From Octopus sinensis (taxonomy: Eukaryota), in the NCBI RefSeq assembly GCF_006345805.1, contig NC_043015.1, positions 42,718,001 through 42,782,000 of the forward strand: a stretch of DNA of 64,000 nucleotides, given 5' to 3'. The first letter of the stretch is position 1, and every line of letters starts with the position of its first letter. Under the pieces are notes generated by a model, which saw only the letters and a program-made list of their open reading frames with translations, ran no database searches and was not told where the DNA came from. The translations under genes were made by a program, and so were the position numbers. Of this stretch, positions 1-64,000 are shown in pieces.

Positions 1-44
1 TGATTAATTAAAAATGATGTGAAGATAAAGAAGCATTATTTATA

Positions 45-440
45 GGCGCAGGAGTGGCTGTGTGGTAAGTAGCTTGCTAACCAACCACATGGTTCCGGGT
101 TCAGTCCCACTGCGTGACATCTTGGGCAAGTGTCTTCTGCTATAGCCCCGGGCTGACCAATGCCTTGTGAGTGGATTTGGTAGATGGAAACTGAAAGAAG
201 CCCGTCGTATATATGTATATATATGTATGTGTTTGTGTGTCTGCGTTTGTCCCCCTAGCATTGCTTGACAACCGATGCTGGTGTGTGTACGTCCCCGTCA
301 CTTAGCAGTTCGGCAAAAGAGACCGATAGAATAAGTACTGGGCTTACAAAGAATAAGTCTCGGGGTCGATTTGCTCGACTAAAGGCGGTGCTTCAGCATG
401 GCCGCAGTCAAATGACTGAAACAAGTAAAAGAGTAAGAGA
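45..440 (+). mobile_element. tRNA-derived SINE (octopus OK-like family), representative copy
   Basis: Head with A-box-like TGGCTGTGTGG and B-box-like GGTTCAGTCCC, internal (TA)n/(TG)n, tail gactgaaacaagtaaaagag; near-identical copies at about 9149, 21470, 22835, 34506, 39337, 52810 (+) and 57170-57555 (-). The family name is from recall. Confidence 0.85.
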
Positions 441-444
441 ATTA

Positions 445-690
445 CATCCGTGCCAGTGGCACGTAAAAAGCACCAACTGATCGTGGCCGATGCCAGCCTC
501 CCCTGGCACATAAAAAGCACCCACTACTCTCATGGAGTGGTTGGCGTTAGGAAGGGCATCCAGATGTAGAAACACTGCCAGATCAGGCCGCAGCCTGGTG
601 CAGCCTTCTGGCTTCCCAGATCCAGGTTAAACCATCCAACCCATGCTACCATGGAAAGCGGATGTTAAACGATGATGATGATGATGATGA
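445..690 (+). mobile_element. SINE with RTE-like 3' tail and (GAT)n end, representative copy
   Basis: gtggttggcgttaggaagggcatccag...ccatgctagcatggaaagcggacgttaaacgatgatg motif; recurs at about 3385-3870, 4625-4830, 46320-46820 (+) and 5745-6110, 39935-40280, 51340-51900, 55705-55960, 57610-57980 (-). Confidence 0.8.
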
Positions 691-1657
691 TTTGACAGAG
701 TAATCTGAATGCTTAACGGTTAATAGAAGGTTACTTAGAGACGCAAAGAATCTCAAAATTCTTGGCAGAGTCTGTGAGTCTTTACTGCTGGTTCCAAGAA
801 CGCAAGTTGAATTGTAAGCTTAACTTGTAGACATAACCACAAATAACTAAGTCCCTGTTTCCTGGATGCGTACTTTGTACTTTATGACACGTGGGTAAAG
901 ATGCAAGAATGGCTGCGTGGAGAGGAACTTTGCTTCATAACCATGTAGAACTTTGGACAAGTGTCTTCCACCTTTATCTCTAAGTTCACCAATGTCTGGT
1001 GAGTGAATATGGTAGACGGAAACTATGAGGAAGCCTGGTGTGTGTGTGGATATCTTTGTGTTTGACAACCAGTACTGGTTTATTTACATCCCCATAATTT
1101 AGAGGTTTGGGAAATACAGATTGATAGAATAACAGCCATTAAAAAATAAAAAAAAAGTATTGAGGTGTGGCTGTGTGGTAAGAAGAAAGCTTCCCAACCA
1201 CATCGTTCTGGGTTCAGTCCCACTGATATGATACCTTGGGCAAGCATCTTTTACTATAGCTTGAACTGACCAAAGCCTTGGTGGACCAAAGATTTGGTGG
1301 ACAGAAACTGAAAAAAGCCTGTCGTGTGTGTATGTGTCTTTGCATCTGTTTATCCTACCCCACTTGACAACCGGTGTTGGTGTGTTTACATCCTTGTAAC
1401 TTAGTGGTTCCACTGATAGTACTAGACTTAAATAAACACATAAGTACTGGGGTCAGTTTGTTTTGACTGAAAACGCTTCAAGGCGGTACCCCAGCATGGC
1501 CGCAGTCCAATGACTGAAGCAAGTTATAGGTTAAAGATAAAATTTGTTAGATTAAATCCTTTGAGGTAGTGCTCCAGCATGGCCACATTCCAATGACTGA
1601 TACAAGTAAATATGTGAAAAAGAAAAAAAAATGAGAAATAAAATCAAGATGACATAC

Positions 1658-1745
1658 CTTGCAGCTGCGATGACACCAGCTGGCATTATTTTCCTTGTCA
1701 TCGCAAAACGGTACCCCATCAAAGCTGTCATGAAAGTGCTGACAC
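1658..1745 (-). CDS. TMEM14C: TMEM14-family, third coding exon (CVSTFMTALMGYRFAMTRKIMPAGVIAAA)
   Basis: ctctgcag acceptor, gtatgt donor, 88 bp; MG.RF..T.K.MPAG signature of TMEM14; ends in phase 2, so a further exon is required. Confidence 0.92.
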
Positions 1746-2669
1746 CTGCAGAGAAGGTAAGATAAATAAATGTAGGCACAGGAGTGGCTGTGTGGTAAGT
1801 AGCTTGCTTACCAACCACCTGGTTCCGAGTTCAGTCCCACTGCTTGCCATCTTGGGCAAGTGTCTTCTATTATAGCCTCAGGCCGACCAAAGCCTTGTGA
1901 ACTGTCCAACCCATGCCAGAACATAACGACAAATGAAATACCTATTTCTTTACTACCCACAAGGGGCTACACACAGAGGGGACAAACAAGGATAGACAAA
2001 CGGATTAAGTCGATTATATCGACCCCAGTGCGTAACTGGTACTTATTTAATCGACCTCGAAAGGATGAAAGGCAAAGTCGACCTCGGCGGAATTTGAACA
2101 CAGAATGTAGCAACAGATAAAATACCTATTTCTTTACTTCCTACAAGGGGCTAAACACAGAGAGGACAAACAAACAAACGGATTAAGTCGATTACATGAA
2201 CCCCAGTGCGTAACTGGTACATATTTAATCGACCACGAAAGGATGAAAGGCAAAGTCGACCTTGGCCGAATTTGAACTCAGAACGTAACGGCAGACGAAA
2301 TATGGCTACGCATTTTGCCCTGCGTACTAACAATTCTGCCAGCTTGTCACCTTAATTTTACAACATTTCTATTTCTTTATTGCCCACAGGGGGCTAAACA
2401 TAGAGGGGACAAACAAGAACAGACAAAGGGATTAAGTTGATTAGATCGACTCCAGTGCGTAACTGGTACTTATTTGACCCCTGCTAAGTTACAGGGATGT
2501 AAACACACCAACATCAGTTGTCAAACAATTATGGGAGGACAAACACAGACACACAAACATATATATATATATATATATAATACACATAAACATATATATA
2601 TATATATACACATACACACAAACATATATACATATATATACACACAAACATATATATATATACACACAC

Positions 2670-2704
<35 letters not shown>

Positions 2705-2706
<2 letters not shown>

Positions 2707-3385
2707 GGGGCGGGTGCGCTGAAAGTGTAACTGCTAGAATAAGAATAGCCTGGGCAAAGTTTAGGGAGCTCTTACCTCTGCTGGTGACTAAAGGCCTCTC
2801 GCTCAGAGTAAAAGGCAGACTGTATGATGCATGTGTACGAACAGCTATGCTACATGGCAGTGAAACATGGGCCGTGACTGCTGAGGACATGCGTAAGCTT
2901 GTGAGGAACGAAGCCAGTATGCTCCGATGGATGTGTAATGTCAGTGTACTTACTCGACAGAGCGTTAGTACCTTGAGAGAAATGTTGTACCTAAGAAGCA
3001 TCAGTTGTTGTGTGCAAGAGAGACGATTGCGCTGGTATGGTCATGTGGCGAGAATGGATGAAGATAGGTGTGTGAGAAAGTGCCAATCCCTAGCAGTTGA
3101 GGGAACCCGTGGAAGAGGTAGACCCAGGAAAACCTGGGACGAAGTGGTGAAGCACGACCTTCGGACGTTAGGTCTCACCATGGAAATGACTAGAGACCGA
3201 GACCTATGGAAGTATGCTGTGCGTGAGAAGACCCGGCAAGACTAGTGAAGCCATAATCCGTGGCCCCTACCTGGGACGTAGTCAGTCCACCTGTGCATAC
3301 CTTCCTTCTTGTGACACTTGTGAAGACCTATTGAGGCATGTGAGAATCGAATCGAATCAAATCAAATCAAATCGAACCAAATCAA
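2705..3385 (+). mobile_element. 5'-truncated RTE-clade LINE (RT C-terminus, 3' UTR, (AATCA)n tail), in a TMEM14 intron
   Basis: ORF 2784-3245 KGRLYDACVRTAMLHGSETW...RRLRWYGHVARM...GRGRPRKTW, typical of RTE elements. Confidence 0.9.
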
Positions 3386-4229
3386 AATAGATGAACATCA
3401 ATGGAATTTGTATCCTTGTGGTACCAGTGCCGGTGGCACATAAGAAAACCATCCGAACGTGATCGTAGCCAGTACCGCAACGACTGGCCTCCGTGCTGAG
3501 GGCACGTAACAAACACCATCCGAGCGTGGCCGTCCGCCAGCCCCGTCTGGCACCTGTGTCGGTGACACATAAGAAAACACCATCCGAGCGTGGCCGTCAG
3601 CCAGCCTCGTCTGGCACCTGTGTCGGTGGCACATAAAAAACACCATCCAAGCGTGGCCGTCTGCCAGCCTCGTCTGGCACCTGTGTCGGTGGCACATAAA
3701 ATCACCCACTACACTCTCGGAGTGGTTGGCGTTAGGAAGGGCATCCAGCTGTAGAAACACTGCCAGATCTGACTGGCCTGGTGCAGCCTTCGGGCTTGCC
3801 AGACCCCAGTTGAACCGTCCAACCCATGCTAGCATGGAAAGCGGACGTTAAACGATGATGATGATGATGATATATATACACACACACACATACCACATTG
3901 GTTGGCTTGAAGCAATAGTAGAAAATACTTGCTGAAGGTGCCATGCAATGGGACTGAACCCAGAGCCATGTGGTTGGGAAGCAAACTTCTGATTACACAG
4001 CCATGCTCGTGCCCACCCAGAAGGTGAGTAGCAATATGTTATCACTCATGTATCGTAATAATACAAGAATGTTGAACCAACCATTATGCAAGGACACAAG
4101 ATCAAAACAATTAGAGAGCTATATATATATATATTAGAGGGTTTGGAGATGATGTACAGGTATTTTATATTAGAAGAAATGAGGTACTCAGAAATCCTGG
4201 TTTTATATTTACAGATATTTATTTGTATA

Positions 4230-4346
4230 TTATCATATATCATATATTAGCGTTTTCGTCCATTCTAGTGGAGTTGTTAAATTGAACTGTTCAATTTGAA
4301 AACTCTACTAGAATGGACGAAAACGCTAATATATGATACATGATAT
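4230..4346. repeat. Near-perfect palindrome of about 115 bp
   Basis: catatattagcgttttcgtccattctagtggagtt is the reverse complement of aactctactagaatggacgaaaacgctaatatatg (one G/A difference), with a paired centre aaattgaac/gttcaattt. Confidence 0.9.
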
Positions 4347-5000
4347 ATGATGTATAAAAACATTGTAATATACAAATATTCTTGCTATTCCACCTTCCTT
4401 CCCTCTGAATCAATCTGGTAGTTTCTTGCACACAGTCCGCTAGGTCTAGTCTTCACATGCATAGGTAGACAAACTCTATTCACTGAAGGTTTGAGGCGCT
4501 ATAGCTAACCTCACCATGGTTTAGCCGGAGTGTGGCCACTGTTGCATGCTAACAGCTTCAAGGAGCCACAAGTGAGAGCTGAGTGTCAGGTGAGGACCAA
4601 AGTAGACAAACTACTCCTAAGAGCACTACATGGCACCTGTGTGGGTGGCACGTAAAAAGCACCCACTACACTCACGGAGTGGTTGGCGATAGGAAGGGCA
4701 TCCAACCGTAGAAACATTGCCAGATCAGACTGGAGCCTGGTGCAGCCTTCTGGCTTCTCAGATCCCCGGTCGAACCGTCCAACCCATGCTAGCATGGAGA
4801 ACGGACGTTAAACGATGATGATGATGATAAAACCATCAGGATTTCTGAGTACCTCATTTCTTCTAATAGCACAATCATTAAACCTATGTCAGTACAGAAA
4901 ACAAACGAATCCTTAGAAGATGACTGTGGTGATGGTGATGATGATGGTAGTTGTGATGATAATGGTGATAAGAAAGACAAAAAAATTTTGGTCTGTTTAC

Positions 5001-5102
5001 ATAAGCTAAGTCCAGCATTTTTATGGTCCATAGACATCTGGTATGCACCAACTCCAGCCAGGGTACCTGTGCTAATTCCAGCAGCCATTGATATTGCGCT
5101 TC
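5001..5102 (-). CDS. TMEM14C: TMEM14-family, second coding exon (GSAISMAAGISTGTLAGVGAYQMSMDHKNAGLSL)
   Basis: ttttgcag acceptor, gtaaac donor, 102 bp, phase 1/1; resembles the GS..S..AG...G.LAG.GAYQ.S.D..N segment of TMEM14 proteins. Confidence 0.92.
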
Positions 5103-5274
5103 CTGCAAAACCAAACAAAAAATGCAAACATGGAGAATGGATTAAAATAATGGATTAAAATAATGGATTAAAATAATGGATTAAAATAATGGATTAAAAT
5201 AAGGATGATTCAGTTAAAACAAACACAAAAAGAAAAAATCCAAATGGAATTCAAAGAATCTACTAATGTAATTG

Positions 5275-5580
5275 TGGAGGCACATGGCCTAGTGGTTATA
5301 GCAGCGGACTCGTGGCCGAGGGATTACAGGTTCGAATCTCAGACCGGGCGATGTGTGTGTTTATGAACGAAACACCTAAGCTCCACATGGCTCCGGTAGA
5401 AGGTAATGGCAAACTTCTGCTGACTCTTTCACCACAACTTTCTCTCACTCTTTCCTCCTGCATCTTGCAGCTCACCTGCAATGGACTGGCGTCCTGTCCA
5501 GGTGGGGAACCTAAACGCCAAGAAAACTGGGAAACTGGCTCTTATGAGCCAGGCATGGCTCGAGAAGGAACAAGCAACAA
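5275..5580 (+). mobile_element. tRNA-derived SINE with V-domain-like segment
   Basis: tRNA-like head ggcctagtggtta...ggttcgaatctc, then cctgcaatggactggcgtcctgtccagg resembling the V-SINE central domain; related copies at about 14980-15330, 17760-17950, 58140-58320. Confidence 0.65.
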
Positions 5581-7632
5581 ACTAATGTAATTGGCTGTGC
5601 ATCTCTACTCTATGTCCATCCTCCAGACATGCACCTCTAAGGAATTTAACTGCCACCAGATTTTCTAAAGAAATTAAAACCAGAACTGAGTTTGTTATGA
5701 CATTTTATATCCAAGGCACCACCTGTAAACAGCAATGAGATCATCATCATCATCATCATTATCGTTTAATGTCTGCTTTCCATGCTAGCATGGGTTGGAC
5801 GATTTGACTGAGGGCTGGCGAACCAGATGGCTGCACCAGGCTCCAATCTTGATCTGGCAGAGTTTCTACAGCTGGATGCCCTTCCTAACGCCAACCACTC
5901 CAAGAGTGTAGTGGGTGCTTTTTTACATGCCACCGGCATGGGGGCCAGTCAAGGCGGCACTGGCAATGACCTTGCTCGAATCTTTTTACAGGTGCCAGTA
6001 AGGCGACGTTGGTAACGATCACGCTCGAATGGTGCACTTTTACGTGCCACTGGCACGGAAGCCAGTTGGCTGCTCTGGCAACAATCACGCTCAGATGGTG
6101 CTCTAATAACGAGTAAAGAATTCTTTTAGTGAGGACCTGAACTTGTTCAATGGACAGATGACCACCATGGAAATGTTAACTTGTGATTTAGAAGTTATTC
6201 ACTTCACAACAAATGTGATGTGAACCGGGGTAAATACAACACTCCTCTTGCGCATGACTGGGGTTCCTTTGATTAGATCAAAGATGGAAAATGGATAATG
6301 GCCGTATATGCCACATTTCAGGAGATTTTGCCCCTTTATCACCACCAATCTAACCCCTTAATTATCCATGAACACATTGCTTAAATAGCCACTATATACA
6401 GCAGTGTAATATTATTTGATATACAACAATCCTTCAAATGTCATGGGTGTTATGGTCCAAAGCCCCGCCCCTTGCAATCGGTGAAAATCCACGAAGTACA
6501 AACAGTACTCTTTCTCTTTACTCTTTTACTTGTTTCAGTCATGTGACTGTGGCCATGCTGGAGCACCGCCTTTAGTCGAGCAAATCGACCCCAGGACTTA
6601 TTCTATCGGTCTCTTTTGCTGAACTGCTAAGTTACGGGGGATGTAAACACACTAGCATCGGTTATGAAGCGATGTTGGGGGGACAAACACAGACATATAT
6701 ATATATATACATAGACATATTTACGATGGGCTTCTTTCAGTTTCTGTCGGCCTGAGGCTATAGTAGAACACACTTTCCCAAGATGCCACGCAGTAGGACT
6801 GCGGTCGGAGGATCGCGGTTTCGATTCCCAGACCGGGCTTTGTGTGTTTATTGAGCGAAAACACCTAAAGCTCCATGAGGCTCTGGTGGGGGATGGTGGC
6901 GACCCCTGTTGTACTCCTTCACCCCAACTTTCTCTCACTCTTTCTTCCTGTTTCTTGAGTAACGCTATGGACTAGCATCCTGTACAGCTAGGAGGAACAC
7001 ATATGCCATAGAAACCAGGAAACTGGGCCCATGTGCCTGGCTAGGCTTGGAAAGGGCGCATAAATAAAATAAAAATTAAGAAGGGCATCCAGCCATAGAA
7101 ACCATGCAACAACACACAATTGGAGTCTGAACAGCACCCTGCCGGATGGCCAGCTCCTATTAAACCGTCCAACCAATGCCAACGTGAAAAACAGACGTTA
7201 AACGATGATAATGATGAGAACTAGTCTACGTTATTGGAGGCAAATGATGTCGAAGCTATTGAGAGAGAGAAAGGTGTAATAATATTTATATATCTACAAG
7301 GTATTTTAACATCCATTGCACCAAGGAAATGAATGAATTATCTCCCTTAAACCACTTTACCTCAATTACACATACAGCACAGAACCACTAGCGTGTTAAA
7401 ACACGTAACAATAGATTAGAACAATCTGGATGATATATCGTTAAGTTTTTCAGGTGGGCGTGCTTTTGACCTTGCACAGGGATCTGAAAACGAGACAGGA
7501 AGTTGAAAAATCAAGGCATATTTATTAAAAAACTTCATTACTGATAGCTCGGTATTAAGTAGGCCTTAGAAGAGAAGACAACACCGCAACTCATTAAAAA
7601 GGCATTATATATATATATATATATATATGGTA

Positions 7633-7904
7633 CTACTTGAGAACAGTGGCCCCGGTGCGCGCACTCGCGGTAGCTAGTCGTGACTAGTCGATCCTTACTT
7701 TGTGTTTTTGTGTTATTTATTTTGTTTAAAAAATTATTTAATTTGTGTTTTTGTGTTTTATTTACTTTGTTTAACAAAAATTATTTATTTTGTGTTTTAT
7801 TTACATTTGCTAGGTAGTGGTTGTAGGATCGACTAGTCACGACTAGTTAGCGCGGACTAGCTAGCTACGCGAGTGCGCACACCGGGACCACTGTTCTCAA
7901 ATAG
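7633..7904. mobile_element. MITE with about 65-80 bp TIRs and TA flanks
   Basis: CTACTTGAGAACAGTGGCCCCGGTGCGCGCACTCGCG...GATCCTTAC versus its reverse complement at 7823-7904; AT-rich core. Confidence 0.85.
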
Positions 7905-8907
7905 TACTTTATTACTATGTATATAGTAATAAAACATGATTAATAAACGAAACAGTTCACTCGAAACTCCGTTAGTGGAGTCAGAAGAGGAAGCCGGCAA
8001 TATTGCCGTAGATAATAGAGCCAGAGATATTTTGTTTGGAACCATGTGCTTTCTCGCTATTCCTCGGCTTTCGTAATAAATTTGACTGAGAGTTGAGGAA
8101 TATAATATAGAATGGTTTAGAAATATTCATTTGCTTTTGCCGATGAAGTGACGAGTAGTTTCTAGACCAGTACAATTTATGGATATGACTTGTAACAGGA
8201 AAAAATAAAAAAACAAGCACCACATCGGCATTCCAGAGAAAGGCAAAGTCCCCTTACACCAAGGACATAATGTCACACATACTATATGGCCTTTTGCAAT
8301 TACGAGATAAATCTATTTTCATTCTACATACGGAAAAATCATTATAAACATAACTGATTTTGTTGCATTAGGAAAAAATGTATTTCCGATAATTTTTTGC
8401 CGCTAACAGGTACCTTGTCAGTATATTCGTTCTGTGACACACTTTTAATCTTGTACAATTATATATATAATTGCCTTTACAATTATACTTATTCTTCTAG
8501 ACGAAACAGATACTTGTGTTTCTGTAAAGAATCAACATATATTTTTTTCCTAATTTCTAGCGATTCTAGTAGAATAAAGGAAAAATTCGTTAAAGCTGCT
8601 GCGTTGATTCTTAATTGTAAACATTTTAATTGCATTTTTAGGTCACTGATAAAGAACCTAATTAAAAACAAGAAAATCACGTGCATTAAATTAAATCTAT
8701 ATACAACAAGTGTCGGCTACACACGAGCCAAAATGTTCCTTTAACAACCTTAAAACATCTCAACAGATAAAAGGGGTTGAGATAAAACAAGGCATAATTA
8801 TAATTTGATGTCAAGTTTTGGGGCACCTTGCCCCTTGAAGTGTTATTTTCTAAAAGCTGGGAAATTGGTGGAGAATAAGTAATATGTAAAGCCCCACAAA
8901 AACTTAC

Positions 8908-8983
8908 CAGTCTTAACATAACCCATGATGCCCCCTAAAATCAAGGTGGCTGAATAAGCGGTTCCTATATAATCGATCGGCAT
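8908..8983 (-). CDS. TMEM14C: TMEM14-family membrane protein, first coding exon (MPIDYIGTAYSATLILGGIMGYVKT-G)
   Basis: ATG at 8983-8981; GY..L...GGI.GY.K motif typical of TMEM14; donor gtaagt after 8908; phase 1 joins the next exon. Paralog assignment within TMEM14 is uncertain. Confidence 0.9.
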
Positions 8984-9101
8984 TTTTCTATTATTGTGTT
9001 ATATTTCTTCGAGGAAACAATGTAAATAAAAAGAAACGGATATACTTCAAGGGAGGTAACTCTCTAGTCTTGCTTCTTTTTCTCTTTATTTCTAAAGAAC
9101 G

Positions 9102-9141
<40 letters not shown>

Positions 9142-9543
9142 ATGTATAGGCGCAGGAGTGGCTGTGTGGTAAGTAGCTTGCTTACCAACCACATGGTTCC
9201 GGGTTCAGTCCCACTGCGTGGCATCTTGGGCAAGTGTCTTCTACTATAGCCCCGGGCCAACCAAGGCCTTGTGAGAGGATTTGGTAGACGGAAACTGAAA
9301 GAAGCCTGTCGTATATATGTATATATATATATGTATGTGTGTGTCTGTGTTTGTCCCCCTAGCATTGCTTGACAACCGATGCTGGTGTGTTTACGTCCCC
9401 GTCACTTAGCGGTTCGGCAAAAGAGACCGATAGAATAAGTACTGGGCTTACAAAGAATAAGTCCTGGGGTCGATTTGCTCGACTAAAGGCGGTGCTCCAG
9501 CATGGCCGCAGTCAAATGACTGAAACATGTAAAAGAAAAGAAA

Positions 9544-9579
<36 letters not shown>

Positions 9580-10904
9580 GGGTTTGTATGATTGTGTATA
9601 GAGGGATATATATTATTCAAAGGAATTCCAACTCTGTCAGTTTTTTATGTTTTATTTATATTCTTTATAATATTAATGTTGAATATAGAATATATAGTAT
9701 AAATAATATATATATATAGTAAAATGAAATGAGGTATTGATTGTCTTATTGAATACCTGAAATGTTGAATATAAAATATTAGGGGAATCGAATGCCCGGT
9801 CTTTACGACCGCGAGTCCGCTGCCCTAACCACTGGGCCAAATCGCCCCCACCGTTGCTGCTGTTGTGTACACAGACATCTTGGAGAGCATTCAGAGATAA
9901 CCTCCAATATCTAGCGAAGAGGGGTGCTGTTTCCTATCTCTGCCTTTCCTCCTCGTTACTACAAAGGCCTCTGTTTCTCGGAGCTGCTAATCTTGTGCTT
10001 CCTCCATTCAAGCACAGTCATTATTATGAATTCAACTTTCTCTAAAATAGTTATTAATAATGGTTACAAATTTTGGCACAAAACCAGAAAATTTGGCGGG
10101 AAGGGCGCCAGTCGATTACATCGATGCCAGCGTTCAACTGATACTTATTTTATCGACCCAATAAGGTAAAGTCGACCTTGGTGGAATTGAAACTCAGAAT
10201 GTAAAGACGGACGAAATGCTGCTAATATTTTGTCCGGTGTGCTAAAGATTCTGCCAGCTTGCCGCCTTAAAATTTTTGCTAATAATCCTTTCTACAGGAA
10301 GCACAAAGCCTAAAATTTTTTGGGGAGGGGATAATTTGATTACATCGACCCCAGTACGTAACTGGTACTTATTTAATCGACCCCGAAAGGATGAAAGGCA
10401 AAGTCGACCTCGGCGGAATTTGAACCCAGAACGTAACGGCAGACGAAATACCTATTTCTTTACTACTAGATAATAATGATTATTATCTATTTCTTTATTG
10501 CCCACAAGGGGCTAAACACATAGGGGACTAACAAGGACAGACATAGGTATTAAGTCGATTACATCGATCCCAGTGCGTAACTGGTACTTATTTAATCGAC
10601 CCCGAAAGGATGAAAGGCAAAGTCGACCTCGGCGGAATTTGAACTCAGAACGTAACGGCAGAGGAAATACCTATTTCTTTATTACCCACAAGGGGCTAAA
10701 CATAGAGGGGACAAACAAGGACAGACAAACGGACTAAGTCGATTAGATCGACCCCAGTGTGTAACTGATACTTATTTAATCGACCCCGAAAGAATGAAAG
10801 GCAAAGTCGACCTAGGCGGAATTTGAACTTAGAACGTAACGGCATACGAAACACGGCTACGCATTTCGCCCGGTATGCTAACGATTCTGCCAGCTCGCCT
10901 CCAT

Positions 10905-11310
10905 TCCGGCGATTACTACCGCCAAGGAAAACCTTGCTCGTGTTCACTACATGATGATAGATGACAGACGATTGACCATAAATCAAATAACCAATGATAT
11001 TAGCATATCCTGAGAGAGTTGAGAATATTCTGCACAATGAGCTTGGTATAACGAAGGTTTCTGTTCGTTCAGGAAAACTGACGGAAGGGGTCTTGACTAT
11101 GGCTTTGAATTAGTTGATTAGCATCCCTATTCTCCTGAATTGGCCCCTTTCTGACTATCATCTGTTCCCCAGCATGAAAAAAAATTAACACACTTGACTG
11201 GGAACCAGTAAAGCAATGATGATGATGTCATATTTTGCTAGAGATGACTTTTTTGAGCAACAGAGTGAAAGATTCTTTCACTAATGGAATCGAACACAAC
11301 GCATCGCTTC
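10905..11310 (+). pseudogene. Decayed, internally deleted mariner transposase
   Basis: Reads DDRRLTINQIT..ISIS..RVENILHNELG.TKVS, then HPYSPELAP(S)DYHLFPSMKK (YSPDLAP motif) with frameshifts. Confidence 0.8.
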
Positions 11311-11610
11311 GTCCAGGAATTGAACTTACGACCTTGCGATCGTGAGTGCAACACCCTAATCACTTGTTCACGTGCCCTTACTTTTCATGCCCCCCCCCCA
11401 GGTTCGATAAAATAAAGTACCTGCCAGGTACTCGATTCATCTCCCATCGAAGCTGCAGAAAATCAGCAGCTTTTGTTATTTTCCAGAGAAGGGCAACGAA
11501 ATGGCAGAAAAGTTGGGTGAAATGTGTAGCACTGCTTCCTTTAAGTCTTAATGTTCCGAGTTCAAATTCCTCTGAGATCGATTCGGTCTTTCATTTCCCG
11601 GGGTCTTTAA

Positions 11611-11830
11611 CCCTTTAGTGTTCAGATTATTCTGTCAAATGTGATGTTTGTTTATTTAAAATGGTTTGAATTAATCATGCATTACCTTGTAGTTTAGAGA
11701 TTCCAGTGATGTGATTTTTTAGTTTTAGAATGACATGGTAGGGCTGAGGTGAGAGGCGAGATCTGGTCAGTTTCAATATAAAACAGGTTAAATATTTTGG
11801 CCAGATATGGCCGGTTTGAATGCTAAAGGG
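11611..11830. mobile_element. piggyBac-type MITE
   Basis: TTAA|CCCTTTAGTGTTCA ... TGAATGCTAAAGGG|TTAA. Confidence 0.8.
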
Positions 11831-12166
11831 TTAAAATAAAGTACGCATGCAAGGAATAATTACTGTCCTCCAGCGAAAGAGATTGAAAAAGAAAAAGCAA
11901 TTTCTTTCTTCTATTAATTTTTGTTTGACTGGTGTTAGTCATTGACTGGCGGCCATACTGGAGCAAAGCCTTCAATGGCTTCAGGCGATTGAGAAGACGG
12001 TTATATCGACTTCAGCATTTGTCTGGTACATATTTCGATATTCTGTAAAGAATTGCCAAAAGGCAAAATGAATATTGGCCTGAGAGGAGACAACTGAACA
12101 CCACAGGATATTTCTGCTCAAATGCACCGGTTATCACATCAAGTTATTATAAGTCTGCACACACAC

Positions 12167-12207
<41 letters not shown>

Positions 12208-12284
12208 ACACACAGACACACACACACACACACACACACACGTGTATGTGTGTAAATATATGTACACACACACATATACATACC

Positions 12285-12360
<76 letters not shown>

Positions 12361-12363
12361 CCT

Positions 12364-12409
<46 letters not shown>

Positions 12410-13209
12410 ATCATACCTGTCTACCTACCTACCTACCTACCTACCTACAACATACATACATACATATTATACATACATACATACATATACATACATACAT
12501 ACATACATACATACATACATACATACATACATACATACCTAAATACATACTAACCATTTTCATCCAACTTATGAGCGTTCAGTTCGTTGAAAAGAAACAA
12601 GTCTGAAAGTTTCGGTTCCTGTTTTAAATCTGATAATTTTCAAAACATTTTGTCTTTCCCGTGAGAATTCTATAATTCCGTTGATCTCATACCTTCTACA
12701 AATTTATGTTTTTGCTAAAATTTCATCCAATTTTATGCCAAATTTCTTTAGAATTCTTCAATTGGTTGCCCCAAAGCACACTAAATTATTTAACTCAAGC
12801 GGTTCCATACACGCTAGAAAAAAAAATCATTTTAAAAACAAACTATTTTTACACTTCGTTTTTAACTGTTGAACTTGAAGCGGATACAGCTATAAATAAA
12901 CATGTTCAGATTTTGTGTTAAAAAAACCATTTTGAATAGAAAATGTCTGACAGTTTAAATTATTTTTATGTTTGTAAAATAAGCAATTTTACTGCAGGAA
13001 TTTTGGAGTGAGACTTTTGGAATTTTTACCTGTTTTTCTTTTTTTTATTCAGTTTACGAAGTGTGAAATTTCTTCAAGATGCTTAAGGTCTTTGGAACTA
13101 AACATGTGAAGAGATTCTGTGTTTGTTAGAATGGATAATTGTTAAGTCTTCTTCTTTTTTTATTTTTTTTAAATGTTGGAATTTAGTATCTTTACTGATC
13201 GCTTACCGG

Positions 13210-14830
13210 TGAGGAAAGGAGAGAAGGAGTGAGGGGGAGAGAGGAGGAGAGGAGGAGGAGGAAGAAAGAAGGAGGAAGAGAGAGGAGTAGAGAGAGAATG
13301 AGGAGGAGAGGAGTGAGGGGAGAGAAAGAGGAGGAGGAAAGAAGGAGGAAGAGAGAGATTGAGGAGGAGAGAAGGAGTGAGGGGAGAGAAAGAGGAGGAG
13401 AGGAAAGAAGGAGGAAGAGAGAGATTGAGGAGGAGAGAAGGAGTGAGGGGAGAGAAAGAGGAGGAGGAGGAGGAGGAAAGAAGGAGGAAGAGATCCCATT
13501 GCGTAACTGGTACCTATTTAATCGACCCCGAAAGGATGAAAGGCAAAGTCGACCTCGGCGGAATTTGAACTCAGAACGTAGCGGCAGACGAAATATGGCT
13601 ACGCATTTCGCCCGGCGTGCTAACCACTCTGCCATCTCGCCACCTTAACTAAAAACGTATTTTGTGAAAGAATGTTTTAATAGTTTTGTATTGTTAGAAG
13701 TCGAATTGGAAATTGTTTAATTAGGAATTATTCGGAGAAAAAAGGAAGAAAGAATAAAATGGAAAAAAATGGAAAAAATATTGGCATTGTTTCTTTGATT
13801 GTGCTATTTAAAGTAGGAAATGGTAAAGAGGAGAAAAAAGAGGAGGAAGGAGAAAGGGTGAGAAAGAAGAGGGTAGGAATTGGAGGAGAAGAATATGAAG
13901 GATGAGAGAGAGAGAATAAAAGAGAGAAAGGGAGAGAGAGAAAGAAGGGGGTGGGAATTGGAGGAGAAGGATATGAAGGATGAGAGAGAGAGAGAATAAA
14001 AGAGAGAAAGGGAGAGAGAGAAAGAAGGGGGTGGGAATTGGAGGAGAAGGATATGAAGGATGAGAGAGAGAGAGAATAAAGGAAAGAAGGGGAGAGAGAG
14101 AAAGGGAGAGAAAGAAAGGGAAAGATATAAAGAGAGATTCGGAGAGGGAGATAAGGGGAGAGATGTGGGAGAAAGACAGAGACAAAGAGATGATAAGAGA
14201 TGGGGAGAAAGAGACGGAGAAAGATATGAAGTATGATAGAAATAAAGTGAAAGAAACGCGAGAGAGAGAGAGGAGTGAGAGAGAGAGAGAATGAGGGAAA
14301 AGTGGAAAGAGATGTGGAGAGAGAGAGATAAGGAAAGAGATGAGGGGAAAGAGAAAAAATGGGGAGCGAGATGAAAAGAGAGATGAAGAGACAGATGGAG
14401 CGAAAGATGGAGAGAGAGAGAGAGAGAGAGAGACCGAGAAAGAGAGCGAGAGAGAGAAAGAAAGAGAGCGAGAGAGAGAGAGAAAGAAAGAGAGTGAGCG
14501 AGAGAGAGGAGGGAAGAGAGTGAGAGAGAGAGAAGGGAAAAGAGTGTGCGAGAGAGAGAGAAGGGAAGAGGGTGAGAGAGAGAGAGAAAGAGAGAAATTA
14601 TGAGAGATGGGGAGAAAGAGGCGGTGAGAGGTTGGATGAGAGATGCGAAGAGAAATGGTGAGGGAAATAGGAAAAGAGAGATGCTGAAGGGAGAGATGGT
14701 GATGGTGGTGGTGGTGGGAAGAGATAAAAAGAAAAAAAAACGAGAAAGAGAGAGATGGCGATAGATGAAGAGATGAAAGGAGACAGCGAGTGAGATGGAG
14801 AGAAAGAGGCTGGAGAGAAAAAATAATAAT
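13210..14830. repeat. Two long GA-rich purine tracts (13210-13495, 13810-14830) with internal 55-60 bp repeats
   Basis: Plus strand almost only A/G; the unit gggaattggaggagaaggatatgaaggatgagagagag occurs three times at 13870-14075. Confidence 0.9.
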
Positions 14831-15370
14831 AAAGAGACAGATGGAATTAAACAGGAAAACGCTTGCTTAAAAAGTGGGATTTCGAGGCCCGCAAGCTTTC
14901 CACTTAACTTAAGTGTCTGCTCCATTAAAGTTAGACTAAACAACAACAGCAATAACAACAACAACAACAACAGCAGTTGAAGCGCAATGGCCCAGTGGTT
15001 AGGGCAGCGGACACGCGGTCGGAGGGTCGCGGTTTCGATTCCCAGACCGGACGTTGTGTGTGTTTATTGAGCGAAAACACCTAAAGCTCCACGAGGCTCC
15101 GGTAGGGGGTGGTGGCGACCCCTGTTGTACTCTTTCGCCCCCAACTTTCTCTTACTCGTTGTTCCTGTTTCTTGTCCCCGGACTTCCTACGCAACCGCTG
15201 AGCATGGATGCGCATTCATCCATCTGTCGATGCTCTCGGTGTCGGGGGGGGGGGGTTGACCTGCTTTCTCTTCTGCGGGTCTTACGAATAGCAAAGGACC
15301 ACGTTTCGGACTTCTCTCACTACAGAAGACCGCTTCGCTCAACATCAACATCATCATCAACATCATCATC

Positions 15371-15402
<32 letters not shown>

Positions 15403-16661
15403 CATCAGCAGCAGCAACAATGAAATTTCGCTTCTAAGACTTTGGTCAGTTCGTGGCTATAGTGGAAGACGTTTTTCCAAGCTTCCACGCAACGAGATCG
15501 AACCCGGAATGATGTGATAGTGAAATAACCTTCTGACTACATAACTATGTCTGTGATCATTTCAGGAGATCCGGCTGCTATTTCTTGTAAGTTGAGCGAG
15601 CGCCAGTAAACAAGGACTGTTTCGGGTACAAGACTCAAAGGACCGATTTCCTAGCTTCCGTGGCATATAAGTGACCGACATCACAACATTCACCCCTGAA
15701 CGGGAACGGGACACCATTTTACAGCTGAGCGGGATGCAGCAAAATGAAATGAAGTGTTATGTCCAAGAACACAACGCACCGCCCTGTACGGGAATCGAAG
15801 CCACGACCTTGCGACCGTGGATACAACAATCTAACTGCTAGGCCTTCACAACGCCCTCACAGATCTCTTGAATTATGAGCGCCCCCTTAAGGCGGCGAGT
15901 CGGCAGAAACGTTAGCACGCCGGGCGAAATGCTTTGTGGTATTTCATCTGTCTTTAAGTTCTGAGTTCAAATTTCGCGGAGGTCGACTGTGCCTTTCATC
16001 CTTTCGGGGTCGATTAAATATGTACCAGTAACGCACTGGGGTCGATATAATCGACTTAATCCATTTGTCTGTCCTTGTTTGTCCCCTCTGTGTTTAGCCC
16101 CTTGTGGGTAGTAAAGAAATAGGTATTTCGTCTGCCGTTACGTTCTGAGTTCAAATTCCGCTGAGGTCGACTTTGCCTTTCATCCTTTCGGGGTCGATTA
16201 AATAAGTACCAGTTACGCACTGGGGTCGATATAATCGACTTAATCCGTTTGTTTGTCCTTGTTTGTCCTCTCTGTGTTGGGCAAAAGGCACTGATAAAAT
16301 AAGTGCTAGGTTTACAAAGAATAAGTCCCGGGGTAGAATTGTTCGACTAAAAGCTGTGCTCCAGTATGGCCGCAGTGAAATGACTGAAACAAGTAAAAGA
16401 ACAAAAAGAATAACAGAATCTGCACGATTCGAACTCAGATTATAGAACTAGAATGCATATATTGTGAGGCAGATGTCGAAGCTTTTATTCAGTGGCTCAC
16501 ATGCGGGCCCTTATGGTTTTTGGGAGTCCATATCGTCCTTGAGTGTCCATTTGGTCCTCGGGGGTCCGTATAAGATTTTGTCGTTAAAATTTATGAGTAA
16601 TAAATCACTTACACTTCTACAATACACACATTATTAAAATTTTCTTAAACAATTCCTAATA

Positions 16662-17057
16662 TCTCTCTCTAATATCTCAAGCTGAAGTTGTCTGTGTATG
16701 GCAGGTTTCGTAGCCTTCAACTAACACTATCTCCTCCGAGACCCTGCGGCACAAGTTGACCAAAATTGAGATTATGATAGAAGAAGGCTTGCTCTTCCTT
16801 CCGTCGAAGAAAAAATTCAAATCGGACCATGTTAACACCAAAGATTATTTACATCAAAAAAGTGCTTTTTTTTCTATGAAAATCCCTATTTTTTACGATT
16901 TTTTTAATGCTGTATCGCCATTTTTCGGTGTATTTCAACCAGAAAAATGTTCACTTAAAGAGAATAACAAGCTACACAATGCAAAATTTTTACTTTTCAC
17001 AAATTCCAATTCTAAAGGGTCGAAACAAACCCGAGCAACGCCGGGCGATAATGCTAG
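16662..17057 (+). mobile_element. Non-autonomous Helitron-like element
   Basis: 3' end aaacccgagcaacgccgggcgataatgCTAG|t with a subterminal hairpin (CCCG...CGGG); 5' part ...ctgaagttgtctgtgt. Confidence 0.7.
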
Positions 17058-17602
17058 TTTAGTTACAAAATCGAAGTAGGATGTGTATTTTTATGTACAT
17101 CGAATGGCTATGGAGATCCAGCAGAGAAAAGTATGAATCAAAAAGATCCTTAGACAAAAATGGTTGAGAACTACTGCCCCAACCACAAGGCCACGCACCA
17201 CAGGATTTTTCAAATAAGTTGAATATGATGTTATGTTATTAAGTATGAAGAATTTATTTCAGTCTTTGGACAATTCAGATTATTGATTGGAACTTGATAG
17301 AATATTCATATTTGTGTGACAGCTTTGAGAATCGAACATCTGGTGTCTTTTATTTTTAGGAAAATAGAAAGAAAAAAAAGGCCCCAAAAAACAAACGGAA
17401 TTGCAGAAGATTGTTTAAGGCTATTCATGAGACTTATTCTTTAAAAATATGTTAATACCGATGCGAACAAGTAACATTGTCGTATGGCTGTATGTCTACT
17501 AAAATGGAATGATACGGAGTGGATAAGTATCGTTCCTGCGCCAGGATGATACGCAAATTCGTGAAGCGTTCTACACACACCCACTCACACACACGTGTGT
17601 GC

Positions 17603-17659
<57 letters not shown>

Positions 17660-17952
17660 CGTGACCGACCAGGCTATCAGATGTTGTTACACATCACTTG
17701 TCACAATGCGCTCCACATTGTTTTAGCCTTCAAATGACGCCACTCGCTGGCTAAGCGAGCAGGACAAGAGAAGAAAGAGTGAGAGAAAGTTGTGGCGAAA
17801 GAGTACAGCAGGGGGGGCCACCGCCCCCTGCTGGAGCCTCGTGAGCTTTAGGTGTTTTTGCTCAATAAACACTCACGACGCCCGGTCTGGGAATTGAAAC
17901 CGCGATCCTACAACCGCGACTCCACTGCCCTAACCACTGGGCCATTGCGCTT

Positions 17953-18027
<75 letters not shown>

Positions 18028-18199
18028 GGAGTAAACACATAAATGTGAAACAAGGTGGGAAAAAGAGTACTCAAATACCAGAGGTAGAGTAATATGCTTT
18101 TTTAAAAGCAACAGAAATTTAACAAAAGCTCTTACTCGGAGTTTCACGTTCCCATTCGACGTCCGCTTTTAAATAAAGTATAATATATTAATATATATA

Positions 18200-18275
<76 letters not shown>

Positions 18276-18494
18276 CACATATATACGTTTGATCAAGAGT
18301 AATAGCAAAGCAATTACTATTTGCACTGATGTGAAGAGTGAAGCCATTTGATTGCTAATTATTTCTTAATTAGGCACAATCTATACAATTATCGAGCCGC
18401 AAAGTAGATAAGAAATTACGATGTCCACCGTTGTATAATAAAAAAAAAAAAAAAATAAAATGATGATGATAATAATAATAATAATAATAATAGC

Positions 18495-18545
<51 letters not shown>

Positions 18546-18800
18546 TATTATTATTATTATTACTCTTTTACTCTTTTACTTGTTTCAGTCATTTGGTTGT
18601 GGCCGTGCTGGTGTAGCGCCTTTAGTCGAGCAAATCGACCCCTGGACTTATTCTTTGTAAGCCTAGTACTTATTCTATCGGTCTCTTTTGCCGAACCGCT
18701 AAGTTGCGGGGACGAAACACACCAGCATCGGTTGTCAAGCGATGTTGGGTGGGGGGCAAACACACACACAAACATACACACACACACACCACACACACCA

Positions 18801-18900
18801 NNNNNNNNNNNNNNNNNNNNNNNNNNNNNNNNNNNNNNNNNNNNNNNNNNNNNNNNNNNNNNNNNNNNNNNNNNNNNNNNNNNNNNNNNNNNNNNNNNNN
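18801..18900. other. Assembly gap (100 N)
   Basis: Run of n characters. Confidence 1.
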
Positions 18901-19128
18901 GCGGCGAGCTGGTAGAATGTGACTCATACCGTGCGAAATGCTTAGAGGTATTTCGTCTGCCGCTACGTTCTGAGTTCAAATTCCGCCGAGGTCGACTTTG
19001 CATTTCATCCTTTTGGGGTCGATTAAATAAGTACCAGTTACGCACTGAAGGTCGAGATAATCTACTTAATCCGTTTGTCTGTCCTTGTTTGTCCTCTCTG
19101 TGTTTAGCCCCTTGTGGGTAGTAAAGAA

Positions 19129-19225
<97 letters not shown>

Positions 19226-20715
19226 GTTTCTTTATTAGCCACACAGAGCTGAACACAGAGAGGACAAATTACAAAGTAGAGCTTTTCTTTTTGGGGAGAA
19301 AAAAAAGGGAGGTAGGTTTTCGATAAAAAGGGATCGTAAAAAAAAAAACAGAACAAAAAAGATAGATAGATAGATAAGTAATTAAATGATCGGATAAATA
19401 AATGGTTAAGTAGAAAGACAGAGAGGGAATTAAACCCCTAAAATTTATCGCCTCACCAGGTCTGGGTCTAATTTTTAATACAACAGAGAATATTTGGGTA
19501 ATCATTAAGGCACAAACTGTTTGGAAGAAAATTGGCAAAGTTTGATCAAATTTACGGGGCTCAGAATATAAAGAACATGACAATAAACAGCACGAAGCCC
19601 TAGTTCCAACGAACCAGTGATTCAACCAATACAAGACCGCACCCCATTAATATACAAATATATCCGTTTCTGTCGAGGGCACCTGACCTAGTGGTTAGGG
19701 TGTTGTACACCCGATCGCGAGATCGTGGCTTTAATTCCTAGATTGGGTGGAGGGTTGTGTTCTGGAGCAAAACACTTCGTCTTACGTTCCTCTGCAGTTA
19801 CTTCGACGCCTGAAATTTGGTAAACCGTGCACCTGTTCAAATCATCCGTAAGGTGGGTGAGCTGGCAGAAAGGTTAGCACGCCGGGCGAAATGCTTAGCG
19901 GTATATCGTCTGCCGTTACGTTCTGAGTTCAAATTACGCCGAGGTCGACTTTGCCGTTCATCCTTTCGGGGTCGATTAAATAAGTACCAGTTACGCACTG
20001 GAGTCGATGTAATCGACTTAACCTGTTTGTCTGTCCTTGTTTGTCCTCTCTGTGTTTAGCCCCTTGTGGGTAGTAAAGAAATAGGTATTTCGTCTGCCGC
20101 TACGTTCTGATTTCAAATTCTGCCGAGGTCGACTTTGACTTTCATCCTTTCGCGGTCGATTAAATAAGTACCAGTTACACACTGGAGTCGATATAATCGA
20201 CTTAATCCGTTTGTTTGTCCTTGTTTGTCCCCTCTATGTTTAGCCCCTTGTGGGCAATAAAGAAATAAGAAACGTTAGCACGCCGAGCGAAATGCTTAGC
20301 GGTGTTTCGTCTGTCTTTACGTTCTGAGTTCAAATTCCGCCGAGGTCGACTTTGCCTCTCATCCTTTCGGAGTCGATAAAGTAAGTACCAGTTATGTACT
20401 GGGATTGATCTAATCGACTGGGCCCCTCCCCCAAAATTTCGGGCCTTGTGCCTAGAGTAGAAAAGAATTTTCTTCGCATCGCCAGTTCCCAAGAATCGAA
20501 ACTGCGATCTTTAAATCGTCAGTGGAGCACCTTAACCGCTTGGAAAAGTTCCTTCTCTCTATTGATATATAAACTAATGCAACAAACAGGAGAAAATGGT
20601 GACTTTATTAAATGACCGCAATGATCTCGTTGAAATTTTGATGAGGTTTCTCGCAGATAATTTAACGAATCAACGCCAAAAAAAATACCACAAAGCCAAA
20701 ACAAAGTAACCGTAA

Positions 20716-20749
<34 letters not shown>

Positions 20750-20924
20750 ACTTACACAGACACACGAGACAATAGAAAAGCAGAAACACGGCAAGCATCA
20801 AAATTAAATAAATATAAACAAATGGCACAAAAAAATCAAGCAAAATAATAATTCAAAGCCATCGACTTCAGGTCTTTAATGAGAAAATTAAAAGCTAAGT
20901 TTTGTACATATATATGTGTGTGTG

Positions 20925-20972
<48 letters not shown>

Positions 20973-21026
20973 TGTGTGTATGTGTGTATGTGTGTCTCTG
21001 TGTGTGTGTGTGTGTGGTGTTTGTGT

Positions 21027-21062
<36 letters not shown>

Positions 21063-21631
21063 CCTTATAAGTAACTCTTTTGACGTGATAAATTATCTAC
21101 GAATTTCACATATGGCTGTTACATCAATTTATTTTCAAAAGAAATAGCAAGAAGACAAAAAAATCGTTATTATTATTATTATCATTATTATTATCATTTT
21201 TGTTGTTGCTGTTGTTGTTGTTTGTTGTTGTTGTTGTTGTTGTTGTTATTGTTGTTGTTTTTGTTGTTGTTGTTGTTCTTGTCATTATTATTAGAAATCT
21301 TGCTCTTGACTTTTTGTTTTCGGATTGTGGGTTTTATTAATTGTTTATGTTGACTGTTTGTTGATTTGCGTAGGTGTGTGTGTGTGTCTGCAGATTATCT
21401 CCTGTTTTATGGGCTCCACCTTTTATATTTAATTGTAGAAGTAAATAATATATATGTGTGTATATATATACAGGAGTGGCTGTGTGGTAAGTAGCTTGCT
21501 AACCAACCACATGGTTCCAGGTTCAGTCCCACTGCGTGGCATCTTGGGCAAGTGTCTTCTGCTATAGCCTCGGGCCGACCAAAGCCTTGTGAGTGGATTT
21601 GGTAGACGGAAACTGAAAGAAGCCTGTCGTA

Positions 21632-21669
<38 letters not shown>

Positions 21670-22226
21670 CGTGTGTATGTTTGTGTGTCTGTGTTTGTCC
21701 CTCTAGCATTGCTTGACAACCGATGCTGGTGTGTTTGTGTCTCCGTCACTTAGCGGTTCGGCAACAGAGGCCGATAGAATAAGTACTGGGCTTACAAAGA
21801 ATAAGTCCCGGGGTCGATTTGCTCGACTAAAGGCGGTGCTCCAGCATGGCCGAAGTCAAATGACTGAAACAAGTAAAAGAGAAAAAAAATATATATATAT
21901 ACATTATAATATATATATATAATATATATAATATATATATATGTGTATATACATAATATTATATATATATATATTATATATATATGCATAATATGCATAT
22001 ATTACAACATACTCTTTTACTTGTTTCAGCTATTTGACTGCGGCCATGCTGGAGCACCGCCTTTACTCGAGCAAATTGATCTCGGACTTATTCTTTGGAA
22101 GCCTAGTACTTATTCTAACGGTCTCTTTTGCTGAACCGCTAAGTTAAGGGCGGACATAAACACACCACCATCGGTTGTCAAGCGATGTCGGGGGGACAAA
22201 CACAGACACACAAACATATACACACC

Positions 22227-22268
<42 letters not shown>

Positions 22269-22286
22269 ATTATATAATATATATAT

Positions 22287-22333
<47 letters not shown>

Positions 22334-23249
22334 TTAATCCAAACAAGAAAGCACAAAAAACACAACAACGCGAGGACGTGGAACAAATATAGTATTATTG
22401 GACGCTCAGGAAAGAAGGAGGGTTTAACGTTTCGAGCGGAGCTCTTCGTCGGAAACATAGGAGAACGAAAGATGTAGAGAAGGGAAGACAGAGGAAAAAA
22501 TACATATATACGACGGGCTTCTTTCAGTTTCCGTCTACCAAATCCACTCACAAGGCTTTGGTCGGCCCGAGGCTATAGTAGAAGACATTTACCCAAGTAT
22601 AGATTTTGTTGGAATCTAAATTTTGAATATTACCAGCTTGAATAATCACTTGCGCTATTTTTTTTATTCTGATTGAACAAATTAAGAATTTTGATAAAGA
22701 ACTAAACCGTAGAATTGTAATTGCCGAATTATTCCGCGCAGGTAAAAGTGTTGGGGAGATTGTTAGAGCCATAAAGTATTGCCAAACCTACTGTTTTTAG
22801 AGTTGTAGCCAAGTTGAAGAAAAAATCAGGATAGGCACAGGAGTGGCTGTGTGGTAAGTAGCTTGCTAACCAACCACATGGTTCTGGGTTCAGTCCCACT
22901 GCGTGGCATCTTGGGCAAGTGTCTTCTGCTATACCCCGGCCCGACCACAATGCCTTGTGAGTGGATTTGGTAGACGGAAACTGAAAGAAGCCTGTCGTAT
23001 ATATGTATATATATATATATGTATGTGTGTGTATATGTTTGTGTGTCTGTGTTTGTCCCCCTAGCATTGCTTGACAACCAACCGATGCTTGTGTGTTTAC
23101 GTCCCCGTTACTTAGCGGTTCGGCAAAAGAGACCGATAGAATAAGTACTGGGCTTACAAAGAATAAGTCCCGGGGTTGATTTGCTCGACTAAAGGCGGTG
23201 CTCCAGCATGGCCGCAGTCAAATGACTGAAACAAGTGAAAGAGTAAAAG

Positions 23250-25060
23250 AGTAAAGAGTATGTTCTGAGAAAGCCTCTCAATCCGCGCAGTGACCGAAAA
23301 CGCACACTTTGCTTCTTAGCAGGAATTAAACGATCGATTGAGTCGAACTCATCAAAATCGATGGCGATGTTGGCTCAAGATCGAGGAATCAGTAAAATGA
23401 CCATTTCTAGGGCTGTCAGACAAGACCTCTTTTACTCTTTTACTCTTTTACTTGTTTCAGTCATTTAACTGCGGCCATGCTGGAGCACCGCCTTTAATCG
23501 AGCAAATCGACCCCGGGACTTATTCTTTTGTAAGCCCCCAGTACTTATTCTATCGGTCTTTTTGCCGAACCGCTAAGTAACGGGGACAAAAAGAGTACAG
23601 CAGGGGTCGCCACCACCCACTGCTGGAGCCTCATGGAGCTTTTATGTGTTTTCGCTCAATAAACACACACAACGCCTGGTCTGGGAATCGAAACCGCGAT
23701 CCTCCGACCGCGAGTTCGAGTTCGCTGCCTTAACCACTGGGCCACTGCGCCTCATTATAAAATCGAATCCTAACTACTCGCTCCAAAGCCATTCAAGCTG
23801 AAATAAGTCCCAAACTTCTTAGCCATCTGAAACATCGCGGCGGAGACGTCCGCATCTTCGTGGATGAAAAGAAGTTCTTGATAGACGAAGTTGCAAACCA
23901 TCAAAACTCATGAGTGATAGCGTACGACCCTTCCCAAGTTCCTTCAGCTATGCATAGCAAGAATCTGGCTTTCACTATGGTCGTTGGCGAGTGTAAGTTC
24001 CATCCAACCGCCTCTCAAGCTTCTTTGATAACGTCCAGGTTTCTGAGCCATATATATTTCTTCACTACCCACAAGGGGCTAAACATAGAGGGGACAAACA
24101 AGGACGGGCAAAGGGATTAAGTCGATTACATCGACCCCAGTGCGAAACTGGTACTTTATTTATCGACCCCGAAAGGATGAAAGGCAAAGTCAACCTCGGC
24201 GGAATTTGAACTCAGAACGTAACGACAGACGAAATACCGCTAAGCATTTCGCCCGGCGCGCTAACGTTTCTGCCAGCTCTCTCGCCTTTCTGAGCCATAT
24301 AGTAGAATTGGTTCGACTGTGGATTTGAAGATTTTAAGTTTGAAATCTCTACTTAGATTTGATGACCAGATCTTTGCATATCATTACAGGCTGGCCAGGC
24401 CATACCCTTTCTAGTTAGAAAATCTTTTCCAGGTGATGATATGTATGACCCAAGATATTCGTAATCAGAAACCATATTTAAGAGCATATTGTTGAGAGTA
24501 TGGATGATGAAATCACTGTTGGACAGGCACTTGTGAAGTCTGGCGTAACATAGTAAATTCCATTGTCTCGACCACTGTCGAACAATGATGATATCTATTT
24601 CTTTATTTCTTTACTTCCCACAAGGAGTTAAACACAGATTGGACAAACAAGGACAACAAACGGATTAAGTCGATTATATCGACCCCAGTGCGTAATTGGT
24701 ACTTATTTAATCGACCCCGAAAGGACGAAAGGCAAAGTCGACCTCGGCGGAATTTGAACTCAGAACGTAACGACAGACGAAATACGGCTACGCATTTCGC
24801 CCGGCGTGCTAACGTTTCTGCCAGCTCGCCGCCTTTGTCGAACAATGATGATGATGATGGTCGTTGAAGCTGTTGCAAGAGACAGGAAATAGATGTCTCC
24901 TCATTGTATTGAAGTGGTTCTTAAAATCCATCCAAACAGCAGATTATCTCAAAATCTTAGTAGTTTTGTGCCTTGGATTAGGAAGCATTATGGATGTAAG
25001 TCGAGTTATGTTTGTACAGGACTCTGCACCGACCCATTCTTCGAAAAAATTATACGATAA
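23250..25060 (+). pseudogene. Fragmented IS630-Tc1-mariner transposase (DD37D/maT-like), split by insertions
   Basis: SKSMAMLAQDRGISKMTISRAVRQDL (23350-23420), RIFVDEKKFLIDEVAN (23850-23900), PWIRKHY and VMFVQDSAPTH (24975-25040). Confidence 0.75.
23987..24856. mobile_element. RTE-type LINE copy with an inverted 5' part, 10-bp TSD ATGGTCGTTG, carrying two SINE insertions
   Basis: Minus strand YEYLGSYI...RKGMAW...FKSTVEPILLYGSETWTLSKKLERRLDG; plus strand EVWRNIVNSIVSTTVEQ* plus (TGA)n tail; ATGGTCGTTG at 23977-23986 and 24857-24866. Confidence 0.75.
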
Positions 25061-25201
25061 GAACAGGACATCACCAACGAGTGAAGAATACGTGAACACA
25101 TAATGAGGGACAAATACGGGACAAAATACCACAAGAACTCTAACCCCTCCTCAGTTGTCGACTGTTAATTACTCCCTATTTCGGACCACAGTAAATTTTT
25201 A

Positions 25202-25247
<46 letters not shown>

Positions 25248-25437
25248 TGTGTGTGAAGAACTTTAGTCTAACTTATCGACCCTAGTAGTTAATTACTTTT
25301 TTTAAAGCTTGATACTTATTCTATCGATCTCTTTTTGCCGAACCGCTAAGTTACGGAGACGTGAACACACCAACACCGGTTGTCAAGTGGTGATGGGGTA
25401 ACAAACACAAACACAAAGATACACACACACACACACA

Positions 25438-25552
<115 letters not shown>

Positions 25553-26714
25553 AGAGTTTAAGAAAAAACAAAAGACGAAGACAGGTGGTGTACAAAACAA
25601 ACAGATGTATTAGTATAACGCTCAGGAATAGAAAAAGTCTTTTACGTTTCGAGCCTACGCTCTTCTACAGAAAGGGACACAGAAAGAAAAACAAGGAGAG
25701 AAAAAAGGAGGCTTCCTTTAGTTACCGTCTACCGAATCCACTCACAAGGCTTTGATCGTCCCGAGGCTATAGTAGAAGACACTTGGCCAAGGTGCCACGC
25801 AGTGGGACTGAACCTGGAATCAATATATACCGCGATTGATTCGTTCGATTAAAGCCCTTCAAAGTAGAGCCGTTATTTACCAAGTGTAAAGACAGATGCT
25901 TCGACATTTCTAGTCCGCCAGAGATTTTTTTAAATTTGCATTTAGATCACTAAATTATTCGCTAAACGTCAAACTGCTGACCTCGAAAAAGCTGAGATCT
26001 TCAGTTTAAGAATCTGCTCAGCTTACGCAGCACTTTGGATACTCAGCCTTGCAAACGTAACGTAACAGAAAGATATGCCTGGTTTTCATAAAATATGGCA
26101 TGGAAAATAGCTTTGTTGTTGTTGCTGCTGCTGCTGTTATTAAATAAATTCCAGCTATGGAACTTTGTTTCTTTTGTTACGAAACCAGTTTCTTTTGCGT
26201 AGGAAGAATTGAAGAATACAAAAACAAAAATAAAATAAAATAAAGCAATGAATGATAACTGATCGATCTTCTGAACAAGCTTCCTTTAGAGGGTTACATA
26301 AGAACGCACACGTGCTTATGGTTACGTGGCACGTGTGTGTGTGTGTTGTGTGTAGTGCCTGGTGGTTTCACACTGGCGTGAATAAACGTTGAGTGTACTC
26401 AATACTATTCGGTAGAGTACTATCAGATTATTTATTCAAATCTGAGCGTAGTGACTCACACAGACTCAAATTCGGATAATGTTATACATACACAACACAC
26501 ATATATATATACATATATATACATATATATATATATATAGATATAACATATATATATATATATACATACATACATATATATATACATATGTATTATATAT
26601 ATATATTATATATATATTATATTATATATTATATATATATATATATATGTATATATATGTGTGTGTGTGGTGTGTATGTATGTATGGATGGATGGATGGA
26701 TGTGTAAGATAGAT

Positions 26715-26749
<35 letters not shown>

Positions 26750-26871
26750 TATGCAACACACACACACACAATATCTACAATTACACATATGTGCATATAT
26801 ATATATATATACACATACACATATATAAATACGTACATGCACTGACATACACACATGGTTATACACACACG

Positions 26872-26922
<51 letters not shown>

Positions 26923-27335
26923 CACAAACACACACACACACACACAGAATTCATTCGGCAATCTAATTTCAGAAAATAGAAGTGACAGAGACGTAGAAAT
27001 TCCATTTCTTCGCTGATTTATTCACAGGAACAAAAGATTACAAAATCCACTGGATAGACGAAAAATTACTGCAGTGTTGCGCCCCCTGGTGTACAAACAT
27101 TATCGATATTCTATCAAAGAAAATACTATACGCCAAGATACCTAACAATACACACAGCAACGTGGAACAATGATGGCATTGTTACCGTTTCTCAAGCAGT
27201 CTGTAAGATTCGCATAATGATTCTTTGTGTGTGTGTGTCTGTGTGTGTGTGTGTCTGCGTGTGTGTGTTTATGCGTGTGTGTGCATATATTACATATATA
27301 TATATATTTATATTATATATATAATACATATATTG

Positions 27336-27420
<85 letters not shown>

Positions 27421-27825
27421 TATGTATGTATAGATCCTATATATATGTATTAGATAGATAGATAGATTGATAGATAATAGATAGATAGATAGAAGATATA
27501 TAGATAGATGATGGATAAATGGATGTTTGGGTGGATGGATGGATGGGTGGTTTTATGGGGAATGGATGGATGGATGGAAGGAAGAAAAAAGAAGAAGAAG
27601 AAGAAGAAGAAGAGAAGAAGAAGAAGAAGAAGAAAAGGAAGACAGAAGAAGAGAGAAGAAGAAGAAGAAGAAGAAGAAGAAGAAGAAGAAGAAGAAGAAG
27701 AAGAAGAAGAAGAATCCTTTCTGCAATAGGTGCAAGGCCTAACGTGAGGGGCCAAGTTGATTAGATTGACCCCAATGCCTGACTGGCACTGAATAATAAT
27801 AATAATAACAATAATAATAATGATA

Positions 27826-27872
<47 letters not shown>

Positions 27873-28312
27873 TTTTTAAATATGCCACAAGGGCCCAAGA
27901 CACGCAGGACAATATCGAAGTACGCGTTACAGCACACAAAAATGAAACAAAACCGGGTGGGGTTTAGATCGCCCAAAGGGATTTAGAACCACATTAAGGG
28001 ATATAACATTAAGGGATATGATATATAATAGAAATTAGAGAAATAAATAATAGATAAGTAGATTATTAGGATCCCCAGTGATGGGGCAGTCCACTTAGGG
28101 TAATCCAGGGGTAAACCTCACACACAAAAATCCTGGATTACTCTGCCGTCCCCAAGGCAAGGAAAAGTACCCTTTTTCAGTTTTTTTTTCCTCCTGCTTA
28201 GAGAAGCATACTCAGGGTCGATGCGCTCGGTCTCACCGTGACTACTTCTGCTGTTAATACTACTGATACTACCACTACAAATGCTGCCTCTGCTGCTGCT
28301 GCTACTACTACT

Positions 28313-28343
<31 letters not shown>

Positions 28344-28390
28344 AGTTTTTCTTTCACATAAATTCCTATATGCTTTTCCCATCCATCCTA

Positions 28391-28985
28391 TTTCTTCACT
28401 ACCCACAAGGGGCTAAACACACAGAGGGGACAAACAAGGACAGACAAACGGATTAAGTCGATTATATCGACCCCAGTGCGTAACTGGTACTTAATTTATC
28501 GACCCGGAAAGGACGAAAGGCAAAGTCGACCTCGGCGGAATTTGAACTCAGAACGTAACGGCAGACGAAATACCTATTTCTTTACTACCCACAAGGGGCT
28601 AAATACAGAGGGGACAAACAAGGACAGACAAACGGATTAAGTCGATTACATCGACCCCAGTGCGTAACTGTTACTTATTTAATCGACCCCTAAAGGATGA
28701 AAGGGAAAGTCGACCTCGGCGGAATTTGAACTCAGAACGTAACGGCAGACGAAATACCTATTTCTTTACTACCCACAAGGGGCTAAATACAGAGAGGACA
28801 AACAAGGACAGACAAACGGATTAAGTCGATTACATCGACCCCAGTGCGTAACTGTTACTTATTTAATCGACCCCGAAAGGATGAAAGGCAAAGTCGACCT
28901 CGGCGGAATTTGAACTCAGAACGTAACGGCAGACGAAATACGGCTACGCATTTCTCCCGGCGTGCTAACGAGTCTGCCAACTCGC
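28391..28985 (-). mobile_element. Head-to-tail trimer of a tRNA-derived SINE (about 185 bp unit; gcctttcatcctttcggggtcgataaattaagtaccag core, Meta-domain-like)
   Basis: Unit starts at 28391, 28577 and 28761; similar multimers at about 1930-2340, 10330-10900, 19860-20420, 31010-31500, 35460-35835, 36066-36410, 53990-54500. Confidence 0.85.
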
Positions 28986-29389
28986 CGCATTTTTCTATCC
29001 ATCCTTTCTTTCCTTTTCTTTCTTGTTGTTCTCGGTGGTGGCTTTGCCTTACCTAGTTTTCTATTTCTTTCTTTATCATCTATTAATTACCTCTTTATAT
29101 GTGTAAGAACTCTTCATACAGGGAGACTCATATGCTCACGTAGTCACGTGATCCCAAAACTTCCATATATATTTGATTCATTGAGAAGACCACCACCAAC
29201 GAAAAGTTTTATCGAAATAATTACGCAACATCCCACGGAGCCGAGTTACGTAATGTATGGCGCATAATTATTAAGTATTTATATTCTCACCTTTAAAATT
29301 TTGAGAATCCCCACCCGCTACCCCTAGTATCACCACCAACAACAAGAACATCTCCCATTCCGACCCCGATCCAGGAGAGTTTTATTAGC

Positions 29390-30700
29390 ATCGGTGGGCG
29401 TGATCAGAATCACGCCCCTTCAATAATCAATATTCAAAAGAAATCATCTGGTAATTTTATATTTGACATAAGTCTCGGTGGGAGTGGCCAGAACCACGCC
29501 CCTTGCCAGTGACACCGCCTATCCATAGAGATCATATATTTGACATACGCTACAGTGGGATTAACCAGAACCATGCTCATTCCAAGAAGCAACGCCTATC
29601 CATAGTGATTGTAGATTTAACATAAGCCTAATAAGTATGCCTGAACTATGCCCCTCCTAGTGGCACCGCCTACTTATCATTAAACTTCGGGAATTAATGT
29701 AAAGTTGACATGTCTCAGTGGGCGTGGCCAGAACCACATTCTTTCCAGTGACAAAGCCTATTCAACAGTTAATATTCAAATGAAATCTTCTAGTAATTGT
29801 ATATTTGACATAAGTCTCTTTCAGTGACACCGCCTATCCATATTTGACAGAAGCCACAGTGGGTGTAGCCAGAACCATGCCCTTTCCAAGTGGCACCGCC
29901 TATCCATAGTGATTGTAGATTTGACATAAGCCTCAGTGAATATATTTTGAAGCATGTCCCTCCTAGTGGCACCGCCTACTTATCATCAAACTTCAGAAGA
30001 AATTATCTAGGTGTGGCCAGAACCGTATACACATAACCCAGTGACACCACCTTATCCAGAAATTTATATTCAAAAGAAATCATTTACTTAGTTATCTTTG
30101 GCATAAATCTCGATGGGTGGGAGCAAACCACGTATGCCCCACCCAGTGACAGAGCCTGCCCATCAATCAATATTCAGAAAAAAAATCATTGTTTGTAGAA
30201 TTGGCATAAGTCTCAGAAGGTGTGGCCAAAACCACACGTGCTCCACCCACTGACACCGCCTACTTATTCTCAATATTCAGGAGAAATCATCTATGATGGT
30301 AGATTTGGTAAAAAAAAAAAAAGTGGGTAGGTGTGGACACAACCACGCATACTCCACCCACTCACATTGCCTATTCGTAAATCAATATTCATAAGATATG
30401 CAGTGATTATAGATTTGGGATAAACCCCAGTAGTTGCAACCAGAACCATACATGCTTATCCATCATCCAGTGTCACCGCGTATCCTTCATCAATGTTCAG
30501 GAGAAATTATCTATGATTGTAGATTTGGTAAAAGCAGCCTTGGGTGTGGCCAGAATCATTCGCCCGCTTCCCACAGAGACAGACCATCTCTCGGCCAAAA
30601 TTCAGGAGTCATAATCAAGTGATTCTAGATTTAGCTTCAGCCTTAGTGTAAGCAGAAGTCCGCATATCCTCCCAGTTAGAGCCCCTAAGTTTTTCTCTTG
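29390..30700. repeat. Degenerate tandem array, about 14-15 units of 75-110 bp, with a roughly 305 bp higher-order duplication
   Basis: Recurrent gtgggcgtggccagaaccacgcccc...cagtgacaccgcctatcc...aatattca...tagatttgacataagtc; ccctcctagtggcaccgcctacttatcat at 29652 and 29958. Confidence 0.85.
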
Positions 30701-31586
30701 ACATTGCCGATCAAGATCCTTTGAGAGCAGAGTTAAAACAGCCAGCCGTCACTCGCGAGCGAGTACGAGCGCTAACCGCTGTATCACATCTTTTCGTTAA
30801 AACAAAGCTAGAAAATTTTTATTGTGCAAAGCTAACGTATTCATCTGTGCTGTGGCGCATTGCACGTTGATTCTCGACTATGGGTTGCGTGGTTAAGAAG
30901 CTGGCTTTGCAACCGCTTGATTTCGGGTTCAGTCCCACTGTGCAGCAACTTTGGGCAACTGTATTCTGCCAAAATCCCAGACCGACCATCAGGCGGCGAG
31001 TTAGCAGAAACGTTAGCACGCCGGGCTAAATGCGTAGCGGTATTTTGTCTGCCGTTACGTTCTGAGTTCGAATTCTGCCGAGGTCAACTTCGCCGTTCAT
31101 CCTTTCGGAATCGATAAATTAAGTACCAGTTACCCACTGAGGTCGATGTAAACGACTTAATCTGTCTGTCTGTTCATGTTTGTCCCTTCTGCGTTTGGCC
31201 CCTTGTGGGTAGTAAAGAAATAGGTTGAAATAGGTATTTCGTCTGCCGTTACGTTCTGGGTTCAAATTCCGCCGAGGTCGACTTTGCCTTTCATCCTTTC
31301 GGGATAGATAAAGTACCAGTTACGCACTGGGATCAATGTAATCGACTTAATCCGTTTGTCTGTCCCTGTTTGTCCCCTCTATGTTTAGCCCCTTGTGGGC
31401 AATAAAGAAATAAGAAACGTTAGCACGCCGGGCGAGATGCTTAGCGGTATTTCGTCTGCCGTTACGTTCTGAGTTCAAATTCCGCCGAGGTCGATGGAAT
31501 CAAGCCAGATTATCTCGTCTGGCTTGAACTCGGATCGTTGAGACCTGGAATAAATATGGAAAGCGCTCACCCGATTCTGCCAACTA

Positions 31587-32455
31587 TTAGGTTGTTCCGA
31601 AAACAAAGGCCACTCTAAATATCGTGTTCTGAAATGCAATTTTATCATAGTATTTTAATTATATTTTAGGTGAATTTACTTAATAATTGATGTGTACTCT
31701 TTAATAATTTTCTACTTATTTCAGGCAGAAAACATTCTTGAAGCCTACATTTTTTTTTTTGCATGAGTTCAAGCTTGGGCACAATGCCTCCCAAACTGCT
31801 GCCAATATCAACAGAGTATGGGGAGATGGGTCCACGAGTGATCGCACAGTACGAAGGTAGTTTCAGAAATTTCGTAGTGGTGATGAGAGCCTTGAAGATG
31901 AAGAAGGTAGAGGACGGTCATGCAGTCTTGAAAATGAACAATTGAAGGCAATTGTTGAACAAAACCTACATCAAAGTGTCAGAGAAATGTGTCAAGCACT
32001 TGGTGTTGGTATTGCAACGGTCTCACGCAATCTGCAGAAGATTGTTAAGTGAAAAAGCTCGAGAAATGGGTACCGCATGAGCTCAATGAAAATCAAAAAG
32101 TTCGGTGTTTTGAAATATGCTCGATGCTCTTTCTGCTAAACACGAATGATCCTTTTCTTGACCGAATGGTCACTTGTGACGAAAAGTGGATCCTTTATGA
32201 TAACCATCAACAATCAGGTCAATGGTTTGATCGTGATGAGTCCCCCAAACTTTTCCCAAAGCCGAAGTTGCATCAGCAAAAGATTATGGTGACTGTCTGG
32301 CGATCTACAATTGGGGTTGTCCATTATAGCTTTCTGGAAGCCAATCAGATCATTACAGCAGAGGTTTACTGCAATCAACTCGCTGAAATCCATGCTCACT
32401 TGCAAAAAATGAGACCTGCATTGGTGAATCGATGTGGCCCAATTCTGCCCCTTGT
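31587..32455 (+). pseudogene. Hsmar1-like (cecropia-type) mariner, left end plus 5' two-thirds of the transposase, truncated by a (TTA)n microsatellite
   Basis: TA|TTAGGTTGTTCCG left TIR; HEFKLGHNASQTAANIN...; WVPHEL, VTCDEKW, KPKLHQQKIMVTVW motifs; in-frame stop and frameshift present. Confidence 0.9.
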
Positions 32456-32473
32456 ACCTACTGCAGAAGGGAT

Positions 32474-32505
<32 letters not shown>

Positions 32506-32644
32506 ATTATTATTATTATTATTATCATTGTTGTTGTTATTATTGTTGTTGTTGTTGTTATTGTTATTATTGTTATTATTATTATTATTATTGTTATTAT
32601 TATTATCATCATTATTATTATTATTGTTATTATTATTATCATCA

Positions 32645-32677
<33 letters not shown>

Positions 32678-32889
32678 GAGAAGGTGGCAAGATAGGAAGA
32701 ATCGTTGGCACGCTTAGCGGCACTTGGTCCGTCCTTACTTTCCGGGTTCAAATTCCGTCGAAGTCGACTTTGCCTTTCATCTTTTCGGGGCCGATAAATT
32801 AAGAACCAGTCGAACACTGGGGATGGAGGGGGGGGGCATGTAATCGACCTATCCCCCACCCACCTCGAATTTGCTGGCCCTGTGCCAAA

Positions 32890-33097
32890 ATTTGAAGCAA
32901 TCATCATTAACAGCAACAACAGCATCGTCATCATCACCATCATCAGCGTCGTCATCATCATACTCATCATCATCATCATCATTATCATCATCGTAGTCAT
33001 CATCATCATCATCATCACCATCATCCTCATAGGCATCGTCATCATCATCATTATCATCATGCTCATCATAGTCATCATCATCACCATCATCATTATC

Positions 33098-33158
<61 letters not shown>

Positions 33159-33280
33159 CCATCATCATCATCCTCATCCTCATCATCATCGTCACCATCA
33201 CCATCACCATCATCATCATTATCATCATTATCATCATCAGCATCATCATCACCACCACCATCATCATCGCCATCATCATA
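32890..33280. repeat. Long imperfect (CAT)n microsatellite; (TTA)n tract at 32472-32676
   Basis: Direct inspection. Confidence 0.95.
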
Positions 33281-33628
33281 CGATGTGTGCTAGAAATAAC
33301 AATATCGACAATTGAAGTGCTTTACCGTTGTTTTTGTTGTTGTTAAGCGAGATGTTAGAGTCGGCGACGACACTTTGGATACCAAACATCAATTGTTGAA
33401 ACTCAGCGACGGTCGCTACGTCATCTGCTTCGGTGAAAGCAGTCAAACTGGTTGGGTGCGGATAAACGTACGCTATATGCAGGTAATTGCAATTAAATTA
33501 CCTTTGGTATGGTTTGTAAATATTACATTGTAATCTAAGCACAATTCCCTACTCCCAAAAAATACATACATATACATACATATATATATATATGTATATA
33601 TTATATGTATATATATTATATATATATG

Positions 33629-33701
<73 letters not shown>

Positions 33702-33826
33702 GTATATCTATATATAATACAAATATAATATATTATATATGTATTTATATATAATATATATATATATATAAATACACACACATATATATATATATATATA
33801 TTGTATTACATATATATATATATTAT

Positions 33827-33867
<41 letters not shown>

Positions 33868-33887
33868 CATATATACATATATATAAT

Positions 33888-33918
<31 letters not shown>

Positions 33919-33945
33919 TATATACATATTATACATATATATATG

Positions 33946-33977
<32 letters not shown>

Positions 33978-34399
33978 TGTATGTATGTATGTATTATGTA
34001 TGTGTGTGTGTGTGTATGTATGTATGTGTGTGTGTGTGTGCATTGTGTATTTTGAGTTAATTAGCTACGAATCAGCAACATGGACGAAATATTAAATGAA
34101 AACAGGTCGGAAAATTTGTCAAGGCAACAAACATCAGCCATCATAACTGTTGAGAGCTTTGCTCAATGGTGGTGGTGGTGGTGGTGGTGGTGGTGGAAGG
34201 AGGGCAGTATCGTTAATTTTTAAAAAGCATATGTCGTTAACTACACATAGCATATAGCTTTTTTTTATCCTTGGACCCTCGATTCCTAATGGAATCGTAA
34301 GAGTACTGCCATAACAAACGTGGTGCCTTGGACTTCAGTTGTGACAGACGGTGTCGTCTTGAACCTCGCTGTGTCACATGCCGGACCTTCAAACAATGT

Positions 34400-34668
34400 G
34401 CCTTGATACAGCGTGCTTTGGGCTTTGCCGTGGAACACAATGTGCCTTGGACTTCCTCGGCAATGAGGATACGGTGAGTGGTCACGTACAAGAGAAAAGC
34501 CGGCAGGCGCAGGAGTGGCTGTGTGGTAAGTAGCTTGCTAACCAACCACATGGTTCCGGGTTCAGTCCCACTGCGTGGCATCTTGGGCAAGTGTCTTCTG
34601 CTATAGCCCCGGACCGACCAATGCCTTGTGAGTGGATTTGGTAGACGGAAACTGAAAGAAGACCGTCG

Positions 34669-34722
<54 letters not shown>

Positions 34723-35455
34723 TGTGTTTGTCCCCCTAGCATTGCTTGACAACCGATGCTGGTGTGTTTACGTCCCCGTCACTTAGCGGTTCGGCAAAAA
34801 GAGACCGATGAATAAGTACTGGGCTTAAAAGAATAAGTCCCGGGGTCGATTTGCTGGACTAAAGGCAGTGCTCCAGCATGGCCGCAGTCAAATGACTGAA
34901 ACAAGTAAAAGAGTAAAGAGCAAAGAGAGGGCCAGTGAAACAGGAGATCGAAGGCCGAGGTCATATTTGCTGGGTAAGGTGGCTTGTTGTCATCCAATGT
35001 CATAAAACCGAACGTTGCATGTCTCTTCGGCGGCTCTTTGGATACGGGCGTTGAGGTCCGTGAGGTGAGATATGAGGTTGTAGCAAGGGCCACTGCGGAG
35101 GGTATACAATAATTTTAACAAGACGAAGCAGTTCCTTAACAGGAACAGTGTTGGGTGTGCGTCGATTATTTTCTTCAGCCTATCAGCCACTCTTTCAAGC
35201 TGAAGAAGCTTAGATCGGAGGGTGGACAGAATAGCGGGCGGGATGAAGGGCGAACCGAGGATAAGGACGTCATCTTTTGGGGTCACCTGTGTATGGTGAA
35301 GTAGAGAACATACGTCCGAGACGGAGGCCGCAGAGCCCTCTGCGTCGTAGTTGACGTTCACGACCTCCGATTTGGACGAGTTTATCTTGAGGCCGATCCT
35401 TGCTAAACCGGGAACCTCTAATTGGAGATCGTGGCAAATACACCCTACCGGCCCA
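34400..35455 (-). pseudogene. CRE-like (restriction-like endonuclease clade) non-LTR retrotransposon RT relic, split by a SINE at 34506-34920
   Basis: GLKINSSKSE...LILGSPF...LFLLRNCFVLLKLLYTLRS...QATLPSKYDLGLRS..LAL | PAFL resembles CRE-type post-RT motifs. Confidence 0.65.
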
Positions 35456-35836
35456 CCTATTTCTTTACTACTCACAAGGGGCTAAACACAGAGAGGACAA
35501 ACAAGGATAGACAAACGGATTAAGTCGATTATATCGACCCCAGTGCGTAACTGGTACTTAATTTATCGACTCCGAAAGGATGAAAGGCAAAGTCGACCTC
35601 GGCGGAATTTGAACTCAGAACGTAGCGACAGACGAAATACCTATTTCTTTACTACCCACAAGGAGCTAAACACAGAGAGGACAAACAAGGACAGACAAAG
35701 GGATTAAGTCGATTACATAGACCCCAGTGCGTAACTGGTACTTAATTTATCGACCGTGAAAGGATGAAAGCCAAAGTCGACCTCGGCGAAATTTGAACTC
35801 AGAACGTAACGGCAGACGAAATACCTATTTCTTTAC

Positions 35837-36065
35837 TAAGAGTCAACAAACAGAAGACTAAGATGATATACACACATATATTTTAGTACCATTACATATA
35901 CATTCACACGCACACTCACACACATACACAGTGGTTACATTCACACACACGCATACGCTCACATACAGTGGTTACATTCACACGCACACACACACAGTGG
36001 TTGCATTCACACATACACACATATACAGTCACACACACGCATATAGTCACACACACTGAGGTTAA
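35837..36065 (+). repeat. Left arm of a long inverted repeat flanking exon 36812-37105
   Basis: aacaaacagaagactaagatgatatacacacatatatttttagtaccattacatatacattc...cacactgaggttaa is the reverse complement of 37212-37614, apart from microsatellite copy number. Confidence 0.88.
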
Positions 36066-36539
36066 CACAAGGGGCTACACGCAGAGGGGGCAAACAAGGA
36101 CAGACAAACGAATTAAGTTGATTACATCGACCCCAGTGCGTAACTGGTACTTACTTTATCGACCCCGAAAGGATGAACGGCAAAGTCGACCTTGGCGGAA
36201 TTTGAACTCAAAACGTAACGGCAGACGAAATACCTATTTCTTTACTACCCACAAGGGGCTAAACACAGAGAGGACAAACAAGGACAGACAAACGGATCAA
36301 GTCGATTATATCATCCCCAGTGCGTAACTGGTACTTATTTAATCGACCCCGAAAGGACGAAAGGCAAAGTTGACCTCGGCGAAATTTGAACTCAGAACGT
36401 AACGGCAGACATTGTTTACATTCTCATAACTAAGCTACTCAAGAAAGGATGTCGTTAGAATAAGATCCAGATACAACAGCAGTAAAGAGTGAATGCCAAT
36501 TCTGAAGTTCCACCGTAAAAGTAAAAACATAAAATTATA

Positions 36540-36680
36540 TAAGGTTGTCCCAAAAGTTCGTAGAAAGTCTTTGAAAATAATGGTCTTTATTTTGAGGAAT
36601 AATTTTTGTTGTTTTTGTTAGTACTTGGCGAGTAAAAATTCAATTTTCGCAAGTGTTTACGAACTTTTGGGACAACCTAA
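36540..36680. mobile_element. Mariner-type MITE (141 bp, TA TSD)
   Basis: TA|TAAGGTTGTCCCAAAAGTTCGTA ... TACGAACTTTTGGGACAACCTAA|TA. Confidence 0.88.
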
Positions 36681-36811
36681 TATTTCGGGACGGTCATTTT
36701 TTTTTTTTTTTTTTTGAAGAACAGACTAATTAAAGGGACGAAATTCTTGCAAAATAAAGTTTATGATAGCCTCCCTTCGATTGCTAAATCTTTAGTGTTT
36801 GAAGATTAACA

Positions 36812-37105
36812 ATGGCCGTTATACAAAACATTATGGAGGGAGATCGACCGAAAAGCTTGGCCGAGTTCAAAGAAATATTCAATAAATGCATTGACCAGTA
36901 TTTAACAGACACTCCCACCGATTGTGTCATCTCGCAAGAGAAAGCTGGACGAATCTTGAAAGTCCTTCAGAACGATCCAGACTTTTCTGACTCGGAAATC
37001 ACGTCTTATGTGAAGCAGGACAAAATCCAACTCCAAGATTTCCCTTTACTTCAATTAAAGAATGTCTTGTGTACAGTGAAAAAGGGCCGGAAAACCGCAA
37101 ATAGG
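36812..37105 (+). CDS. Integrase-derived gene, coding exon 1 (KRBA2/SCAND3/NOL4-like N-terminus)
   Basis: 98-codon non-repetitive ORF MAVIQNIMEG...YVKQDKIQLQDFPLLQLKNVLC...ANR; donor gttcgt, phase 0; a possible acceptor tctttag about 17 nt upstream of the ATG suggests a 5' UTR exon further upstream. Confidence 0.8.
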
Positions 37106-37211
37106 GTTCGTTGAGTTTTAATTTGTTGTTAATGATCGCGTTGGTTTGTGTTTGGACCGTGGAAATTATGGATTGCCTCGGCGAACAAATAAACACATCT
37201 AATGTACAGTT

Positions 37212-37614
37212 TTAACCTCGGTGTGTGAACGTATGCGTGTGTGTCACTGTATATGTGTGTGTGACTATATGTGTGTATGTGAATGTATATGTGTGAATGT
37301 AACCACTGTGTGTGTGAGTATGCGTGTGAATGTAACCACTGTATGTGAGCGTATGCGTGACTATGTGTATATGTGAATATATATGTGTGACTAACCACTG
37401 TGTGTGAGTGTGCGTGTGACTGTATATGTGTGTATGTGAATATATATATATGTGTGAATGTAACCACTGTATGTGAGCGTATGCGTGTGTGTGACTATAT
37501 GTGTGTATGTGACTGTAACCACTGTGTGTGTGTGATTATGCGTGTGAATGTATATGTAATGGTACAAAAATATATGTGTTTATATCATCTTAGTCTTCTG
37601 TTTGTTCACTTTTA
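37212..37614 (-). repeat. Right arm of the same inverted repeat (internal CA-rich module expanded)
   Basis: ttaacctcggtgtgtg...gaatgtatatgtaatggtacaaaaatatatgtgtttatatcatcttagtcttctgtttgtt. Confidence 0.88.
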
Positions 37615-37736
37615 AGGGACATTTTGGGGATAATTTTACTTGCATAAAATAATTGCAACGTTGCTCTTAATTTCGTTTGGTATTAAATCTTTTAGTTATG
37701 GCAAAAACTTTTACTTTTTTCCCCGGGACGTCTCTG

Positions 37737-38424
37737 TATGTCATTACGGGATTTTAAATTTTGGCCACAAGTCCAGCAATTTCGGAGTAGTTGGGGGTAA
37801 GTCGGTTGCATCGGGCCCCAGAGTTCGACGGGTACTTACTTATTTTGTCGATCCCCGAGAGGATAAAAGATCAAGTCGTTCTCGGCTGAATTTGAACTCA
37901 GAACTTCGCTAAGCATTTTTTTCCTGGTGGGTTAACGAGTCTGCCAGCTTGCGGCCCGCTTCGCGTATTAATTGAAATAAATATTATAAGACCCGTGTGT
38001 GTAATTTTGATTGGAGTCAGATTTTCGTTTACGCATAATTATTTATATAAAGAACTAATAAGGAATTACAAAGTTGTAATTATGTCATTACGGATTTTAA
38101 ATTTTGGCCACGAGCCCAGCAATTTCGGAGTAGTTGGGGGTAAGTCGGTTGCATCGGGTCCCAGAGTTCGACGGGTACTTACTTATTTTGTCGAACCCCG
38201 AGAGGATAAAAGATCAAGTCGATCTCGGCTGAATTTGAACTCAGAACTTCGCTAAGCATTTTTGCCTGGTGGGTTAACCAGTCTGCCAACTTGCGGCCCG
38301 CTTCGCGTATTAATTAAAATAAATATTATAAGACCCGTGTGCGTAATTCTGATTGGAGTCAGCTTTTCGTTTACGCATAATTAGTTATATAAAGAACTAA
38401 TAAGGAATTACAAAGTTGTAATTA
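37737..38424. repeat. Recent tandem duplication, 344 bp period
   Basis: tcattacggattttaaattttggccac at 37741 and 38085; copies differ only by scattered substitutions. Confidence 0.92.
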
Positions 38425-39506
38425 TTTGTACAATTATTATAAATATGATGAATGCTAAAACTATTTGAAGAATCTAATGTTGAAATTGATATTTAGAAAA
38501 GTTTTCAAATGTATTGAGTTTCTCTCTCTCCAGATATTTTTTCGTCTTTTGCGAAAATGGGTTATATTTTATTTTTTGTGTGTGTGTGTACGTTTTGTTG
38601 TTGTTGTTTTTTTTTCTTTTAGATTAACATGAAAATCGTGGTTTTGTTGTTGTTTTGGTTTTGTAATCGTATATATTGGCGGTTTTTTGGGTTATGATCA
38701 CAAACTAAAACTGAAAACCGATATTGATTTTCGGCGGGGTAGAGAAAATCGTATTTTGATTTTTTGGGAGGAGGGGTCTTTTTCATTTTTATTTGTTTTT
38801 TTTTATTTCTTTTTTTTTTTTTTTGAGAATTGAAATCTCTGTATTTTTTGAAATAGGATTTTCAAAAAACAAATTCAAAAAAAATTTTTTTTTAAATAAC
38901 AAATGATGGGTGGAGTAAAAATTTTAATTATAAAAATTTTAGTTCTCGTTTTTGTTTTTTTTTTGTCTTTTTTGCACACTTGTAATCTCCACTGTTGTTG
39001 GAAATCTAAAAAACCAAAGAAATTTTTGAAGAAGAAACTAAAAATAAAAAAGAAACGGTGGTGGGAGGGGACTCTATTCAACAGCTTTGCCTTTATATTC
39101 CCTGTAATATCAGCTTCAAATTTTGGCACAAGGGCAGCGATTTCAGGGCATGGTATTAAGTCAATTACATCGACCCCAGTCAGCACTGGATTAACCATTA
39201 AAAGGAAGGATGAGGCGGGGGGGGGGGCACCACAGAAATAGTAAATGGTTTATACCACAAAAGACATCACTTTCAACTTGCTAAAATAACATTCAGGATG
39301 CCTTTATCTCTACTAAGTACAGAGGCAGATGTGTTGGCGCAGGAGAGGCTGTGTGGTAAGTAGCTTGCTTACCAACCACGTGGTTCTGGGTTCAGTCCTA
39401 CTGTGTGGCACCTTGGGCAAGTGTCTTCTACTATAGCTTCAGGTCAATCAAAGCTTTGTGAGTGGATTTGGTAGACGGAAACTGAAAGAAGCCTGTCGTA
39501 TATATG

Positions 39507-39539
<33 letters not shown>

Positions 39540-39849
39540 ATGTTTGTGTCTGTGTTTGTCCCCCCAACATCGCTTGACAACCAATGGTGGTGTGTTTACG
39601 TCCGCATAACTTAGCGGTTCGGCAAAAGAGACCAATAGAATAAGTACTGGGCTTACAAAGAATAAGTCCTGGGGTCGATTTGCTCGACTAGAAGAAACAG
39701 CTAAAGTCCAAACCACTAATTATGGATAAATTCTCGAAGGGAATGAAAAATAAAAACATTTACCATCTATTTCCTGGACTAATTTTTCTATACACTAGGC
39801 CACTGGTAGTAAAAATTTCTAAAATCTTTATTACCCTGATATTATTAAT

Positions 39850-39882
<33 letters not shown>

Positions 39883-40552
39883 GTGTATGTATGTTTATAT
39901 ATATATATGTGTGTGTGTATAATTATATATATTCATCATCATTTAACGTCTGTTTTCCATGCTAGCATGGGTTGGACGGCTCGACCGGGGTCTGGGAAGC
40001 CAGGAGGCTGCACCAGGCTCCAGTCTGATCTGGCAGTGTTTCTACAGCTGGATGCCCTTCCTAACACCAACCACTCCGGGAGTGTAGTGGGTGCTTTTTA
40101 CGTGCCACCGGCACGGAAGCCAGTCAAGGCAGCGCTGGCATCAGCCATGTATGGATGATGCTTTTTTAGGTGCCAGGGGAGGCTGGCAACGGCCATGATC
40201 AGTTGGTGCTTTTTACGTGCCACTGGCACAGAAGCCAGTCAAGGCAGCACTGGCATCGGCCACGTTCGGATGGTGATATATATGTTTGGGTATATGTTAG
40301 TCTTGACATTATGTTATGCCTGTCAATGTCGTACAAGCAGTGCCATTCATTTCCAGTCTTCCTTGAAAAACATGTCCAGTCGTATGGAAACATTGCCCTA
40401 CTTGGAAACAAGAAGAGAGTTAAGTGGCAGGAATGGCCAAAGATTAATCTGCCTCAACGAATTTCATTTGACCCATGCAAGCATGAGTTTCACCGTTAAA
40501 ACAAAATATTTCAAGCCACTTGATGTTTCTGTATAATTTCCGTTTTTTGCAG

Positions 40553-40681
40553 CTTAATGATGACTTGTTTGGACGATTCCGGCGTGTCGTGCTCAAAGAA
40601 GAATTCTTTGACATGATCTACAAAGCACACAGCCAACATGGCAGCAGAAATCACATAGGCTTTGAGAAGACAATATTTCAA
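40553..40681 (+). CDS. Integrase-derived gene, coding exon 2 (HH half of the H2C2 zinc-binding domain)
   Basis: ttttttgcag acceptor, gtagga donor, 129 bp; RRVVLKEEFFDMIYKAHSQHGSRNHIGFEKT resembles the integrase zinc-binding region. Confidence 0.88.
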
Positions 40682-41171
40682 GTAGGATCTTCTTTATATT
40701 CCTTCTTGCAAATTTCATTCTTTGCTTTTTTGATGCCATATTTCTCTTCAAATGCCCTACTTCTGTATAACTCATTCTCTCTTCCTCCCCCTCTATCCCT
40801 CCCCTTCTATCCTTCCCACTCTCTTCCTCCCACTCTCTCCCTCCCACTCTCTTCTTCCCACTCTTTCCCTTCCTCTCTCTTTCTCCCTCTCTATCCCCCA
40901 CTATTTCCCTCCTCTCTGGCCCTCCCTCTCTATCCCTCCCACTCTCTCCTCTATCCCTACCTCGCTATCTCCTACTCTCTCCCTCTTTTCTCTTCCTCCC
41001 ACTCTCTTCCTTTTCTCTCCCCCACTCTCTCCTCTCTATCCCTCCTACTCTTTCCACCTCTCTATCCCTCCCACTCTCTTCTTCCCTTCTCTCTCTCTCT
41101 CTCTCTCTCTCCCTCTCTCTCTCCTTCCTCTCTCTCTAATTCTTTTTCCCATTTTCTTTGTTCCTCTTTAG

Positions 41172-41798
41172 TTGAAACGCAATTATTCACACATCCCCTG
41201 CGAGGTGGTGCTGAAGTTCATGAAGATGTGTCCAGTCTGCGCCGGTTCCGTGGCCGAAGAGAACATCTCCCTCTTCTGTCTGAAATATGAAGACGACATC
41301 CCTGCCGACCCAAAGTGCCAACAGAACCCGGGAAAATACATCAAGAAAGAAAAACCGAAAAAGGTGAAGAAATCACCGACAACGATGAGGAAGGCGGCTC
41401 GAGCGAAGGCCAAAACCACGACAACAACAACAACAACAGTCAAAGCAAAAACAAAAACGAAGGTTACATCAGCGAAAAAGACAAAAGCGACAGCAAAAAA
41501 GACAGAGACATCAACACGAAAAGCAAAGAGGACATCAACAGCGATGACAACCGCAACAACAAGAGAAACGACTTTAGCTCGTCAACCCAAAGCTAACACC
41601 AATATCAAAATAAGCAATAAGATTTTTGGAGAGAGACCATCACAGCAAGATCACGACTACGTCCGCACCCGACATCATTTACCAATTACATATTCATTGG
41701 CAGGACCCAAGAATAGCTCTGTACCAAATTTCAGAGATTATACTAAGAACCAGCGCGTGCATGTTCTAAGGGCAAGTTACTTTATGGCTGTTGGCAGA
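41172..41798 (+). CDS. Integrase-derived gene, coding exon 3 (CxxC half of the zinc finger plus a K/A/T-rich insert)
   Basis: ctctttag acceptor after a long pyrimidine tract, gtgagt donor, 627 bp open, phase 0/0; LKRNYSHIPCEVVLKFMKMCPVC. Confidence 0.88.
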
Positions 41799-41844
41799 GT
41801 GAGTTGTTTAAATTTTTATATTTTTCTGTGTTTTTTTTTTCAGT

Positions 41845-42021
41845 TCTATATTTAAGAGATGAGGAATTATGTACACTATTTACATTATTTACATTTGACG
41901 GATATTTGTCCTCATTTTGTTTGTTGTTAACAATGTTTTGGCTGATATACTCTCCAGCCTTTGTCAGGTATCTTGGGAAAATTTCAAACTGGGGTTCTCA
42001 TTCCTAAGATATTTTTCAATG

Positions 42022-42060
<39 letters not shown>

Positions 42061-42219
42061 TATGTCTAACTTTCGCTTTACAAGTTGGCTCCAAGTCTCA
42101 CCCAGAGACCTCAAGAGACAACAGGTTGGAAGTTCATGTTGTTGTTATGCCTAGTGTGCCATATATTGGGGCGGGGGGTTGTACTAGTGAATGTCCAAAA
42201 AAAAAAAACGAAAATTAAA

Positions 42220-42256
<37 letters not shown>

Positions 42257-42600
42257 CCTGTGGGATGAAGTTACAATAATAGACAGAGAACACCACTGGA
42301 AAATACGAAAACTAAAAGAAGCAGCACATATGCTAAGCAGACTGAGTGCAGATATGAATAGCATATGGGAACCAGTATTAAGGAAGGATAGGAAAATATT
42401 AGATTTATAAGCCCTAAAAATTCGCTCCATAATTGCCCACAGGCATAACCCCAAGATTCCGAGTTCAATTCCTGGCAGTGACCTGAATAATAATAATAAT
42501 AATAATAACATCATAAAATACCTTAGGAATGAGAACCCAGGTTCGAAATTTCCCCCAGATACCTGATGAAGGCTGGAGGGTGTATATCAGCCGAACCGTT
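41845..42600. mobile_element. Penelope-like element relic: GIY-YIG C-terminus plus pLTR (+) with an inverted pLTR copy (-)
   Basis: WDEVTIIDREHHWKIRKLKEAAHML..SRLSADMNSIWEPVL at about 42260-42385; 41935-42055 is the reverse complement of 42485-42598; CTGATGA-AGGCTG..CAGCC-GAA motif. Confidence 0.75.
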
Positions 42601-43578
42601 TTGCTTTTGTTATTCTTCATACTCTTCAATACCCTGCTATTCAAGATTTGGGAGTTTTTATAATTTTCATATGTAACTACTCCTTTTTTTCTCTCCTTGT
42701 TGTTTGATACTCAATAATTTCACATGGAGGAGGCGTGTGTGGCTTAGTGGTTAAGCTGTTGGACTCATGGTTGTAAGATTGTGGTTTTGATTCCCGGACC
42801 GGGCAGTGTGTTGTCTTCTTCAGCAAGATACTTCACTTCATGTTGCTCCAGTCCACTCAGCTATAGAAATGAGTTTAGCCTGGGGAGGGATGGGCTCCAC
42901 CAGGCTTTCTCGCCCTATATATGCAACATAGCTGCAGTGTCCAAACGACCCCCAAGGGGTTAAGGGACTTGTTATAATAGTAATTTCAGCCTATACAATC
43001 AATATATATCATCATCGTTGTTTAACATCCATTTTCCATGCTGGCATGGGTTGGACGATTTGACCGAGCCAGCGACTGTACCAGGCTCCAATCTAATCTG
43101 GCAATGTTTCTACAGCTGGATGCCCTTTCTAATGCCAACCACTTTGAGAGTGTAGTGGGTGCTTTTTACATGCCACCAGCACAGGAGCCAGCCAGTCAGG
43201 CCTGGCATCAATCACTTTCAGATAGTGCTTTTTATGTGCCACCTGCATGGGCATTGATCACATTCAGATAGTGCTTTTTACATGTCACTTGCACAGGGGC
43301 CAGAGGGAGCTAGCATCGACCACATTTGGATGGTGATTATATATAATAATAATATTGTTTAACTCTATTTGATTATTTATTTAACTATTATCATTAACCT
43401 GAAGATTGACTTTAAATTTAATTCAAATTTACTTCAATTGAATTTAAACTTAATTGTAATTCGAATTTAATTGTAGCCATGAAATGCACGTAGTGTTTTT
43501 ACTTATTATATTATATATTTATCATTCACTTTATACTTTTTGAGATCTAGTTATATGTTATTTTTTTTTTTTAAATTC

Positions 43579-43643
<65 letters not shown>

Positions 43644-43665
43644 TGTTATATTTGTCATTTTCCAG

Positions 43666-44053
43666 GTAACCATCATTGATATCAAGGAGCTGCAAGCTGA
43701 AACTGTGCCATCTAACCAGTTTACACTAGTGGTACATTACGTTGACCTCTGGTCAAAGTACAGCGTCTTCTGGCCATTGTGTAAGAAAGACATCAGTGAA
43801 CTGGCATTGGGCATTGCCAAAAACGTATTCGCCTACTTTGGCGCTCCAAGACAGTTAATCTACAATGGCTGCACCATGCAGGCTGCCGAACAACTGGAAG
43901 AGGTGCTTCGTGTGTGGTCATCCCAAATTAATGTTACCACAAGTATCTTAGAAGATCCATTGGCGTCATCAGGACCATTACATTGGAGAATTTTTGAAGA
44001 TCTGAAAACCCTTCCGCAAGACTCTTGGGAAAGTCATCTCTCAAAGTTACAAT
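43666..44053 (+). CDS. Integrase-derived gene, coding exon 4 (rve-like integrase core, catalytic residues altered)
   Basis: tttccag acceptor, gtaaat donor, 388 bp; VTIIDI...HYVDLWSKYSVFWPL...FAYFGAPRQLIYNG aligns by eye with QVDLIDM...HYQD..TK...GAP..LQSDNG of KRBA2/SCAND3-type integrases. Confidence 0.9.
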
Positions 44054-44083
44054 GTAAATTTAACAGTTTCTTATATATAACTA

Positions 44084-44370
44084 CTAGCAGTATCGCCTGG
44101 CGTTGCTCGGGTTTGTAAGGGAAATAACTATATAAGCATTTTAGAGAGTTACTTCCCTTATATAAAACCGAGCGAAAATGGATTAAAAATGGGGTAAAAT
44201 GATGGTAAATTTTTTTTAAATCATAGACGCGCACTAATACCCAGAAGGGCTCGATATGAATCACGACTATAAGATACCCGCTTTTGGTTAAACTGCACCG
44301 CAAAATGTGGGAGTGGTTAGGAATCTAAATTGGAGTAGACAGACTCTCACACAACTTCACTTATATATAT
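44084..44370 (-). mobile_element. Non-autonomous Helitron-like element, same 3' end as 16662-17057
   Basis: Minus strand ends acaaacccgagcaacgccaggcgatactgCTAG|t. Confidence 0.7.
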
Positions 44371-45111
44371 AACGATATAGTTAGAAACCAATATGCATGT
44401 TTGTGCTTATATGTATGTATGAATATATATCATCATCATCATTGGCAGTGTTTCTACAGCTGGATGCCCTTCCTAACGCCAACCACTCCGAGAGTGTAGT
44501 GGGTGCTTTTTACATGCCACTGACACAGAGGCTAGAGGGAGCTGGCATCGACCACATTCGGATGGTGCTTTTATGTGCCACCAGCACGGGAGCCAAACTA
44601 TATAGGCGTTAGGAAGGGCATCCAGCTGTAGAAACTCTACCAGATCAAGACTGGAGCCTGGTGCAGCCATCTGGTTGCCAGCCCTCAGTCAAAACCGTCC
44701 AACCCATGCTAGCATGGAAAGCGGACGTTAAACGATGATGATGATGATGATGATGTATATTGTGAAGGCACATAATCCAGTGGTTAGAGCATCGGGCTTA
44801 CAATCATGAGATAGTGAGTTCCATTCCTAGACTGGGTTGTATGTTGTGTTCTTGAGCAAGGTTCTTTATTTCACGTTGTTCCAGTTCACTCAGCTGTTGG
44901 AATGAGTTACGGCATCACTGGTGCCAAGCTGTATCAGCCTTTGCCTTTCCTTTGGATAACATCGGTGGCGTAGAGAGGGAAGGCTGATATGAATCAGTGA
45001 CTGCTGGTCTTCCATAAAAACAACCTTGCCAAGATTTGTGCCTTGGAGGGAAACTTTCTAGGTGCAATCCCACGGTCATTCATGACTGAAGGGGTCTTTA
45101 TATGTATATTA

Positions 45112-45241
45112 ATGACGTGTAGGGGACACCGTATCTTGTTCTGCTCTCATAATATACTATAAGGTATATTATAAATACGTTTAATAAACATTGTAGCATA
45201 TTATGTTTGCAGAACAAAATACGGTGTCCCCTACACGTCAT
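45112..45241. mobile_element. Short MITE or hairpin, 33-bp TIRs
   Basis: atgacgtgtaggggacaccgtatcttgttctgc / gcagaacaaaatacggtgtcccctacacgtcat. Confidence 0.85.
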
Positions 45242-45247
45242 ATTTTC

Positions 45248-45437
45248 GGAGTAAAAATTTTTGCCAACATAGCATGGCAGTCCTGGTTTAGGACGAATGT
45301 TGCTGTAATTTAGCCCCAGGAAACATCATCTCCAGCTTGCTATACGACACGATCTGTGCCCTTATTTTTTCGAACAAGGGAATTGAGCACCCCCACTCAG
45401 GACTGCCATGTTATGTTGTGGCAAAAATCTTTGCTCC
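45248..45437. mobile_element. Second adjacent MITE or hairpin, about 38-bp TIRs
   Basis: ggagtaaaaatttttgccaacatagcatggcagtcctg / caggactgccatgttatgttgtggcaaaaatctttgctcc. Confidence 0.8.
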
Positions 45438-45519
45438 AAAGTAATGTTGCTGAATATCTCACGTTGTGAGATTTAAAAATAGTAATCTATTAATATATTT
45501 TCGTTCAAGCTTCAAGTAT

Positions 45520-45850
45520 AGTGGGAGGGACCTTTGTTGGATGAAATAAGTAAGAGTAGTGTAGTAGGAAGGGCCATTTGTTGGCTGAAATAAATAAGTA
45601 GTAGAATGGTGGGAGGGTCCTTAAGTAGCAGTAGGAGTATAGTGGGAGGAGCCTTTGTTTGATGAAATAAGTAACAGTAGTGTAGTGGGAGGGTTCTTAA
45701 GTAGCAGCAGCAGTATAGTGGGAGGGGCCTTTGATGGCTGAAATAAGTAACAGTAATGTAGTAGGAAGGGCCATTTGTTGGCTGAAATAAATAAGTAGTA
45801 GAATAGTGGGAGGGTCCTTAAGTAGCAGTAGTATTGTGGGAGGGTCTTTT
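45520..45850. repeat. Degenerate minisatellite (agtatagtgggaggg...tttgttggctgaaataagtaa)
   Basis: Repeated 35-40 bp module with about 180 bp higher-order repetition. Confidence 0.85.
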
Positions 45851-45964
45851 CTTGGCTCACATTTTAGCTAAAGGGCAGTTCATAGTTGACTACAGACTTT
45901 AGACTTAGCTGCAAGGCCTTCATCTGATGCCCTAAATCATTCCATATTTCACTTGTCTTTTCAG

Positions 45965-46078
45965 ACTTAGCCAATACAAAGTTTGTGAAAACCCATGGTC
46001 GCATCACACCATACGAGGCTGTATTCGGTCACATGCCCTTAACAGAAACGTTTGTTAGTCAATCTGATACCCAGAGCA
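45965..46078 (+). CDS. Integrase-derived gene, coding exon 5 (end of the integrase core)
   Basis: ctttttcag acceptor, gtaagt donor, 114 bp, phase 1/1; YLANTKFVKTHGRITPYEAVFG matches the integrase TPYEAxFG motif. Confidence 0.88.
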
Positions 46079-47462
46079 GTAAGTACCCAGTTATTTTTAC
46101 AGCCCTTCATTAATCTTATGTTGTTGTTCTTCTTTCTCTCTCTATCTTCATCTTCTTCCTCTTCCTTCCATTACCCTCTTCTCTTCCTTTTATCTTCATC
46201 AACCCTTTTTTTTTTGTCAAGACCCGGCAGGACAAGTGAGACCATAACCCATGGCCTCTACCTGGGATGTAGCCAGTCCACTTATGCATACCTTTCCTTC
46301 TTGGGGCACAAAACTCTACTTGTGAAGACCTGTTGAGGCAAGTGAGAATCGATCAATATCAATGGAAATTGTAGCCGGTGGCACCTAAGCAAACCATCCG
46401 AACTGGGCGTTGCCAGCGCCGCCCCGGCGGGCCTCCGTACCGGTGGCACGTAAAAAGCACCATCCGATCGTGGCCGTTGCCAGCTTCGCCTGGCTCCCCT
46501 GCTGGTGGTGCATAAAAAGCACCATCCGACCGTGGCCATTTGCCAGCCTCGCCTGGCCCCCGTGCTGGTGGCACATAAAAAGCACCATCCGACCGTGGCC
46601 GTTTGCCAGCCCCGTCTGGCAACTGTGCCAGTGGCACGTAAAAGAGCACCCACTACACTCACAGTGTGGTTGGCGTTAGGAAGAACATCCAGCTGTAGAA
46701 ACACTGCCAGATCAGACTGGAGCCTGGTGCAGCCTTCTGGCTTCCCAGACCCCAGTTGAACCGTCCAACCCATGCTAGCATGGAGAGCGGACGCTAAACG
46801 ATGATGATGATGATGATGATTCTCATTTCTTATCACAATTGTCTTCCTTCCCTTGCAGTTAGGAATTTCTCTTCCTAACTGCATGGTTTGGGGCCTAGTG
46901 CTACCACCACCTTTTCATCATCACCTCTTCCAATGCCTCCTCCCCTCTTAAAAGTTTTTTATCTTGCAAGTACTTGGTGACTCTGTCCGTGCAGGTGCCA
47001 CTTAAAAGCATCCAGTCCACACTATAAAGTGGTTGGTGTTTGGAAGGACATCCAGCTGTAAAAACCTTGCCAGAACTGACCTCACCTGTGCTTGTGCCAC
47101 ATAACTATGATGATAACAGTACATACATATGTGTGTGTGTGCTTTTTTTTGTTTTTTTATTTCTTTTACTATGTTTTTCAGTCATTTGACTGCAGCCATG
47201 CTGTAGCACCACCTTTAGTCAAACAATAATCGACCCCTGGACTTATTCTTTGTAAGCCTAGTACTTATTCTATCGGTCTCCTTTTGCCGAACCACTAAGT
47301 TGCGGGGATGTAAACACACCAATATCGGTTATCAAGCAATGGTGAGGGGGGGGAGAAACACAGACACACAAATACATATATATATACACACACACACGCG
47401 CATATATATATATATAATATATATATATACACATATGTACATATATATATATACATATGTAC

Positions 47463-47517
<55 letters not shown>

Positions 47518-47538
47518 ATATAATATATATATATATAC

Positions 47539-47579
<41 letters not shown>

Positions 47580-48785
47580 ATCTATCTACCAAATCCACTC
47601 ATAAGGCTTTGGTCAGCCTGAGGCTATAATAGAAGACACTTGCCCAAGGTGCCCTACGCAGTGGGACTGAACCCGCAACCATGTGGTTGGGAAGCAAACT
47701 TCGTACTACACGGCCACACCTGCGCATATATACAATATGTTTTAGGTGCATAATGAAATAAATGATTAAATGTTTTAACAATCACCATTTTTGGGAGATT
47801 TTTGTTTTTTCCATCATCCTCATCATTTTAAGTTCCCTGTCTCCATGACTGTGTGGGAGTCAGATGTAATTTGATGAGGCAGATTTTTATTTTTCTGTGG
47901 CCGGATGCCCTTCCTGTCGCTGACCCTCCTTTGTTTTCAGCCGAGGTAATATTTCCAGACATGTTTTTGCAGAAGATTGGAAATGAATGACACCGCTTGT
48001 AAGACAGTGGGTCTCATTTACGACTATCACAAGATGTCAAGAAAAGAGACCCTACGCATACACACACACATATAATATACAGCTGGCATTCATCTACTAA
48101 TACATTCCCAGGACATTGGTCTACCGAGGAAGACACTTTTCTAATGCGCCAAACAGTGGAACTTAACCCCAAAACCACATATTTACAAGGCAAACTTCTT
48201 AACTGCTCAGCCATTGCTGTACCTAATTATAAAATAAACATCTCAAAAGAAAAATGTTACCTCACCCCCCGGCCACAAAAACATCAGTGCTACAGTCACC
48301 TTTGTAGTTAATAATATATTTATCCGGTGGCAAGCTGGCAGAAACGTTAGCATGCTGGGCGAAATGCTTATTGGTATTTCGTCTGTCTCTACGTGCTGAG
48401 TTCAAATTCTGCCGAGGTCGACTTTGCCTTTTATCCTTTCGGGGTCGATAAATTAAGTACCAGATACGCACTGGGGTCGATGTAATCGACTTAATCCCTT
48501 TGTCTGTCCTTGTTTGTCCCCTCTATGTTTAGCCCCTTGTGGGCAATAAAAAACAAAAATATATATTTATCCGTCGTGAGCTTGCCGTTCATCCTTTTGG
48601 GGTCGATTAAATAAGTTCCATTTATGCACTGGGGTCAATGTAATCGACTTAATCCCTTTGTCTATGCTTGTTTGTCCCCTCTATGTTTAGCCCCTTGTGG
48701 GCCATAAAGAAATAAATATTTATCCGTCGCCTTGGCATCTGTGTAGTTACTAAATTTTATCTTCTTGCTGATTTCTCTCCCCCAG

Positions 48786-49076
48786 AGACCCCTGCCAATG
48801 GGAACATGACCAATGTCAGGAAAAAGCAACGAAGTTCTTCTGGGAGCAAAGGATCAAAGGCCTCCACTGCTGGTGACTCGGTCCCTGCTAACGCCAGCAG
48901 CAACACTTCCAACGATGCCAATTCGGGGGTAGTGTACGAAGCCCAGCTAGGCCCCCTCCCGTCGCCGCCTTATCCTGTCGCCTGCACCATCAACATTGCC
49001 AACAGAAGTCCAAGGTCTCTCCTGCCCAGTACCCTGACCGTGCTGCAGCAGACAACAGCACCGACACCCATGTCTG
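48786..49076 (+). CDS. Integrase-derived gene, coding exon 6 (S/T/P-rich, predicted disordered)
   Basis: tttctctcccccag acceptor, gtaacg donor, 291 bp, phase 1/1, open frame with higher GC than the flanks. Confidence 0.78.
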
Positions 49077-49282
49077 GTAACGCAAATCAGTTGATAAACG
49101 CTTCTACTACCATTGCTGTTGATGTTGTTAGTGTTTTGTGTGTGTGTGTGTGGGTAGGTGTGTGTAGACAGACAGGTGGTAGGTAGGTAGATTGGTAGGT
49201 AGGTAGGTAGGTAGGTAGGTAGGTAGATAGGTAGGTAGGTAGGTAGGTAGCTAGGTAGGTAGGTAGGTAGTAGGTAGGTAGG

Positions 49283-49334
<52 letters not shown>

Positions 49335-50517
49335 CAGACAGATAGACAACACAGACAGACAAATGATAGATAGATAGATAGACAGACAGGTAGACAACAT
49401 AAGTAAGACAGACATATAGATGACATAAAATAGATAGATAGACAGACAGACAGATAGGTAGGTGCATAGACAGACAGACAGGTAGAAAGATAGAATGATA
49501 GACAGACAGACAGATAGATAGACAAATAGACAACACAGGTAAGACAGAGAGGTAGATACACAGATAGATAAATAGACAAATAGACAACACAGGTAAGACA
49601 GACAGGTAGATAGATACACAGATAGATAGATAGACAAATAGATAGGTAGGTGCAGGTATGGCTTTGCATTTAAAAAGCTTGCTCCCCAACCATGCGGTTT
49701 CAAGTTGAGTTCCACTGGATGGCAGCTTAAACTAATGTCTTCTATTAAAGCCCTAGGCCAACCCAATCCTTCTGAATGGATTTGGTGGAACAGAAACTGA
49801 AGGAAGCCCGATGTGTGTGTGTGCGTGTGTGTCCTCGTTTTGACCTCACGTGTTAATTCTAAATGACTGTCACTGCAATACAAAGCTTTGTCATTCGTGT
49901 CCAGCATTCTACAGAAATATGCTTGACCATGGGACGACGTTGCCTTGCTTGGAAGCAGGTGAGGGTTGCTGACAGGAAGAGCGTCCAGCCATGGTAGAAA
50001 AAAAAGAATCTTCCTCTTCAACGAATACTGTCCAACCTACAAAAGCTCGGGGAAAGTGGACAACGACAATGCAGTGTTGTGATGGATTACCTTGGGGAGG
50101 GGAAAAAACGTTATTGATAATGTTTGCATGAAATTTAAGTGTTCTCACATTACAACATCGTCATCATCATCATCACCATCATCATCATAACCACAATCAT
50201 CACCACCATCATCGTCATCATCATCATCATCAACATCATCATCATCATCATCATCAACATCATCATCACCATCATCATCATCACCATTATCATCATCCCC
50301 ATCAACGTCATCGTCATCAACATTATCATCACCATCAACATCACCATCATCATCATCATCACATCATCATCATCACCACCACCATCATCACCACCACCAT
50401 CATCACCACCATCATCAACATCATCATTGGACAAGTGTCTTCTACTATAGCCTCAGGCCAACCAAAGCTTTGTGAGTGGATTTGGTAGACAGATACTGAA
50501 AGAAGCCCATCGTATAT

Positions 50518-50548
<31 letters not shown>

Positions 50549-50898
50549 GTGTGTGTTTGTGTGTCTGTGTTTGTCCCACCAACATCGCTTAACAACCAAT
50601 GGTGGTGTGTTTACATCCCTGTAACTTAGCGGTTCGGCAAAGAGACCGATAGAATAAGTACTAGGCTTACAAAGAATAAGTCCTGGGGTCGATTTGTTCA
50701 ACTAAAGGTGGTGCTCAGCATGGCGGCAGTCAAATGACTGAAACAAGTTAAAGTGTAAAAGAGTCTGTTAATTTTCCTTTTTCTTTTTCTTTTCCCTTCC
50801 TCTCCTTTCCTCAAACCCTTACTCCTGTTCATTACTCCTTCCTTTCTCCAAACACCTGTGTTTTTCCAACACGGTTTTTTTTTTTTATTTGTTTGCAG

Positions 50899-51207
50899 AT
50901 TCGCTGACGTATGTCGTGTCCAAGACGGAACCGACCAGCGATTCCGATACGCTGCTGATGGAGGTGGACAACAACAACACTGTCATGACAACCGCTGCGA
51001 CATCGCCAATGATGACAGCCTGCTCCTCTGACTCCCTCTCCGTTGCCGCCAACACCACCGTCACGGATTCTGCGACCACTTCTATAGGTGACATTCAAGT
51101 CAAGATGGAAACCGTTGATGATACGAGCAATGAACTAGCTGAGATCAAAACAAGCGATGCCATACACAACCAAGCTACAATATCTGCCATTGAAACAGTT
51201 GATGCAG
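50899..51207 (+). CDS. Integrase-derived gene, coding exon 7 (S/T/D-rich)
   Basis: ttgtttgcag acceptor, gtaaat donor, 309 bp, phase 1/1, open frame. Confidence 0.78.
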
Positions 51208-52304
51208 GTAAATTTAATTAAATCCTACCATATTTGATGGCACCTGAAAAATGCCAAGAGATATTAGGCTTGATACATATTCAGGTGCAAATAATATTCA
51301 GTGCATAGAAGTATGTAATATTTAACCTGTCAGCCTTCATCATCATCATCATCATCATCGTTTAGCATCCGTTTTCTGTGCTAGCATGAGTTGGACGGTT
51401 CGACTGGGGTCTGGGAAGCCAGAAAGCTGCACCAGGCCCAGTCTGATCTGGCAGTGTTTCTACAGCTGGATGCCCTTCCTAACGCCAACCACTCCGTGAG
51501 TGTAGTGGGTGCTTTTTACGTGCCAGACGAGTCTGGCAAACGGCCACGATCGGATGGTGCTTTTTATGTGCCACCGGCACAGGGGCCAGACGAGGCTGGC
51601 AACGGCCACGAACGGATGGTGCTTTATATGTGCCGCCGGCACGAGGCCAGTCGGGGCGGCGCTGGCAACGGCCACGTTTGGATGGTTCTCTTACGTGCCA
51701 CTGGCGCTAGTATCACAGCTGCAATTTCCATTGATGTTGATCGATTTCGATTCTCACTTGCCTCAACAGGTCTTCACAAGTAGCGTTTTGTGTCCCAAGA
51801 AGGAACGGTATGCATAAGTGGACTGGCTACATCCCGTGTAGAGGCCATGGGTTATGGTCTCACTTGTCCTGCTGGGTCTTCTCACGCACAGCATACTTCC
51901 AAAGGTCTCATCATCAACATCATCATTTAACATCCGCTTTCCATGCTAGCATGGAATGTTTTGAGGGAGATTTAGCTGTTGCTTTGCAGCCATTTCAGTG
52001 GCTTCATAGAGGCTCCCTCATTTGCTCATGGATATATTCATTTACTGTTATTGTTGCTTAAATACCAGTTCAGCACAAATAGTGCATTCCATCAGTGACC
52101 ATTCCATCATTTTTCCTCTTTAATTATTTTTGGTTAATTTTCTTTATTTAAAACATTAATGTTTTGGGGCGGGGGGAAGGTTTAGTGACTATTTACAAAC
52201 TGGAGTCTGGTGCAGCTTACCAACTCTGGTCAAACCGTCCGTGGGATGGGCTACTCGACCTGAAGAAAATTCTAACTGGGCCCCACTTGTAAGGTCATGT
52301 GCTG

Positions 52305-52515
52305 TTTATCTTGATATGAGATCTGTTTTTTTTATTACCCATGTGGGCCAACAAATCTTGATATGAGATCTGTTTTTTTTATTACCCATGTGGGCCAACA
52401 AATCTTGATATGAGATCTGTTTTTTTTATTACCCATGTGGGCCAACAAATCTTGATATGAGATCTGTTTTTTTTTTATTACCCATGTGGGCCAACAAATC
52501 TTGATGTGAGATCAC
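52305..52515. repeat. About 46-bp tandem repeat (4 copies) inside a SINE body
   Basis: atcttgatatgagatctgttttttttattacccatgtgggccaacaa x4. Confidence 0.9.
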
Positions 52516-55054
52516 CATGTCATGCACATACGGTTGTAATGCATGTGCCTGGTGTAACCCTTATCAGACGGGTAGTCATGACGGGTATACTGGGCTTCGT
52601 ATATTTTACCCCAGTGTCGCTTTCATGGCATGCACTGCTCTCGATTGAACCATGGACAATAAATGTTAAACGATGATGATGATGATGATGATGTACCGAA
52701 GGCAGTTTAATCAACCAGTACCCTGCAAGGCAGTACTCCAGCATAAATCACAGAGCAATTACGAAAACAATTAAAATAACAGTATTTATTTCTTGTTTGT
52801 AATAACGTCTACAGGAGTGGCTGTGTGGTAAGTAGCTTGCTAACCAACCACATGGTTCCGGGTTCAGTCCCACTGCGTGGCATCTTGGGCAAGTGTCTTC
52901 CGCTATAGCCCCGGGCTGACCAATGCCTTGTGAGTGGATTTGGTAGACGGAAGCTGAAAGAAGCCTGTCGTATATATGTATATATATATATATATGTGTG
53001 TGTGTGTCTGTGTTTGTCCCCCTAGCATTGCTTGACAACTGATGCTGGTGTGTTTACGTCCCCGTCACTTAGCGGTTCGGCAAAAGAGACCGATAGAATA
53101 AGTACTGGGCTTACAAAGAATAAGTCCCGGGGTCGATTTGCTCGACTAAAGGCGGTGCTCCAGCATGGCCGCAGTCAAATGACTGAAACAAATAAAAGAG
53201 TAAAAGAGAGTTGTCTCCCTTAATTGTTCTTTTTTTTTTTAGCAAGCCTTCCTATGTTTAAAGGTGTTCAAACTATAACCGTCTTTAAATTCATTTGTTT
53301 TTAATGGCAGGATGTAATTTATGGGAGGTTTGGTTGCTATTTTTAGCAGGTTGTGTTTCCATATAGTGATTGATTCCTTCTTTCGATCGGATTCGTTCGT
53401 TGTTGTTCTTATTGTTGTTGTCTCCATTGCATCCTTGATAAAAAGGAGTTCCAAGTTGTGACCACCCTTCGTTTGCAGAATCGCTTGCATGCCGGACTAA
53501 AAAGCTGTTTGGCATTTCGTCCGTCTTTATGTTCTGAGTTCGAATTCCACTGAGGCCGACTTTTGCCTTTCATCCTGTTAGGGCCGATAAAATAAGTACC
53601 AGCCGAATACTGGGGGGAGGGGGTCGACGTAATCGACTCTCCCTCCCCCACTCCCCCCAAAATTCCAAGCCTTATTGTTGTTGTTGTTGGTGTTTTGCTC
53701 CTTGACAACCGTAAGTGAGCAAGACTTAATCAAAGACGCTCCAAGCCGTGGCCAGCCCTCATTGGCTCGGGTATACGTTGTGTAGTTTCACGTCAGCTTC
53801 GATCGAGCTGGTCTCTAATCAAATGCGTTCCAGCCGTAACCATCCCTCGTTGACATGGTTTATTATTGTTGTTTTGCTCACGTCAGACTCGATCAAGAAG
53901 ACCTTTTATCAGAAGCGTTCCAACCGTGACCCTCTCTCAGTTGCTCAGCGTTATCTATATTCATTTATTTATTTATTCTTAAAGTGGTAAGCTGGCAGAA
54001 GCGTTAGCACGCCGGGCGAAATGCTTAGCGGTATTTCGTCTGCCGCTACGTTCTGAGTTCAAATTCCGCCGAGGTCGACTTTGCCTTTCATCCTTTCGGG
54101 GTCGATAAATTAAGTACCAGTTACACACTGGGGTAGATGTAATCGACTTAATCCGTTTGTCTGTCCTTGTTTGTTCCCTCTATGTTTAGCCCCTTGTGGG
54201 TATTAAAGAAATAGGTATTTCGTCTGCCGCTACGTTCTGAGTTTTAATTCCGCCGAGGTCGACTTTGCCTTTCATCCTTTCGGGTCGATAAATTAAGTAC
54301 CAGTTACGCACTGGGGTCGATCTAATCGACTTAATCCGTTTGTCCTCTCTGTGTTTAGCCCCTTGTGGGTATTAAAGAAATAGGTATTTCGTCTGACGTT
54401 ACGTTCTGAGTTCAAATTCCACCGAGGTCGACTTTGCCCTTCATCCTTTCGGGATCGATAAATTAAGTACCAGTTGCGTACTGGGGTCGATCTAATCGAC
54501 TGCTCCCCTCGCCTCCCCAAAAATCTCGGACCTTGTGCCTAGAGTAGAAAAGAATATTTGTCCTCGCTGCATCGACAGCTTCAGTATGTTAAAGAGTTGC
54601 CTCCCTTATCCCCCTTCAGCTGTTTATTTTGTATCCAAGTAGGGAAGGCGGGAATTGGGTGATGGCCAATTTCTACAGCAACAAAAAAAACGCAGTAGAA
54701 AACATTGGTGAACTGAAATAACTTCATCGTCATCATCATCATGCTCCGATGTGGTGTAACAACCAATCCCCCAGCCGGTCGGGATTCTCAGTGCTGGTTG
54801 TACTATTCATCCTTTCCAACGCTGAATGCGAAACGTGACTCATGAGACGTGATTTTTTCTCTGAGTCACCATCTCACCTTTGTAAGTCAATCCCCCCTCG
54901 CAAGATTACTCATTCACGGTAGCGAGGACTGAAGCGGCATGAAATGAAGTGTTTTGCCTAGTGGTTAGAGTGTTGTTCTCACGATCGCTAGGCCATGGTT
55001 TCGATTCTTAGAGATATGTTAGTGATTCATAAAATTTCAAAACAATAGAACAAT

Positions 55055-55475
55055 CGGATCTTTTCGGTTTGAACGGCAGTTTTTTTCTAGCGGTGTCATA
55101 TGAAATTGTCACCCATAATTATGACCCTAGTATCGATCTATTGCATTTCAATCTGTTTTAGGGTTAGTTAGGGTTAGGGGTGGGGGGAAGGGTATCTTTT
55201 TTTTTTCTTCAGAAATGTAAATAAACCCAATCTGTTTCCTAAACGAGGGACATATTCATACGGCACAGAATGTTTTCCACCTCAATAGACAGTCATTGAT
55301 TTGCAGAAATTGAAGAAAAAAAACCAACAAATATCTTAGAAACTATAGAATTTTCTCAATAAAGCCAAGAGAAAAAGATGTTTTATAAACACATTCTGCC
55401 AGTATACGAAGTTTAAAAGTGTTTAGTTATGTGGAAATTATTTTTAAAAACTGCAGTTCAAACCGAAAAGATCCG
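55055..55475. mobile_element. MITE-like element with 30-bp TIRs and an internal TTAGGG-like run
   Basis: cggatcttttcggtttgaacggcagttttt / aaaaactgcagttcaaaccgaaaagatccg; ttagggttagttagggttagggg at about 55158-55180. Confidence 0.75.
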
Positions 55476-55597
55476 AACAATCCATGAACACAATGGGAAC
55501 ACACTTAGGCTCCAGGGGTGTTTACAAGTTAATTCAACCCAACCTGGAGCCTATCATTTAAGTACTTGATTCTCTCCTAAATCCCTTAATATTGTAT

Positions 55598-55632
<35 letters not shown>

Positions 55633-58416
55633 AATTTATGTGAATATCAGTGTCAGACCTTTTTTCCAGAGATGCAATTAAACACACATTCGAACTTCCA
55701 TACAGTCATCATCGTTCATCATATAACGTCCGCTTTCCATGCTAGCATGGGTTGGATGATTTGACAGATGGCTGCACCAGGCTCCAATCTGATCTGGCAA
55801 AGTTTCTACAGCTGGATGCCCTTCCTAATGCCAACCACTCCGAGAGTGTAGTGGGTGCTTTTACATGTCACCGACATGAGGGCCAGTCAGGCGGTACTGG
55901 CAACGGCCGCGCTCAAATAGTGTTTTTTGCATGCCACCTGGGAGCCAGTCCAAAATGTATTCAGTCTGGCAACAGATGAGTATCATTTGAGGAATAGAGA
56001 AATCAGGAGTTATACATGAACTAATTCAAGTTTCATGCTCACATAGTGCAGTAATCAGGCAGGCTTGTATAGCATTCTGTGCTCATTTGAACAATTACTG
56101 GTTTGAGCATGGTAATCTATGCATGCCTGTCAAATTACTGCACTGTCTTAACATGAAACTTAAAGTAGCTCACATATAATTCCTGTATTCATTAAATTAT
56201 ATACATACACCACCATCATCATCATAGTTTAATGTTCACTTTCCATTTTGGCATGGTTTGGCCAGTTTGACTGAGATCTGACAAGCCAGTGGGCTGCACC
56301 AGGCTCCACTCTGATCTGGCAATGTTTCTACAGCTGGATGCCCTTTCTAACACCAACCACACTGAGAATGTAGTGGGTGCATTTTATGTGCCACCAGCTT
56401 AGGAGCCAATCAGGGGGCACTGGCATCAACCATGTTTGGATGGTGCATTTCACATGCCACCAGCACGGAAGCCAGTCTGGGGCACTGGCATCGACCATGT
56501 AAATATATGTATGTATGCATATGTGTGTATGTGTGTGTATATACCTATCATCATCATCATCATCATCATCATTTAACGTCCGCTTTCCATGCTAGCATGG
56601 GTTGGACGGTTCAACTGGGGTCTGGGGAGCCCGAAAGCTGCACCAGTCCAGTCAGATCTGGCAGTGTTTCTACAGCTGGATGATATATTCATCATGATAG
56701 ATCGGTAGCCACTACACATTTTTTTCTCTCCTTGTTTCTTTCTGTGTTCCTTTCTGTGGAAGAGCATAGGCTCGAAACGTAAAAGACTTTTTCAATTCCC
56801 GTGCGTTAAACTAATACATCTGTTTATTTTCTACACCACCTGTGTTCGTCTTTTGTTTTTTTCGTTAATTCTCCCTATATATATATATATATGGGTGTAT
56901 GTTAAAATATTGCAGTTATTTGAAATCAATTTTTAGAGTAACAACTAAACATTTGTTGGTGGTGTTACTCTGTGTTGAATCTAGAATCAAATTCATTGTG
57001 AAAATTAAGTTGGTTAGGATAAGGCTTTCTTCCCACAAGGGGACAAATATTATTTCTCTTGCTGAACAAGATGATGGGCGAAATTCGAAGTCCCAGTTAA
57101 GTCTGTCTTCACAACAAATTCCTATAATACATATATATATTTATATGTTTTTATATATATATATTTTTTTTTTTAACTTGTTTCAGTCATTTGACTGTGG
57201 CCATGCTGGAACACCGCCTTTAGTCGAACAAATCGACCCCGGGACTTATTCTTAGTAAGCCCAGTACTTATTCTATCGGTCTCTTTTGCCGAAAGGCTAA
57301 GTGACGGGGACATAAACACAACAGCATCGGTTGTCAAGCAATGCTAGGGGAACAAACACAGACACACAAACACACATATATATACATATATACGACAGGC
57401 TTCTTTCAGTTTCCATCTACCAAATCCACTCACAAGGCATTGGTCGGCCCGGGGCTATAGCAGAAGACACTTGCCCAAGATGCCACGCAGTGGGACTGAA
57501 CCCGGAACCATGTGGTTGGTTAGCAAGCTACTTACCACACAGCCACTCCTGCGCCTATATATATATATAATATTTTATGTAAAATATAATACACACATAT
57601 GCAGATATATTATCATCATCATTATCATCGTTTAACGTCCGCTTTCCATGTTAGCATGGGTTGGACGGTTTGACGCAGGGCTGGTAAACCAGATGGCTGC
57701 ACCAGGCTCCAGTCTTGATCTGGCAGAGTTTCTACAGCTGGATGCCCTTACTAATGCCAACCACTCTGAGAGCGTAGTGGGTGCTTTTACATGCCACCGG
57801 CACGAGGGTCAGTCACATGGCACTGGCAATGACCACGCTCGGATAGTGCTTTTAGCACCCTACTAGCACAGGGCACAAGTGCCAGTAAGGCAATCACACT
57901 CGAATGGTGCCTTTTATGTGCCACTGGCACGGAAGCCGGTTACCCGCTCTGGCAACGATCACGCTCGGATGGTGCTCATGCCTGTCATCGAATTTCACTT
58001 AGATTTTGATTTTGATTATATATTATACATATCACCGTGATCACCGTGACCGACCAGGCTATCAGATGTTGTTACACATCGCTGGTTACAATGCGTTTCG
58101 CATTGTTTTAGCCATCAAATGACGCCACCCCGCTGTCTAAGCGAGCAGGCCAACAGAAGAAAGAGTGAGAGAAAGTGGCGAAAGAGTACAGCAGGGATCG
58201 CCACCACCCCCTGCCAGAGCCTCGTGGAGCTTTAGGTGTTTTCGCTCAATAAACACTCACAACGCCCAGTCTGGGAATCACGACCGCGAGTCCACTACCC
58301 TAACCACTAGGCCATTGCACCTCCATTATATTATATTATATTATATATTATACATATATATACATATATATATATATATACTTAGGTGTATTATCTTTTT
58401 TTTTTTTGTCTTTTAG

Positions 58417-58727
58417 CCATTTCAATGATCAAAATGCATCAGCTTGAGAAGGATAATTCCATAACCGATTCGACAAATAAAAAGAAAATTCTAAAGAAAC
58501 CAACTCTAAAACTACCACCTAGAAGCAAGAACACCAATTCCGCCAAAATACTGAAATGCTATCGATTCAAAGTCAAACAGAATCTTAAGACATATGCTCA
58601 CTACAAGGCCCGCAGTGCACAGCATAAAATAATCAATGAAGCGTTAGCAAACCTCGATCTGGTGGAACATGTCAGGGGTGCCCTTCCTGAATCTTCCGAA
58701 CCAAATCCAGATCCTCAACAGCCATAG
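58417..58727 (+). CDS. Integrase-derived gene, probable last coding exon (basic, KKKILKKP possible NLS)
   Basis: tgtcttttag acceptor, phase 1 compatible, open to TAG at 58725-58727, followed by AT-rich UTR-like sequence; linkage across the 7.2 kb intron is inferred. Confidence 0.65.
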
Positions 58728-59376
58728 CCATCCTCCGAAAAAAAAATTTTTTTTTTTTTTTTGCTACCTTTTTTCTATGCAAAGAGGAAAAATAGAAATT
58801 TAAAACAAAACAAACTAAAGCATGTCAAACTGTTCAGTATTAACTTTTAGGGAAAGAAAAAATTTTCCAACAAATTGTAAATATTGTAAATGAAAACTCT
58901 TTTAAGGATATTAATCCTATTTCTCTCACAAATGTCAAGTTCCCCATTTTTAAATTTCTAAAAAGAATATTCCATATTATTATTTTTTAAAACAAAAAAT
59001 ATTTTTAATATTCGTTTCATTTCATTTGGGGGTTGAATGGTTTCTGGGTTTCTTTTTTATTGTTTTTAATCATGCCAGTATGCTGGGGTTGGATCAGTCT
59101 GTAAATTCATAAATTCACCAAATTTTTTTTTTTTTTGTGTGTCGTTGAATTGGTTTTATTTTTGTTAACATTTTTATGTGCTTACATTGTACGCTCACGT
59201 GCTTTTCATTGACGAGTGCTTTAATTGAACTATGATATATAGAGATTAAGAGATAGCTAATTAAACACTAATATATTAATGTATCAGGGCATAGAGATAT
59301 TAATTACTGGATCTATTTATGAAGGCAGAGAAGTACCTTATTAAATACAAACTAATACACAGAGATGACAAATTAA

Positions 59377-59842
59377 CCCCTTCGTTACCAACCTAGCTGC
59401 AACCAGCTCTGGCTCTGAGTACAAATGTCTTGACTTCAAACGTTCTGAATTAAAATCTTCTACCGAACCTTAGTCACAATCTATGTTCCTAACACCACCT
59501 TAATGATAACTAAGTTATTTTACTAAATTCTTTGTTATATTTAAAATTAATTGCAAGAAACACAGAGCATCTCAACAGAAATATGGTAACAAAAGGGTTA
59601 AAGTCACCAAGATATTTTTAACCCTTTTGATACCAACCCAGCTGAAACCAGCTCTGGCTCTGAGTACAAATGTCTTGTTTCCATAAGTTCTGAATTAAAA
59701 TCTCCCACCAAACTTTAGCCACAATTTATATTCCTAACTCTAGCTGAATGATATCTAATTTATTTTACTAAATTCTTCGTTATATTTAAAGTAATTGAAA
59801 GAAATACAAAACATCTCAAACTGAATAACAGTAGCGAAAGGG
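59377..59842. mobile_element. Two tandem piggyBac-type MITE copies (59377-59597, 59622-59842)
   Basis: TTAA|CCCCTTCGTTACCA...TGGTAACAAAAGGG|TTAA and a diverged second copy. Confidence 0.8.
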
Positions 59843-59985
59843 TTATTGAGAAGAAAAAAGAAACTAATTCATAGCTCTGTTCTCAGGGCACATACGTAGT
59901 ATGTTGCAGGCCTGCATTTGGGGCCATAAGAGAAAGCTAATTAAGTCCTAATTAGTGGGTTGTTATTTCAAAACAAAGCATGATT

Positions 59986-60165
59986 ATCATCATTGTTTAA
60001 TGTCCGCTTTCTATGCTAGCATGGGTTGGACGATTTGACTGAGGGCTGGCGAGCCAGGTGATTGCCCCAAGTTTCCAATCTGCAGCCATCTGGTTCACCA
60101 GTCCTCAGTCGAATCGTCCAACCCATGCTAGCATGGAAAGCGGGCATTAAATGATGATGATGATG
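59986..60165. repeat. Hairpin of two head-to-head truncated SINE tails (about 80 bp arms, 16 nt loop)
   Basis: 59986-60065 is the reverse complement of 60082-60165 with about 10 substitutions. Confidence 0.9.
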
Positions 60166-62503
60166 ATGTTTTTGGTATACAGGTCATTTATCTCATATAA
60201 TTGTGCTTCACATTGGTCAAGCAACATTCTCTGAATTTCTCCGGGACAGGTGGGGGGAGGGGCCTATCAGTTATGTGAGATGCAATGCAGCACTATTTTC
60301 TTGGCTTTTGTGTCAGAGCTGTGTGTTTATAGGGTTCCTTTCGTAACCACATGGTTTCCGGCTCTATCCCACTGTGTGACACCAAGAGCAACTGTCTTCT
60401 GCTGTAGCCTTGGGCTGATCACTGCCTAGTCATAAGAGATGGAAACTGTACAAAACCCTGTTGTGCATGCGTGCGTGTATGTGTATGAGTATGTGTGTGT
60501 GCGCATGTCCTTGTCATCTCATCATTAAAAGCCATCTCCATGCTGGCACAGATGGGTTGGATAGCTCGACGGGACCCAACATGTTAGATAACTGGGTCAT
60601 ACTCTGACGTTTGCCTTTTACATGGTTTCTATGGCTGGATGCCCTTCCTAATGCCAACCACTTCACAAAGTGTATCGGGGCCCTTTTTTTTTTTTGTTTT
60701 TTTGTGGCACCAGCAATGGTGAAGTTGCCATCTGACCTATATAACTAAGATCCCCATCAATTGAGTGGAGTCGCAGTTGAGAGGGAGGTAGCAGTGTTAT
60801 GCTAGATGGTGAAAGATTAAAGTATGAAGGAAAGGGGGTAGAACAAGTTTTCTCTGGTGTAGAAGAGATCATTGGTTACTCACATTATACAGGAGTGGGT
60901 GGGAGTCCTCAGTGTGGAGCTGGAAAGAGAGATAAAGATCATGTTGACAAGGTACAGTGGCAGAACCCTGGAGGGTAGAAGAGAGAAGCTGGAAATATAC
61001 AGGTAAAGAATACAGGAAACATAGTTGGTATTGAATAAAAGAGTACAGACCCCCATCAGTCAGGAACAACCATGGGATTGCACCTAGAAAGTTCTCTGAG
61101 GCGCAAGTCCGGACAAGGTTGTTTATAGAAGATCAGCAGTCACTCATGCATACCAACCTCCCCTCTTTATACCACCAGTGATGTCACAACACATTTCTAC
61201 AGCTGAGTGAACTGGAATAACGTAAAATTAAGTGTCTTGCTCAAGAGCACAACACAGAGCCTGATTCAGGAATTGAACTCACTACTTCATGATTGTGAGC
61301 CCAGTGCTCTAATCACTGTGCTATGCACTTTCACATTTGGTATTAATGCTCAATATAACTATTTCTTTACTACCCACAAGGGGCTAAACACAGAGGGGAC
61401 AAACAAGGACAGACAAACAGATTAAGTCGATTACATCGACCCCAGTGCGTAACTCGTACTTAATTTATCGACTCTGAAAGGATGAAAGGCAAAGTCGACC
61501 TCGGCGGAATTTGAACTCAGAACACAGCGGTGGACAAAAGCATTTCACCCGGTGTGCTAATGTTTCTGCCAGCTCGCCGCCTATAATATACGTGTATTCT
61601 GTGAGATCGGCTGCCAATCCCCATTCATCTGTTTTACTCATCAAAAATTGCAGCCTTCGAATTCTGTATTCTAGCCTGTCTAATGTTATAAAGACTGTCT
61701 TCTTATGCCAGAGAAAATGGTTGAGTGGGGACCTGATCTTCTGCATCAGTAACTTTGTTAACATGTCTTGCCTATTGTGGTACCCCTTGAACTGTACCAC
61801 ATGTGTGTGTGCGTGTGTGTGTGAATGTTTAATTTCCATGTGTCATCGCATTGACACTGGTCAAGCCATGGAGATGTTACTTGCATGTCTCCTGTTAGCG
61901 GACACATCCTACAGCTCATCAGCTTCAACATGCAGTGATCAGTGGAATAGAAAATTAAGTAAGGGTTGGCAACAGGAAGAACATCCTACCACGAAATATT
62001 GTATCTCAAAGTCTCATCTAACCCATGCCAGCATGAAAAAAATGTTGACATAAAAAAAAAATCAATAACATTTAATGTAATGTGTGTGATAGAAAATTCT
62101 AGTCAACATTATGCAAGGTTTGCATATAACCCAAGGTCAGTCCTGATCAAGCAGATGTACAATCTAAAGCATTCTAGTTATGACCTCTCCTTTTCATTAC
62201 ACACAGACTTACTAAATATATATATAAATACACACCTACTTTATTTAGATCTATATATATATATGTGTGTGTATGTATATGTTTGTGTGTTGGTGTTTGT
62301 CCCTCCACCTTCACTTGACAACTGATGTTGGTGTGTTTACGTATCCATAACTTAGCGGTTTAGCAAAAGAGACCAATAGAATAACTACTAGGCTTACAAA
62401 GAATAAGTCCTGGGGTCGATTTGTTTGAGTAAAGGTGGTGCTCCAGCATGGCCGCAGTCAAAATAACTGAAACAAGTAAAAGAATAAAAGTAGTGCCTAT
62501 ACA

Positions 62504-62544
<41 letters not shown>

Positions 62545-62764
62545 AATACACACATACATTAACTCAATTAACAAAATTATAACGATCCATTTTTTAAATT
62601 TTATAAGCAACTTTGTTAACAGAAGAAGGTAAGCCATAGTTTTTTTTGATGCCAGTAAATTCTTAAAATTATGGAAAATTAACATATATATATATATACA
62701 CACACAGATATACATACATATATTGACCAGTCTGAAATACAATATCCATACATACACATATATA

Positions 62765-63375
62765 TATAATTAAGAGAAATAACCTCTATTAAGCAATCCA
62801 ATAGTGAAAGACATTATCTATATTATATAGAAAAAATTCAAATATACTATAATAAATATTTAAAAAATCAATAAATTAGATAAACATTAAATTGACTACA
62901 TGCATTTCGTGACTATATCTTTAAATCAATAATAAAATCGATACTATTAAAATTCGATTAAAAAATATAGCCACTCTTCAGGTTTAAAATAATAAAATAA
63001 ATAACAAATAAATATACGTATTGTAACAATAAATAATCGATTAAAATTTCGCAATATTGATAAAAAATAAAATCATAACTTATCTTTTTGAAGAATTCCA
63101 TTTAATTCTATATTTATTTGTTAATTATTATATGTTAAGATACATACATTTATTTTATTATTTTAGACCTGAAGAGTGGCTATATTTTTAAATTGAATTA
63201 ATTTTAATAATATTAATTTTACTATTATTGATATAAATAGTCAGTTTAATGGTTATATAATTTATTGATTTTTTGAATAATATTTATTATAGTATATTCA
63301 ATTTTTTTCTATGTAATATACATAATGTCTTTCACTATTGAAATGCTTAATAGAGTTTTTTCTCTTAATTATATA
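62765..63375. mobile_element. AT-rich fold-back (about 240 bp arms), Penelope pLTR-like, containing a hammerhead-like motif
   Basis: aattaagagaaataacctctattaagcaatccaatagtgaaagacattat...atatagccactcttcagg is mirrored at 63145-63375. Confidence 0.8.
62894..62985 (-). ncRNA. Candidate type I hammerhead ribozyme motif
   Basis: Minus strand AAC-CUGAAGA-GUGGCUAUA...UAUAGUCAC-GAAA-UGCAUGUA-GUC: intact core, 9-bp stem II, GUA triplet, weak stems I and III. Confidence 0.5.
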
Positions 63376-63514
63376 CATATATTATATATTGTGAAATTTA
63401 GAATGAGCATAAACATTATGCTCATTAGAATTGCTAAACTGAATTTTCCCTGTAAGTTTGGAATTATATTCCCTATTATTATTATTAATAATAATATTAC
63501 TATATATATATATA

Positions 63515-63629
63515 CAGGGTGGCCCAAAAGTAGGTTTACAATTTTTTCTTTATAATTAAGATCTAAACTTAATATATGAATGCGAGAGAAATAGTTGAAT
63601 AACTATAAACCTACTTTTGGGCCACCCTG
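63515..63629. mobile_element. Tc1/mariner-type MITE
   Basis: CAGGGTGGCCCAAAAGTAGGTTTA ... TAAACCTACTTTTGGGCCACCCTG. Confidence 0.88.
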
Positions 63630-63637
63630 TGTATGTA

Positions 63638-63670
<33 letters not shown>

Positions 63671-64000
63671 GCATGTATAGGTACAGGACGTCACTGGCAG
63701 TAAACAACATGATATATGAAAACAAATGAGTTAAATACGCAAATGGCGAGTGGGAAAAAGGAGAAAACAAGACAAATAATACAAAGAACGACCCTTCATC
63801 AGTTGTCGACTGTCTATCTACTCCCCATTTCAAGCATCCATTTCCAAGTATATGTATATATATATAATACTTATTTAAAATACAGAGGCCTACTATGATC
63901 CATTTTACACAAAAGAAAATCATTTGAACATAATTATATGTAATTTAATCAAAGAAAAAAATATATATGTATATAAACACTTTCTTTTGTTTATGGAACA

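Follow-up and report, generated by a model that had tools for sequence, protein, structure and literature searches.

A cephalopod host gene, probably domesticated from an intron-bearing Ginger2-type transposase, that has lost its catalytic triad

Domesticated integrases and the octopus gene

Reports of domesticated Ginger2 integrases have so far come mainly from mammals, where SCAND3 (ZBED9/ZNF452) and KRBA2 are 'cellular integrases' derived from Ginger2 transposases and restricted to eutherians, with the addition of a fungal relative in the same Ginger2 branch, the yeast replication-fork-barrier protein Fob1p (PMC3575427). The vertebrate genes Gin-1 and Gin-2 (GIN1) descend from Ginger1 transposases and have three conserved introns in common with the element Ginger1-5_HM, and Ginger2/Tdd transposons are recognised by terminal inverted repeats that are about 50-180 bp long and have TGTNR at their ends, and by a 4-bp target-site duplication (PMC2836005). 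It is also on record that Ginger-type transposase genes can bear introns (PMC2836005).

The gene that we describe here lies in a stretch of 64,000 nucleotides from Octopus sinensis (the window), and it adds a further case of a familiar route of gene birth, transposase domestication. We put at roughly four in five the probability that it is a coleoid host gene, present in one copy in the window, that was domesticated from an intron-bearing Ginger2-type transposase and now has a putative non-catalytic role at DNA or chromatin. Like SCAND3 and KRBA2, it is a single-locus host gene under purifying selection that combines a Ginger2-type N-terminal module, an H2C2 domain and an integrase core ending in TPYE.VFG. 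Unlike them, it belongs to coleoid cephalopods rather than eutherian mammals, by an independent domestication, its DDE triad is destroyed, its C-terminus is long and disordered with alternative ends, and its coding sequence has seven introns, of which four probably come from the transposon. It also differs in that Pfam finds no SCAN, KRAB or hAT-dimerisation domain in the octopus protein; orthology to SCAND3 or KRBA2 was rejected given the missing SCAN and KRAB domains and the restriction of those genes to eutherians (PMC3575427).

As in Gin-1 and Gin-2, the host gene retains the intron positions and phases of a transposase, sharing three (probably four) with a sponge Ginger2-type element, but Ginger1 transposases have YPYY and GPY/F motifs and neither pattern (YP[YF]Y or GP[YF]) occurs in the 820-aa octopus protein. 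The transposase of autonomous Ginger2/Tdd transposons is homologous to the octopus protein and likewise combines H2C2 with an integrase core; the octopus locus differs from these elements in lacking terminal inverted repeats and the DDE residues, in being a single collinear copy of at least 22 kb and in having acquired extra exons. NOL4 has, in its N-terminal region, a homologue of the N-terminal domain and HHCC finger together (for an insect NOL4 homologue, hhalign gives a probability of 98.9% and E 2.7e-17), but the octopus protein retains an integrase core, and since the similarity to NOL4 is distant (E 2e-4) and confined to the N-terminal module, the gene is not a NOL4 orthologue.

Gene model and exon layout

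The gene is already annotated, only as 'uncharacterized': the 8-exon model at 36812-58727 on the + strand matches isoform X2 (XP_036367335.1) of O. sinensis LOC115222060 with 100% identity, and we found no mention of LOC115222060 in the literature searched. A first-pass annotation made from the letters alone had proposed eight exons with GT-AG introns, compatible phases and one terminal stop, and all of this is reproduced, with a coding total of 294+129+627+388+114+291+309+311 = 2463 nt and a product of 820 aa. The span that it gave is right for isoform X2 and wrong for X1 and X3, whose EF-hand tail exons lie past base 64000. It had also described clean exons set among repeat-filled introns, and by self-BLAST of the window the exons are 0% repeated against 42-81% for the introns. 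Support for the splicing of the model comes from two annotations made independently and from the conservation of splice sites, the protein collections searched containing annotation models of this gene and no transcript-derived proteins. The open reading frames are no accident of the sequence, since O. bimaculoides and decapodiform-type contigs contain orthologous exons spliced at the same sites.

Exon 1 (36812..37105; 294 nt, ending in phase 0) opens with the ATG at 36812, XP_036367335.1 starting seven codons downstream at a Met (36833) that is shared with Sepia. It encodes an N-terminal domain of three helices plus a beta-hairpin (model residues 16-89, AlphaFold pLDDT >90), and three of its orthologues (P0128, P0015 and P0041) read into the intron at one common point. 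Exon 2 (40553..40681; 129 nt, phase 0) encodes the first half of the HHCC zinc finger, with His codons at 40628-40630 and 40652-40654, and exon 3 (41172..41798; 627 nt, phase 0) supplies the second half, with Cys codons at 41229-41231 and 41238-41240, followed by a disordered K/T-rich linker at about 41265-41774 and then the beginning of the core. Most of the RNase H-like integrase core comes from exon 4 (43666..44053; 388 nt, ending in phase 1), and its end, including the motif TPYEAVFG, from exon 5 (45965..46078; 114 nt, phase 1 to 1), which is conserved in L001, L002 and L003. Beyond the core lie exon 6 (48786..49076; 291 nt, phase 1 to 1), a cassette exon with an S/T/P-rich, disordered product, exon 7 (50899..51207; 309 nt, phase 1 to 1), whose product is acidic, T/S-rich and disordered, and exon 8 (58417..58727; 311 nt, stop at 58725-58727), the alternative terminal exon of isoform X2.

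Conservation and selection

At the O. bimaculoides locus, a 12.6-kb collinear chain covers window positions 26.9-59.8 kb, the orthologous exons have identical splice sites, and exon 7 coincides with an assembly gap. Copies are also found in O. vulgaris, in Sepia pharaonis, where the orthologue has 817 aa and the gene spans about 102 kb, and in further decapodiform-type assemblies, in whose contigs the introns keep their positions and phases. Among the proteins found, each Octopus species is represented by one locus, and one ENA assembly contains two distinct decapodiform-type copies, so the gene may not be strictly single-copy in that lineage. The octopod and decapodiform lineages split roughly 250-300 million years ago, and the octopus gene represents an independent and old example of domestication common to octopods and decapodiform-type cephalopods.

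In comparisons of Octopus species with one another, the overall dN/dS is 0.18; the N-terminus plus HHCC gives 0.09, the core 0.10 and exon 8 0.086, and a comparison of the two decapodiform-type copies gives 0.12, all of them far below neutral (binomial p from 1e-6 to 1e-22). Constraint is weaker on the K/T-rich linker (0.33) and exon 6 (0.40). The first-pass annotation had read the locus as a cephalopod host gene and had pointed to a syntenic orthologue and to dN/dS as the places to look; the collinear O. bimaculoides copy, ratios nowhere near 1 and conservation across coleoids under purifying selection all bear that reading out.

Alternative C-terminal ends

Exon 7 is the last exon common to all isoforms. 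Isoform X3 and both O. vulgaris models leave out exon 6, and in X1, X3 and one O. vulgaris model an EF-hand tail, encoded beyond the window, takes the place of exon 8, whose own product is a basic tail with a predicted helix. The C-terminal half as a whole is disordered and is not conserved with Sepia, the exon 8 tail has no significant similarity to the Sepia C-terminus, and the K/T-rich linker is absent from Sepia, so any function that depends on the linker or the C-terminal half would be lineage-specific.

It is here that the strongest competing explanation arises, namely that the EF-hand isoforms arise by read-through into a separate calmodulin-like gene downstream, or as chimeras of annotation with it, and that exon 8 is the true end. 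The Sepia orthologue is without an EF-hand, the EF-hand exons lie outside the window and more than 12 kb beyond exon 7, and exon 8 is strongly constrained, all of which make the idea quite plausible; we nevertheless lean slightly against it, given that the junction from exon 7 to the EF-hand exons is predicted twice, in the NCBI O. sinensis models and in the O. vulgaris records.

Ginger2 ancestry and inherited introns

An exhaustive phmmer search returned 103 matches, and the best of those outside cephalopods go by the name of 'SCAN domain-containing protein 3-like' (E between 1e-22 and 1e-17). Among the aligned family members, Pfam detects rve in 26/42 and Integrase_H2C2 in 29/42, and hhalign against Ginger2-type transposases gives a probability of 100% and an E-value of 8.7e-40 over residues 20-507. 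A close relative in Mytilus is a true transposon: it measures 2.9 kb, its ends are 42-nt inverted repeats that begin with TGT, and it is flanked by a 4-bp duplication of the target (AAGC), all of which fits the definition of Ginger2 (PMC2836005). As judged from these sequence comparisons, the source lineage is Ginger2, of the SCAND3/KRBA2 kind, and not Ginger1/GIN. The ancestry first suggested had taken in KRBA2, SCAND3 and GIN together; phmmer, hhalign and structure uphold the SCAND3/KRBA2 part, and the Ginger1/GIN part has to be dropped. An origin independent of the mammalian genes, also suggested at the outset, is supported by distribution, since SCAND3 and KRBA2 are restricted to eutherians and no relative outside cephalopods scores above about 100 bits, compared with 364 bits for octopus versus Sepia.

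The introns tell a related story. In an alignment built blind to introns, introns 2-4 fall at the same columns and in the same phases in the octopus gene, in an amphipod gene (P0013), in the gene of a further animal (P0020) and in a sponge element that has an intact DDE triad and is bracketed by inverted repeat arrays, and intron 1 falls within 6 columns, in phase 0, across those genes; exon 2 of the sponge element is 129 nt, as is exon 2 in octopus. As these positions are shared with a sponge transposase gene, introns 1-4 were probably inherited from the transposon and not gained after domestication, the match of intron 1 being approximate, and introns 5-7 belong to the added C-terminal exons. 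From sponges through to bilaterians, a Ginger2-type transposase gene would then have kept introns 2-4 at fixed positions, with intron 1 shifting by no more than a few residues, and would have passed them on to a host gene, in parallel with the passage from Ginger1 to Gin-1 and Gin-2. This urges caution in the use of intron-richness as evidence of domestication. The earlier argument from intron-richness was correct in that the introns are real, but its weight is less than was thought, as introns 1-4 are probably inherited, and the accompanying statement that some Ginger transposons carry introns is exemplified by the sponge element.

Shared introns also feed the idea, which we consider unlikely, that domestication predates cephalopods and that there is one ancient, protostome-wide (or wider) host-gene family. 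Its other members would be P0013 from an amphipod, P0020 from the animal in assembly GCA_041734735.1, and P0019 and P0044 from the gastropod Nucella, all catalytically degenerate, intron-sharing and C-terminally extended. About 75% of the neighbour-joining bootstrap replicates unite the cephalopod clade with at least one of these sequences, the DDE motifs of which likewise look degenerate, and the multi-exon P0013 and P0020 have introns exactly where octopus introns 2-4 lie, with an approximate match for intron 1. However, the presence of the same four introns in the intact-DDE sponge element means that shared introns are no proof of shared domestication, and the extra introns of P0013 and P0020 are not the same in the two genes and have no counterpart in octopus. 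Similarity to these genes amounts to 65-75 bits, no higher than to ordinary transposase copies, and the grouping is one of long branches only, in a tree that does not resolve the sister group of the cephalopod clade and gives no single sister more than 22% support.

A dead integrase core and its possible uses

Three transposase modules have been kept in the octopus protein: the N-terminal helical/beta-hairpin domain, the HHCC zinc-binding domain, with all four ligands (H117, H125, C154 and C157) present and conserved, and an integrase-type RNase H-like core. AlphaFold assigns pLDDT >90 to residues 10-160 and 340-500, with the RNase H-type order of strands and helices. On the octopus protein, Integrase_H2C2 (PF17921) scores 14.9 bits against a cut-off of 25.5 and rve (PF00665) gives no match in Pfam, so that recognition of homology needed profile-profile and structure comparison. 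Of the routes that the first-pass annotation had recommended, HMMER with these two profiles therefore falls short and structure prediction succeeds: the core resembles retroviral integrase catalytic cores, the top Foldseek matches being those of MMTV, PFV and RSV (E about 1e-8; TM 0.73-0.75 on target). The N-terminal model matches the N-terminal region of PFV integrase weakly and not significantly (probability 0.92-0.97, E 0.35, 2.2 Å over 94 columns).

The catalytic residues, earlier described as altered, are lost in every cephalopod copy. In octopus, all three positions lie in exon 4, where the first Asp has become Thr (43669-43671), the second Asp Asn (43864-43866), and the Glu is His or deleted (43981-43983); in decapodiform-type copies the second Asp may be kept, and the first Asp and the Glu are missing. 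The core is strongly conserved, with 57% identity between octopus and Sepia, 95/178 columns invariant, and IID, Y(N/D) and GP(L/V)HW invariant or nearly so. One could argue from this conservation, and from the Asp at the second catalytic position in decapodiform-type copies, that nuclease or recombinase activity has been kept via a non-canonical site, for which the candidates are D348 of P0001 (two residues after the lost first Asp), the second-position Asn (Asp in decapodiform-type copies) and the His of GP(L/V)HW. We think this very improbable, however, given a non-acidic residue at the first Asp in three alignments, the fact that both MAFFT and hhalign set the catalytic Glu against a gap (or, by motif register, against His), and the loss of the second Asp as well in octopods. 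We know of no integrase-family enzyme that functions without the first Asp and the Glu.

Loss of the triad, retention of the zinc finger and constraint on the core together suggest that the integrase fold serves a structural purpose or binds DNA, and we infer a non-catalytic role in DNA or chromatin binding, putatively nuclear as the first-pass annotation had also proposed. The protein would no longer cut or join DNA and is most likely nuclear, a putative DNA- or chromatin-binding adaptor or regulator, and the basic clusters KKEKPKK, RKAKR and KKKILKK are candidate nuclear localisation signals. The N-terminal domain and HHCC, formerly DNA-end-binding modules, are putative DNA binders, and the dead core may act as a scaffold or as a surface for multimerisation, a role already suggested for other regulators derived from transposases. 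To these modules, lineage-specific disordered regions have been added, with alternative C-termini in the form of the basic helical tail of exon 8 or an EF-hand pair. Fob1p, which acts by binding DNA and not by transposition, is the best functional analogy for such a descendant; it is fungal, and the comparison is offered as an analogy. A bolder version, in which a coleoid-wide, catalytically dead Ginger2 integrase is a sequence-specific DNA or chromatin regulator with an EF-hand calcium-sensing splice form in octopods, seems to us distinctly doubtful; if true, octopods would, via EF-hand splicing, couple Ca2+ signals to a transposase-derived DNA-binding scaffold.

The locus and its surroundings

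A search for long inverted repeats in 30-64 kb found no terminal inverted repeats or LTRs bracketing the gene, in agreement with the earlier claim that none exist on the scale of an element, and all long inverted repeats in that interval are pairs of multi-copy short interspersed repeats, so that the octopus locus offers no element ends that a target-site duplication could flank. Together with the one copy in the window, the orthologues and the purifying selection, this argues for a domesticated host gene. That the locus is instead a decaying or recently active intron-bearing Ginger2 copy, stitched into a gene by annotation pipelines, might be suggested by the introns that Ginger-type transposase genes can have (PMC2836005; the sponge element) and by the transposon fragments that abound around the locus, but it is largely refuted by the missing terminal repeats, the DDE residues lost in every cephalopod copy, the collinear O. 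bimaculoides orthologue, splice sites conserved in octopods and decapodiform-type copies, dN/dS of 0.1-0.18, introns grown to kilobases and the length of the Sepia gene, and we give it next to no credence. Within the window, three short interspersed repeat families are present in 14-24 copies each, and microsatellites are frequent.

What does the gene encode, and how far does it extend?

The eight coding exons of LOC115222060 that the first-pass annotation proposed (36812-58727, forward strand) are all there, with the lengths predicted for them, canonical GT-AG borders and compatible phases, and they join into a 2463-nt frame with one terminal stop, encoding 820 amino acids. In a protein search the translation is 100% identical to XP_036367335.1 (O. 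sinensis 'uncharacterized protein LOC115222060 isoform X2'), and the gene model is already in public annotation; the NCBI start lies seven codons downstream of the one first proposed, at a methionine aligned with the residue where the Sepia protein begins. The gene is labelled 'uncharacterized' in public annotation and 'Integrase catalytic domain-containing protein' in UniProt, and a literature search turned up no paper on LOC115222060 or on Ginger2-derived genes in cephalopods.

While the exons stand, the proposed span has to give way to a larger and more variable gene. Where isoform X2 has exon 8, isoforms X1 and X3, and likewise one O. vulgaris model, have a 175-residue tail in which Pfam finds a pair of EF-hands (EF-hand_7, E 9e-19), which makes exon 8 an alternative terminal exon. 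This exon sits within the intron leading to the EF-hand exons, which are absent from the 64,000-nt window and lie beyond its end (>64000), the annotated isoforms (proteins P0002, P0004 and P0006) splicing exon 7 to them. In addition, exon 6 is skipped in isoform X3 and in both O. vulgaris models. The EF-hand isoforms, being annotation models, may be real or may be read-through chimeras. The O. vulgaris EF-hand record carries the name 'calmodulin 5'.

Which transposon did it come from?

The ancestry is hard to see with routine tools. A Pfam scan of the protein did not match rve and gave Integrase_H2C2 14.9 bits, below the cut-off of 25.5 (a mucin match in the same scan is spurious), and a PDB sequence search with the protein returned no match. 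Word-index protein searches recovered almost only Octopus entries, the second missing even the Sepia protein, probably swamped by low-complexity words, and the relatives came instead from phmmer, run exhaustively on 1.84 billion representative proteins. This furnished 103 of them, typically matching in two stretches (residues ~26-160 and 335-500), among them proteins named 'SCAN domain-containing protein 3-like' in fish, mussels and mantis shrimp, as well as sponge and amphipod proteins. Pfam rve is matched by 26 of the 42 aligned members and Integrase_H2C2 by 29, and when a cephalopod profile was set against a profile of 20 ordinary relatives, hhalign joined the two with a probability of 100% (E 8.7e-40) over residues 20-507.

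SCAND3 and KRBA2 are derived from Ginger2 transposases (Llorens et al., PMC3575427), and one close relative, from Mytilus edulis, fits the Ginger2 definition of Bao et al. (PMC2836005) in textbook fashion: it is 2.9 kb long, has 42-nt terminal inverted repeats beginning TGT and is bordered by a 4-bp duplication, AAGC. A pattern search of the octopus protein found neither YPYY nor GPY/F, the motifs of Ginger1 and Gypsy integrases, and the source is therefore Ginger2 and not Ginger1. The earlier idea of a Ginger/Gypsy-type integrase thus survives in its Ginger part and loses the Ginger1/GIN lineage; GIN1 and GIN2, unlike the octopus gene, derive from Ginger1. What we have is a further domesticated Ginger-type integrase, which should strike specialists as a good and clean example more than as a surprise.

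What do the introns tell us?

The window is eukaryotic and rich in repeats, with frequent microsatellites and three short interspersed repeat families of 14-24 copies each; a tRNA gene search of the window found none. Comparison of the window with itself bears out the first impression of clean exons between repeat-filled introns, since no exon base is repeated and 42-81% of each intron is.

Exact exon maps were derived for the amphipod relative P0013, for P0020 (from GCA_041734735.1), and for the Mytilus and sponge (Ephydatia) elements, and introns were compared in a family alignment built before introns were considered. Octopus introns 2, 3 and 4 (columns 292, 559 and 753, phases 0, 0 and 1) are matched in column and phase by introns of the amphipod, P0020 and sponge genes. 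Intron 1 (phase 0), inside a variable linker, lies within six columns of an intron in all four genes and likewise of the one intron that the Mytilus element has. Octopus and sponge agree in the length of exon 2, 129 nt. Introns shared with an amphipod might have argued for an ancient host gene, but the sponge element removes that argument, since it has the same introns and an intact DDE transposase; it is represented by several near-identical gene models and lies between inverted arrays of a 16-nt palindrome. Introns 1-4 were therefore inherited from the transposase gene at domestication. Intron inheritance has been described for Ginger1-5_HM and Gin-1/Gin-2 by Bao et al. (PMC2836005), and the octopus gene, which is Ginger2-type, resembles the Ginger1-derived Gin-1/Gin-2 in this respect, adding a clear case of inheritance from a Ginger2-type transposon. 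Richness in introns, first offered as a sign of a host gene, is real enough, but introns 1-4 lose their value as evidence by occurring in a sponge transposon as well. Signs that do mark a host gene are the growth of the introns to kilobases filled with repeats, the fact that cephalopods conserve them, and the three extra introns that belong to the added C-terminal exons.

The family's transposase genes, at 4001-5672 of the Ephydatia muelleri locus (L007), 3001-8232 of the Trinorchestia longiramus locus (L005) and 2001-15632 of the GCA_041734735.1 locus (L006), have three introns conserved in position and phase from sponge to arthropod and mollusc, with a fourth, of phase 0, within six columns. 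Two of these genes, that of the amphipod and that of L006, also possess extra introns, an extended C-terminus and a DDE motif that has degenerated, and may be independent domestications.

Is it a host gene under selection?

Between 26.9 and 59.8 kb the window and the O. bimaculoides locus are collinear, upstream flank and introns included (12.6 kb covered at 87.7% identity), and that locus has exons 1-6 and 8 intact with splice sites as in O. sinensis; exon 7 falls in an assembly gap and was excluded from dN/dS. Between the two Octopus species, dN/dS by the Nei-Gojobori method is 0.18 (dS 0.21) over all regions, far from the value near 1 that would have told against a host gene. It is 0.09 for the N-terminus and HHCC zinc finger, 0.10 for the integrase core, 0.09 for exon 8, 0.33 for the K/T-rich linker and 0.40 for exon 6, and non-synonymous changes fall below the neutral prediction in every region (overall p 6e-22; p 4e-7 or lower for N-terminus plus HHCC, core and exon 8). 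Nor does the locus look like one of many dispersed copies with terminal inverted repeats, as we found no inverted or direct repeats bracketing the gene and one copy in the window.

Further afield, the Sepia pharaonis orthologue (CAE1324920.1, 817 aa), whose gene extends over about 102 kb, scores 364 bits against octopus, where the best non-cephalopod relative scores about 100. Further copies, of decapodiform type, lie on two contigs of one ENA assembly and one Logan contig; exons 3, 4 and 5 on the ENA contigs agree with octopus in where their introns lie and in phase, and the cores of the two ENA copies give a dN/dS of 0.12 at dS 0.76. That assembly, ERZ21867824, holds two distinct copies, L002 (ctg115155l) and L003 (ctg110776l), whose core proteins are 83% identical and whose loci have interspersed repeats in common; they are either paralogues of one genome or the product of a mixed sample. 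In exon 1 the L002 copy shares only 40% identity with Sepia.

A conserved C-terminal domain was considered and dropped, the C-terminal halves of octopus and Sepia being not significantly similar. This half is disordered, and any functions that it carries are lineage-specific; within Octopus, exon 8 is constrained all the same.

What is left of the integrase?

AlphaFold2, given the family alignment, assigns pLDDT above 90 to residues 10-160 and 340-500 (in the numbering of protein P0001) and below 50 to nearly everything else. In the model the core runs, in RNase H-type order, through three strands, a helix, a strand, a helix and a strand before its closing helices, and Foldseek pairs it best, among PDB entries, with the catalytic cores of integrases from MMTV, foamy virus and RSV (TM 0.73-0.75 normalised to target, E about 1e-8). 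When the first 166 residues are modelled by themselves (pLDDT 90), they form a three-helix and beta-hairpin domain followed by an HHCC helical domain. The sole suggestive matches of this model are the foamy virus integrase N-terminal extension with its HHCC domain, followed by the N-termini of the Ty3 and HIV-2 integrases (2.2 Å over 94 columns; the probability is 0.92-0.97, yet E is 0.35), which we read as weak support.

The catalytic residues have fared differently from the fold. The first Asp (canonical RVQIDLID) is Thr in octopus (RVTIID) and Ser or Arg in the decapodiform-type copies, as placed by two independent MAFFT alignments and an hhalign alignment. By MAFFT and hhalign, the second (HSDNGREF) is Asn in octopus (LIYNGC), the decapodiform-type copies having Asp (IIYDT), and the Glu of QSQGLVE is aligned to a gap, or is His by motif register (SSGPLHW). 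Across the family, cephalopods included, all four zinc ligands are strictly or almost strictly conserved. Judged from these residues, the enzyme appears to be dead, with fold and zinc finger kept.

What might the protein do?

Its catalytic triad lost, the protein would transpose nothing. It has long disordered regions and basic clusters, and its N-terminal domain, zinc finger and core are under strong constraint, so that we picture a nuclear adaptor or regulator that may bind DNA or chromatin. Binding to DNA might be achieved through the N-terminal module and HHCC domain, the parts that contact DNA ends in integrases, and the dead core could serve as a scaffold or multimerisation surface. The closest functional analogy we take to be Fob1p, a fungal host protein. 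Fob1p falls in the Ginger2 branch (PMC3575427).

How old is the domestication?

In the neighbour-joining tree all bootstrap replicates (100%) recover a cephalopod clade, and roughly three quarters of them join it to a catalytically degenerate sequence (amphipod, Nucella or unknown), which would fit an older and wider origin, before cephalopods; but those sequences are long-branched, long-branch attraction is a plausible cause of the grouping and no single sister has support above 22%, and we regard such an origin as rather unlikely. Since the tree does not settle the sister group, the most likely time of domestication is, in our view, the coleoid stem or an earlier point in cephalopod history. 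SCAND3 and KRBA2, both absent from the tree, are found in eutherian mammals only (PMC3575427), and because of this restriction the octopus gene would be independent of them.

What else is in the family and the window?

The N-terminal and HHCC module turns up elsewhere. The N-terminal region of NOL4, as in P0085 (Hermetia illucens, UniProt 'Nucleolar protein 4'), is homologous to the Ginger2-type module (hhalign probability 98.9%, E 2.7e-17), a sequence match which suggests that NOL4 is another old derivative of it; a literature search for a NOL4-integrase connection gave nothing relevant. In two gastropod proteins, P0033 (Elysia marginata, named RihB) and P0061 (Nucella lapillus), the module is joined to other regions, by eye a C2H2 finger and an inosine-uridine nucleoside-hydrolase-like part. 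This seems to be a fusion or domestication in its own right, and a fusion of this type probably explains the odd name of the O. vulgaris orthologue, 'nucleoside hydrolase-like'.

Within the window, a mariner-type transposase fragment (32049-32480, forward strand; Pfam Transposase_1, E 4e-25) is followed by a long low-complexity tract. ORFs at 2784-3245 (forward) and 34990-35475 (reverse) resemble, to the eye, non-LTR retrotransposon ORF2 tails; Pfam found no retrotransposon family in either, and a sub-threshold AT_hook in 2784-3245 only. An assembly gap (a run of N) at about 18.7-18.9 kb puts X into ORFs at 18560-19121. Finally, a full-length match to U6 spliceosomal RNA (Rfam RF00026; 17476-17580, forward strand), which at 49.1 bits clears the gathering score of 44 (E 2.7e-09), could be a gene or a pseudogene copy.
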